Shown: one piece after another, positions 1 to 64,000 of the stretch | How positions within the stretch are numbered: position 1 is the first letter of the stretch | Layout: the number at the start of each line of letters is the position of its first letter | From: Amoebophrya sp. A120 | Taxonomy: Eukaryota; Protista; Dinoflagellata | Direction: 5' to 3' | Length of the DNA stretch: 64,000 nt | Assembly: GCA_905178155.1 (NCBI GenBank) | Contig: CAJINV010000001.1 | Location: 12,135,832-12,199,831, forward strand | Made by a program: the position numbers and the translations under genes | Notes under the pieces: generated by a model | The model's input: only the letters and a program-made list of their open reading frames with translations | What the model was told of the DNA's origin: nothing | Database searches by the model: none

Positions 1-47
1 AGATGAACCAGACACATTTAAACGAGCACGACTTCTCTAATACAGGG

Positions 48-3000
48 ATGGCGCGAACAAGACGAAACGACGAACTGGATTCACTCATATCATCCCCCGG
101 TTATGAGACGACAGAATGTCCTTTGCTCTCCCTCCCCCCCTCATTTGATGTCATGCGAGTTTAAAAGTTGTGATGCAGATGAAGCTGCTACGAAACTCTT
201 GTGATGCTGTCTCAAAGACGGTGCCGTTCAAATCAGGGAAAGAGACTCACTTGTGCCCCCTCATACCCGTGGACGGTCGGACAAGAACGTGTTCGATGAG
301 CTACTGGAGCAGGACGAGGAGGAGAAGGACCGCGCCGCTGCCGCGGACGACGCGGAGAACGCAAAGTCGACCGCAAACAAAGAGGACGCCGGCTCGCAGG
401 CTACGAGCCCCTCCGCCGTCTCCTCCTCGCCGGCTGCCCCCTCGGCGCCGGCCGCACCGGCGCCCGTGCCCTACAAGGCCCTGGATCCGAGACTGAAGCC
501 CTACGCACTCGCGGCCGCGGGCGATCTGGCGGGGACCGGCGCCCCCGACAGCGACGACGAATTTGCCGTGAATAAAAGCCTATCAAATGCAAAAATGTAT
601 GGGTCTGGAGGAATGCAACCTGTGATGCTGCGTTTGGATTCCAAAAAAATCTGTATTGCATGAGCAGCAAATAAGGGAGTGCAATTTTTGCTACGGGAAG
701 AGGGCACTTGTTATGCGGAATAGGCATCAAGAAGCCCTCAAAAAATCTCTGATGCTAGGGCATGCATCACAGACGTCACGGCTCATTTAAAACTTGCATG
801 ACAAGTCTCAGAATCTTCCAGACCCAGACATTTTTGCAGTGCATAAAGCCCGAAGGAGCAGGCCCCCGACCAGCACTTCGAAGCGAGTCTGATCGTCCGC
901 GATAGGGCGATCGCGGCGGGGCACTACCTAAACGTGACCGGGGAGAAGGGGTTCATCACCCTCCCGCCCGCCTTCCAGGGCCGTCCGCTCGACTTTGTCG
1001 CGGAAACCATCCCCGACACGACGCGAGCGAAGTCCGCGGTGGAGGTGCAGCGACTCGGGCCCGGCAGAGACAATTTGAAGGACGTAAAGATCCGGAAAAT
1101 GTTTGATCCGTTGTTCTCCTCTCTCCGGCCGCGCTCCATGATGCCAAAACCGTACCGCCTCTTCTACCAGCAGCCGCAAGTGCCGGAAGAAGAGCTGGAA
1201 GCCACGATATCCTCGCCGTTGCGCACCAGAACTTCTTCCGGAGGTGTTGGCGGGGGACCAGCAGCAGCCCCCGGTGCAGCTGCCAGCAAGCTGTCCCCGT
1301 TTTCAACATCTTCGCCGTTCGGCAGTCGGCGCGCCACGAGGAATTCAATTTCCGTGAGCGGCGCCGGCCCCGCGGCCGCAGACAAAAATACAACTCCCGC
1401 GGGGAAGTTTATCGACCGAAAAGACGCCAAAGGGTATTTGGACACCCCGCAAAGCGCGTACGCCCCGGGCGCCGCGGTGCACTTTGAGAAGACGCCGCAA
1501 AACTTGCAGCGGTTCGCGCTGCGCCGCACCGACATCGTGAGTGGCACGCCGGATGCGGAGCTGGTGCAGACCTTCGGCCCCGACGTCGTCCCGGAGGTCT
1601 TTCCCTACTCGCGGAAACTCGTGTCGGTGTCCGAGTCGCTGAAGACCAGCTACGGCCGTCCGCCGGAGCACATCAAGATGCAAAGCAGCTTGGACGTGGA
1701 GCTGCAGGAGCCGCGGCCCTTCGTACCACAACATACGGTCATCACGGACGAAAATCGGTACGAAAACGACGGTATGCATGGCAAAAGTATCGTACTAGTA
1801 TAAATCGCATTACAAATTTGCTCAGCATGAGAAATGCAATTTTTCATGCTGTTTTACCTTGGAACGGAAATTTGTAATGCATGACTGCGATTACTACCAG
1901 TACGATACTTTTGCACAGGACAGACGGCGAGGACCCGAACGCGGTGAAAAAGGCGAAGCCCTACTACTACCAGCAGCTGCAGTATGGGAGTGTCAGGATC
2001 GAAATCGACAAAATCGAAAAACTTGCAATGCATAAAATGTAGGGCACGTAAGGCCTGCGTTGGGGAGAAGGCAAATGAGACCGATTGCAAGCCTGTTTAG
2101 GGGAAGAAGACGCGTTGCCAGAGCAGCATGACAGGAGCAGCCTTTTTTGCCCAAACAGCATGACAGACTGGATTTTGCAGCTCCCGAAATTTGTGATGCG
2201 CCAGCTGAAAACTGAGGGCCCAACTGGTATCGATTTTATGCATCACAATTTTTTCGATTTTGTTGATTTCGATCCTGACGCTTCCATATGCAGAGGACAG
2301 CGAGTACCGACCTGACGTACCCGATCAACGTCTTCCAAGACCTCGACGGCGCGAAGTTCTACCTGCGTGGGGACAAGAAGGAGCGGAAGAACGAAGTAAA
2401 CTGGTCCGCCTTCGACGCGGCCATCGAGTGGAACCAGGACACGAGGTTGAACGTGTTTCAGCAGAACCTGTGGCGGCCGATCACTTTCCCCTGGTATCGG
2501 GCGGGAGTCGACGAGCGCGGCCTGCGCGTCCGAGTTGCTTTTTCCTTGTCCGTGCCGACGAAAAAGGCCGAGCGGGCAGCTTCGTGGGAAATCAAGTTGG
2601 TGGCGGCAGGCGGTGGAGCAGCAGCACAGGCCGGTACTTTTTGCTCGTATTCCTCAGGGTGTTCTTCTTTTTCATCGAAGTCATCCAATTATGTAGTCGC
2701 TGATCTTCGTACCACACGATAGATACGACTTTGTCACATGATATCTTGTGCTTTTCCTATGTTGTTGCTACTCAATTCAGTCTCGAACGAGGGTCCTCCC
2801 GATCCCGATGCTGACCCTTTCGCCGGTCTCCTGCTGTTTCTGAAAGTCAGCGACGTGGACAAAAAGATCGTGGTCAACGACGAGGAGTACGGTGGTGACG
2901 AAATCAAACAGCTCGTTGACGGCGATCGGGGCTACCAAATCTTTTTCCGCTACAGTTCAAGCGAAAGGGAAACCTGGGACATCGTGTTTCACAGCCCCGG

Positions 3001-3728
3001 GATACCGCTCTTCACGGTCCGAACGCCGGTGCTGGGTAGTGGTCCCGAGCCCGCTGTGCTGGACTACATCACGTGCAGTGTCAGCACTGGCGTGAGCGCT
3101 TTCCTGACACCGTACACGCTGCCCCTGTTCTATGAAGCGTTCGACAGCGGCGGCGCGCTCATGCTCGGTACAACATTAACATTTTTTTCTTTTTGCACCG
3201 CACTGCGGACCGCTTGATTTCTTGATGTTGATTCTTCGCTGCACACAGCTCCTTCATCGGGCATTCATTCCATCCTTTTTCACTGAAGCTTTACTGTTTA
3301 GTTTTTCTCGTCACATCACACCAGCCCACGGCAAGGGTACGCTATCGAGCGCGAAGGATCTGACTCGGCGGAGAAAGATTATGAGTGAGCTTTCGAAGAA
3401 AGTCCGTACCAAAGACGAGGAGTACCTGTTCATAACCTGCCGTGTGTGCGGCTGGAAGCAGCGGCAAAACCTCAGCCAGGATATTCAGCGGTGCAAGCGG
3501 TGCGGCAAGAGCAACCCCACAACCTACCCCTCCATTGTGCGCGTCATGGAGCGGATGCGCGAAAACAATGATCCGGATGCCGAGGATTTTGTGCACTATT
3601 GCGAGAATCAGGCTCCGCCCCAGGACACGCGGTCTTGGCCGACGCGGAAATTTCAGTCAACGAACGACCACAAAGCCGGAAAAAAGAAAGCGGACTTTGA
3701 CGTGGCACTGCTCGGGTTTCAGGAGTAG
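48..3728 (+). CDS. Multi-exon hypothetical protein with a C-terminal CxxC...CxxC zinc-ribbon-like motif
   Basis: Exons 48-101, 271-580, 851-1772, 1928-1982, 2294-2633, 2781-3167 and 3325-3728 join in one open frame. This needs removal of four TIR elements (each plus one TSD) and GT-AG introns 2634-2780 and 3168-3324. The C-terminus has CRVC...CKRC. ATG 48 may not be the true start. Confidence 0.75.
102..265. mobile_element. Introner-like non-canonical intron, family F (164 bp, degenerate TIR)
   Basis: Ends tatgagacgacagaatg... and ...cacttgtgccccctcata. TSD is ccggt (97-101) / cccgt (266-270). Internal tgtgatgc/tgtcatgc motifs. Removal joins ...SSPG to GRSDKN in frame. Confidence 0.7.
581..845. 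mobile_element. Introner-like non-canonical intron, family A (265 bp)
   Basis: TIR tatcaaatgcaaaaatgtatgggtctgga / tccagacccagacatttttgcagtgcata. TSD aagcc at 576-580 and 846-850. Removing 270 nt joins ORF 253 to ORF 934 (NKSPKEQ). Confidence 0.92.
1773..1922. mobile_element. Introner-like non-canonical intron, family B (150 bp)
   Basis: TIR tatgcatggcaaaagtatcgtactagta / taccagtacgatacttttgcacaggaca. TSD gacgg at 1768-1772 and 1923-1927. Removal gives NDGEDPN in frame. Confidence 0.92.
1983..2288. mobile_element. Introner-like non-canonical intron, family C (306 bp, ~55-bp TIR)
   Basis: TIR tatgggagtgtcaggatcgaaatcgacaaaatcgaaaaa / ttttcgattttgttgatttcgatcctgacgcttccata. TSD tgcag at 1978-1982 and 2289-2293. 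Removal gives QLQRTAST in frame. Confidence 0.92.
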
Positions 3729-4425
3729 TAAAGACATGGCGTGGACGAGGTCCGTCGTGCTCTGCTGTTGCTGGTCGCCGGGGGTCGTTCTTGTTGATAT
3801 ATGCTCTGGACGCGTTCTTGCGGCACTTGTGTGATCATTTCGCAGCAGCGCAACTGCTGGAGATGAATAGATGCTTGCTCATGCCCGAGCGCAGTGACAC
3901 AAGAACATACACGCCGCGTGCAAAATTGCCGCTGATACTTCTTTCATCATGTTCTTGACTAGTCACGTGGAAAAGAACGAACGCACGACATTCTCAGATC
4001 TGATTAGACATTTCTTTTTCTTTCTTGGATCCAGGACCAAACACCACTGCTGTCAAGCAGATGAAATGATCTCGCAGATCCAACAATCGAATGCTTCAAA
4101 GGACTACCTCGACACGTGTACACATGATCGTATCTCGATTTGCCGAAGAGCAAGATCATTCGAGAAGCGAGTATTTCCGCGGCTAGACAGAAATGGGACC
4201 AAGATCAAGATGATCCAAAGTACCTTGAGGGCGTGGAAGATCACACGCAGCGTTCATGAATTCCTGGTATGCCCGTCCGCGAAACATTTCCTACATGATT
4301 GTGACCCATTTTTTCAGGAATCAATCGACGACCTGAGTCCTCCTTATGAATGTATGAAGGTTCGAAAAATTTGTACTAGTGTTGAGTATAGCAAGCGATC
4401 TGGTAGTCAAAGTTCGGCGAGAAAG

Positions 4426-6681
4426 ATGGCCGCATCCCTGCAGCATGACGAGAACAGCAGCACGAACGCTGAACACGAGCACGTCGAGAAGTCATGTACG
4501 CCGCTCGATGTGCGGGTGTTTTCGAAGCGCACCCTGGGAACGAAGCTGTTTTTCATCGACGCCATCGCAGTGTTGCCGGGGGAGACGGATCCCTGCGTAG
4601 TCGAGTTGTGCATCGCCGGAAATTTGGAGGCGACAAAAGATCAAGAAGAAAGGAGAGCGAAAACACCGGATGTTCATGTTCTGTCTCCCAAAGCGACAAA
4701 TGAAAGCAAATCAACAAAAGTGCAGAAGAACGAGCCGCATCAGCACGAGAACAAAAGGCAGACCGGGGCAGACATTCGGGTTGGGGACGTTCTGCGCCTC
4801 TTGAACTACGACACCGAGTCCGCCCTTCCGCGACCACCGCGAAGAGCGATCCTGAACGTCAGCGCCTTTCGCTTCCAGGAAGCTTGGCACGACTATTTCA
4901 ACGCGTTTCCCTTTCACCCGCCGATATGGTTTGCGCCGGAAAAGCAAAACCAAAACGCGAAACGGAAGAAGTCCGCGAGCGGAAAGAGAATGACAACATG
5001 TGAGGAAGATGGAAGTAATGCGCATCTGGATGGTTGTTCCGCTGCCGGCCCAGCTTCTGCGGAACATGAAAACAAACAAGACCAAGACCCTGATATCGCG
5101 TCGTCCACCGCTGGTGCTCGCGCCCATCAGCTTCCGGCGTACCGACAACCCGCACTGATTCTCCAGTGCCACCTGCCGCAAGCCGAGCGCGTGGCGGCGT
5201 ACTTTGGGGGAATCGTGGCTTCCAATTGCACTAAGGATCGCTTGGTGTACGTATTTGACGATGAAGATGTGCAGCGAAGCCCTTTCAAAACGGCGCTTTT
5301 GCGGTTAAGAAAAAACAACTTCGCCAAGGTGCAAAAACAACACGAACTCGAGGTACCTACCTTCTTCAATAGTGTGGTGCATCGCGTTTACTTCGTCAAC
5401 GACAATGCTCCGGTCTTCGTTTCGGAGGCAGATGCGTTTGATTATCTGCACCGCGTTCGCGGTCTGGGGACGGAAGACCCACGACAGCAGAGCCGCAAGA
5501 CGCTGTGCTTTCCGCGGGAAATGGAAACGAAGCTGTTTGAAAAACGCTTGGGAGAATGGGAACTCAAACAGGCTTCTCAGGCTGCGAGAGATGAGATGAG
5601 CACCAGATTAGAAGCGGACGAGGGGTCTACAACTTCATCTCCGCTTCCAAATAAACCTGCTTCCTCGACTCACGATCTTTGCGACACGGTATGCTATGCG
5701 GACGGTCTGTACTTTCTCGGCCTGAACGTTCCGCGGCTATTGATTCCTGAGCGGGCGAAAAACAGCGTACCGTCCGCGGCGTACTGGAAGCTTTTGGAAA
5801 TCCGCGACCGTTACCTAGTTCCAAGGAACTGCGCCGACAAGTTTACCAACCGCGATCTCGCAATTGATCTCGGCGCGAGCCCCGGCGGCTGGAGCTACTG
5901 CCTGGCCGAAGAGTTTGGCATCAAGCGGGTGCTTGCAGTGGACCCCGCTGCGCACATGCACAAGCTGGTGAGAGACAGACTTGTTACGGGACATGGAGGC
6001 AAAAACGAGATGGAGGAGCCGGTCACGACTTCCAAAAAAGAAAAAAACGCGGACAAGGACGATTCGTGTGAGCAGGACCAACTTGATGATAAAAACAATG
6101 TTCATCGACCTGATCTTCCCGACGGTGAACCAGGAGGATCCACACAACAGGCTGGGAGAGGAAGAACAATACCGCCACCGTCAGCAGATATTGAACCAGC
6201 TGCAGCCAGTTCCTGTGCACTTGCGACCCCGCGTCGTCCGACAAGTCCACCACGTCGGGTCATCGAGCACTGGCAAATGCGGTCGGATGCAGCCATTCCG
6301 AAACTGGCAGAGGAAATTATCCAAATCTCCGCCGATGAAGATCCGAGAAAAGTAGCGGTCTTTGTTTGCGACATGAACGATGAGCCGGAACAAAATGTGG
6401 GCCAATTCGAAATGTGCTTCCAGAAAAGGGATAGTGAGGAAAACGGAAACAATAAAGTCAATCTCCAACAAGAGCATATCTTTGACACCCGCAGCGACGG
6501 AAGCCGGGCGTGCCTCGTAGTGATCACGATGAAGAATGTGTACCGCAGCAAGGGCGAATTTGCGACGAAAGTTGCGGTTTGCAGAAAAATTCTGGAGGGG
6601 CTGGGCGTTAGGGACCTAGAGGAAATCCACCTCTTTGCGAACACGCGACTCGAGACCACCCTGGTGGGGCAGTTGGTGTAG
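4426..6681 (+). CDS. FtsJ/RlmM-like RNA 2'-O-methyltransferase with a probable N-terminal OB-fold
   Basis: Motifs SAAYWKLLEI, AIDLGASPGGW, VLAVDPA, FVCDMN, VITMK and HLFANTRLETT give the FtsJ-type K-D-K-E tetrad. Intronless. The ORF is open from 3949, but ATG 4426 (MAASLQ) is the more plausible start. Confidence 0.8.
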   Translation: MAASLQHDENSSTNAEHEHVEKSCTPLDVRVFSKRTLGTKLFFIDAIAVLPGETDPCVVELCIAGNLEATKDQEERRAKTPDVHVLSPKATNESKSTKVQKNEPHQHENKRQTGADIRVGDVLRLLNYDTESALPRPPRRAILNVSAFRFQEAWHDYFNAFPFHPPIWFAPEKQNQNAKRKKSASGKRMTTCEEDGSNAHLDGCSAAGPASAEHENKQDQDPDIASSTAGARAHQLPAYRQPALILQCHLPQAERVAAYFGGIVASNCTKDRLVYVFDDEDVQRSPFKTALLRLRKNNFAKVQKQHELEVPTFFNSVVHRVYFVNDNAPVFVSEADAFDYLHRVRGLGTEDPRQQSRKTLCFPREMETKLFEKRLGEWELKQASQAARDEMSTRLEADEGSTTSSPLPNKPASSTHDLCDTVCYADGLYFLGLNVPRLLIPERAKNSVPSAAYWKLLEIRDRYLVPRNCADKFTNRDLAIDLGASPGGWSYCLAEEFGIKRVLAVDPAAHMHKLVRDRLVTGHGGKNEMEEPVTTSKKEKNADKDDSCEQDQLDDKNNVHRPDLPDGEPGGSTQQAGRGRTIPPPSADIEPAAASSCALATPRRPTSPPRRVIEHWQMRSDAAIPKLAEEIIQISADEDPRKVAVFVCDMNDEPEQNVGQFEMCFQKRDSEENGNNKVNLQQEHIFDTRSDGSRACLVVITMKNVYRSKGEFATKVAVCRKILEGLGVRDLEEIHLFANTRLETTLVGQLV

Positions 6682-7058
6682 CAGACCACTTGTGTCATCA
6701 AACAAGTATCCTCCTGGTGTCATGCACCGAAAACCTGCGAAAAGTTCAAGTTGTCACAATAAGCGATCATAGGTCTTGGAGTTTATTTGTTCAGGAAGAA
6801 GAGCAGCAACGTCGCGCTACTTCAACTTCATCAAATGAAAGATGAAGCACTTGTAGTTTCAACTTGTTCATCTTGATGTGCTACCCGTCTTGGTGGCCTA
6901 TTCCACTTCTTCTGTGTCTTGGACGAGTGCTTTGCGGCATCGTTTCTGTCGAGTGAAACTCTCTCCATGAGTGTCGTATCATGTTTTTTTTCAGCTAGAA
7001 GTACTAGAGTGAGGCAGTAGAAGCAATTCAGTACAAGAAGGTTGGAGATATTCTATTA

Positions 7059-7129
7059 GACGGCCGTGAGCGATTCACCTCGACGGCCATGAGCGACAGT
7101 GACTGGGTGACGGCCATGAGCGATTCACC
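7059..7129. repeat. Three imperfect direct copies of gacggcc(a/g)tgagcga(ttcacc)
   Basis: Copies start at 7059, 7082 and 7109, about 140 bp upstream of ATG 7269. Confidence 0.85.
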
Positions 7130-7268
7130 CCTTCAAAACTTCAAAACTAGGCTTACGCTATCAACTACCAGTAATGCAGAGCCATGCAGCATTTTATCCA
7201 GCGCGCATGGACCGCGGAGTCATCTTCGTAAATGTCTGTCACCGTCTACTCCATAGCTGTTTGAAAAT

Positions 7269-10200
7269 ATGTTGCTGAAAAGAATCGCATTCATCGCAGT
7301 TCATTTCGTCCCACGGCACCTTGTTAAGTTCGTCACGGGACGAGTCGGAGGCGGCGCGAAAAAGAGTTCCAGTTCACGAGAAACTCCTGATTCCTCAGTT
7401 GGGCCGCAGGCCGAGCTGGAAGACGATACACAAGAAGACTTACAGAATCAAGACCCCGCACCACCTGATCCACCTGATGACCCTGCGCTCTCGTGGCTGT
7501 CGTTTGTTGCGTCAATTGATTCCAGTGCGGACCTCGACCCTCCAGTAGACAAGGAAGACCCCCATGGTGCGCAAGACCCGCTCGTAAAACATGACCACGA
7601 CCGCGTAGATCCGCACGTTGAAGTACTGGATGAGAGACCCCCTAGGCTTCGTGGGACCTCCAAAATCCGAAGGCGTGACGTGGAGGTGCCACAAGAAAAG
7701 GTGGATCTCATTTCAAATAGAACATCGACGTTCCTCGAACAGCGCGAAGACGACGCCGACACAAATTTTGCCGCCGATGTTCATCTTGAGCCACCGTCAA
7801 GCGATGCAACTAATGCAACTTTAGCTGCCGCGAGAAAGACAAAGAAAAGAGACCATAGCAGCCCTGCCGCTGGTGCTACTACAAGTGCTAGTCCAGAGCA
7901 AGGAGACGCCGAGGATGAGGACTACAAAAATATTATTGATAACGCAGAGGATGAGGACATCTCGACTTTTCTGCACATCAACACGAATACCGGCACTTCG
8001 AAATCGAGGCTCGGCGGTTTTTTCAACAGCATCGCCAGCGCTTTCCGCACGAAAGCGGGACTACGCGCCGAACTCGATGCCGAAATGGAGGAGGGTCGGA
8101 GGCGCATTGCGGCACTGCAGTCTCTCAGCAACGACACTCTGCAGACGCACGCGCAGCTGCTGCTGGCTGCCCACGCGGAGGACAGCGCGGCAGATAAGGA
8201 TGGCATGAGCGCACAGTTGTCTTCCGCCAGCAAGATGCTTCCGGAGCTGCTGCCGCCACTGCTCGCGATGAGCAGACTGACGGAGGCGCTCAAAGAGCAA
8301 AACCAAGGGCAGGGGACAAATCAGTTGAGCAGAGATGAAAATGAACACGACGGCGCATCTTCTCCGTCTTCTAAAAAAGATGTTGGAACCCCCACCACCA
8401 CATCAGCTGCCCCAGGTGACGAAAATAAGGAAGCGGCAACTGCAACAAAGCAGAACGAGGCGGTCGTTGCGGACGGAGGTGGGACAAGAAGGGAGGCGGT
8501 CGGCGATGGCGGAAAGAACGACGGGGACGCCCTCCACCGGGACGGGGATCCTGCAGTTGATGAACCCGAAACTCAAGCTGCGATTGCGAAACAGGACGCC
8601 GTGGAAGACCGGCAGATGGAAGAGATGCAAGAGAAGTGGAGGAGCGGGCAACTGGGGAAGAGCGAGCTGCAGAAGCTCGCTGACCAAGAGGGCTTTCTGC
8701 TGGAGCTCGCACGCAAAGTGTTGCAGGACTACGCCGCAGCTTTGGACGCGATCGACGCCACTCTTCGCGGAGCAGAGGAAAGCGCTACTGCTACAAAAAC
8801 TTCGGGTCCTGAAGGTGCTCTCGATGAGTCTAGCTCCGCGACCCAAGAGCAGCTGTCCTCCTCTTCATCATCTACGCCCGCAGCATCAACGGTCCCCCGA
8901 AGTGGTGGCGACCCGGACAAGTCGGTGGTGCGACATTGGATGAGGGGCATGAAGATGATGAACGACGGGCTTCAGCGCCTGTGGGAGGCCGGATCCGAGG
9001 ACTCCGCGTTGGTAGAGCCTGGCGACAAAAGTGTGATGGAAAGGAAGATAAACGGGTTTGCCCTCTGCCTCAAGGCCGAACTGCTGCTTGGCACGCCCGG
9101 TCTGCGACTTCCCGGCCGAACCGAGGACAAAAAAAACGCACCCCCGCCGGGGATGTTAGATTTTTCTGTTCTCGGAAACGGCCTACTGAACACGTTGGTC
9201 GCCGACATTGAACGCGCGCGCAAGAGCCAACAGGACGATTCCTGCACGGCCGATGGGCGTCCGAGAACGAGCGTGGTAGTTCCCGGGTTTCTGGAGCTGC
9301 TTGGACTGTCCTTCTCCGACGAACAGGACCCGTTCGTCGTAACATCGATAACGCCCAAATCGGTCGCCGCCGAGAGCGGGGTGCGGACGGGCGACCGTCT
9401 CGTGGCTCTGCTGCGTCCGGGCGTGCAGAACCCGGATGAGAAAACGATAGTTGTGAACGGCAGCAGTGGGGAGGTGGAAGAAGATGAAGTTCCGATCGAC
9501 CAGGTGCTGGAAAGAATTCCGTGGGTCGCAAACAACCCGGACAATGTTTTGTCCTCCACGTCGGTCGTCTCTACTTCATCTGTGGGGGGCGCGCCAGAGC
9601 AAGTTTTGGAAAGAACATCGAGTAGCTTTTTTCAGGAAGACGAAGCAGGAGGTACTGGCGGTGTAGAAAGAAATCCGGATGGAGATGATAGTACAACAAC
9701 TGCGGCTCAGGCAACGGCGGTCGAAGAGTCCTCGAACCCCATATCCTCGCCCGCCACCAAGAACAAGCGCAGGCGTAGAAGGACGAAAAGAAAAACTTTC
9801 ACAACCGCACATCTTTCGGCGTTCCTGCGGGGTGTTGCAGACAAAGGGCCAGCAGCACCTCCTTCTTCTTTTCTTGACGATGGTGTCGAAACGACCACCA
9901 GCAGCAAGGACCTGCTTGCTTCGACGGAATTCCGCAAGTCTGCTCTCGAGAAGATTTTCAACGAGTTTCTGCTGCCGCGAAACTACGACCTCGTCTTCAA
10001 GTCGGAAAAGACAGCAGCACAAATTGCGTCGGCACGCCGCCTGCGTCTCGACCGCCTTCCCTCGCGCCTGGCCGCCACTGCCGCTGGCAAACTAATCGTC
10101 GACCCGGTCACGAAACAGGTGATATCAAAAACAGGCCAGACCACCGGCACCAACTCCGACAACGGAGGGGCTTCATCTTTCGTTGGAAACGAAATTCCGC

Positions 10201-11795
10201 TGGGCTCGACATTGGAAAGGGTTACACCAACCGCAGATCCCGAGGATGTGGCGGCAGATCTGAGCGACGTTCTTGACCTCTTTCCGAAGAGTACTTCTAA
10301 GGCCCCTTCTGCGACGGCGACATCGCTTAGGCTGGAAGAAGACTTAACAGATGAAGGTTCAGAACATCAAGAAGGAGGTGGTAATGAAGTAGCCCGCATT
10401 TTGCGGAGCTCCCGGCTGCCTGTGATTCTAGATTTTGTTGAGCCGGCCGGAGTTGTTGGGGCAACAGGAACAGACGAATCCGCACCCGGAGCAGCACATC
10501 ATGAGAGGGACGCAACTGATCTACCGGCAAGTAGAAGCGCCGCCTCTGACGAAGCAGAAAAAGATAACAGAAACGGGGCGTCTTCTGGAACACCACCTAA
10601 AAGTGCGTGGTCAATATCAAGTTCAACGTCGTCGTTGTGGTCTCGTCTGACCGGCGCAGGGACACCTGGGGAACAGAAAGACAGCAGTAGTCCACCTCCT
10701 AGTGACTCCACGACCAGTGACCCGGCGGCGGAGACGCCGGAGGAAAGAGCGAAGCGCCTGACCAGCGAAGCCGAAATAAAGCGAATTCGTGACCAGCTCG
10801 CCTGTATCTGCGGGCCAAACGGCGAGAAGGGAAGTGGAAGTGCCACTGTGGCAATGATGAGACGGGCAATGAATGTCTTCATGGAAAGAATGGACCGAAC
10901 GCTGGAAGGAGCGAATGACACGCAGGAAGGTGACGCGACTGAACATGAACCCGAAGTAGAGGCTGGAGCACACGACAAGGACGAACAAAGAGCGAAGGAA
11001 TCTGCAAGTGGTGATTTCTTGGGCGAAAAGAATATAGAGAGAACCGGAACTACTGGTACTGCCGCAAGGAGAGCAGCTGCACCAGACCACACTGCCTCGC
11101 GGGAGGACAACAAAGAGAGCGAGCCGTTCGCTCCGGAAGGAGGCGCACCAACGACCCGTGAGGACAAGAAAGAACCGCAGGACAGTGTCCCGCAGCAGAA
11201 CGGTATGAACAGTGCGGAACAGGAAGAGGAACAAGAGTCCGCGTCGTCCTTGCAGCAAACTCCGGGACCACACGAAGATGATCCTCAGAAGACTCACGAA
11301 AAGGAAAATGGCAATCATGCAGACAGTGCCGAAGAGATGCGACAGGCCTTTGCGGCGACATTGTCCCAGTTTTTGGTTCGCACCATGTCCGGCTTGCCGT
11401 TGGCGTCACCAGCAAAAGGCACTACTTCAACTTCTTTCGCGGACGAGGAGGAAACTGAGGAGGTATCCTGCAGAAAAGTAGTACACCCAGACCAGAAGAA
11501 GAGTCGTCGAGCTTCTGCCTTTTATTTGCCTGCTCAATCTCACATAAAATTGTCTCCTTTGCAGTCATACGAAAACCTTTTTTTTTCTGGTATGGGTGTA
11601 CTTTTGTGGCGGATAGAAGGCTGTCGAAGAGCAAGTGGAAATGATACAGCAAGCCGCCGTATTCTGAGTAAGAACGTCCGCACCCCAAAGTCTTATTCAA
11701 GATGGAGATTCTGCAAGACAGGTCCGGAACATTTAGGATTCGTCCTCACGCATCAGAAGTTTCTTTGGCTGCGCAGTGTAGTAAGTCGTACCTAG
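7269..11795 (+). CDS. Large low-complexity protein with a PDZ domain and possible signal peptide
   Basis: 1508-aa ORF. PDZ-like LGLSFSDEQDPFVVTSITPKSVAAESGVRTGDRLVAL at ~9295-9415. N-terminus is moderately hydrophobic. The 3' end may instead use a GT-AG intron 11463-11619 and stop at 11667 (EETEE|AVEEQVEMIQQAAVF*). Confidence 0.75.
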   Translation: MLLKRIAFIAVHFVPRHLVKFVTGRVGGGAKKSSSSRETPDSSVGPQAELEDDTQEDLQNQDPAPPDPPDDPALSWLSFVASIDSSADLDPPVDKEDPHGAQDPLVKHDHDRVDPHVEVLDERPPRLRGTSKIRRRDVEVPQEKVDLISNRTSTFLEQREDDADTNFAADVHLEPPSSDATNATLAAARKTKKRDHSSPAAGATTSASPEQGDAEDEDYKNIIDNAEDEDISTFLHINTNTGTSKSRLGGFFNSIASAFRTKAGLRAELDAEMEEGRRRIAALQSLSNDTLQTHAQLLLAAHAEDSAADKDGMSAQLSSASKMLPELLPPLLAMSRLTEALKEQNQGQGTNQLSRDENEHDGASSPSSKKDVGTPTTTSAAPGDENKEAATATKQNEAVVADGGGTRREAVGDGGKNDGDALHRDGDPAVDEPETQAAIAKQDAVEDRQMEEMQEKWRSGQLGKSELQKLADQEGFLLELARKVLQDYAAALDAIDATLRGAEESATATKTSGPEGALDESSSATQEQLSSSSSSTPAASTVPRSGGDPDKSVVRHWMRGMKMMNDGLQRLWEAGSEDSALVEPGDKSVMERKINGFALCLKAELLLGTPGLRLPGRTEDKKNAPPPGMLDFSVLGNGLLNTLVADIERARKSQQDDSCTADGRPRTSVVVPGFLELLGLSFSDEQDPFVVTSITPKSVAAESGVRTGDRLVALLRPGVQNPDEKTIVVNGSSGEVEEDEVPIDQVLERIPWVANNPDNVLSSTSVVSTSSVGGAPEQVLERTSSSFFQEDEAGGTGGVERNPDGDDSTTTAAQATAVEESSNPISSPATKNKRRRRRTKRKTFTTAHLSAFLRGVADKGPAAPPSSFLDDGVETTTSSKDLLASTEFRKSALEKIFNEFLLPRNYDLVFKSEKTAAQIASARRLRLDRLPSRLAATAAGKLIVDPVTKQVISKTGQTTGTNSDNGGASSFVGNEIPLGSTLERVTPTADPEDVAADLSDVLDLFPKSTSKAPSATATSLRLEEDLTDEGSEHQEGGGNEVARILRSSRLPVILDFVEPAGVVGATGTDESAPGAAHHERDATDLPASRSAASDEAEKDNRNGASSGTPPKSAWSISSSTSSLWSRLTGAGTPGEQKDSSSPPPSDSTTSDPAAETPEERAKRLTSEAEIKRIRDQLACICGPNGEKGSGSATVAMMRRAMNVFMERMDRTLEGANDTQEGDATEHEPEVEAGAHDKDEQRAKESASGDFLGEKNIERTGTTGTAARRAAAPDHTASREDNKESEPFAPEGGAPTTREDKKEPQDSVPQQNGMNSAEQEEEQESASSLQQTPGPHEDDPQKTHEKENGNHADSAEEMRQAFAATLSQFLVRTMSGLPLASPAKGTTSTSFADEEETEEVSCRKVVHPDQKKSRRASAFYLPAQSHIKLSPLQSYENLFFSGMGVLLWRIEGCRRASGNDTASRRILSKNVRTPKSYSRWRFCKTGPEHLGFVLTHQKFLWLRSVVSRT

Positions 11796-12238
11796 TAGCT
11801 ACTTCTGCATATGGAAGTCGACCAATCCACTCTCTGACGCATGCGAGATTGATGTCAAGAACACACAGCCGCTCCCATGTGTAGTTTTTCGTAGCCTGAG
11901 CTCATTGCCTTTTCCTCTCTGGTCGAAGCGTTCCTCGGACGGAGATAGGCTTCGTGGGCCAGGCGTACGCGCCGCTTCGCAGAGCTGTGTTGCTGGTCTG
12001 CCAGCTGCTCGGAGCGTGTTGGGGCGTTCTTCTGTGCAGTGCCTTGTGCACCCCATGGATGCTGGACCCCGCACTCCCCGCCTCGGTAGGGCAGTCTGTC
12101 AAGCATGTTGACAGGTGGTCGTCTCCAAAAACGACTAGGAAACTACACTTCCCATCCGGAGCCGCGTCTAGTTCAGAGATTTTCCAGGCATACATGTGAC
12201 AACACGTCTCGGGAGGTCGTGAAGACGTTTTTACTCAG

Positions 12239-14000
12239 CATACACCGACGGTAGCTTCTCCTCTTTCCTCGAGCGCCGAGCGTCATCCCGGTCGTCATCG
12301 AGAAAGCAACCCAAACTGAGGACTTTTGGAGACGTTGCGTTGATGCGCAAGATATCCTGTGCAAAAGTATCGTATTCGTAGTAATTGCAATCATGCATTA
12401 CAAATACAAGTTTTATTCCCAAGGTAAATCCGCATAAGAAATTTTATTTCTCATGCGGAGGGAATTTGTTTTGCATTTTTTATACGAGTACGATACTTTT
12501 GCAATTCATTTTCATACAAGAACAAACGCGACGCGAACGCCGCAAGGGCCAGGGCAGATATGCCGGAGGAGTTCGATGAAAATTTGGACTACACGAGTTG
12601 GAGTTTCTGGAATGAACCTAAACGGTACAACGACGTGAGCACCAAGCTGCCCGAGTTCAGGATGTTTCTTACCGAAGGGAAAGGGGACGATGTCGGTTTG
12701 GAAGCACTGCAGACTACGGGTGGCGCACTGAAAGCCCTGATCGGAGTTCTGATCACCGTCGCGGCTTTGGTTGTCGGTGTGAAATTCAGCGGTCTTGCTA
12801 TGCTCATCGGCACGCTCGGGCCGGTGGCAGCTTTGATCATTGTCGGCGCTCTTCTCTTCGGGTACTTTCTACCCAATGCAACAATGTCTGGGTCTGGAAA
12901 AATGCAGAACGTGCAAGGAGAACGGTCTGCAATGCATGCAGAGCATGACAACACCGCGGAGCAGGCATCTCCATGACCTGCATGGGAAATATCAACATCT
13001 TAATCTTTCCTTCGGGGAAAAAAAAAATATGCAACACAAGTTCCATTTGTCTAGGTACTCCCGACTCAGCATCACAGGGAAGTTGCAATGGTCCAGACCC
13101 AGGCAGACATATTTGCAATGCATACGTGAGCCTTCCAAGCAACTTCGCCTGGCGATGGACCTCCTTTTTCGTGCACCTTTTCATCTCTGTCGTGATTTTC
13201 TTCTTCGTCTACATCTTTTTCTGGGTTTTGAAAAACCAGAAGTTGGTTCTCTTTTGGATCGTCATGTCTCTTGTTGTCCTTCCTTTGCTTCACTTGGGCG
13301 GTGGACCATTCCTAGTGCTGGCGGGAATTCCAAAATTCGGCGCTCTCGCGTCTGTGGCGGCTTTCCAACCTCCAGTGATGTTCGCAGGAGTCGTCAACTT
13401 TCATCAAGTATCAAATGCAAAAATGTCTGGGTCTCCTGGAAGATTGCGAGACTTGTCATGCTTGTCTGGCATGACCAAAAAGTTTGTGATGCGTGTCCAA
13501 GAAGAGATCCTTTTGCCTGTCATGCAAAAACGCGGTTTGTCATGCGAGAAACGCAACAAAAAAACGCGCAGATATTTCTCATGCTTGGCTGTGCAGTACA
13601 GAGCATTCCCTATTCCCAACGCAGCACTACAAGTTTCCAGACCCAGACATATTTGCACTTCATATCAAGCGGTGATCGGCGGCTCTTGGGCGGCGAACCA
13701 AATCTGGAAGATCTTTGCATTGCAAAAGTATCGTACTAGTATAAATTGCATTACAAATTTTTCCAAGAACAAAAATGCAATTTGTCATGCTATTTCAGGT
13801 AGAAAATTGGATTTGTCATGCATATCTGCAATTAGTACGAGTGCGATACTTTTGCACAGGATAAGATCCTACCATCGGCATATCTCATGGAAAAAGAAGC
13901 TAGCAAAGTTGTGCCGAAACAAGCGACAGGATCATTTTTGTCTTCATGTAGTGTGAGTGTGGAAAACGATGAATATGTAAAAATGCGTCAGGTGTTTTAG
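12239..14000 (+). CDS. Multi-pass membrane protein interrupted by four introners (5' end unresolved)
   Basis: Segments 12239-12352, 12522-~12865, ~13130-13408, 13670-13713 and 13869-14000 join in frame. Several transmembrane stretches (LIGVLITVAALVVGV; FFVHLFISVVIFFFVYIFFWV). A probable acceptor lies at 12238, but the upstream exon was not identified. Confidence 0.7.
12353..12516. mobile_element. Introner family B, inverted orientation (164 bp)
   Basis: Starts tatcctgtgcaaaagtatcgta, the reverse complement of the right end of the other B copies. TSD caaga at 12348-12352 and 12517-12521. Removal gives MRKNKRDA in frame. Confidence 0.9.
12870..13124. mobile_element. Introner family A, inverted, TSD decayed (255 bp)
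   Basis: TIR tacccaatgcaacaatgtctgggtctgga / tccagacccaggcagacatatttgcaatgcata. Flanks ctttc and cgtga no longer match, but removing the element plus 5 nt is still in frame. A GT-AG intron 12862-13130 is also in frame. Confidence 0.85.
13409..13664. mobile_element. Introner family A, inverted (256 bp)
   Basis: TIR tatcaaatgcaaaaatgtctgggtct / ccagacccagacatatttgcacttcata. TSD tcaag at 13404-13408 and 13665-13669. Confidence 0.92.
13714..13863. mobile_element. Introner family B (150 bp)
   Basis: TIR tttgcattgcaaaagtatcgtactagta / tacgagtgcgatacttttgcacaggata. TSD agatc at 13709-13713 and 13864-13868. Confidence 0.92.
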
Positions 14001-16281
14001 TTTTTTTAACAGCACCCTTTGAACCCTTTGCCTTTGTTTCGTCGCAAACATCAAGCGACGTGCAAAAGCGCTTATTTCTTTCTCTTTGCGCCAGAAAACA
14101 GCATTTCCGCGTTCTCATGCGGTTCGTTCTGCACGATCGGATCATGACAAGAAATAGTACAACTAAGTAGAAAAACTACAGAAATAAAGAACATTTTGTT
14201 TCCGAGCATCTAGGGCTAGCGTCTTTCCAATTCATTCGGACAGGGAGTTCGGCATGCAAGAGTTTCTGTGGAACTGAGAGTACTGGGAAAGGACGTATTA
14301 AACGCAAATATGGCTGGGCCTGGATGAAACCGAAGGAGATGTTTTGCGCTTGCATACAGGTTTTGGATGCTTGCAGATGTTTGTCATAAAGGTTTTTTGG
14401 GTGCCTGGGATGCAGGAGGATCTACTAGCGTCACAGGTTCAGCAGAATTTGCTCAAGGTCAACATCCTACATTCGTGATTCACTCTTGACACACATAGTC
14501 CGAGGTGGGCATCTTTTCCTGCTCGCGCTACAGGTAGACAGATAATTTATATGTGAAGACCCACAGCAAGCATACCTTTTGCTTTTCAGACCCACGCATA
14601 TTTGCATTCGATTACAACAATACGGCGGAGGAATAACTGCAGGCACAGCGGATGGTCGAGAACGTCTTCGGAGAAAGCAGGAGAAGCATTTGCATTTCGT
14701 GGTGTGTGCTAAAAACAATACAAATACGAGGTCGACCAGATCCGAACCACGCACCTGCGCTAGTCACGAAGAGCCACAAATGCTTGATCATCCAGTAGTT
14801 TCAGTTTGTTTTATTTCATTTGCGCTCGAAAAAACGACTTTAGTTTACGGCTCTCTTTTCAACAAAACAACTTTTCTCAAAAACACGTTTGTTATTTACG
14901 ACCGCTTTTAGTTTTTCCCTTTTCGCGACCTCTACCTTCATCTGTTTTAAAATTTTTCTAGGAGTTTAAGGCTCTCAGCAGAAGTAAGTTTTTCTAAGAC
15001 GGGTGCCAAAGCAGCTCCGTCAGGTTGTGCTTTTTATTGAAATAGCGCTAGACACATGAGATGAAAGAACGACTTTCAACCGGTTCCATGTGACCACTCG
15101 CAACAAACAAACAACAAACAAATTTAAACAACATGACGACGACGACGAGTGGAGAAAAAAAAATAAAGCTGCGTGCGGGTGTCGCATGGCATGTTGGACG
15201 ACCGAAACATCAATATCAATGCATATGTTTTCTGTTCTAAGAGTCAGTCCGCGTTCCTTCAAATACTTCGGGAGGAGGTTTTACTACACTCGTTGTGGTA
15301 CTTTGCGAGTCGGTGTGCTGTGATTAATCGTAATGATAGGGACCGTGAGTTCAATGCACGTTTTTTGTTTTCCTTTCCAATATTCCATATTGATATTCAT
15401 TTTCATGGTCTTGTTTGATCGTATTCGCCTTTCGTGTGTCGGGCGATTTGATTTCGATTCGTGCGGGGTTTGTAGGAAGGTACAGGTAGTTTTTTCAATT
15501 TTTCAATCGTCTGCGTTCCATCTTATCATGGAGACGAGGAACGCGTGAAATCTGTGCGCCCAGGAATTATGACTTGTAATACCTAGAAGAAAACTATCGT
15601 CTTACTTGTTCGAAAGGTGAAAATAAAAATCAGGAAAATCAGAATGTTGATACATTGGTATCTATTGGTAGAAATGGCATCCGTATCTAATGTTGCATTT
15701 TCGTGATCGTGGGTGACTACAGCTCGTTGACAAAGAGCAAATGTTTAAGTATCACGAAAAGTGCGCCTGCGTACACTTTTCATTGTCTAGTTTAAGAGCA
15801 TGAATGGCAACTCGTTAAACAAGAAATCGTTTGTGTCGTCTTCGACTACAGCCTCACATACATGACCGTAAACCTAGTAGCTCTACGTTGCTCGGTCTTG
15901 AACGTAATCTGAGTCAGCTGTTTGCTATACGTTGGTTGGGCTTAAAGATCAAAGGAAAATTCGACGCGGCTCGCGCCAAGAATAAGAAAGATACCTGCCG
16001 CCATAGATAGCGCTTCTTCCTGGAGTTTCCCAACACTGTCTTGCCGATTCCGCTTCCGCAGCAGGAGAACTACTTACTTGTACGTAGCAGATCTTCGTAC
16101 GAAAGCCTTTATATTCTTTTCTACCGTGTATGTTTCCCAGTCAGTTGTTTTTTTGTGTTTGGGTGTAGCCAGGGAGATAGTCTTAGATTATATTCGATCA
16201 GAACAAAGAACTTCAAGGGCCTCGTCCTCTCATTTTGTTGACTCAAATTTTAGAAAAACCAAGAATAGAGAAGAGTATGAA

Positions 16282-17620
16282 ATGTGGGCTCCTTGGGGTG
16301 GTTGGCGTGCGGCTCCTACGAGTTACGCCGGCGTCTGTGTGAACTACTCCATGACCCCCCGCCAGCGCAAGTACGTCAACGATTTCCTATGAACTGCAAA
16401 AGTATCGTACAACTCGTATAAATGCATTACAAATTTCCTCAGCATCAGAAATAAAATTGTAATGCGGATTTCCCTGAAGAAAAAGATTTGTAATGCAAGA
16501 CTTGCAATTTATACGAACGAATACGATACTTTTGCGCAGGATATTTCCAATCCGAGTACAATTGCGAGTATCGTCCCTGCGTGTACGTGGATCCCATCTC
16601 CGACAAGTACGATTTCGTCCCCGATTACCCCGTGGTGAAGAAAGAAACACACTGTCATTGGGAAACGCCTCGGGTGCCCCCGTACCACCGCGTGCATTTG
16701 CCTCTTCCCGCAAACACTAGGTTGGTGGCGGGTCCTCGCGGGCACAACAGCCGGGACCGAATGATCATGACGCAGCCGCCTGCCATGGTACTTCGTTCTA
16801 ACGACCCATCGGTTTTGATACAGAAGTTGCGCAACATTCGGTTGTTTGAATCTCATCTTCACGATGCATACTTGTAGTTACAAGCAACTGAAATAAATAG
16901 AGAGCAAACTCATTCATCAGATTAGCGCTCGGAGCAGTTCCTCGCGGTCCTACAGCTCGGACCCGCACTATGACGCCCCCGTGCACCGTCTCTACCAGCA
17001 GGACAGCGCGGCCATGCCCGCACCGTTGCGACGAAAGTTGCGCCGACACCAGCAGCGGCTGCGCGTTGAAAACGTCGCCGCGCCGGGGATGAGTTCGCTC
17101 CCCTTTGCGAACGACGAGGACCGGTTGATTCCACACCCGGGATCCCGGCGTCGAGCGCACTCTGCGCATGTGAAGAGACCCAACTGGCGGGTGCTCGGCT
17201 CGGAAGGCATGGACGAACCCGTGCAGCGGGCTTGGATGGTACAATTTAGTGAAAATTTATCTTGCTGCTGTCCTTGCGAAGAATAGCGAAGCCTCAAGCA
17301 AATTCCGCCGATGCATCGATACTAGGGAATATGTTCAATGTTGATGCATGGATGTTGGTTCTGGTTGTACTTATCAAAAGTAAAACGCATTTTCTACGAA
17401 TTATATGACTTTAAACTGTAACTGCGGTCACCCTCACCACCAGGTGAAAACTGGTTACGACCCGAACTGGAAGCCTTTGCCGAATTACTCCTCCGCCTGG
17501 AGCCGCCCGGGATTGAACTTTCTTCCGCGCTCAATCGACATGATGCCTACCGGCACCGATTGGCAGAGCGCGCACTGTCGCACGCGGCAGGAACGTGCCT
17601 TGCTGAAGCAGGGCTGGTAA
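16282..17620 (+). CDS. Hypothetical protein (MWAPWGGWRAAPTSY...)
   Basis: Exons 16282-16387, 16549-16787, 16921-17238 and 17444-17620 join in frame after removal of one introner and two GT-AG introns. Confidence 0.75.
16388..16543. mobile_element. Introner family B (156 bp)
   Basis: TIR tatgaactgcaaaagtatcgta / tacgatacttttgcgcaggata. TSD tttcc at 16383-16387 and 16544-16548. Removal gives NDFQSEY in frame. Confidence 0.92.
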
Positions 17621-18922
17621 ACACGGGGAAGCTTTTCTGAGAGCACGGTTTTTTGTCGTGGTAACCAGCCGCGAGAACGAGAAGTAAATACTGTGTGCGA
17701 GGAAGAATAAAAACCTCGTACACGACACGATTTACAATTTCGCCGCAGAGAACAGAATCGTAATCAAAGAACAGTAGAAGGCTAAGCACACACCAGTTCG
17801 TTGTAACTTTTTTAGTTTGAATTTCATTTTTCACTTTCACTCTTATTCACACGTGCAAAAAGATGAATTTAACATACTACTACAGGAAATCTATGCGAAT
17901 GTGCTGATTGTGCTGTACATTATTTTGTTAGTAATCCGTCATGGGAGATGTGTTAGTGTTACCCATTGTTGAAGTAAAGCGTCTTCCTTATCTGCTGCCT
18001 CTTCACTTTCGAACATACAAAGTCCAGTGCGATATCCTTGTAAAGCATTTATTTGTTGATGTGCTTCGAAAAAAATGTTGTCACACTCAAGCTCACGGGT
18101 ACTTTCTACTCTTTACACTGTACCAAAAAAATTGTTGGAAAAGAAGACGAGTAAAAGAGAAAATACATTATTTCGTCGAGCACGACCACGAAAGATGCAA
18201 GATTTTCTTTGATGTTCTAGACGCTCGTGTTGCTGATGCAAAAAATCGCTTTCGCGATCGAAAGGCAAGTCACCTGATGTCGGATTCGTTCATCGCATAT
18301 ATGTGGTCTTCATCTTCGGTCTTGATCTGCGATTTTCACTCCTCGGTATTCATGAAAAGAAACTATCGGTTTTCCTTTGTATTGCTTCGGTTTTGATACT
18401 TGTCTTATACGAAGACGAATAGGCAAAGACCACGCTTTTATCGTTCATGACATATAGATTCGGACCGTCACCGTACTCGTGCAACAAAGACAGACCAAAC
18501 GTCGTAGTACTATCGGTCATCAGTCTAAAGCATCGTACATATTTTTCCGTTTCTGCTTTTCGTTCCGAGGAACCGGCCCCATGCAGTTTTCGTCGTTATG
18601 GTGTATTGAGCAAATGTACCGCTTCTAATGATTGTGATTTTCTGAGTCTTCTGATTCACTACAGTTGCGCAAGACTAGGTCCTCCGTGACTCGGTCGAGG
18701 TCGACTTGCAACACCATCTTCTCCGGGAACCCCCCACAAATTTCATTATATTTATGTGCCTACTTTTTTATCTTCGCCTTTCATAATTCCGTACTCGTTT
18801 CAATTTGTTTTTGTGCAACCTTGCAATCAACAAACGAAAACGATCACTTTTTTCCCCGATATTAACTCTGTGCCTCCACGAGAATCAATTTCGAATTTGT
18901 ATCTCAATTTTATCCCAGCATC

Positions 18923-20560
18923 ATGAGTCAAGCTTTCAAGCCAAACACGCGCAGTGCCGCGAGCACCAAAAAGCAGGCCTCGAAGACGGCGGACCAGAAG
19001 GCCACTGAGCTGCTGCAGCGCATGAAGCTGCAGGAGGGGGATCACCACGCCCCTCCGCAGACGCCGGGCAGCATCAAGAGCTCTGCCAGCTCAGGCCCGG
19101 CCCCGGGCATGAAACTGAACGAGATGCCATCCGAGCGGCTGATGCGCGTTCACAACGACATGACGGATGTGATCCAGGCGATTGAGTTGCTGCAGCAGGA
19201 GAACCTGAGAATCAAGTTCAAGGCCGTCGGACAAATGCAAAACCTCTGCGCTTCCTGGTTTTCGGTACTGACATTTTATTCAAGAAACGATGACTCTGTT
19301 ATCTTTCTATGGCTGGTCCCAAGCGCTGACGTACTTTTGGTTTGTTCATGAATCTGTTGCGAATTTTGTCATATTAAAACTACAGTCGACGACGAAGATG
19401 ACTCTGAAGACCTCTTTTGGAGCCTGGAAGGAGCTTCTGCACAAAAAGCGGAATCTGGAAGCCGTGAACGCCGCGATCAAGCACACTGAGAAGCAAGCGA
19501 AACTGAAGAACCAGCAGTCGCTTGAGGAGCAAAAGGTACATACAACTTGTAGTTCGCTGCATCGCATACGCATTTTTGTGTAGTTCGTGGTTTTTCATCA
19601 TTCTTTTCCTTGCATCTGCTTCTGTGACCAGAAGCATGCATGTCTGTGTTTCCTCTGGATCATGCTCAGTTCCTGCTACGTGAACTTCCGTATTCGTTTG
19701 CGCGTAAGAACCAGTCCAGTCGTGGCATGATTTGTTTCTACCTATTCAATACTTTTCCAGGCCGAGCACGACCGGTTGCTTGCGGAGTACGTGGCGACGC
19801 ACAAGGCGGAGGTGGAACGCATCCGTGCAGCACACATCGGCGACAAGGAGGGCTTCGCCGCAGAGTTGGAAGCACGCCTGCGCGGCGAACACGAGGAGAT
19901 CATTCAAGGCCATTTAGATGACCACTCGGAAGCCAGAAAAAGCCAGGTAGATATAAGTGCATTTTTGTCGAAAAAAGATACGTAGCATTTTTGTCGAAAA
20001 AAGATAGTAGAACCCGAACCGTAAAAACCGGATGAAGGTGCACGAGTATCAAATTTATCAAATGTTCACACATATGATTGGTTGCTGACCCCACCCACAG
20101 CCACAGCTCTGCTCATTATTCCATGAAATAAATCATCTTAAAAAATTTAAAACAGTCGGAGACGCACCGAACAAGCATTCGCGATGCGGAAGTTAAGCGG
20201 CAAAGCATGCACGAAGAGTACGACCTGAAGCATGCCGTGCAGGAGAAGGAGATCGCGGCACTGGAACTGGAGTTGAAGCACCACCAGAAGAAGCTCGCGC
20301 GGGGCGTGGCCAAGCTGAACGCTATGGAGCGGGCCATGATAGCGGTACGCTCCGCCATGGGCACCTACGAAGTGGACCTGAAAAGCTCGACGCTGACCAG
20401 CCCAACAGCGGGAAAGGACCCTCTGAATAAGAGCATGGAGGCCGCCGCAGACCCAGAAAACGCCGAGCAAAGGGAGTACATGAAAGACGCCCTGCACGAA
20501 ATCCTGGAACAAGTCGACCCGCGCTACCTCGGCCGGTCAAACGTTCCTCTCCGGAGCTAA
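18923..20560 (+). CDS. Coiled-coil hypothetical protein
   Basis: Exons 18923-19225, 19386-19535, 19761-19946 and 20156-20560, separated by phase-0 GT-AG introns. Heptad-rich E/K/Q sequence. Confidence 0.75.
19959..20006. repeat. 22-bp direct duplication inside an intron
   Basis: gcatttttgtcgaaaaaagata occurs at 19959-19980 and 19985-20006. Confidence 0.9.
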
Positions 20561-22003
20561 TTGAACATATTTTTCACATGAGGAGGAGCGAGGACGAAAA
20601 ATCATCTGAATCGACACAACATCACCAGGATCATGTTTCGCATCAGATTTTTGGCATGTATTGCCTGAGAATTTGTGCTCCACGAGCACGACGAGCATTA
20701 TGACCGATTAAAAAATTTTCGTAAAGTAGGTGCTATCTACTAGTTGTAGGTGCCTACAGAAACAGGACTAGCTCGTGCTTCGTATCATCAACAACTTCAC
20801 CGCAATTCAGTGCCGCCTTTCTCTGTTGTATACGCATGAATCCACATGAATTTCCTCGTACGTTTTTTTTCGTTTTTTTCAACTTTACATTAGTCCGTTT
20901 TTCGTTTTTCATTTGACATTTTAACATCAATTTACATTCAAAACAGTACTAAGAGTTTAGGCTGAGATCACATCGAGTTCGAGCGCGACAATTATTTCCC
21001 GAGTCGTACGGAGAATTGCACATCAGGTCGCACGTGCATCCCTAAAATTAATCATTTTCAACAAGTTTCCCGAAATTAAAAATCGTAATTTTCTCCTCAA
21101 GTATTCTCACTTCGTATGAGTTTCGCCTGCTGATTACACATAGGTTCTTTCTTTACCTGATTTTTCTCTTTGTTTTTGTATGCACAACAGAACGCAGAGA
21201 TAGAAGACCGGCATCAAGTAGAGTAATGATCGACTTTGTTTTTGGGTGGGTAGCCCCCACTCGGTGAAGAGTCGAAGGAGGGAAGACCAAGCCAGGGCGT
21301 ATTCGCACCAAGAAAAAGCGGAATAAAGATCACTCGCCCTGGGGATTCTTTGCACCGTAGCACCACCAATCAATGCTTTATGTCAGGTTAAGGTAGTCGA
21401 AGAAAATATACCGGCCACATGTTAGTATCCGCATCTCGTCTTACGGGATTGAGTAACGTTATCGGCATTGCCTTGCTGTACTGTTCCTCCTGCGATCCGA
21501 AGCATCAGGTATTTCGAGGATCAGGATGCTCGCAAACAAAGAAGGTGAAGGACTACAAAGATCGGTTTGGTTGCATCAATGCTTTCGACGAGGGACGGTC
21601 TAGCTGAACGAAGATAAAAACAAAAAAACGCTAGCAACTTGCAAGTTCTGATTTCCCACGCCGGACTTCGAACAAGAATGAACGTATGTGTGGCGCGCTC
21701 CCGTAGGGGTTGATTCACATACCTGAAAAGTATTGGTAAAAAAGCTCCACTAACACGGTGTCAAGCGTGCTCCCAGGACCTCTGTTGCCTCCTTCAGATA
21801 CATCGCTCCACCACGAGCGAGGACCTGTTATTGCTTTTCAAACACGATGATAATGACAGTACGACTCCAGCAACCACAACGCTAGTTGTAGGTAGGACGT
21901 GTGGTGCAACAGAACATACCAGTCCCAGTGGACGAATTACTTAGCTTCGGATTTGGCATCCATCTTGTTGAACCCGGTAGTAAGTGCTCAATCATCAAGA
22001 ACC

Positions 22004-23454
22004 ATGTCTTGGTCGATACGCGAAGACGAGGAGTCAAAGCGTGAGTTTTTCGATGACGAGGAAGCCCTGCTGGCAAAAATAAAGTACGTCGCTTCCCTGT
22101 TAAAAAATGCCAAGCACGCGATTGTTTTCACCGGAGCGGGGATCTCCACGTCCACCGGTATCTCGGACTTCCGGTCCGGCATGCAAACCAAATCGCCCGG
22201 CGGCCCAGGGTTTTGGGAGCGCCAGGCCGATTACGAGCGGAAAACGCGGGGCGCGCGGAACGAATTTACGAAGAACGACCCGCAGAGACCCAGAATCGAC
22301 CTCGACGCCATGCTCGGGAAGCAGCCAAGCTACACGCATTTTGCGATCGCGAAGCTGGTAGAACTGGGGATCGTGAAGTGCGTGCTGTCCCAGAATGTCG
22401 ACGGCCTGCACCGGAAAAGCGGTATCGTCAACGACCACGAGCTCGCAGAACTGCACGGCAATCTGCTTGTCGAGTTCTGTCCGAGGTGTTTCCACAAATA
22501 CGAGCGGAATTTTCGTGTGGGGCCAAACCCGGGCAGGGCGCACAAGACGGGGAGGTGGTGCGACAAGTGCGGGGATGTGGAACTGAAGGATAACTTAGTG
22601 CCCTTCGGCGAAGATTTACCGAAGCACGAGACTGACAAGGCCTGGCACCAGTCCGACGTCGCCGACTTCTGTTATGGGATTCTCAACTGTTACATGAATT
22701 TATCATGCAAGAACAGCAAAAGTGAACGCGGGAAGATTGCGCGCTTTGCATTACAAATTTGGAAAAGATTCAGGCGGTGTTTAGCCCTTCGAGAATTTGT
22801 CATGCGAAACACCTTGATCGTGTGGCGGCTTATGGTCATTTTGCATGACAAATCATGTAACAGTTGAGAATGTAACGTTTGAGAACCCCATATCTGTCTC
22901 GCTCTCGGCAGCAGCCTAACCGTCACGCCGGCCTGCGACTACGCCGGGTGGGTGGGACAGAAGAAGAACTACGCCGGCGAGAATCAAAATTCGCATCTAT
23001 CACAGTGAAAAATGCCCCCCACCCCTGAAATTGCAAGAATTTGTGATGCGAAGTTTCCAGATGAAAGCTTTTTGTCATGCATGAAAGGAGTACGAATCTT
23101 TCTGATGCAGATGCTAGTCGTGTTTCGCATCGCTTGCATGACAAGCACCGCTCTTGCTGGGATCTTTTGCAATACAAATTTTTGCTATTCACGATCGGAA
23201 ATCTGTGATGCTGATACACGCAAGAGGGCGGATGTTTCATTTGGAAAGATTTGCAATACAAATGCTTTCAAGTTCGGGGGTGGGGGCATTTTTCATTGTA
23301 ATAGCATCTGGTTATCGTGAACCTGCAGAACACGCCCTACAATCACCACGCCACGGAAGTGGTGCATGGCTATTGCGACCGCGTTATGGAACTCTTAATG
23401 AAAGAAATGAGTGTCCAGATCGGTAAGAGTGGGACCGAGGCACCAAAAGTCTAA
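22004..23454 (+). CDS. NAD-dependent deacetylase, sirtuin class IV (SIRT6/7-like)
   Basis: Motifs FTGAGISTSTGISDFR, SQNVDGLH, ELHGN, CxxC...CxxC, LALGSSLTVTPA and LVIVNLQNTP. The last two are reached only after removing both introners. The 3' end may be spliced at GT 23423. Confidence 0.9.
22673..22892. mobile_element. Introner family D (220 bp)
   Basis: TIR tatgggattctcaactgttacatga / tcatgtaacagttgagaa...gagaaccccata. TSD tctgt at 22668-22672 and 22893-22897. Removal gives ADFCLALGSSL. Confidence 0.93.
22998..23303. mobile_element. Introner family E (306 bp)
   Basis: TIR tatcacagtgaaaaatgccccccacccctgaa / ttcgggggtgggggcatttttcattgtaata. TSD gcatc at 22993-22997 and 23304-23308. Removal gives SHLVIVNLQ. 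Confidence 0.93.
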
Positions 23455-24443
23455 ACGTCTGCTGTCGGCGGGTCGTAGGTTCAGCTAAAACTCGAAAGTA
23501 CAAATGAGTGTGTGCCAATCGATGCAAACCTCAAAAGACGAATTTTGCCCGGGTGTTTATTCGTATCCTTTGTGCAGAATTCTAAGCGCCATTTTGATCG
23601 TTCTGTCGTCAGACACGCCAATTCCATTTCCATTGCTATCACAGTCGTTCCATATCCATACCACCGTTTCTAAGTAATTTATTCACACCAGTTAGTAGCT
23701 GCAGTACCTATACCTACTGCGCTACCTCGCGACTGGGCTAAAGCAATCTTTGTGCAGACGTATTGACGCGAACGCGATCGGACACAAAATAAAAAATCCA
23801 ACAAAAGCCATAAAGGTATGTACACTCACTTTGTCATTGATGTCTGTCTCACGTCACTTGTACTCTATGCGCCTAATTCGACGCAATTGATACGCTGAAA
23901 ATAGAAGATTAGTAGAAGTTGACAGCTCCTTCGGAGTATGAATATAAAAGGCGGAAAAAACTAGCGGTATTAACGAAACTCGCTTGTCCTGAAGTGCAAA
24001 GTGAAGGTGTTACTTCGTCCAGTTTGTGGCGCAGTGCGTTCTGTACTGATTGAATACTTTTCTAGTGTGGGGATCGACCACGGATCGAACAACTTTATAG
24101 CTGTCGAAGAACAGAAAAGGGAAGCGCTGAAATTCACAGCCCCGCAAAGCTAGTCGATCGCTCGTTCTCATTTGCTGTTGCTGTTGGACCGCTCGTTCGT
24201 GACCCTCGTGTCGTTGCGTAAGTTGGGGTCTGGGACAAGGGTAGTTTTGTAGCGCAAGAAGGTGCAACTGCAACTTCTCGACAAAGATACAACTTCTGAC
24301 ACTCAGATTGTTGTAGTAGCTGGAAAAGAATGTTGCCAGTAGATGATTTATGTAGAAGTTATAATAAAAGTTGAAGTCTATAATTAACGTTCCTGATATA
24401 TCTTTTGACAAGAGTTTGAGTTGACACGTCTCGAGCAAACAAA

Positions 24444-27314
24444 ATGGGCATCACTGGGTTCTACGACTTCCTCGAATCTCAGCCCGAAATGGCTCGAATG
24501 CGGCACCTGAAGGGCGGGGCCGACATCGAGGAAAATCTGGCGGGGAAGGTCGTTGGCATCGACGTCAGCATGTGGATTAACCGCGACTATCAGTCCACGC
24601 GCATGTGGACGAGTGGAACGGAAGAGCAGAAGAAGCAGTTTCCAATCTGGCAGATGTTTAATCGAGTGAAGAACTATTTGGTCCACGCAGGCGCGAAGTC
24701 TGTGGTCGGAGTGTTCGATGCTTCGAAGTCCACAGAGTCGAAGCTGGTGCGCGGCAACGTGACGAAAAACGGCCACCATCTACGGCGCAACTTGTTCGGC
24801 CTGAATAAGCAAGTGGAAACGGTGTTTACGCAGTTAGGACTGCAAGTGCTGCGCGCTCCGCCGGAAATCGGAGAAGCGGACGCGTTGCTCGGTATTCTGC
24901 AGAAGGAAGGGCTCGTCGACATTGTGGACAGTGATGACAGCGATGTGTTTGCGTACGGGGGAAGGCAATTGCTGAAAGATGCGAAACCCAGTGCCGCCCT
25001 GGGAGACGCTGGTAACGATTTGTGGACGGTAACTGACCCAAGCCTCCGCTGGGAGATCGCTTGTTGTGCCGTACTCGCCGGGAGCGATATGAGCCACGGG
25101 GTGAAAGGAATTGGTTTGAAGACCGCCTGCAAGGACCTGCGGAATTTCTTGAGGGGCGCCGCCGCAACTTATGAGTTCTGCAAACAATTTCTTCAGCACT
25201 ACCCCGCCATTCCCGACAACGTTCGCGCCAACTTTATTGAAGCGTTCGAAGATTACGCGATCGAAAGAAAACCACAGTTGCAGCAGTACCTGCAGACCCA
25301 GAAGGAGAAGCAGCAGCGTTCCCAGCACCTGTCGACCTGGGGCAGGGTTGAAGTGGACCGCTTGCGGAGGCTGCTGGATGACCGGAAGGACAAACAGTTC
25401 GACAAAAACATCCGCGCGATCGTCTTCGAGCGCTACCTTCGCGGCCTGACGATCCCAGCAGCGGCACCCCTGCCGTTCTACAAAATTCAAAGAATCCGCG
25501 AGAAGAAAAAGAACGGGGAGTGCTACCAAATGCTGGCTGTGCTCGATTTCGACTGCAAGACGCACTACAATTGCCAGGCGAAAACGTGTCAGTGCCGGGA
25601 GGTGCTGCTGCGAAAATCGCTGTTTGACTCCGCTGACTCAGCCCGGCGGACCGATTTAACTGAAAACAAAGTGGGCGCCGCGTACTACGATCGCGCTTTT
25701 GGCGGAATCGGATACCATATGGGCGGCGGCGGGGGCGGCGGTAGCAGCAGTTCGAGCAGCGCAGCAGTAGGGGCACAGACTAGCAGCGGCGCGCATGGTG
25801 CCGGTTCCTCATCTTCCGCTTTTTCTGCAGCGGTGGCAGCAGATCGAGAACCTGCCAGTTCCGGCGTTGGTGAAGCCGCGGCACCGGGGGACGAGCAAAG
25901 CACCTATTTCACCGGAAAACCAAAGTTCATACAAGATGACGACTTCCCGCTGCAGGGCGCGGTCGTTAAATTCACCTGCAAGTCCGAACCACGCAGGATT
26001 CTGGAGGAACACAAGGACTACAGCAAATACGGCTGCACCATCCCCGCCGGACCGCCCAACGCGTCGACGACATACTTGGTATGCGGTGAGGCGCCGCTCG
26101 ATGATGGGCCGTTTGCCGGGAAGGATTACACGTTCGGCACGAAGTACCGCGACGCACAGGAGCTGCGACAAAAACCCGGCTGCAAGTGGATGCTGACGCG
26201 CGCGGGGCAACGAATTGCGCTGCCCGTGCCGATCCGAGAGCGAGAATTCTTGCTTCTTATGGAGCGGCAGAAGCGGAACGCGACGCGGGGAGCGGTCGGA
26301 GAGTTCAAGCGGAGCGCCGAGCAGGAGCAGGCACCATGGGAGGAAGAGAAGGCCGCGCTGTTGAAGCCGGCAAGAAAGGCCAAGGCGCGGAACTCGGGAC
26401 AGTCCGGTCGACGGCCCGGCGCCGGGAAAAGAGCAATGGCGCAGCCGGCGGAAGTAGAGAGCGCTTTTGGTTCTTTCGCCGACGAAGGCCCAGAGGACAG
26501 TGGCGGGTTTGCAGCCGAATTTCTGCAACGGGACAATGAAATCGAGCAAGAGCCAAGCCCGAAGCGACACAAGATCAGCAGTCCGCCTAAACAAGATGCC
26601 TCGTCTTCCGCGACGAACTCCCTGCTTGATCGCCTTCGGAGGGCGCGAGACGAAGCCGCACGCAGAAGTGTACCAGCCGGAACTAGTACAGTACACCCCG
26701 GCACCGCAGGCGCAGCGCAAGCGGAGATAAAGCCACCGCGTTCCGCCCTCGATTCGCTTTTCAGTATCGACAGAGTCGATGTTCCATCTTCCGGAGAAAG
26801 GAACGGTGTACCCTTCACCGCCGCGTCGTCGAGTAAATCCGGTCCTGCTGCTGCTTCCTCTGCACCACCGAGGTCTTCTGTAATCGAAGCCACAAGAACT
26901 ACTGTCGGAGGCAAACTTCACTGCCAGTACGCACACGAAGTAGAGCAGCTTGCCGAAATGGGATTTAAGGACACCCAAAAGAGCGCAGCCGTCTTGGCCG
27001 AGGTAGCCGGGGATCTGGACAAGGCTATCGACATACTGTCGGCGGCGTCACCGGCATCTTCAAGTGCGGATCCCGTCGGTAATGGCGGTGTGTCACCGCC
27101 ATTGCTGGCTATGGTTCGTCCCCCGCCAGCACCCGCTGCGGTCGCCCCGAGAGCACCAGCAAGAATAGAAAGCCTCGAAAGTAGTACGAAGTACCGCGAC
27201 CAGCTCCAGCAGCTCGAGAGCATGGGTTTTGCGGATCGGGAGAGGAGCACTGCCGCCCTGGACAGGTGTAATGGAGACGTGACTGCGGCGATTGGCCTCC
27301 TGCTCGGGTCATAA
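24444..27314 (+). CDS. GEN1: XPG/Rad2-family (GEN1-like) nuclease with a BRCT-like domain and two UBA domains
   Basis: XPG-N/I motifs MGITGF, GIDVSMW, VFD, GEADA, DSDVFAYGG, GSD..GVKGIG. RFC1-type BRCT-like segment PLQGAVVKFT...TTYLVCGE...GTKYRDAQEL. Two UBA motifs, QLAEMGF and QLESMGF. The GEN1 symbol is tentative. Confidence 0.8.
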   Translation: MGITGFYDFLESQPEMARMRHLKGGADIEENLAGKVVGIDVSMWINRDYQSTRMWTSGTEEQKKQFPIWQMFNRVKNYLVHAGAKSVVGVFDASKSTESKLVRGNVTKNGHHLRRNLFGLNKQVETVFTQLGLQVLRAPPEIGEADALLGILQKEGLVDIVDSDDSDVFAYGGRQLLKDAKPSAALGDAGNDLWTVTDPSLRWEIACCAVLAGSDMSHGVKGIGLKTACKDLRNFLRGAAATYEFCKQFLQHYPAIPDNVRANFIEAFEDYAIERKPQLQQYLQTQKEKQQRSQHLSTWGRVEVDRLRRLLDDRKDKQFDKNIRAIVFERYLRGLTIPAAAPLPFYKIQRIREKKKNGECYQMLAVLDFDCKTHYNCQAKTCQCREVLLRKSLFDSADSARRTDLTENKVGAAYYDRAFGGIGYHMGGGGGGGSSSSSSAAVGAQTSSGAHGAGSSSSAFSAAVAADREPASSGVGEAAAPGDEQSTYFTGKPKFIQDDDFPLQGAVVKFTCKSEPRRILEEHKDYSKYGCTIPAGPPNASTTYLVCGEAPLDDGPFAGKDYTFGTKYRDAQELRQKPGCKWMLTRAGQRIALPVPIREREFLLLMERQKRNATRGAVGEFKRSAEQEQAPWEEEKAALLKPARKAKARNSGQSGRRPGAGKRAMAQPAEVESAFGSFADEGPEDSGGFAAEFLQRDNEIEQEPSPKRHKISSPPKQDASSSATNSLLDRLRRARDEAARRSVPAGTSTVHPGTAGAAQAEIKPPRSALDSLFSIDRVDVPSSGERNGVPFTAASSSKSGPAAASSAPPRSSVIEATRTTVGGKLHCQYAHEVEQLAEMGFKDTQKSAAVLAEVAGDLDKAIDILSAASPASSSADPVGNGGVSPPLLAMVRPPPAPAAVAPRAPARIESLESSTKYRDQLQQLESMGFADRERSTAALDRCNGDVTAAIGLLLGS

Positions 27315-28201
27315 CCGTAAAAACGGGGGTACTAGATCATGAGCCTAGTGTGTGCTGTCCGCGCCCTACGATGCTGTTGAGTTCGAGACTAGTAAATTCC
27401 TCCTTCTCGCTTGGCAGATTGATATGTGATGTAGTATGTACAGTGTCCTAGCCATTCCCAATGGTATTCCATCATTTGAATGCTGAAATAAAGAAGAAAT
27501 AGAAAACGTGACAACAAGAGTTGTAGGATGGCAGATTTGTTTATACTCGATGCTGGAGCGTGTATCGTCCTTGAGTAGGAGAAAAAGCCTTCCTCTGAAC
27601 CAACTGGAAACGTAGTACAGTAAGTGCAACCTGAATATCAATGGCGCAGCTGGTCTTCTGAGTAGATATAGATTCGGAAAAGTTTCGCAGAAGCTGACCG
27701 GGGGGAGCGCTCTACTGCTACTACCAACCTAGTAGCGTGTTTCTTCCAGTCTCTCGAAGAGCGAGCCAGCTGCTCCTGCTCTATGTACTACGTTAGTTAT
27801 TCCGTGCGATTGCAGCTAGTGCTACCTCGACTAGGAGTACGACACGAGTGTCCCGCCCGCTATGAAGACTAGCTGAGTGGTCGTGCATCTACTCGATAAA
27901 AAAACGAGTGTCGTGAGCGGATCATGAGCGCGAGGGTACTAGCTTGGAGTGTCAGAACTGGTATGTCTTCAAAAGACGCCAGGAGTAACGAGACCGTCAG
28001 AACATATTATTGTTGCTTGCTGTAGAAGTTCTTGCAATGCATACTCATTTCTTTTCAGTTGGAAACCTGCAATATTGTACTAGGTGGAGCTATTCGAGAA
28101 CTAGTTCAGAAGCAAGTAGAATCGCGACGGTACGTTACTAGACAAAAAGTGCAGAAAAGGCAACCGTCAGACCCGAACTCTCGTCGGCGCAATCAAAAAA
28201 G

Positions 28202-29336
28202 ATGCTGGATGGCATTGGTGCAAATTCCGTGCCCCCGCTGTGCAGCAAGCAGTCTCACCCGCTGGCGGCCTACAACCAGCGCACCCATTTTCAGATCGGT
28301 GTCGAGGATGACAAAGGCGCTCGGGAGCAGGGTGCCATGCACCGGACGTTTACCGACCCAAAAGTGGTGTACTGCCGCTACATTCCACATATGCATTGCA
28401 AAAGTATCTTCGCACTGGTATAGATAAACTGCACCAGCATGCCAAATGATAATTTTCCCACGGAGAAAAATCGAATTCGTCATGCAGATCTGTATCTGTC
28501 ATGCTCATGCCGCGCTGCAATCAGTACGAGTGCCATACTTTTACAGAGGATACCACCCGACAAAAACGCCAGCATCGTCGGGATGACGCAGGGCGAGAAC
28601 GCTGACTGGGTGTCGGAGCAGCACGCGAGGTTTCTCAACAACGGGCCGCAGAAACGACGGGACGCGTTCGAAGGTGCAGATTCGGTCGTGCACTTTGGGG
28701 ACGATCCCAGGGAGGTACTTATCTTCAACTCAAAGTTGCTAGTATGGGACTGACTGAGCGGCAGTCTTTCGTCTATCCATGATTTTGATTATGACTTTAT
28801 TTTTAGCACCAGAAGTCCTCGTTATTCGCGGATCCAATTTGGTATCAGCAATATGAATATTATCGATAGAGGAAACAAGGAAAATCCTGCGATGCGCAAT
28901 GAATTGCATCACCTTCGACTCGCGAACCTAAGAGTGAAGAAAGATGCAAATTCACTTAACCACTATAATGGAAGGATCTGACAAATAGGTGGAATCCCAG
29001 TACACGTTTACCCACAAGCCGGGGCAGAACGCGAAAGAGATGCCACCCAACACGCACAAGTGGCCGGAATGGCCCAAGAGCAATGTGCTCACCGGCGCGA
29101 TACGGACCGACTTGGAGCCCCGGTTTCGTAAGGACCAAAACCTGAAATCGCAAAATTTCAGCCACATCAACGAAGACAACACGAACATACGTAACCCAAC
29201 CACCGGCGTGTACCACGCCCGCCCGGTGCACAACGGCCCCACGTCCCACGAGTACGTGCAACGGGAAAACAAAACCGTGCATCCATTGATCAGCAGTGGG
29301 GCCATTCGCCAGCGAACCAGTATGGATCGGCGCTGA
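28202..29336 (+). CDS. Hypothetical protein
   Basis: Exons 28202-28389, 28558-28714 and 28989-29336 join in frame after removal of one introner and GT-AG intron 28715-28988. Confidence 0.7.
28390..28552. mobile_element. Introner family B (163 bp)
   Basis: TIR tatgcattgcaaaagtat / atacttttacagaggata. TSD ccaca (28385-28389) / ccacc (28553-28557). Removing 168 nt keeps the frame. Confidence 0.87.
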
Positions 29337-29953
29337 GCTGCTTTATTGCAGAGCGATCGAATTACAACGATGAACTGAAAGGTTGATCTTGATGTAATAC
29401 TAGTAATCGACGAATATGAAGAAAATGAATGCACCGTAGCTTTGCTCTTGAAGGAAGCTAGTTTGGATGACATCAAACGCACAACTGAACTTTTCGAGTT
29501 CAAGAAGCTTGGATGATTATTGTATTCTGGCACTGGTGCTGCTGTGCTGCACTCAGTATCTATTTTGGGGATTGATTTGTTATTGTTTCTCAAGTATACA
29601 CTTTTCTGGTTTCGAGGATGAGGATCTTCAGCGATATTTTGCGGTGAGAATGATAGTTGCTGCGAAGGATCAAAACCTGCACGTTCACATGCCGATGTTC
29701 ATTCACTTTCTTTGGGCATTTGGTCGCCCAGTTGTGTTTTCTTGAATTCGAGGAGGACTTGGTTTTGCCTGTTTGCTGGTCCCTACAGATTTTGATGTTT
29801 CAGTTTTTCCTCTCGTCACTATTAGCGGCGCTGTGCCACGAGGCATTGATCGGCATGTTTTTGTTTGTGATGGCAAGCAGATAGTTCCTTTTCTTCACGA
29901 TCCATAGACTTATTTCGTCTCAATAAACTCTAAGTCTCGGTTGCAGAATCAGG

Positions 29954-32900
29954 ATGAGGAAGCGTTCCCGCCTACCGCCGGCCTACGTCGGTCGTTCTTG
30001 TGGCAAACATGTTAAAAACACAGCATGCTTGGTCGTTGGTATGTTGTCGGCGCCGCGGAACACCTGCCTCGCAGACGAGACAGCACCCAAGCTGCAGCAA
30101 TTTTCTCAAATCGAGTGGCCGGACGAGTACAAGTCTCTGGACGATTTCCCACGGCTCTCCCGCATTACTAGCGTTTCCGAGCTTTTGCTGACAAATTTTG
30201 TGGAAAAACGGCTAGAGCAACGTGCGCAACGGAAGCGAACGATTGGAACTCAAAGCGATGATGAAGAACAAAAACCGGAAACGCAAGGGTCAGTGGAGAT
30301 ATCAAAACCAAGTAGAACATCGGAGGGACCAACATATCCGTTCCGACTGCCAGCTAGCCAGCGCGCTCACGCAGAGGTCCTACCTGCAGCAGAACAAAAG
30401 CAGATCAGTCGCTACGAGAATTATACCGAGCGGGTTATCAAGAATGGCAGCGACATCACCATCGAGGATATGATGCAGTGGCCGGAGATTCTGAAGGGCA
30501 ACGTGGACTTGCTACACACGAACTATTCGGCGTGGGTAATTTGGACCGCCCTTCTACGGGACGAGCTGAAAAATCGCTGGCTTAACGAGTCCGCGTCGAT
30601 TCTGCGCACCGGCGGAGTTGTCACGGTGGATAGGAATGTCACGAAAAAGTGGTTCGGTGCAGTTGCCCCCGCAGCAGCAACAGCATCGGCTCGTCTTCAG
30701 GTTCAAGGGGGAGCGCCAAGTTATTCATCATCTACGGTGCCGACAAGGGGAAGAACATCAGGAATGTCGGAGTCACCGGACCTGAATGACGCGCCTACTC
30801 ATTTCAGCTTGGTACGCTCCTTTGCGAAGGCATGGGAGAACCTCCTCGCCGCCTCGTCGGCCTACTTTCTGTACATGAACGGAGAAGTGGAGCAGATTAG
30901 CCTGACCGGAGATTTCAGCATTTTCGCGTGGCTGCATGACAACTTTGCGAGCTCCTACCACTTGCCCACCATCGAGGCCTGGGAGACGAGTAAGGTTTTT
31001 ACTTTTTACTCGCTGTTGCTTTTTTTTCCATTGCGATAATTTCCTTCCTCTCCAGAAATTATTATGTGCTGGTTGTGGTGCTGCTGTCATGCGACATACA
31101 AAGGCCCAGCGATAGCGAATACTAGATCGATGTACCCGCAGCTACACTGCCCCCTGCTTGACCCACTGAAAAAAACCCCTTCATCTCCACACACCAGACC
31201 GCAACGCTGCAGTTCTCGGCTTACAGCTTTCGCTACTTTGGGTACACGAGTCGGTGGCATCAATGGGCGGTCGCGCGTCCCGACTTCGCGGAGTGGGAAC
31301 TTGACGCGCTGGAGCAGGGCAAAATGTTGTCCCAAGCGGAACGGGAGTCCGCAGAGCTGGTGGACGTCGAATTGACGTCACCCGTGGAAGAAGTTCTTGT
31401 ACCACCTGGCAACCAAAGCCCGTCGCGTTTCCCCCCTGGTGAAGCTGCTCCACACGACCAGGAGGGTAGTTCTCGTGCGAACCCAGCAAGAAATAGCAGG
31501 TTCCTCCGGTACAAGAGCGACCGGGAATTTGGGAAGTTTCGTTACCTCCTGAACGAGGCTACTGTGCTGGAAAACCTGGACGAGAGCTACGCCGCTCGCG
31601 TTGGAAACCGCCTCTGGGAAGAGTATGGCAACCGGGCGGGGAGGAGCCGCAGTCAGGGAGCCAACGACCGCATGATCGAAATTTTGCTGGATTTGTTCGG
31701 CCGTGGTACAACAATGTCGCAAGGGGGAACGCAACATGGTGCGCCCAGCAGAGAGCTGCACATCGACCACGACCACCTTCCGAGAGAAAAGCAAAAGATC
31801 AGCTATGTGGAGTTTGGGTTCGAGACCGGGTCGCTCGAAGACAGCAAGCAGGCGAACACGCTGCGGCTGTGGGCGAAGCGGAAGAAAGGACTGCTGCTGG
31901 ATGCGAGGAGCGAGAACAAGACGATCAATCTGCACCAGCACTACATTGACAGCAAGAACATCGCGAGGATTTTTGAGCAGCACGGGGTGCCGCTGGAGTT
32001 TGATTTCCTATCCATCGACGTAGATTCCTACGACCTCTTTCTCCTCGAGGCAATTTTGAAAGCGGGCTTTCGCCCGACAGTGATATCAACCGAGTACAAC
32101 CCCAACTACCCGGTCGATTTGTCGATCGCGCACGTGGATCCAGCGTTGATTGTTACTCCAGGGCAGAAAGAAGATCGTGCCAAGAGTACTGGAAAAAGTG
32201 GCACTGAAGCAGGCGCGTCCGAAGCGGATGATGAAAAAGCGAACACTCCACCAAACGGTCCCGCAGGAGAAGTCGCAGCTCTACATGCAGAAGGCCGGCA
32301 GAGCGTTCCGCTGCCCAAAATTTCTCCGATCCACCTGGTCGCGACGGAGCGTCTTCGCAGGTTGAACGGGCTCGCTCCAATTGACGACTTGGACGACGGC
32401 AAGCGGTTTCGCTTCGGCGACTGTAGTTTGGGCAGCAGCGCCTCCGCGCTTCGTGTGGTTGCGGAAAGATTTGGCTACGTGCTAGTCGGGATCATTCGCC
32501 ACTTGGACTTGTTCTGGCTGCGCAAGGACGTGCTGGACCGTGTGAGATCCGCCGCTTGCGGAGTAGAGCAGCGTCTTGAGTTTTCGCAAGAATCACACAA
32601 TAAGGACATCAGCAAAACAACTTCTGACACGGGTGGCCGCGAGGGGTCCACCTCCGTCGTTTCGGCACTGCATGCTGAAACAATCCAGATACGACAGCGA
32701 GTCTGCGACTCGTACTTCCGAGTTCCGCCGTTCGAATACTTTTTTGTCGACCTCTACGCGACGCAGCAAGAATACCAGCTTCTCCACGCCTGGCCAGCTT
32801 ACCACCTAGCACTATCGCCCCTGCGGCGGGAGCTAGTGGACTTAAGGACGTTCGAGGCCACAGGCAACGCGACAACGGCACACGCCGTCGCGAAAAACAA

Positions 32901-32955
32901 GTTGCGAATGAGAGATCAAATCCTGTGTTTCAAAGACGTGTATCCGGCACTCTGA
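29954..32955 (+). CDS. Protein with an FkbM/Methyltransf_21-like SAM-methyltransferase domain
   Basis: Exons 29954-30994 and 31198-32955 (GT-AG, phase 0). Motifs YVEFG and NIARIFEQHGVPLEFDFLSIDVDSYDLFLLEAIL...RPTVISTEYN. Confidence 0.7.
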
Positions 32956-33382
32956 GGCGTGAACCAATGCGTGTGCTCTGTTAGTCTGTAATTCTGCTAG
33001 CACATAAGTATTTGGATTTGCGCATGATGATTTCTCCGAGATGAAACTCGAACTCTTTTTGGCGCACTTTCACTTTCATGATGTTCTGTGTTTTCTTTCC
33101 CATCCCGTCGTTCTCCGCCTACTGTCGTTGCGATTAGATTCGATGAGTGTGATGTCGCGGGTTGGAGAGAGGAAGTTGCAAAATAGGCCAAGAAAAGATA
33201 GACAAATTGACGCGCGAATCGGAGTAACATCGTTGAGCGACAGAGAGACAACCAAAAGATGCACCTTCTTTTAACGTTTGATTTTGAAGAAAAGGTACTA
33301 ATATGGATTTAATTTGATTTTTGCGAAGAAAGATTTGACGTGTACGTCGCTGTAGTTGCATCGTGACACCCATTGGGCAAAA

Positions 33383-34796
33383 ATGGGACCCTTATCGCAC
33401 CACCTGTACGGCATTGCAACCAGTTTCCTCAACGAGACGCCCGCTGATGATGTGGCGCCGGCAGATGCAGCGGAGGCCGCAGGTACTGAACAAGGAGTGT
33501 TGATGAAAATTTGATGTCATGGTATGCTTGGAAATGCTACTTTGATCGGTGCCTTTAGATGCCGCGACAACGAAAGGGTTTTTTCACAGCATCCAAGATT
33601 AGATTTGCATGAAATGTGGTCGCGTCTTCTACACGAAATATCCGATGGGACACATGCACATCTCTCGCACGACAGATCCTTCCGCCGTCGCAGACCAGGG
33701 CGAAGACGCGGGCGTGAATCAGGGCTTCGAAGGCATCGTTCCGGCCCAGGTGGCAAAGCTGAAGGCGGATATGCAGGGAGAAGTCAACATTCCGCAAAAA
33801 ATGGAAGAACTCTTTGGCAAAGCTCCTGTAGTCGACAAGGGAAAGTTGGATTTGAATGTAAGTAAGTACATTCATTATCGCTTTGCTTGCGACTCCCCCC
33901 GATTCCATCACAAGTTCTTGCTGTAATCGAGCGCCTCTTGTGGGCAAGACTCGCGCCTCTTTGGGGCGACGCGAGTATTTCGAAAATTAAACATACGAAA
34001 ACTCCAGGGCATGTCGTCTCTGCGTCTGGCCGCTTTTGAGGGGGAAAACGCGGACGCCGCGCGCACCTGGGCAGCAAACCTGGCGGAGCTGAAGAAGCAG
34101 TGCTTCGTCGACAGTGGCGTGGAACCCTGCAAGGTGCTCGCAACCGAGAGCATGTTCATGGCGGCCAAGTACTACCAAATGTGGGACGAATCGATGAGCA
34201 TGTGGGATTCGCAAGGTGAGTAGAATTACGCCCTGCTGCCTGAGTCTTGCTTTTTATTCTCTGAAAGTATGACTCTACGTCGTGGCGAGGAACGTAGATT
34301 TGGCAGAAGAATCAAGTCAAAACCTAAATTTTCTAAATGTCAGGTAATGTCGATGCGGACGGCATCGGAGGGAATGTCGATATGGAAGGCCTGGGAGGTG
34401 AGGAGCACGCCCATGACAACTTGGGTGGGGCGGAAGATGCGGATGCCGCCGCTGCGGGAGTATTTTTGGTTAATATGATTATGTGTTTTTTCCCTGCATG
34501 AACATGTGAAGAGGTAGTGCTAGTATTGTCGCAAGGACGCGCCGCGTCGGGGAGACTAATACTTCTAATGTCGGTCGGACATATTCCTCATAAGGAAAAG
34601 CACGCCGGTGTACCACACTCAGGTGTCAGCCGGCGATGCCGGCGCGGAGCAAGCCCCAGCGATCGACTCGGAGGCACTGCAAGTTGCGCAGGCGAGTATG
34701 GGTGCGGGCTTGGCAGTCGGCGCATCGCTGTTCATGACGTTCCTTGACAACAACAAATCTGATACGCAATCAAAGAATCACGCCACATTGCTTTGA
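33383..34796 (+). CDS. Acidic hypothetical protein with a hydrophobic C-terminal segment
   Basis: Exons 33383-33482, 33676-33857, 34008-34215, 34344-34459 and 34623-34796. All four GT-AG junctions are frame-compatible. Confidence 0.65.
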
Positions 34797-36379
34797 AGGT
34801 CACACACATCAAGAATATGCAGATCAGTTCCGTTAATAGCACCTGACCGAGGGATCTGCGCAAATTGGTTCAAAATTACACACGATAGAAGGTCACTGGT
34901 CATGATAGCGAAACTCGAGAGCAATGAAAAAGTGCACGAAACATGGATCTGAATCCTTTACGGGCAGCCTCCGTTTGGCATCTTTGTTGTAACTGATGCC
35001 AACCCGTTTAGCTGCCCTAAAGTAACTCAGCTCTTCCTATCTCCAGCATTATTGATATGCTGAGAGATGATGTAACGCTGGCACATCCACATACACATCG
35101 ATTTTTAGGTTTCTCCTCTAAAATGCGAAAACGCATTTGTAGTACAAGGAAGGTTCACTGGTTTACATGCACCCGAGCTTTGTGGTGATTCTTCGTTTCC
35201 ATATCGAGCGTGGCCGGCCGCGCGAAGAAGGCCCGGGAATTCCTGTGAGGGCGCACTATTACGGGTGACAGAATCACTTTTGAGGAGTCCTGCACGTGGA
35301 GGAAGCCTGGGAATGTCGAATCTGCTGTACGCAGTTCCTTCGCATCAAGAAATAAAAGAGAACTCGTTTGAGAATATCGAGCTGTGAGCTGTGTTTACTG
35401 TTTCGTTTAACTTTTTGCTTTCGATGAACACTATGCTTAGTGTGTTGATTTAGAAATGTGTGACGGTCAACAAAGGTCCGCTGCCGGATGTTTATGCTAC
35501 ACTACGGAACTTTAACCTTTTGCTTTTGCTAGACCTTACATCTAAAGATTTTGAAGAGCCGGCAGAATTTTGAACTTCTCTTTTACGTTTCGGTTTCCTA
35601 GAACTTATGTTTATGAAAATTGTTGTTGATTATAGAGATAGAGGACACAGGCAAGAAGGGTCAGATTTGGTGACTGAGAGGAAACCTAAATTGTCGCAGA
35701 GCAAGTGTGTTTCGAATTCGAAGTTCAAGTATATATTTTGAAAATTTCAGCAAACAGAAACAAGATACGGAAAGTGAATGGCATGGCTTTACGGGAAAGC
35801 GGAGTTGTTCTCTCCAGTCGGTTCTTGGAAGATGTTTGCAGTCGGTCTACTTGTAATAAATTGTTGTAGGCGAAAAACTCCTCGTCACTGCATGACGATT
35901 CGTGAGCCTCTTGACTGCAGATCGAGTGAGTGTGAAGATGATGCAACGACCGTTGAATGATCTAAAGAACAGCTGAACAAAATACATTGAAGGATCTTCA
36001 CGAAAAGGAGCCGATCCACCACATCTAAATTCGTTGAGTCGATGTTCCCAATGCATGAAGGACAAGGATCTGAGTTACAGAGGAAATTGCTCAGCAGAAA
36101 AGAGATCAAAGCCACGATCCGCCTACCTTGCTACCGTAACCAGAAAGATCAAAATCTTGGTTCTCCCGCTGGTCCGATCGGATGATAGAAAATAACTGGG
36201 ATCAAATTCACATTCAAAAATGTCCGAGCTTAGTTTTTAGATGCTTACCTCGCCATCGTAATCATTTCCATCCTGCACTTATTTTCACTTTCACAACAGG
36301 GACACGAACCTAAATCTGTTTAGGTTCTGTATTGTGGATTTGTGAATCGAGACATCAAAACCAAAACCAAAACTTCAAA

Positions 36380-37278
36380 ATGGTGACCGCCCAGAAGCGA
36401 TTGGCCGCCAGCATCAAGCGCTGCGGCGTTAACAAGATCTGGCTGGACCCCAATGAGATGACCGAGATCAAGGCCGCCAACTCCCGCTTGGCAATCCGCA
36501 AGCTGATCAAGGATGGTCTCATCATTCGCAAGCCGCAGACCATTCACTCCCGGGACCGCGTCCGTATTGAACTGTTGTTTTCGGCTGATTTGGATTTAGA
36601 TTTGGATTTAGACAATTTTGAGTTCTTGAATGCAGCAACATCATCGACAAAGTGAGCTGAGCTGGCTTGGTATGCATGAGAGATTCACTTCAACTTGTTG
36701 AATATACGGTCGTTCATCTTTAAAACGATTCCTCCCCGCAGGTAAAAACTTGGCTGCCAAGCGCAAGGGACGTCACACCGGAACCGGAAAGCGCAAGGGT
36801 ACCAAGGACGCCCGTATGCCGCAGAAGGTTTTGTGGATGCGCCGCCAGCGCGTCTTGCGTCGTCTGTTGAAGAAGTACCGTGAGGCCAAGAAGATCGACA
36901 AGCACCAGTACCACAAGTTCTACCTCAAGTGCAAGGGTACAGAATTATTTCGATTCCTTTTTTTGTTGCAAAAAGTTCTTTCTTTGAGAAGCGGAGATTT
37001 TGACCCACGTGAGTTGTGATGCACTAGGTTGCATGACAATCGGTTCTTCGCATGTAATCTCAGCATGACAACCTTACAACACTATCTAAACAGGTAACGT
37101 GTACAAGAACAAGCGCGTCCTGATTGAGTTCATCCACAAGGACAAGGCGGAGTACATGAAGAAGAAGGCCCTGATCGAACAGCAGGAGGCTAAGAAGACC
37201 AAGGCCCGCGCCACCCGTGAGCGCAAGGCCGTCGCCAAGGAGGCCAAGATCGCCGAGGAAAAGGCCAAGAACAAGTAA
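36380..37278 (+). CDS. RPL19: 60S ribosomal protein L19 (eL19)
   Basis: QKRLAAS...KIWLDPNE...[15 protein letters not shown]; [15 protein letters not shown]; [16 protein letters not shown]. Introns 36564-36741 and 36937-37093. Confidence 0.97.
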
Positions 37279-38277
37279 ATCTGAGGTCTCAACAAGCGGA
37301 ACTTGCTTCGGTTTTTGAGTGAAGAAGAGGGTCATGTGGAGATTATTGACGTTTGTCCGGAGCTGCGATAGTGTAGTTCTGGCTTGTCAGCAACTTCACG
37401 ATGTCTGATTTCGAATCTTCTGACTGAGAAAGATAAACCATTTTGATGTGGTTCGAACGTGAACAACCTGGTACAGTCTCAATTCACAATCCATAGAACA
37501 AATAGATGAACAGAGAGAGCCGCTGTACGAGGGCTCTTTTTGCCGCATGGGTGTATCGGTGTCATCAAAAGTGTTCATGTCGTCTAGAACAACAGAGTAA
37601 AGTGCGTTCTGAGTCTAGTAGGTACGGCGCGTCGTTTGACACACTGAGTGGGCGATGCACTGCACGGATGACCGTGTCTGCGACGTTTGTATCTTCAAAG
37701 AGAGATAGGCTGCAGTGAATCTAAAAAACTGTTTAAACCCACTACTTCCGCTTTGGGCGAGAATTTCCCCTTCTTGTTCTCGCTCTAGTTCCGGAACTCA
37801 ACCTGTCTGTTTGTACCGCGAGCATTGTCCCCATCTTGATTCGTCGATTTCGATGCGCCAGTGATTCCATTGAATCTGAAGGTGAAAGAGTGAGCGACTT
37901 TTGGACCACACACAAAGCTCTGAGGATCGACACGTCGGCACGATTGAAAAAAATCGCGGAATATTTCCAGTATCTGCACCAGGTCGCCTTCTCGCAGCAT
38001 CTCGAGTCACGTAGCCGATTCATTGGAAACAGCGGACGGAGCGGATCATTGTCCTCTTCCTGTTCCGATTTTCGACGCCTGAACAATAGATACGAGGCAG
38101 AGACGGCTCGTAGGTATCGGCGTTTTGTCCAGTGTTGTGGAGCAATGTTTTGATTGCTTGCCGTGTAGGGACATGAAGAGCTAGGAGTTGGAGGAAACTA
38201 GTTCGGCATGTTGATGTAGTCACTAAACAAACGTCCAATTCCAGCGCTGCAAAGTTGAAGTACACACTCGGGGAAGG

Positions 38278-39910
38278 ATGTCAGCCTCGACAGTACAGCG
38301 CATATCTCGCGAGCTAGAGGAGCTCACGGGGAAACTCGACACCGTTAAGGACATACTCGGGACTGCGGATGCGAGCTCGAAGGCGTTTGTCGATGATTTC
38401 TATGAACAGGGAAGTGGCAGGCTTTTCCGCACCTGCCTTGCTTTGACATGCTTGTGTATCAGGGTCTGAAGATCAGTTTCCGGCACATGATAGTTTTTCA
38501 AAGTTGTGCCGGTCGCAAGGCAGATGTGACGGGAGGGCTATGCTTCTTCCGTTCGATAATTGTATGACCGAATGTCGGCAGCACCACGACTTTTTGCAGG
38601 GGAAAACCGAGTACGTGCTCACAGAAGGTACTTCAGCAAAGCCGTTGTGATCATGAATCCTTTCGATACACAAAAGCTGATGTCTCTCGCGTAACCGTCG
38701 AGACGCAACGCGGGATAATGCCATCTATCGTAATCGTCAAGTACTTTTCTATCCAGGTAGCCAAGCAGACCCTTCGATCGATGGGGAGGTGTTGTTTAGC
38801 CAGATGGTTGACGCGCTGGAGAAGTACAATCAAGTCGACGTGGAGTATAACGAATGGATCGCAAAGCTGCTTTACCAAGGTGACGCGCAAGCCGAACCCG
38901 GAATGACTGCATCACAACCCGCACCAGAATCTAGATCAGCGCCGGCGCAGCACAAATCCGCCCCTGCGCAACCAAGCACTTCCTCGCAACAGAGCCTCGC
39001 GCCGGAGTATACAGGTGCGGGTAGCAAGAGCGCCCCACCCCCAGCCGCATCTGTACTACAGCCCGTTTCGTTACAAGAACCGCCACAGAGTAGTGCCTAC
39101 TCGGACAATTTGTCGCAGAAGTCGCTCGGTGGCCCGAACGAAACCCTGGCTGCCCCGGCGACGGGGTCTAAAAAGAAAACCGGTTCGAAAAAGAAGAAGA
39201 AAGAGCAGCAGGCTGACGTGTTTCGCCAGGGAGGTGACGTGTTCCCGCAGGACAGCGACTTTTTTCCCGGCGCCTTTGATGCCTTTCCCGCCGCAACGGA
39301 AGAGGTACCGGCGTTCGACGCCTTCCCCAGCGTCACCGAGCAGCCAGCAGCGCCGTCCGTAGTACAGCCGGCGTCGTCACTCGGGTCGAAAGAGATCGCC
39401 GCGACAGCCCCAGTGATGACGCAGTCGGTACCTGCGGCTCCTGTAGTTTCAGGAGCGGAGCAACAGCCGCCAGTAGTGACAACCACTTCCAATCTTGTAG
39501 CACCCGCCACGAATGTTGTCGCAGCGTCGATGCAGCAGTCTGCACCCGTGGTCCTTAATACCGCGGATACAGCAACCGGCCCAGCAGCAGTTGCAGCGCA
39601 GCAGGTATTTGCGGCACCAACAGCAGGTGCAGGAATTCCAGCAGGGGTCGTGCCGCAAGTAGTCGCGACAGCACCGGCGGTTTCCGCGATTCCTTCAAGC
39701 GTGGTGGCGCCCCCGGGACGGATGCGGTGCGTGTTGCGGCTGTCGAACTTGAAGTTGACCGACATCGAGCAGACCGTGGGCACCGAGATCTTCTCGCAAC
39801 TTTTTCAGGGGCACGTGGCGCAGGCGTGTGGGGTTGCGCCGGAGAGGATCGTGTTGACAGGCATCAGCGACCGGGTGTCCCCGGCGGTGCCGCAGACCGT
39901 GCCCTTCTGA
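38278..39910 (+). CDS. Probable trafficking adaptor with a GAT-like helical domain and DxF/FDAF motifs
   Basis: Exons 38278-38400, 38564-38627 and 38757-39910. RISRELEELTGKLDTVKDIL...ECRQHHDFLQ...EVLFSQMVDALEKYNQV resembles TOM1/GGA GAT domains. DFF and FDAF motifs occur in the disordered tail. Confidence 0.6.
38401..38558. mobile_element. Degenerate introner, family G (158 bp)
   Basis: Left end tatgaacagggaag...cacctgccttgc pairs with right end gcaaggcagatgtg...cttccgttcgata. TSD atttc/attgt. Removing the element plus 5 nt gives DDFMTECRQ in frame. Confidence 0.7.
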
Positions 39911-40624
39911 GGGTGGAAGTCGCTGTGAAAGAGAAGGAAGTTAATTATGCAGGCACAATTCAAGGAAGAGAAACAGTGAGTATAGAGAAACAGAAAATGA
40001 ACCGCTGTGTTGAGCAACACGACAGGATTCAATCGAAACTTGATGAAGAGATCGGTGTGAGTTTTTTTGAAAGGACGCACACACACCATCCGAAATGAGC
40101 GAGAAGGAATGATATTAATGCGGCTCAGAAGACATCCTCCGTCCGTCTCCGTTTTTAGAAATACGATCCTGATTCCGACCACGCGCGGGAAGTTGCGTCG
40201 ATGTGGCCAAGAGTGCCTCGCCCTTCGGCTCTGCAAAGGCATGGGCCACGACTCAAAATGATCGTTTTTCTTTCGTCGGCGCTACCTGAACAGGAGAATG
40301 GAAAATTTTGACCTGCACGTAAATACGCAGTCCGATGGAAAAAATTTTGTGTTGACGCAGCACATACAGTAGGTAGCGCGAGAATGATAAAAGATTGATA
40401 CCTGGTGAGAACAAAGCCGTGTATGTTGGAGAAAAGAGAGGATATGCCGCGTGGCTGATGTGGATAGACGAGAATCTACAATCAAAAAAGCTTGTTTATT
40501 CCTTTCCTATCTTTGACTTTGCAGTCATGGTCCCTTCCGTCTGTCGGTTTGTTGTATCGCAGACATTTAGCGACGTGGTATATTTCAGGTGACACCCTCG
40601 TCTTTGATTTGCTCGCTCATCAAC

Positions 40625-41416
40625 ATGGTGCTCGTTATCGATGTGACTTCGGACTTTGCTTGTCCTTGGTGCTACGTGGGGTTCAAGCGCCTGGAGAACG
40701 CGGTCTCGAAAAGTTCCGAGCAGGTGGACATCCGCTGGCACCCCTACATGATTGACCCAGCCACGCAGAAGAGCGGCGAGCCCTACCTCGCGTACAATCG
40801 TCGTCGCTGGGGCGGTGATGGGTGGGTGGCCGGGATGAAGCGCGATGCCCTCCGCGACGGCTGTACATTTGAGAATTGGGGCGGGCAGAATCCGGACAGC
40901 GTCTGGGCACACACACTGCACGCCCACCGTTTGATGCTTTTCGTGAAGGACCGAATCAAAGTCGTGAATGGCAGGGAAGGACAAGGAGATCTTCAGGTGG
41001 GAACAACAAATCTGGAGCATTTGTTGAAAAAGAAACTTTTCGAGGAGTACTACGAAAAGGGGCGGAATATCTCGCTGACTTCCGAGTTGACCCGGATCGG
41101 CCAAGAGTTCCTCGCGGAGCAGCACGGGTGTCTACACGAACGCGGCATCAAACTTGCTGAGGCGTCGAGTGCAGCATCCGAGGGGGCAGCTGGTTTGTCG
41201 CTGGAAGACCTGCAGGAAAAGCTCGCCAAATTCATGGCCTCGACGGACGAGCGGGACGGGTACGCGGAGGTGCTTTCGCAAGACAAGCGGGCGAAGACGC
41301 GCGGGGTATCTGGCGTGCCGTTCTTCGAAATTCGGGGGGTCAGGCACAAACCCTTTTCCGGGGCGCAACCGACGGAATTTTGGGAGGACGTCCTGGCGCA
41401 ATTGGCGGAAAAATGA
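40625..41416 (+). CDS. DsbA/FrnE-like thioredoxin-fold oxidoreductase
   Basis: IDVTSDFACPWCYVG, TLHAHRL and GVSGVPFF (cis-Pro loop). Confidence 0.9.
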   Translation: MVLVIDVTSDFACPWCYVGFKRLENAVSKSSEQVDIRWHPYMIDPATQKSGEPYLAYNRRRWGGDGWVAGMKRDALRDGCTFENWGGQNPDSVWAHTLHAHRLMLFVKDRIKVVNGREGQGDLQVGTTNLEHLLKKKLFEEYYEKGRNISLTSELTRIGQEFLAEQHGCLHERGIKLAEASSAASEGAAGLSLEDLQEKLAKFMASTDERDGYAEVLSQDKRAKTRGVSGVPFFEIRGVRHKPFSGAQPTEFWEDVLAQLAEK

Positions 41417-41794
41417 AAAACAAAAAGAATTGGTTTTTTCGCTTTGAGTTACCGCAGTCATTCATATCGAGAGGGAAAAACTAAAAAGAACATAAAGACG
41501 AATGCAAGAATGCTCCTGAATGGCATCAGTAGGTCGCTCCTACATGCTTGCCCTTGGGTGTCAAAAGTTGTTCAGTCCAATTGCAATTTTCGAAAAGCTT
41601 GTCGTCCTTGTTGATTCTTTGTGTCACGAAAATCGATCTCTTTGTGGTGACAAGTAATGCCGCTGATGCATCCGTCGAGCTAGCGTTCCGTGCGAGCCTC
41701 AATGAATTGTGTCGGCAAAATAGTTTTCGGCGTAGGTTACTTTTCCATCAGTTTTGGCTTTCAGAACGAACTAGAACTCTTCGCGGAGAACATC

Positions 41795-42499
41795 ATGGCT
41801 TCCAGTTCGACAACGCAGGCGCCGGAGCGTGCAGAGACTCACCCGCCTGGGTCTCATGTTGGCCTGATTACCGACGTGGTGCAGCAGTTCCTTTGCAAAG
41901 AGGAGCAAATTGACCACCGGCCTCTGTGCCTTATCGTGTGTGCCATTCATGCGCAGGAAGGGCGACATTGTTGTGCGGTGACATGTTGCACGCAGGTCAA
42001 GCGGGGAAGACATGGAGAAACGGCCCGGCCTTTATATACAGCGCATTCACTGAAGACGGGGGAAGATGGCAAGGATCCTTTCCTCAACATTGCTGCTGTG
42101 GCTGTGCAGCGAGAACTGCATGGCACGGCGCTGCACGAGCGTTTCCATAAGTACGAGGTTCGTGACTACTACCAGCCAAGCGACGTGGCCGCAACGTTCT
42201 CGACCACTAGCCCCGACGCCCTCTGCTCGCTTCTCTTCAGCGCTTACTTTCACGCTTCGGAGAAACTGCAATGGGCCAATGTTTTTCGCTCGAACAACGA
42301 TCTCCAGGATCTTGGTTTTTTTCTTGTGCCGATGTCTTGGGAACCTGAAAATGAAAAATCTAGCGCAGTTTTTGGGTCGAAGCTGCTTCGTCCGCCGTTC
42401 GATCGAGACCCCGCACCTGCGCGCGCGAAGTTTTTCGAGGAGTCGCGGGGATGCTTCAAGTCTTTCCTCGACGTGCTTGAGTCGACACAATTCAGCTAG
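41795..42499 (+). CDS. Hypothetical protein
   Basis: Open frame with coding-like composition from ATG 41795. No family recognised. Confidence 0.5.
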   Translation: MASSSTTQAPERAETHPPGSHVGLITDVVQQFLCKEEQIDHRPLCLIVCAIHAQEGRHCCAVTCCTQVKRGRHGETARPLYTAHSLKTGEDGKDPFLNIAAVAVQRELHGTALHERFHKYEVRDYYQPSDVAATFSTTSPDALCSLLFSAYFHASEKLQWANVFRSNNDLQDLGFFLVPMSWEPENEKSSAVFGSKLLRPPFDRDPAPARAKFFEESRGCFKSFLDVLESTQFS

Positions 42500-43781
42500 C
42501 CTTCTACGAGATGCCACAAGAGCAGACATCAATGATTTTCCCTTCTTCGTCTTTCTGTGGTGCATTTGTTCCGTGGCGCGCAGCTTTGATTTTGAATGCG
42601 GCTGCATTTTTTTTTTTTTTTTGCACGGCCGGACACCGCTAAAGCGGGCGGTGCCTCGCCATGCAAGATGTTTTAGAGTTTCGCTCTGAAGCAGACATTT
42701 ACTCGCAGAAAACTCGACAGTGCCCAGACAGTTTCTCGCCCACCTAGAGGCGAACACACATGTTGATTTTGAATGCGGGGACAGAAGATCCTCTCTCTGA
42801 CACGCACCCAAGATTAAAATGGGTGCTGTATGTAGCAACAAGGTCGCCGCGAACGCAAAATAGAAAAGCAAGCCTGTTTGCAGCTGCGCCGCCCTGCATA
42901 CGCCCGCGGGTATTATGTTCCACCCAGGATCGATGTTGGCGAAAGGGGTTCAAGTTGCACCAGAGCAGTGCCTGGATGACCTGCGTTTTTGACTTTCGTG
43001 TTGTTCGAGGTAGAATGCGCGTGATTGATGCAGATGATCAAGTAAGATGGTGTTGGTGCCTAAGCCAGCTACATTACCAAAACCAGTATGTTTATCTGCA
43101 TCAACTCCGCACCACACTGACCGCGATCAACTTCGTCAGCAACGCCACCGTATCACATTCCTCCATTGATTCTCACTCTCGATCTTTATTTGCAGCAGAA
43201 AGATCTCGTCCTACGGCAAAGTCAATTTCTGGATCATCATCCATCGAAAAAACTTGCGGTTGCCGATGACGCACAGCGGAGCGACGCCTTTTACGTAGAT
43301 CCATGTTGCAGATTAGAGGATCGCATGTTTGAAAATGAACATGAATGAAGATGAGTACAAAAGTCGCACAACTTAACCGAAGCTGTAGAGAATTCATTCT
43401 CTCTTGAGGGAAAATTGTTACAGAACCTCGTTGTAGAAGCACCCCGACGGTTTTTAGAAGATCACATGGCTTTCGCTTTCTTATGCCTAATAACGCAGGT
43501 GGATAGCCTCTCCTCGTTCTCAATTCGGATATGCTGAAAATCGACGAGCCTGAAATTTGAATACACAGTTCCGATGAATAAAAAGCTCAACTACAAGTAA
43601 GTAAATCAATCCCATGCGTAGTAACAAGCTCAGGTCCTCAACAGTCACCTGCTTCATACATTACATAAAAAAACCAATTCTTTCACATTTCGATTTCTCG
43701 TATGACTGGGTAGCGTATTGGTTTCTTACATAAAGTTAGTTTCGTTGAACCACACCAGCACAATAAAAAAGGGCTAAAGCC

Positions 43782-44545
43782 ATGAGCCGACAAGCGACGG
43801 TGCAGGCTTTGAAAAACAAGCTCACGGAGTTGTACAGGGAGCACAACCCGGAGAAAGTAAAAGACATAGAATACCTGCTGAAGAAGTACGAGAACAACGA
43901 GAATCTCCTGTACAACTCAGTATGCCAGAAATACGAAATCCCAGGTATTTTTTCTGTCGTGGTGTAGACTGTGCTATCTTTACCTTTGTCATGTGCTTTT
44001 TGTGGGATGTAGTTTTTTGGAAACAGATTGTCCGTAACCGCACTGTTTTGTATTGGCCGAATAAAATAAGAATAACAAAAACCATCACGCACAGCTGATC
44101 CGCTGACGAGGAAAGTAAAGGAGTGGGACGCAGCAACGGGCAAGAACAACTGCCAGATAATATGCAACACGACGGGCGAAGTTTTAGAGACAATAGACGA
44201 GGTAAGCTTGTTCTTTTTTTTTTCGACCTCTGGAAGGCGTCCGATTCGCTTGTGCGCTGCTCTGCGAGAGTTTCCAGCGCTTGTGGAAAACAAAAAAAAA
44301 CAAATCCATCAACAACTACATTTCAACAGGACGGCGACGCTGAGGAGGACGAGTATGATCCCTTCTCCGAGAATCCGTCGCAAGACAAAGACAAAATCAC
44401 AGAGCAGGTGATAAAAGACATCGACTGCGCGCTCCTCGGGGAAAAAGAATCGAACATGTTCTCCATTCCAAAAGACGACGCACCCATGGAGGAGGAAACG
44501 AAGCTGAAGAAAGTAACCGCCGTGGATTCCATGGGAGAGCTCTAA
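43782..44545 (+). CDS. Small protein with a YxxHNPEK...LLxKY...E..L...KY helical motif
   Basis: Exons 43782-43944, 44095-44201 and 44330-44545 (GT-AG, in frame). Confidence 0.75.
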
Positions 44546-45687
44546 CAGAGAGGGTGCTTCAGCAGAACGTATCCATCACGCCAGCGACACCAGGAGCATT
44601 GTCGAAATCCCAGCGATGCTCGGAATGTACGTCCAATGTGCTGCGGACGGCGCACTTTCTGTACGCAGCACCAGTACCTAGTAGCCCCTCCTTTCCAGCA
44701 TCCCTGGAGAGACCCACAGATTTGACCGAGCGCAAGCGTTGGACGGCCAACTTCGATAGCAGTAGTTCAGCCGCTCATGATCAGAATCCTCGTCCCGGCG
44801 AAAAAAGTCCTCCTAGATGGGTAAGTTGCGCACACAAGGTTCGTCGCGCGCTAAGTAACGGGATGCCAGCTTGGCGGTTGTAGGGCATCCATGCTAGCGC
44901 AACGTACTTGGACAAGCATGATACGCAAGCGGAAACACGAAAGTTGCCTATGCTCGCAAGGGATGACGAGATACAACGGAGCCAATCATGAGCAGCGGCG
45001 TGCGACTCCGACACGCGCGCGGTCCCCCTGCTAGTACTAAGTAGCACCATCGCAATAGAACAAACTGAATCGGCTTTAATATTTGCCGCAGAGACTCCAT
45101 CTTGATCGGATTCGGAATTGCTGTAGCAGATGTCACCAGAGAGATGTGTTCGCTTGGAGTTCTTGACCAGATGCAGCTCTCACTAGACGTTATTTCTTAG
45201 TGCGTTTCGTTTCGAGTTCGTCTTCGTGCGTGAGGACGAGGAGTGAAAAGATTCTGACATAAGACACTAAGAAATTGCAATTTTGTTCGGAGCAGCATTT
45301 ATTATTTTGATTATCGAAACTCAAACTACAAACCGCCGCCCTGGTTTTTTAAACAAGCACTGAAAAGAACCTTCATGCGTCTTTATCAATCTTTTATTGG
45401 TTGGAAAAGCTCCGCGTCCGCTTGGCGTCTCGAATCACCTCATAACGCGGTTGGCAAGCTTAGTACTTGCTCGACTAAGCTTATCGTTTTACTTTCTGAA
45501 ATCTTCTCGACTGCTTCTACATACGTATGAGATAGGGCTAAAGTGGTCACAAACCGTAGCTGCTATGATAATCATCTTCCGCCGCTTCGCTACTTGCAAA
45601 AATAAATTTTCCAATGCTCTGAAAATAATCTAAATTCTTCTAGCGCTACCTGGAGAACACGCACCTAGAAACTGAATTTTCCCAGCC

Positions 45688-46742
45688 ATGGTCACTTTAG
45701 CGTCGGCGCCGTCATCTTCGTTTTCCGCAAGCCAACGGCAGGAGCGGAAGCGCGACAAGATGCGGCATTCGATGGTTGACATTGCGCTCGTTGCGTGGGA
45801 GCACTGCACCCGGAAAAATTTGCTGCCGCTGGCCTGCTATGTCTGCCTCGTCGGATCGGTCCTCGCGTTCTGCACGTAAAATTTCCTCTGTTTTTTGTCC
45901 ATTTTTCGGCCGTTCGTTTCCGTTCGTTCACAGTCAAGATTCAAGAAAAACTGACAGTCAAGAGGACCTTTTTCATGATATGTCACAAGACCACAGAGGA
46001 AAAGCAACACACACCAACCCTTACAACTAGGTGGATCGAGTTCGACCTGTTCAAGTTTCTGATCAAGAAGCGGTACCGCAACGCCATCTATATGTGGGCA
46101 GTGCACGTATTTATCGCGATTATCACCTGCAAGTACTACTACAACGAGCGGGTTCGGGACGTGTTGAAGCGGTGGATGGTTAAGTGTGTCATCCTGAAGC
46201 GAAAGGAGCGGCAGTCCTTCTTCTACTACAGCACCACGTCGCGCCGCACGGTCGCGACCCAGTGCTCCCTGCTGTCGCCGGAAGAGGAGAGTAGAAATGG
46301 AAGCAAGGACGACAGTGCTGGTGCAACTGACGACGCAGAAGCAGAGTCCTCGCCGTCGTCATCCGGTTCGCAGCGCAGCCGCGCCGGGTCGGACGACGAG
46401 GTCAAGATGGAGGCGTTTGCGGGCCTCGAGCCCTCCGAAGAGGAGCGCAGCATCGTGCGGACAAACTTCTTTGCAGCGATGGGCATCTACGCGGTCGTGT
46501 TCGTTGCACATGTGCTCTCACTCGTGATGTGCTTGCTGCTCACGTTCACCTTGGTGCCGGTGTACTCGCTTGTGAAAGACACCGTCGACTTCTTCTACGC
46601 CATCGGGGCGCGCTTTTCGCTCGCCTTCTCCTCGAAGCGTGAGGAGCCACAAGCGAGCCTGGTGCACGACACGGGGATAAAGACAGAAGGCGACAGCGCC
46701 ACCGTGGGAAGTGATGAGCAACAGGTGACGAAGAAAAGATGA
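45688..46742 (+). CDS. Membrane protein, about 3-4 transmembrane segments
   Basis: Exons 45688-45875 and 46031-46742 joined across a GT-AG intron (FCT|WIEF). Confidence 0.7.
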
Positions 46743-46879
46743 TAGAGTGCTACTTACCTGTGTGAAGCTGCTGCTTTGCTTAGTGAAGTAGGCACATTCT
46801 TCAGTTACTCCCTTATTTTCAAACGAACTGCAAACGTCTACCGTAAAGCTAAGGCAAATCAAAGAAACACTCGCAAGAA

Positions 46880-49800
46880 ATGAATCAGGTTGCATGTGAC
46901 TTCCCAGCGCAAGTAAAGTCCATCTGGATGACGGAAGAAAACAAGCGGCTGCTGAAGGCGCAGAACCCGCGGCTCGGGCAGGAAAGGCTGAAGATCCTCC
47001 TGATCTGCGAGTACGCGCCGTGCGAGTTCCACGGGATGGCGGTACGCCTGAAAAATTGCGTACGGGAACTGAGTAAGGATCACGATGTCCGGATCATGAC
47101 CTCGAGAAACAAGGAGCAACTGCAGAAGGAGGGCTTCAACGATGTGCACACCATCGACTTGTACCGACAGATGGGCTATCAAATGCAAAAATGTCTGGGT
47201 CTGGGAGGATGGAACTTGTGATGCGTCCTGTGGGTTACACAAAAATCTGTGCTGCGTGATTGCCAAAAGTTGTCCTTTTTTGACCAAAATGAGCGGGAGT
47301 TTCTTATGCAGGATAAGCATGATAGAGACATCGCAGAAGTTGTCATGGTAGGTCCTGCATCCCAGACCTCATGGGGCATGGAAAATATGCATGACAAGTC
47401 TGCATTCTTCCAGACCCAGACATTTTTACATTTGATATGGGCTACTGCGTCCAGAACTTGTGGAACCCGGGAAACAAGCTGGTAACATGATATCGATGGA
47501 TTTTCATCTGAAATGGTGAAAATGCGAAAAAGCATGTTTCTAGGAGCACAATGTCGCATATGGTGCAAATTTACTGGTGGAAATCAAATCTTAATCTTCA
47601 CACAGTGGTACGCGCCAAACCTGAATCTGGTCGAGAACTTCTTCGATTTTCAACCCGACGTGGTCCACGTTTTCTACCCCTGCATCGTGACACTCCCCGT
47701 CTTCGCGCTGAGCTACTTGCTCGATGTTCCCGTCTACTGCTCCCACCACGTAGACATGACTTACTACATCGGGAAGTACTGGAAGAGCGCGCTCTGCCGG
47801 CGGATGTGTTACTTTTGGTACACGTTGCACGCGCGCCTCCCGGCCTACCTCCTCGGCGACATCAACGTGGCCCCAACGAAGAACGCCCTGGACAAGGAGT
47901 TCGAGGTCCTGTACGCGAACAGTTTTTTGCGCAAGTGCGTCCAGCTCTACGAGTCGTTTGGGTGCTTGTCCTTTCCCGACGACAGCCCGGTGTACGCGGA
48001 TCTGCAGCGGCAGCACCTGGCGCAGCAACGTGAGGAAGAGCTGCAGCTCGCCGCGGAGGAGGAATACGCGCAGCAGTTTGACTTCGTCAACACTTTGGAG
48101 ATGGACAGTAACTACCCACCCCTGCCGCCGTCCTCCGCGCGGTCGTTTGAGCTGACCGCGTGTGACAGTCCGTGCACGACGGCATCGCACCGCTCGGACA
48201 GCGACGGCGAGGAAGAAGAGCTGCCGGAGGTCAGCCTGGACGAATTTCGACAGATGACAAAGTGCACAACAACTACTAGTACTACTGCGTCGCCGGCTCC
48301 GTCCTCATCTGCACAAATTTTGAGCAACAATTCTTTCAGCAAATCTTCTTCTGGTGCCAGCAGCAGCTGCGGCAGTGCCGACGGGAGTCCGCAAGTAAGC
48401 AGGAGAACAACGACAAAAGACCACGAGCTGCTGCGCGACTCGCCGCAGATTCTGAACCTCTCGCCGAACAAAATTGACAAGCTGAGCTTTGGCGAGAAGC
48501 TGCGCGCCTCCGCGAGAAACTTTACTCCCGAGTACTTGCAAAAGTACATGCTGCAGCGCGGACTAGAGGGAAGTAACGATACGGGCAGCAGTTGTTGTGC
48601 GGTCGAGCAAATGAACCCGCCCAACCCGTCGGGTTCTGCGATCCGCAAATCCGTCTCCCTCGACAGTTTGGAAGATAGAATGACCGCCAGTACGTATTCC
48701 GGCATGTCGGAAGACCTTACCAGCTCGCGAATGACAGTCGAGACGAGCAGCAGAAGAGCTAGCGGAAACAACTTTCTCCCCGGCGGTAGTAAGCTGCAAG
48801 CCGGGCCGTCCTTTGACTTCTCGGACTTTATCATTCCAACCTCCGTGGGCTCGTCGTTTCGCGGATCCGATGCTGGAGCGGTAGCGGGGAATGCGACTGC
48901 CGCAAAAACGCCTGTGCTCGCGGAAACCAGCCAGAACCTGATTCGCGGAAACATTCCAATGCACAAGGACGCGAAAATCATCCTCATGGTGCAACGGGTA
49001 AGGACATAATTGATTCCTTACGAAGCCTTTTTTTACTACGGAATGAAAGAAGTGCAAGAATGAACGTGGATGTGATTTTTCCAAAGTACATCACAAGTCA
49101 AGTCAAGCAGTTTGCAGCTAAGAACATGTACGTAGGCAGTTGGTGCTACAAGAGCAATAACCATGAACTCTCTCAGGTTGCCCCCGAGAAGCGCGTCGAA
49201 ATGGCGCTGCGCCAGATGCCCAAGCTGGTTGGAAAATTTCACTTGGTGGTCGTTGGTGATGGCCCGGCTTTCCAGCACTGCGTTGACGTCACCACAAAAC
49301 TGTACCAGTGTGGGGAAAAGAACATTCTGCAGAAGAACTTTTTGTTCCAAGACAACGACGAAAAGAAGACGAAGGTATCGCATGATCAATCGCACTTGAG
49401 CAAAGACATCAACGTCACCTTTCTCGGAATGGTCGCAAACGCTAGACTCCCGGTGCTGTACCAAAACGCGGATTTCTTTCTCAGCTGTGCGGTGTCGGAA
49501 ACCTTCGGTACTATTAAAGCAGAATTTAAAATATTTGGATAATTAGTAGTTTTTGCTGCTGTTGTTTGCTTCATTCGGTCTGTTCGTGTTTTCCCTGTGC
49601 CTGCGTGGTAGTTTGCGTCGAGTTGGCGCTACTCATTTTCAAGACGATGACAAGCTGCTGGTGTTTAGTACTGTGTCACGTGATGAAGAACAGCGAGCAA
49701 AAGAACCTCTCAGCGCCTCACGACCCATCAAAACAAAACAGGCATCACCGTAATCGAAGCGCTCTCGTGCAACCTGGTGCCGCTGCTGGCCCGTTGCCAG

Positions 49801-50034
49801 GTCTTCGAGGAGCTGTACCGGGACTCGAAATTCATCACGGACTGCATGTTCAACACGGAGCAGGAGCTCCTGGACACGTTAACCCGCCTCGCCGACAGGA
49901 AAGAGCGCATTCCGTCCGGCGAGGAGTTGCGGTTTCAGCTGCGAAACAGCATTTTCTTCTCTTGGGACCAGGCCGCAAAAACCCTGGTGTCGCAATACCG
50001 ACAGTGCCAAAAGGTGCGAGCAGCGTTCACGTAA
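46880..50034 (+). CDS. GT4 glycosyltransferase, SQD2/glycolipid-synthase-like, with a large Ser-rich insert
   Basis: Exons 46880-47176, 47443-47481, 47606-48997, 49177-49507 and 49742-50034. Motifs KILLICEYAP...G, PDVVHV, QRVAPEK, VVGDGP and ETFGITVIEA (Ex7E). Confidence 0.85.
47177..47437. mobile_element. Introner family A (261 bp)
   Basis: TIR tatcaaatgcaaaaatgtctgggtctgg / ccagacccagacatttttacatttgata. TSD tgggc at 47172-47176 and 47438-47442. Removal gives QMGYCVQN. Confidence 0.93.
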
Positions 50035-51158
50035 GAATTGCGCAGGCGCAGCGAGCAACAAAAAATACTCGCTTTTGTCTAAGTGTCACGCGATGACAGC
50101 AGCTTTTGTGGGCTGTAGTTTCACCATGCTTCGACATTCTAACTCGTAGTCGTACGTTCCTGGTTGCAAGAGAAGCGACGCTGCGTTAGACTTTCGTCTC
50201 AACACGAAAAGGAAAACACATTTAAAGTAGAAGCAGCTACTGCTACGTACATAAGTGCTTAACGAGATTAGGTGGGCGCCGTAATTCCGAAAGCGAGATG
50301 GGGATTCATTCGCAGTCCAAGGCGACAAAAAATAGTGCTTGTCCATTACATGACGGATGACTACTTCTACAAGAAAAAGAATTTATTTCGATTGCTGACT
50401 GTGTTGCCGACGTAGCCGTCACCTGTTGGTCGTCATCGCTGACGATAATCAGTAGAGTTACGCTTTCGTTGCAAGACCATGCGCCATGATCTTCACGAAA
50501 TGGAACACGACAGTTGGGAAGCGTAAAGATATAGAAAAAAATATGCGCCTTCTAGAAAAACAAAGAAGTACATTATCTTCTACCTCTAAAAATGTCTCGA
50601 GCTTCCTTCAGCCGGCAGAGCCCCATCTATATTTTCAGCCATCAAGGCGGAAGTTCAGCCTATAAATATATATTGATATAGTACGTAGCTTTTTCCCTCC
50701 CCGATTGCCAGAATTGGCTTAGTTATTACCTAAAAGCAGAAGCAAGCATTCCTTCGCGAAAGCCTCCGAAGAAGAGTGCAGCGCATCCTAGAGGAGCTTT
50801 GTTTTTTTTTTCCGCGAGGCTTTGAAAATCTGGTGGCGCAGCGGCAGCTAGTAGGTACTCATCAAACACGCTCTATCAATTTCATGCCAGTTTTTTACTA
50901 CGCTGCGTCTGCCGCTGCCGCAAAGCCCGCGGCCACTCTGCGCTTGAGGCGTTCAATTGTGCAGATGGTGTATCACGGCGGCAGAAAGTATAGGCGATAT
51001 TTTCGCGCTCGCGCAGAGCTGCTACTCTATCGAAGTGATGAACACGAGAAATACCACCGCTTTATTGAAACATTGTGGATGCCGTAGCTTATCCTTGTTG
51101 CTTAGTTGACGAGTACTTTGGGTTTGGGTCGACAACTGTCGATAATGAAGATTTGTTT

Positions 51159-51209
51159 TACTTGACCGACCTCCTCGAGGAGCTTCTCTACCACATAACA
51201 CTATTCAAA
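51159..51209. repeat. 51-bp perfect direct repeat, copy 1
   Basis: tacttgaccgacctcctcgaggagcttctctaccacataacactattcaaa, identical to 52466-52516. Confidence 0.95.
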
Positions 51210-51424
51210 TTAGGGCGGAAAAATCGGCAAATCTCATCATTTTTGCATGCGAACACTTTGGGGGGGTAAAAAAAGTTACTCTTTTGGGTTTGTAACTATT
51301 TCTCTTTTTCCTCATCGTCGTGTGCGAATCATCTTCAGCCTTCGTTGTCACTGTCCACCATTAGGTCCTGTCCTTTTTTGAGTGTGAATCTCATCACTTT
51401 GTTGAAATTGTTCAAGCCCGTGTC

Positions 51425-52306
51425 CTACCAACACGGGCAACACTTCCCCCTCTGCCCAATCCAGTCCTGGACGCGATCCCAGGTCTTGCCATCGTCCTCC
51501 ATGTCGATGCCGACAGTTGTAGTGATGGCCTTGGCGGTCGAAGCTGCCTTTTGCTGTGTCCCGGGAACGATGTTATCCTGCTCCTCGTCCTCCTCTTCCG
51601 CGCCCTCCGGTACAAAGCGCAGCCGGCCACCGGTACTGCTATTGGTACATTTTCCGAGCCACACTGCCCCCAGACGGTCGTGGCACTGCGAGCAAGAAAC
51701 GTCTGCCATGTGTCGCTCCGGGTTTTTTGCAACGCCTTTCGCCCGGGTCAGCTCCCTCTCGTTGTCCTGAAGGCGCGTCGCGGCCGGTTGTGCCACCTCC
51801 CTCTCCCGTCTTGGTGAGCGTTCGCGCCGGGGCGCAGCTTCAGGACGCTTCGGCTCAGGGAAGGTGTACTCACGCTGGACCTGCTGGTTGGGTGGTGGAA
51901 GGATTCGTGGCAGGACGCCGGTTAGGTCTTCGTTCGTCCACTGTCCCTCGAGCTCCTCCCGTGTTAGTTTTTCCAGTCGCAGGGAGATACGGCCGCTGCA
52001 CAGAAAAACTAGCCCTGCCCCGGGCCTGGTGTGGGTTTTGAATATTGCAGCAAGGGGAGCCCCTGAACACAAATGTTCTTTCACGGTCGCCATAAGGGCT
52101 TTTGCGCCCCACAGGGCCCGCGCGGCCCTGTGTGGCGCGGCTGTGCCTTTTGCGCGCGGCCCCTGCCTAGGGGCCGGCGGCGCGCACTGCCAGGGCCCAA
52201 GTAGAGCAGGAAACAAGAAAACGCAAAGGGGGCGGCAGCCGCGCTCCTCTGCATAGCAGTCGCGCAGCTGCTCATGCTTGTTTGGGTAGTTGCATTGCTG
52301 CGCCAC
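51425..52306 (-). pseudogene. Antisense Cys-rich gene fragment between direct repeats
   Basis: 293-aa minus-strand ORF starting at a GTG just after an acceptor-like ttctacag. It has a CSQC...C motif, an acidic patch and a probable internal intron with GC-rich hairpins. Confidence 0.45.
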
Positions 52307-52465
52307 TTCCGTGGCGGGCTGTAGAACGAGGGCTCAGAGGGATGAAGCAATCGCTGGTGAATTGATCTCGCTTGCGCTGTCGCAATAGGCACAGAAACAT
52401 AGAAAGGCTGAGGGATGTGAAAACAATGGACCTCCTCAAGATTTCGGAACTGTGATCTGGTTGCA

Positions 52466-52516
52466 TACTTGACCGACCTCCTCGAGGAGCTTCTCTACCA
52501 CATAACACTATTCAAA
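52466..52516. repeat. 51-bp perfect direct repeat, copy 2
   Basis: Identical to 51159-51209. Confidence 0.95.
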
Positions 52517-54346
52517 GATACTTAAATACATCTTGAAAAAAAAAGGACTTATTTATACTAAACACGGGCACGGCATACAATAGGATAAAACTGCAGAAGT
52601 ACCCGCTACCCCACGGCAACTACACCTGGCCTTTCTATCAGGTGCTCCTTCGATTTTTAACAGGGTCTTGTGCTGGGTATTTTTTCCCCGCTCAGTACAG
52701 GAGGAACTCCATCGGGGCTTGTTGTCACCTTTGCTACCAATTCAGCCACATTGTTCTAAGAAATATATCAAGAATGATTCTGCAATATGAACCACTGTAT
52801 ATTACATGTTGACGCTGTAGCTGGATATGTTTTTGCGCTCCTTGTATACTACAATTTCAATTTCGCACATTGTGATTGGATCCTCAAAAATACGAAGGGT
52901 CCTTCGGGCTCTATTTACCCTTCGTACTTTCTACTAGCGGCTCGTTCTTGGTAGAATGAATTTTCATACCGAAGGAATTCGAGGGCGGGTTTTTGCAGGA
53001 AGGAGAAGCAGGAACAGGATTCCGATTCGAGTCACGAAATCAAATGAAAGAAGAATATGAAAACAGGGAAACTCAAAGAATTTACAAAGACGACATCGAA
53101 AAAGCTCGACGCATGGCCGTGGCCAGTGAGGGGACTACTCAGCTTTGTCTTCGATAAAGTGCTTCGCGACGTGTTCGCATTGTTCCTAAAACGCACGTGA
53201 GTAAGACGTCTGCGCCAACATCACACGTTCGCACAGCACCGGCGGTCAGCGCAAGCAGCAATGAAAACGTCTGTGATCGATTTCAGAATGACCAGTCTAG
53301 CGTGAATGGCGACGAGGAGTTGCGATCCCGTAGTAGGTCGATCTTCATTGGGTGTGTTTGTTTGAGATCTGTTGCGTGTACTAAGCGGAAACCGCGTTGA
53401 GATCAGTTCCGTGAAAGATGAACCGCATATCGGGTCGCGTTGGAACAAGAACGCTAGATGAGTGGTCGAGTCCTCAGCGATCAAAGTCGCTCTCGAAGTT
53501 ACGCTCCCCTGCACCACAGCGATATGTATGATGAATTCCAATGTGTGTGCGTATTGACCAAACATGAAGTCAAGGAGTTGATCAAACAGGATAACGAACT
53601 AGAACAGGAGCCGTGCCTAGAAGTTGTACGTTATTGGCTGGAGCAGCATCACCATCAGCATCCATCGCTATCCCGATTGGATCATTCGTCTGTCGTGCGA
53701 ATTGTTGCGGAGCGTCAATGATACCGTCTGATTAAAATTCTTTACCCAAAACCAGAATCGAAGAGCAACAGAGATTGATTGGTAAGCGTGGTATCGCTCG
53801 TCGAGTAAGTACTCGCATACACCAGGAACTAAAAAAGTATACACAACACAGTAAGTTGTAAACGAGTTGTGTCCTGATACGTATACTCGAGAACATGAAC
53901 AAAGAGAATAGAGACGGACCAAACGAGATCATAGATGAGAATAACAGAACAAATACACTTGTCGATGAAGAGATGTGAACATGTCAAGTTTATCATCGTT
54001 TTAGAGTATTTGAGACCGTCGGTCAACGAGAAAATTGTGGCCCCGTACCACGTACACGTACGGAGAAACAAACATAAGGAATATCTAGAAGTAGGAGTAC
54101 TCCTTCTACGTTACTACAAGTCGTCGACAACAATTTCATACGAGAACACGCTGCGATTCTTCACAAACACAAATTCTCTGTAATTATTTTGATTCCTTTC
54201 CTAGGAAATAAACAACAAGAGGAGCCCGAATGAAAGAAAAGAATAAGAAATAGAAACGTCGCCCCAAGACGCCTCAACACGACCCGTACTTATTATCACC
54301 ACTTGATCGACGGTTCACGACCCAGCAGGGCGGGGGAAAGTCAAAA

Positions 54347-57261
54347 ATGGTGGAACAATCTCCGAAACAAGCTACAAAGGCGAAAACAAGGGAGGCCGCG
54401 GCGCAAGCTTCGTCCTCTACTTCCAATGAGATGAAACAAGACCAGCAGAAGGAGATGCTGGAGAAAAAGGAGGCTATTTCCAGCAGCCGCACGCGGGCGT
54501 ACAAAGATTCATTGAAGGCGATGAAACAGAACAACTACAGTGGGTTGGCGTCGGCGGTGGACAACGATGACGGCGTGCCGGCCCATTACCCGGTGATATG
54601 CATTGCAAAAATAATATCGCATGGTCGGAATTAAAATTATAAGAATTGATCACACGGATAATTCGTGTGGCAGATTGAAACTTTTGAAAGTCATGGAGAA
54701 ATAGCATTTGTCAGCTGAGCATTTACTACTTGCACAAGCAAGTACATCTTTCACGCAGTGTACTTGCAATTATTTCGACGAGTGCGATACTTTTGCTGTG
54801 CATAGGTTAGCAGTGGGGGCAACACCTACGCGAGTATCTTCGGCTCCCAGGATTCCACCGCGTACAGTGGGTCTACCACCTCTACCCTGGATTCCGCGGG
54901 CTATGCGACCTCGGCCGCGGCCAGCGTGACGGGGCCCTTGCCGCCACTCGCGCCGGGTTCTAGTACCGCAGGACCTGCCGCAGGCGGGTTGCACCACCAG
55001 GGCGGGGGTCAACATGGTCAACATCCACAACATGGTGGACCAACTGGTAGCCATGGTGCTGCGAACAACCTTCCGTACGGTTGCAACCCCTACCACGGCC
55101 AGGACGTGAACCACGCCGCTGTGGCAAGTTACGCACAACAGATGGCAGTCGCCGCGGCCATGCAGAACTACTACAGTGCGGCCGGCCATGCGCACGCCGC
55201 GGCGGCGGCGAGTAATCCGCTCGGGATGAATCACGGTGCGAACACCTTCAATCCCGGCCCGAACGGCTTGATGCCGCCCTCGATACTGGATCATCAACAT
55301 CAGAGCAACCCGTTAGCCGGCCCCGGCGGACCACCCGGTGCAGTGGCGGCCAACGGATTCCACCCCCAGATGCCGAACCCGTACCATGCCGCGGGTGCCT
55401 ACGGGCTGAGTGCGGCGATGCATGGATTTGGTTTTCCGAATGCGTACCAACAGGCGTACCAGCAGCAGCAGAACAGCTTTCTCACCGCCGCCGCGCAGGC
55501 CCACGCGGCCGCGCAGGCACAGGCTGCTGCCGCCGCGGCAGCGGCAGCCTCGAACAACCACGGTGGATCTAGTTCTGCGGGGACCGGCGGCGCGCCGCAG
55601 ACGCCGGGCAGCAATGCGGGCGGTCTGCCACAGATGCCGCAGTACGTACCCGTCCCGGTTCCAGTCCCGGTCCCGGTGACCCAGATCCACCAACTCCCCG
55701 AATACGAACTGGAGAAACTGATACTGTCGAAGCGGTACAACAAACAGCGCATGCTGGCGGCGGCGAGCGCGAGTAAGTTCTGGGCGGCCGGGGCAGGCGT
55801 GTACAACAACGGCCCTGGTGCGGCGAACAAGGAGAATCTGAATCAGGCCATGCTAGGGGGCAACCGCCTGGATTACACGCAGATGCGGGGAGGCGGTGCA
55901 GGAAAGGGCGGTGGACTCGTCGACAGGGACAACATCTGGAACAATTTTAACCCGCCGAAGCAGCACGCGGCCGGCCCGGGGCCGCAGCAGAACGCAAAAA
56001 TGAAAATGTACGGACAGGATATCGGCTCGCAACTATCCAGTGCCAGCACCACACCAGGTGAGGACATTGTTTCTTTTTTCGAATATGTTTATTGGGTGGT
56101 TTACTTTTTTGTGACGTAGACGCCAGACCACCAGCACCTCCACCTTACTCTGTTCAAGATTCATGTATGATGATGAGACAAACGTACGAGCTGGGACGTG
56201 CTGAACTTGCTGATGTATATGGTCTTTCTTTGATAGATACAGTAACAGTTGCAGATACAGTCAAGCCGCCAAAGCTCAGCTACGCCCCTGAAAAAGAAGA
56301 AAATGAAACCGACCTCGAATAGGTGACGACGCCAGCAGCGGCATTACCGACGAAGGGCTCTGTGACGGGCCGCCGACCACTGTGATGATCTGCAATATCC
56401 CGAGTTTATTGACGCAAGAAATGATGCTGGACGTCATCAACAGTTACGGCTACAAAGGAAAGTACTCATCTACTTTTGCTGATGTTTTAGTCGACATCTC
56501 TGCGGAAGTGAAGGAAGTCAAGCTCTAGCTCAGATGATCATTCACGACCACGATTAGCCACTGGCAGGTCTTCTGAAGATCATCAATGAATATGAAGATA
56601 CTACTCGATCTACTTCGTTGCAAAAGATCTACGAAAAATGAAAAATGTGCTTACTTGAGGTACGACTTCTTCTACCTGCCGATCGATTTTTCGACGAAGG
56701 CGAATTGCGGGTTCGCGTTTGTGAATTTCCTGATGCACGACGACATGCAGGGGTTCATGAAGGTGTTCCAGAATTTGGCCTTGCACGAAAAGTCGAAAAA
56801 ACGAACCAAGTGCGTCCCGGCGGATCTGCAGGGTTTTGAGAAGAATGTCGAGTACCACCGCAATTCGGCTTCGAATCGGGACACCATTCCTGCGGAATAC
56901 CGCCCGCTGATTTGGGATGCCGATGGTACTTACAATGGAGCCGTTTTTGTACTGGAAATGCGGTTGGCGTTGGTGGTCCATCAATCGCATACGGATTCTT
57001 GGATCGATCATATTTGATTGTAGTTCACTTGCAGGCACGACATAGTGGCTTTCCGTTTTTCACGAAATCTGATTTGTTCTGAGTGTTATGTCCGCAAAGA
57101 GGATTAAGTTAGTGAACAAACTTCTTCTACTGTTTATTCCTGCAGGTACCGCCTCGTGTCTGCCCCCGCCCTCTAAGAAACTGCGCCCGATTTTTCTCAA
57201 ATCTTGGAAGAAAAATGCAGCCACGCGACGCGGCCCGCCGGCGCGCAATCTGGAAGGTTGA
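54347..57261 (+). CDS. Mei2-like RNA-binding protein (RRM_2) with a Q/A/G/H-rich low-complexity N-terminus
   Basis: TTVMICNIP...YDFFYLPIDFSTKANCGFAFVNF...ADLQG is the Mei2 RRM3 signature. Exons 54347-54592, 54806-56057, 56323-56461, 56660-56925 and 57146-57261. Confidence 0.9.
54597..54804. mobile_element. Introner, family B-like (208 bp), whose TSD supplies GT-AG
   Basis: TIR tatgcattgcaaaaataatatcgca / tgcgatacttttgctgtgcata. TSD ggtga/ggtta. 54593-54805 is a 213-nt GT...AG intron. Confidence 0.88.
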
Positions 57262-60200
57262 AGCCGGAGCGGGAGGATTCGATTTGACGCCGAGTGTTTG
57301 ACGACTTGGTGAATTTTATGTTTGTTGATATCAAGAAATTCGATACGTAGAGTTGTAAATATGTTCTTCCTACAGTATTAAAAAAAAAGTAGTACAACGA
57401 GATATCTGGTTTTGGACCCTGAATTCGTTTCGGTCAGCTATACAGTATTGATAACGTACAGCATGCAGAACATTTTAACATAGAGTCTTCAACCAATTAC
57501 ACTGATTCAGATGCCTTCCTCTTCTCATATTTGTTTAGTTAGCCCCAACGCCCTCGCCCAGATTTGTTATGCAATTCCCCGCCCTGACAAGCGACTATCC
57601 CAGCCTTGTAGCAAAAAATACTTGTATGAACGACCGTGTACGAACTTTTTCATAAGGAGAAACGCGCAGTTACAGCACTCTACCTCATTGTTGTCTCCTA
57701 AAACGCTATTGTCGTACAATCTTTCACCCAGAATATTACTGCTCCCCCACCCACGAGTCTCTCCCGATTTGCCGCCCTCAAGACGTAAACGAAAAGTAGA
57801 CGAATAGCACATACATGGGTACACATCTTCTCTGGCAGCGACCCTCTCCCTTTTTTTCGACGACGGTCGGGAACGATGGAGGAACCGGGTGGATGCTAAA
57901 CGTCAACGAAAGAATTGTATTTGTTTTTACACAACGAACAACTTTTCACAACGAGCGATGTACGTGTATGACCACGACACGCGGAAGAAAAATACCACTT
58001 CTAGTAGCAGTAGGTGCCATTAATAAATGTGACTGCCGTGCCTTGCTTCTGGAAGTGGCCGGGATTTTTTGACCTATCAAACGAAGCGTGTACCTGCTAA
58101 AACAAAGCTATTCCGTCACCACAGCTACAAAAGTTCTTTTACGTACTCTCGCCCGCCCAGCTAAACGGCAACGCTAGTAAAAATGTTAGTTTTTTCATGC
58201 TTTTATCACAGATAGAATGCGCAAATTTTTTATAGTCTTTATCACTTCTTGTGTTGATATTATTCAAGTGCCGCAAACTCAGCCAGACTTATAAAATGAT
58301 ACAGCTCCACCTCACGTCGCTGTGAATGCGGATTTTGCGACGACGCGACAGAGCGCTATGCTATATAATTTTCATCGATGAAGAACGAAAACTGGTAGTT
58401 ATAGCGCACACAATTTTGGTTGGAACAAAATATTTTGACTCTATAAAAAAACAATCGAAATGACCACATCAGGAGAAAAAGGCAGCTCGTCTTCTTAACC
58501 GCGACCGTGTGCTATGCATAAAGCACAACATATCGTTCATGGTTGGGAATGGAGGAAAAAGACGGCGCTTTCTTCGAGTACCTCTCCTAAAAGTACTGCA
58601 CTACTACGACAACAACTTTTGAAAGCGATTAGTGCTGGATGCCTGTGTGAAGACACAGCGCTACGCAAGGCTACCAGATGAGAAATTTCATCAACAGCCG
58701 TCAAGATTTTATTTAAGCGCCCTTATGTTTAATGCAGATTCACTAACATAATTTCAGCTGTAATTCTAAATAGTACAATCCGGCAACCGCCCAGTATGCC
58801 TAAGCGAGGCTCCACGTCTTAAAAAATTTCTTCATGGCTTTATATGATTTTTCCGGCAACCGACACTGAGCGTGATCCGTTTAGAAATATATCCTTCCAT
58901 TCTGAGCAGGAGCTCGTCCTTGCTTTTCAAAATTACCCGTACTCGGAGTTGTTTCAGCGATCGATTTTGAGGAGGGTAAAACACTACTGATTTCAGAAAT
59001 TTAGGTCTCCTTCATCTTTGACTCGTGATGGGGGCGACCCAATCATGGCAAGAAGAAGGAGAGGACGACGACGACGATTAAAGCTAAACCAAAACTTATA
59101 TCCCTAGCGAGGTCTGGTGATCGTTGACACGACCACTTTTACTACAAGCCTGCGGCGGTATCTTTAGAGTTGAGAGAGCGTGAAGCCGACAAGCGCACTT
59201 TCACATCGGGCGCAAGAACGAGCGACGGCTTTTCTACATCCGTGCGTCTTTGTTGTAGTATCTACAGGGGACGACGATATATGTGGAACAGGCCCAGCAG
59301 CAGCGGCACCGAAGGAGGGGTGTTGGAAAAAGTAGACTATGATGTAGTTGAAACTCAAAGCGCTTCACGAGGACCAATTATTTATTTGCTAGGTCCAGGA
59401 GAACACGAAAAGCCCCTCTCTACTGCGAAAGTAGAATAACTCCTTGGCTCGATGAAGTTGCTGCAGATCTTTTAGATGACCTCTATTAGCCTGATATACG
59501 ATGATGGATTTTAGTCTTAGGGGCAGATTTTCATTTTGGAACAACAGGCAAGCGCTGCTGTTCATGGCGGCTGCCTGTTATTTTTTAAATGTATGAAATG
59601 AAGTCAGGAAAGAGAAGATCGCAAGAAGTTGCGGAGTGGTTCATGCGCATGCCCTTTCCCACGAGGAAGTCTTCGGGGCGGAGGAGGCAAAAAATGCCGG
59701 GGAATAGAAGAAGAGGATCTATACAATGCAAAAGACAAGCCGGCTTTGTGCTGATTTAGCAGTCGCTTTATTTCAACACAACCGGGCAGTCAGAAACCAA
59801 GCAGACCAATAAAACGCCGCTCCCCTCATTGATACTTACTCTGCAACTTCGATATTTTGCTCTCTAGAGTCTTCGCATAAGACTAACGACGCACCTCATG
59901 ATGATGAAATAGAATCACGCGAAAAATAATGACCACGACAAACGAAATTTAGTTTTTACGGCTTTGCAAATTTAGAAAGGAAAGCGGAGGACCCCAGCTC
60001 CTGTGGCTTGGTCGAGCAGGCTCAAGGCGTGCACGAGTTTCGCTGCCGTCATTACGTCTTCTAAAGCACGACAACGCGCTGTCCTGCGGACTAATTAACG
60101 ATGATGTCCGAAGTGATTCTGATCCAGATCCGAAACTTTGTGCAGCAATTGGATGAGGCACAGTGAGATCTGCTTTCATGATCACGACGATGATGAGCAG

Positions 60201-60620
60201 CTACAGATCAAAATGTTCATCACAATAGACAGCTGAGGTGAAGATCCAACAGAGCTCAGTCAGAGGAGGATCCTGATCGAAAGTGAAATTATAGATCTGA
60301 CGGTTGAATTTTTGGTTTCTCTATCATATGTTTATTCCGAAAATTTTGGACATCTCATAAAAAAATGAATTTGGTTATGGTTTGTCCACTTGAACTTGCA
60401 GTAAAAGATATCACTCCCGAAATCAAGAACCAGACGCAGGCTATTAGATGGTGTGGTGTTTTGGAGAAGTGATCAATTATCGTTCATCGTGTGCATCACA
60501 GTATTAACCCTTCAGCCTTGTAGTTTTCAGTCGGGTCAAGTATATCGATGGTTCCTCTGCTTTTTTCAACATTTTCTGAGCAAACTTATAGTTACAGAAA
60601 CGAAAGCAATATATAGCAAA

Positions 60621-62632
60621 ATGTCGTCCGTTGCGAGCTCGAGCACACCTATCCCAGCTTCCGAGGTCCTTGTGACGCTTGGGGGATACGACGGGCAGGT
60701 GAGTGGGTATGACGTGGAGCAACAAAAATTCGTCTTTGGTTACACCACGCACTTGGGCTCGGTCCGGGATATGCACGCGTACGGAAAAATCCTCGTAAGC
60801 GCCTCGTCCGACGATACCTGCAAGGTGTTCGACTTGCAGCTGAAAAAGGACATTGGGACCCTGCTTGCGCATGAAGGCTCCGTGAATAAGGTGCTGGTTT
60901 TAAAATCCCACATCATCACCGGCGGAGAGGACGGAAAAATCTGCTTCTGGAGGCGGGGCGACCTGGAATTGTTGCTCAAAGTCCAAACCAAGGGCGTGGT
61001 CAGCTTGGCTTGCGATCGCGAAGAGAAGATTCTGGTCTCCGCGCACTCGGATAACAAGGTGCGCATGTGGGACATGAAGGACGGCAAACCGGTACTAAAA
61101 ACATTCTTTTCTGTGAATCAACGTAGGAACTGCATCTGCAGATCTCCCAGAAGTGAAAGCAAGTGTATTTCTCTCTATGAATTTAGCAACCGTGAAGATG
61201 ATCCCTCCTTCATATCGGAACTTTTCCAAACCGTATTAACTTGACAAACTGCCAAAAATAACAGGTGTGGCACTTGGGGCTCGATCTTCCATTGACGGAC
61301 GTGTGCTTTGACAAGGAGCACCTGGCGCTTTTACCCCGGGACGGCCGCAACGTCCAGATTGTCCACGCGCCCACATCGGCGGTGGACTCCATCACCACCG
61401 ATGCCTTTGAAAAGCGAGTCACGGCAATTTGCTTCAACAAGGATGGTTTGCTGCTGGGAGACGCCGAGGGCGCGGTGCGCTTGGTGCGTTTGGGGGAGGA
61501 CAATAAAGTTGTTCCAGGTGGCACGACAGCGAATGCTGAGGAAGCAGATAAAGAGACGACCGCAAATCTCGAGGACAGCGACTTGGACGAAGAGGAAGAC
61601 CTTGAAGAGGAGCTGGTGGAAGAATCTGAAGACATGCTTGACGACGAGTTTCCTTCAGCAAACACGACTACAGCTGCAAATAACGCGAGCACCTCTGCCG
61701 GTTCTACTTCTGTAAGTTCCAAGGGAAGCAAAGAAAAAAATCAGCAACTCCGCCCCGCATCCGGTAGCCGTGTGCGCTTCCTCTCCGCGCTGGGGGATCT
61801 AGTCGCTGTTGCGCTGGCCAGCGGCGAAGTGGAAATTTACAACACGGCCGATGGCGATTTTGTGAAACTGACCTCGTTCGAAGTTCCCTTCCGCTGCACG
61901 TCAATGGCGCTGAGCTTTGTCGATAACGAACAATTGAAGAGCCAAGTGCAACAAGCCGGAAGAAAAGACGACAGTGCGCTTCTTGCCGCGGAGCAGTCGG
62001 ATTCTTCTGAAGATGCGGATGAGCAAAGCGAGGGAGCGGCAGGCAACAAGAAGCGAGTGACATTTGACGATGCCAGCGACGAGGATGATGATGACGACTC
62101 TGAGAACGCAGGAGGTGACGAGGGAAAGACGCAAGCAACGCAGAAAAATACTGCTGCCCCAGCAACAGCAACCACGAAACCGAAAAAGAAACGAGGGCGG
62201 CGCGCGGGGCAAGCTGCGAAGGAAAGGGAACTGCAGGAAATCGAGCAGCTGGCACTGAAGAACATCAACAAGGAAAGACAAAAGGCAAAGCATTTGAAAA
62301 CAAGCAAGAAGGCGATGGACAAACTTTCACAGAAAAAAGTTGAGCACGAAAGACTCATCAAGAAGCAGGTGCAGCAAGCCGACAAGAAGCGACTTTTGGA
62401 ACACAAGCAGAAGGAGCAGGAGAAGGCGAAGAAAAAGAAGGACGCCAAGGACGCGAGAAAAAAGGAAAGGGAAAAGAAAAAGGAGCAGCAGCAAGAGAAG
62501 GAAAATCGGGCGAAGCTAGAGCAAAAGAGAAATGGCGACAGTGGCGCACCAGCTGGACCAAAGAAGAGCAAGGGCGGGAAAAAAGGCGGCGTGAAAAAAA
62601 CGATGAAAAAAGGCAAGAAGCCGGGACGCTGA
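60621..62632 (+). CDS. PAK1IP1: PAK1IP1/Mak11-like WD40 60S biogenesis factor with a Lys-rich tail
   Basis: GGYDGQVSGY...HLGSV...LVSASSDDTCKVFDL...IGTLLAHEGSV...ITGGEDGKICFW. Intron 61092-61264. Confidence 0.8.
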
Positions 62633-63187
62633 TACTGCATTCAATAGAGACGACTGCAAATGAAGTATAAGTAGTTCCATACTCTTCACGAGAAACGATT
62701 GGGTTTTCTGTTTGCGCAAAGAACGAATGTGAGGAAAAAGCGTGTGCATCCGAACTACACAGTTGCCGCTGGTGTTCTGAATGATCACCTTTCATTGTTG
62801 TGAAGTAGATGGCATCTGGTTCATATAGTTTGAGACTGAAATCTTCCAAGCGCGGGTTTGAGGGAAATGAGAGTCTCAAAATAGCGCATTTTTGGTAATA
62901 AAGTTCTACTCGCACCCACGTTCTGCTCCCTGCGCTGGCCACCCAAAGTTAAGAGGATTGTTGCTGCGCTCTTCCACGTCTTTTTCGTACGCACGCTGCA
63001 GTGCAGCCTTACCTTTTCTTTTCATATGTTTGGCATCGGTATCTATACCATGCATCAAGCTGGTGTCTACTTCTTACTCTAGTTTTTGACTACTCGGCGA
63101 CGATTGCTATTTCGAAGTGTAGTCTCAAGCTGTTGCTTGCTTCATTTTCCTACTTGCCACGTCGATTTTGTTTGTCGTGCTCGAAGA

Positions 63188-64000
63188 ATGGCGGTCTCGT
63201 CAGGGGCCGACGTGAACGGGGACGAGGTGCAGCAGCTGAACACCGCCAGCCTGGACGAAGGTGCCGTGCCGTCCAAAGACCCTCCTGGCAATAAGAAGCG
63301 AGAATGGGTATTAACAACTTGTGATGGGCATGATCGGCAAAACAAGAAATCAAAATACAAAATCCTGCAGTGAAGACGTCGCCAAAGAAGAATCTTCAAG
63401 GCTTCTATCGGACGTAGTTTGTTGTAGTGAAAGAAACATGATGAATGTTGTTCGAAAATAAGTCTTCAACCACATCAAAGAAACTCAAAAGTGAAGTTAC
63501 TTCCTCAATGCGGTTTCTAGGTCGCTCAGTTGCACCAGTCGGAGAGCGAGATCCAGAAGGCGCAGCTGGAGAGCCACCGCAGTCTGATGCAGACCAAAGC
63601 CATGGCCTGGGAACACGTTTGCGACATCAGAAAGCAGACTGAAGAACAGGACGCAAACCGCGTCAAATGGCAACTCTCCGTGTACGATGGCATGCGCAGG
63701 TTGCGACAGAAAATCCTCACGCTTTCGGACCAAACCGGCGTCAGCGCTCTAGAACAGAACGGCGGCACAGCGGGGGCTGCGGTTAGCAGTGGTTCCTCGA
63801 GACCCCCCGCGAAACTGTTGTCAGGTGCGAAACTGGCGAAGACTGTGCAATCGCTGGAACACGAGCTCACCGTCTTCAAGGAGCGCCAGCGCCAGGACTA
63901 CGATGAGTTGACCCTCGTCGAGGCGACGACGTTTGAAACTCTGAAAGCGATGGAGGAACGCTTCACCGCCTGGCAGGAGCAAACGGCGAAGGAGCCGCTG
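63188..64000 (+). CDS. CCDC112: CCDC112-like coiled-coil protein (runs off the window)
   Basis: Exons 63188-63307 and 63521->64000. LEHELTVFKERQRQDYDELTLVEATTFETLKAMEERFTAW resembles the CCDC112 core as I recall it. Confidence 0.6.

Follow-up and report, generated by a model that had tools for sequence, protein, structure and literature searches.

Introner elements of Amoebophrya sp. A120 leave transcripts mostly without GT-AG borders, likely by cuts 1 nt ahead of and 4 nt beyond their terminal repeats

The exons of this locus raise the question of how transposon-like insertions can leave their transcripts without GT-AG borders, and for tens of thousands of such introns in Amoebophrya it is an open question in the literature consulted. 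A first-pass annotation of the window, the whole 64,000-nucleotide stretch analysed here, had described fifteen elements with terminal inverted repeats (TIRs) and 5-bp target duplications. All fifteen are present at the starts proposed for them, with ends of the TAT...ATA type, but four others had been missed (11464-11615, 11660-12242, 13881-14236 and 14296-14613), which brings the total to 19. They are given below, with no strand assigned to any of them, together with the flanking duplication (both copies where these differ) and the joint or other basis for their removal.

102..265, element, 164 bp, CCGGT/CCCGT, weak TIR; basis protein P0121
581..845, element, 265 bp, AAGCC, family of 12870, 13409 and 47177; basis P0121 and an RNA-like piece beginning at 845
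1773..1922, element, 150 bp, GACGG, right end ACA; basis P0121 and skipped length
1983..2288, element, 306 bp, TGCAG; basis P0121 and skipped length
11464..11615, element, 152 bp, GGAGG/GAAGG, GT-AG possible as 11463-11619; joint 11460/11618
11660..12242, element, 583 bp, CGCCG/CACCG, reading frames without a Pfam match; joint 11656/12245
12353..12516, element, 164 bp, CAAGA; joint 12347/12517
12870..13124, element, 255 bp, decayed CTTTC/CGTGA, removed piece 12869-13128 (CT..TG); joint 12868/13129, 0 ambiguous letters
13409..13664, element, 256 bp, TCAAG; joint 13402/13664
13714..13863, element, 150 bp, AGATC, left end TTT; joint 13713/14236, with six letters, 13869-13874, in between
13881..14236, element, 356 bp, CGGCA/CGGAC, damaged ends, exception to the cut register discussed below; 361 letters skipped
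14296..14613, element, 318 bp, in the 3' UTR (stop at 14275), GGACG/ACAAC, duplication almost lost, removed piece 14295-14617 (GT..AA); joint 14294/14618, 0 ambiguous letters
16388..16543, element, 156 bp, TTTCC, either end without G in all registers; joint 16381/16543
22673..22892, element, 220 bp, TCTGT, within the sirtuin gene; joint 22667/22893
22998..23303, element, 306 bp, GCATC, within the sirtuin gene; joint 22992/23304
28390..28552, element, 163 bp, CCACA/CCACC; joint 28384/28553, at most 4 left-copy bases retained
38401..38558, probable element, 158 bp, ATTTC/ATTGT, weak TIR; basis open frame
47177..47437, element, 261 bp, TGGGC, within a glycosyltransferase gene; basis open frame
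54597..54804, element, 208 bp, GGTGA/GGTTA, GT-AG possible as 54593-54805; basis open frame

A scan for TAT/ATA ends with a flanking duplication gave 14 pairs with a TIR score of at least 25, among which one cross-pairs two different elements, and the same scan on five block shuffles gave 0, 0, 0, 1 and 0. An unbiased search for any perfect 5-bp repeat flanking a TIR returned these elements only. Four further weak candidates (52636, 56407, 61052 and 34763) did no better than the shuffles and were not accepted; with their weak TIRs, 102 and 38401 are the least secure of the set on sequence alone. The original fifteen fall into seven blastn clusters, in line with the at least seven families proposed for them. 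Of these, 10 retain a perfect 5-bp duplication (10/19 overall), yet decay, earlier noted for 12870 alone, is commoner than had been thought: one mismatch at 102, 28390 and 54597, two at 38401 and three at 12870. Across 36 ends the TIR consensus has T34, A34 and T35 at positions 1-3, and A in 30, 32, 31 and 28 at positions 11-14, the full A run being absent from 102, 1983 and 22673. Stem pairing, counted with three shifted elements omitted, holds at 43/48 cells for positions 1-3 and 115/128 for 9-16, and at 42/80 for 4-8; a bias of G-U over A-C pairs, a sign of selection for RNA pairing, is absent (9 vs 11 cells).

With TIRs, a constant duplication length, no coding capacity and high copy number, the elements have the properties of MITEs. 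Several bins that contain elements have a summed depth of 5,000-63,000, compared with about 27 elsewhere, as expected of genomic repetition; the bin holding 11464 and 11660 is not elevated. No transposase family occurs among the 75 frames of the window, one long copy with a frame of unassigned family was found in 509 kb of loci, and that frame has no Pfam or atlas match. Rfam gave no match anywhere in the window, the two TIR motifs gave zero matches in viral contigs, and no branch-point consensus was found at the element ends.

Three host genes are as follows:

22004..23453, forward strand, sirtuin host gene (PF02146), 304 aa once two elements are removed
7257..14277, forward strand, host gene without an assigned family; coding 3' part with 7 elements, 3' UTR with 1
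3..3900, forward strand, 3' part of a host gene, 4 elements and 2 GT-AG introns

The spliced sirtuin is identical to P0001, an annotated Amoebophrya sp. A120 protein, and removal of the elements does restore its conserved motifs, as had been claimed. The gene at 7257..14277 is recovered as a single 4724-letter contig with 1689 codons open, and the gene at 3..3900 is identical to P0121 at 838/838 residues. If kept, 14 of the original fifteen would throw the gene out of frame or introduce a stop, and only 13409 would do neither. RNA-like contigs skip the element length plus 5 nt at 12/12 elements in 11300-28800 in all four runs (one sample), and the same runs also skip ordinary GT-AG introns; these contigs are cDNA-derived and their RNA status is a guess. 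The stretch was found in no run recorded as RNA, and the raw RNA runs X9 and X10 placed 9 and 7 partial reads on it. Exact removal of element plus 5 nt, proposed for all fifteen, is seen directly in RNA-like contigs for eight. It is borne out at 581, 1773 and 1983 by the coordinates of pieces and by adding up lengths (for 1773 and 1983, 613 = 155+311+147) and at 102, 581, 1773 and 1983 by identity to the database protein; at 38401, 47177 and 54597 the evidence is the open frame. The frame at 38401 continues to the ORF ending at 39910 via an inferred GT-AG intron, and a search of A120 proteins gave no match for this gene.

Ordinary splice sites do not account for these joints. A GT-AG reading is possible in 2/19 window elements, which sets them apart from U2-type GT-AG introns, and in 1/12 of those skipped in 11300-28800; among the original fifteen, only 54597 allows one inside the duplication window, as the first-pass annotation had it. 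An in-frame GT-AG pair lies within 15 nt at 9/19 elements; five of these have a listed joint, and the pair is used at 11464 alone; at 12870 the in-frame pair GT12862..AG13130 is present but unused. The elements at 12353 and 13714, of one family and in opposite orientations in the same gene, are both removed. Removal thus needs neither GT, AG nor an intact duplication, and tolerates both orientations. Of the two outcomes named beforehand as counting against such removal, mRNAs keeping the elements and the use of nearby GT-AG sites throughout, neither was seen, and the joints and intact proteins rule out the reading of the hosts as pseudogenes.

As to where the cuts fall, only two junctions have 0 ambiguous letters, 12868/13129 and 14294/14618, and since both are repeat-free and both give the same register, the cuts likely lie 1 nt ahead of the terminal TAT and 4 nt beyond the terminal ATA (-1/+4), a rule that is still tentative. 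Bounded junctions at 11464 and 11660 (at least 2 left-copy bases retained), 28390 (at most 4) and 102 (at least 3, from annotation) are compatible with it; at 102, P0121 agrees with removal of the element plus 5, and no RNA joint was seen. At 13881 no more than 3 left-copy bases are retained according to its TIR register, which contradicts the rule unless the damaged ends pair in another way or a mismatch was absorbed by the aligner. As 14296 lies in a 3' UTR, its +5 is not accounted for by selection on the reading frame. In this register the 19 elements have T at +2 in 19/19, A at +3 in 18, T at +4 in 18 and A at -7 in 19, a composition that is partly a product of how the elements were chosen, and positions +1 and -4 to -1 are free of constraint. 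At 12353, whose terminal ATA lies 6 nt outside the inner stem register, the 3' cut follows the ATA rather than the inner stem, so that distance from the stem is too simple a rule.

A close strain extends the comparison. A perfect 5-bp duplication flanks 235/295 copies there, without splice-site bias, GT-AG is possible at 4/129 sites, and the flank frames require +5 in 44/58. Orientations were 19 same and 23 opposite, from gene-strand calls that are imperfect (10/12 window elements above a loose threshold were called correctly, part of them in the training set). A mutation-direction test of the register gave 7 for and 12 against (3 vs 3 in the strict set), and three A120 proteins matched to second-strain loci showed perfect duplications only.

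Slightly better than even confidence attaches to a reading in which MITE-like elements are cut from pre-mRNA at -1/+4, probably by a hairpin-using spliceosome instead of at GT-AG. Held somewhat more firmly is the broader proposition that A120 has a splicing pathway blind to border dinucleotides, which cuts geometrically at -1/+4 on the TAT/ATA hairpin with a stagger matching the 5-bp duplication, so that either orientation becomes a perfect intron, whether through a U1-free spliceosome or a separate enzyme. Non-coding copies, bounded by terminal inverted repeats and flanked by a 5-bp target duplication, would be spread as DNA by a putative transposase elsewhere in the genome, and the pre-mRNA would be cut 1 base before the terminal TAT and 4 bases after the terminal ATA. 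As 1+4=5, a 5-bp-duplicating element would be scar-free at any insertion site. In this register all removed pieces begin N-T-A-T, so that the +2 T and +3 A typical of the organism's ordinary donors (GTAC, GTAG) come from the TIR, which would leave only +1 and the 3' end free. The putative catalyst is a U2/U5/U6 spliceosome, with the stem presumably joining the ends, a role normally of U1 and U2AF; in A120, U2, U4, U5, U6 and most spliceosomal proteins are present and U1 was not found (Farhat 2021, PMC7789003).

The same removal and register could instead be the work of a spliceosome-independent endonuclease and ligase reading the hairpin, as proposed for the nonconventional introns of euglenids, a possibility that we regard as unlikely though as the main rival. 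The unconstrained +1, -1 and -2, the orientation-independent removal by a staggered cut over a stem, and the passing over of an available GT-AG pair all suit such an enzyme, and euglenid introns likewise have an offset hairpin and are released as circles (PMC11282704). Against it, +2 T and +3 A agree with ordinary donors, 11464 is GT-AG in the identical register, and the A120 spliceosome is near-complete without U1, as if one machine had altered. Considerably less probable is a real removal with no fixed register, the cut sliding in the repeat to half-canonical sites while the 5-nt sum is kept. The exception at 13881, the lack of support from the mutation-direction test, the Fig. 3 legend of Farhat 2021, which describes the sites as variable (PMC7789003), and the mixture of GT and AG labels in Gozashti 2025 (PMC12130899) speak for it, but the two repeat-free junctions share -1/+4 with ends as different as CT..TG and GT..AA, the four bounded junctions include it, five rule out a cut after the first repeat base, and a constant sum of 5 without a repeat requires a ruler.

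The two remaining explanations deny removal from RNA. Reverse-transcriptase jumps over a hairpin between direct repeats, with mRNAs keeping the elements, have a known artefact signature in just this combination (PMC8240250), and the data are entirely cDNA-based; this is nonetheless very improbable, as falsitron junctions lie in a repeat and the two junctions above share 0 letters, 16/17 coding elements tested break the frame if retained, joining restores the sirtuin motifs, seven such sites are joined in one unbranched contig, and the flanks are in frame in the second strain too. Excision from DNA at some life stage, raised earlier by analogy with ciliate IESs, is favoured by the transposon-type ends and by runs without a known life stage. 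It is disfavoured, and hardly probable, as six elements (102, 11464, 11660, 12870, 13881 and 14296) are in place within unbranched single-copy contigs of the DNA-like run X1 at depth 21-28, an RNA-like contig keeps 14296 at depth 6 alongside the joined form at depth 32, and the second assembly holds its 295 copies in place. Absence from the expressed DNA copy, which marks ciliate-type IESs, was not found in the one DNA-like run among the joints listed.

Removal at the RNA level in the -1/+4 register, the preferred reading, can be set against known systems. The elements are the published introner elements of Amoebophrya A120, a marine parasite: the sirtuin equals an annotated A120 protein and the ends match the TAT+7+AAA motif. 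The earlier statement that such introns are described in Amoebophrya holds for the class, which is already known, but understates the relation, this being the A120 introner system itself and more than a likeness. Inverted repeats of A120 introners begin with TAT, seven looser bases and AAA, their non-canonical borders are RNA-supported, their direct repeats are 3-5 nt (5 bp in the Fig. S19 legend), and 29,850 copies are reported (PMC7789003); host, inverted repeat, direct repeat, repetition and absence from transcripts with non-GT-AG borders all agree here. Farhat 2021 leaves the border position unknown or variable, whereas -1/+4, repeat independence and both orientations are suggested here, and describes families as strain-specific between A25 and A120, whereas those seen here are common to A120 and a close strain (PMC7789003). 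The A120 families of Gozashti 2025 are alike in being a TIR DNA class of 150-305 bp with mostly non-canonical borders, but their duplication lengths, assigned automatically, run from 2 to 5 and their splice-site labels conflict (PMC12130899), whereas 5 predominates here. Annotated borders in the large A120 families have AG in about 24-34% of copies and GT in 26-30%, with placement within the repeat ambiguous (PMC12130899), and this AG share exceeds the roughly 10% predicted by -1/+4.

Further afield, euglenid nonconventional introns share a TIR hairpin offset from the borders, a junction repeat and unknown machinery, but have CAG/CTG at +4..6 and -8..-6, whereas TAT/ATA lies at +2..4 and -7..-5 here, and full-length circles are shown for them, the comparison here coming from contigs only. 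The non-canonical introns of Fritillaria borealis are likewise MITE-derived, with TIRs, a duplication and non-GT-AG borders; AG-AC/AG-AT ends dominate there, with U1 kept and U2AF duplicated, whereas no dinucleotides are favoured here, and the processing of non-GT-AG transposon introns by a tunicate spliceosome supports the spliceosome model by analogy. Introners of Micromonas and Aureococcus also combine TIRs, a duplication and scar-free removal, but rely on near-canonical sites, of which one is carried and the other is co-opted out of the duplication, in contrast to GT-AG at 4/129 sites here.

What is new is the likely cut position, -1/+4, as a handle on the removal machinery. The variety of annotated borders may largely stem from placing junctions inside the 5-bp repeat. 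If true, the rule would yield one consensus, N-TAT ... ATA-NNNN, correct border annotation in as many as about 30,000 introns, point to where branch points or circle junctions should lie, and account for these transposons inserting anywhere in exons.

All 15 insertions proposed by the first-pass annotation were recovered at the positions it gave, and they form seven blastn clusters, in line with its minimum of seven sequence families. These MITE-like elements, named by their start positions, have TAT...ATA ends and terminal inverted repeats (TIRs); repeats flank them as proposed, the 5-bp duplication being perfect in 10 of 15 rather than decayed at 12870 only. An unbiased search of the window for perfect 5-bp repeats around inverted repeats returned such elements as its sole output, a TAT/ATA-end scan (at most one mismatch, score cut-off 25) yielded 14 pairs scoring at least 25 against 0, 0, 0, 1 and 0 in five block shuffles, and predicted folding of the 15 gave z values of -1.4 to -11. 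Four further elements were detected at 11464, 11660, 13881 and 14296. Lone 5'-type ends occur at 45395 and 59720, and a lone 3'-type end at 28043 (score 15.4), for which no partner or repeat was found. Eight elements crowd into 3.2 kb (11464-14613) at a single gene's 3' end, separated by exons down to 17-55 bp, and the first 4.2 kb of that gene contains none.

Genes with a Pfam match or an RNA-supported frame all lie on the plus strand (window 1-64000), a layout resembling the unidirectional clusters reported for Amoebophrya.

Genes identified by Pfam match
3898-6681, plus strand, FtsJ methyltransferase
22004-23453, plus strand, sirtuin (elements 22673 and 22998)
24420-27314, plus strand, XPG nuclease with UBA domains
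36314-37019, plus strand, ribosomal L19e
40571-41416, plus strand, DSBA
46853-49542, plus strand, glycosyltransferase
56577-57017, plus strand, RRM_2
60405-62632, plus strand, WD40

Removal was followed in four RNA-like contig sets from one sample, aligned to 11300-28800; for 38401, 47177 and 54597, removal is predicted from open frames. Their RNA nature is a guess, and their behaviour is RNA-like, with GT-AG introns skipped and one intergenic bin empty. Twelve elements were skipped as element length plus 5 nt in each of the four runs, which bears out the proposed removal of element plus exactly 5 nt. Among the 15 joints listed of 16, 11 cover these 12 elements, three are ordinary GT-AG introns and one is short-sided (13434-13638, inside element 13409, in runs X5 and X6 only), probably reflecting a shorter copy from elsewhere. 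If retained, 14 of the 15 annotated elements would cause a frameshift or introduce a stop; 13409 would do neither. In the sirtuin gene, exon 1 matches a protein labelled Amoebophrya sp. A120 with 100% identity, the exons joined at the RNA joints reproduce exactly that protein (304 residues), and the GSSL and VNLQ stretches align with homologues after joining, as predicted. A contig of run X3 has a piece starting at 845 and ending at 1767 and carries 399 letters in place of 1012 in the genome, and the gap of 613 equals 155+311+147, that is, elements 1773 and 1983 plus one GT-AG intron. A GT-AG alternative of the same length exists at 1983; it is disfavoured by P0121, a database protein matching the host gene at 3-3900, which agrees with the element-plus-5 reading at 838/838 residues across 102, 581, 1773 and 1983.

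On the DNA side, the DNA-like run X1 has a depth of about 27 over the window, with several element bins reaching 5,000-63,000, and keeps six elements within unbranched contigs. No element-free site was found among the 15 joints listed, with X1 as the one DNA-like run covered; a further 418 joints lie beyond the listing. A non-element repeat at 14979-15114, which also matches two metagenome loci (L043 and L045), varies in X1 between alleles or paralogues.

Because a perfect repeat makes the joint position ambiguous, the cut can be placed only at decayed repeats. The joints of 12870 and 14296, with 0 ambiguous letters, both fall 1 nt before the TAT end and 4 nt after the ATA end (-1/+4). Elsewhere, RNA-like joints require at least two kept left-copy bases at 11464 and 11660 and at most four at 28390, and P0121 requires at least three at 102, where the A25 orthologue likewise has Gly at the junction; the exception is 13881, whose ends are damaged and whose joint permits no more than three. 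Since 14296 sits behind a stop codon, its +5 is not imposed by the reading frame. At 12353 the cut tracks the terminal ATA despite an inner stem shifted by 6 nt, which indicates a role for the terminal triplets in addition to that of the stem. At 12870 an in-frame GT (7 nt upstream) and AG (2 nt downstream) are available but left unused. In this register the pieces removed from the 19 elements read N-T-A-T ... A-T-A-N-N-N-N, with G at +1 in 6/19 and AG as the final two bases in 2/19; ordinary RNA-confirmed donors in the window are GTAC (4) and GTAG (1). Four of these five introns (near 2780, 3324, 16920 and 17443) carry the motif TCA at a distance of 7-9 nt from the 3' end, which may be a branch point unusually near the acceptor.

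Metagenome contigs also contain at least 132 matches to a TIR motif. Three of ten frames looked up cluster at 90% with A120 proteins, with main segments 93-100% identical, and the source is therefore a close strain. A scan demanding TAT and ATA ends, with the repeat left free, gave 295 distinct elements, 235 of them with a perfect 5-bp duplication. GT-AG is possible in 4 of 129 called coding; among these calls, 105 perfect repeats have G as fifth base in 27 and AG at bases 3-4 in 10, frequencies near flank composition. With flank frames called independently, five kept letters (mod 3) are required in 44/58, and orientations count 19 vs 23 in one family and 15 vs 7 in another. A mutation-direction test, scoring which repeat copy bears an A/T base, lent no support to -1/+4 (7 for vs 12 against; strict set, 3 vs 3). 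One copy of the 581/47177 family in this strain (L064:476-2934) is 2459 bp long, has a perfect duplication (TTCCT) and interrupts a host exon whose two parts rejoin in frame. Its 415-codon stop-free frame (1514-2758, minus strand) had no match in Pfam or the atlas and no usable model; it may be cargo, a nested retroelement piece or a mobilising gene.

Altogether, transcripts lose the element plus 5 nt, and this requires neither GT nor AG, neither an intact repeat nor one particular orientation. A fixed -1/+4 register, imposed by a hairpin capped by TAT/ATA, is probable. Conservation of the TIR may equally stem from the requirements of a transposase, and TIR pairing showed no G-U bias. As to the catalyst, the main rival is a euglenid-like cut-and-ligate system. 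Given removal at the RNA level, we lean, a shade less firmly than for the register, towards the spliceosome, because the TIR provides T at +2 and A at +3, because A120 keeps U2, U4, U5 and U6, and because a tunicate spliceosome is described as adapted to comparable introns (PMC11282704; PMC13326754).

The window elements correspond to the A120 introner system described by Farhat et al. (2021, PMC7789003), whose text reports 29,850 introner elements with RNA-seq support, inverted repeats with a TAT start, seven looser bases and AAA, direct repeats of 3-5 nt, and neither U1 snRNA nor transposase found. In 21 of 58 A120 supplement rows of Gozashti et al. (2025, PMC12130899), most families are classed as TIR DNA elements and splice-site labels conflict. 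Published work thus already covers the elements together with their repeats and splicing. The Fig. 3 legend of Farhat et al. (2021) states that where the borders lie with respect to the hairpin is variable or unknown, and no description of a fixed cut register was found in a literature search covering text passages of these papers and of PMC11453091 and PMC12787238. What the present analysis adds is a tentative, testable rule for the position of the cut.
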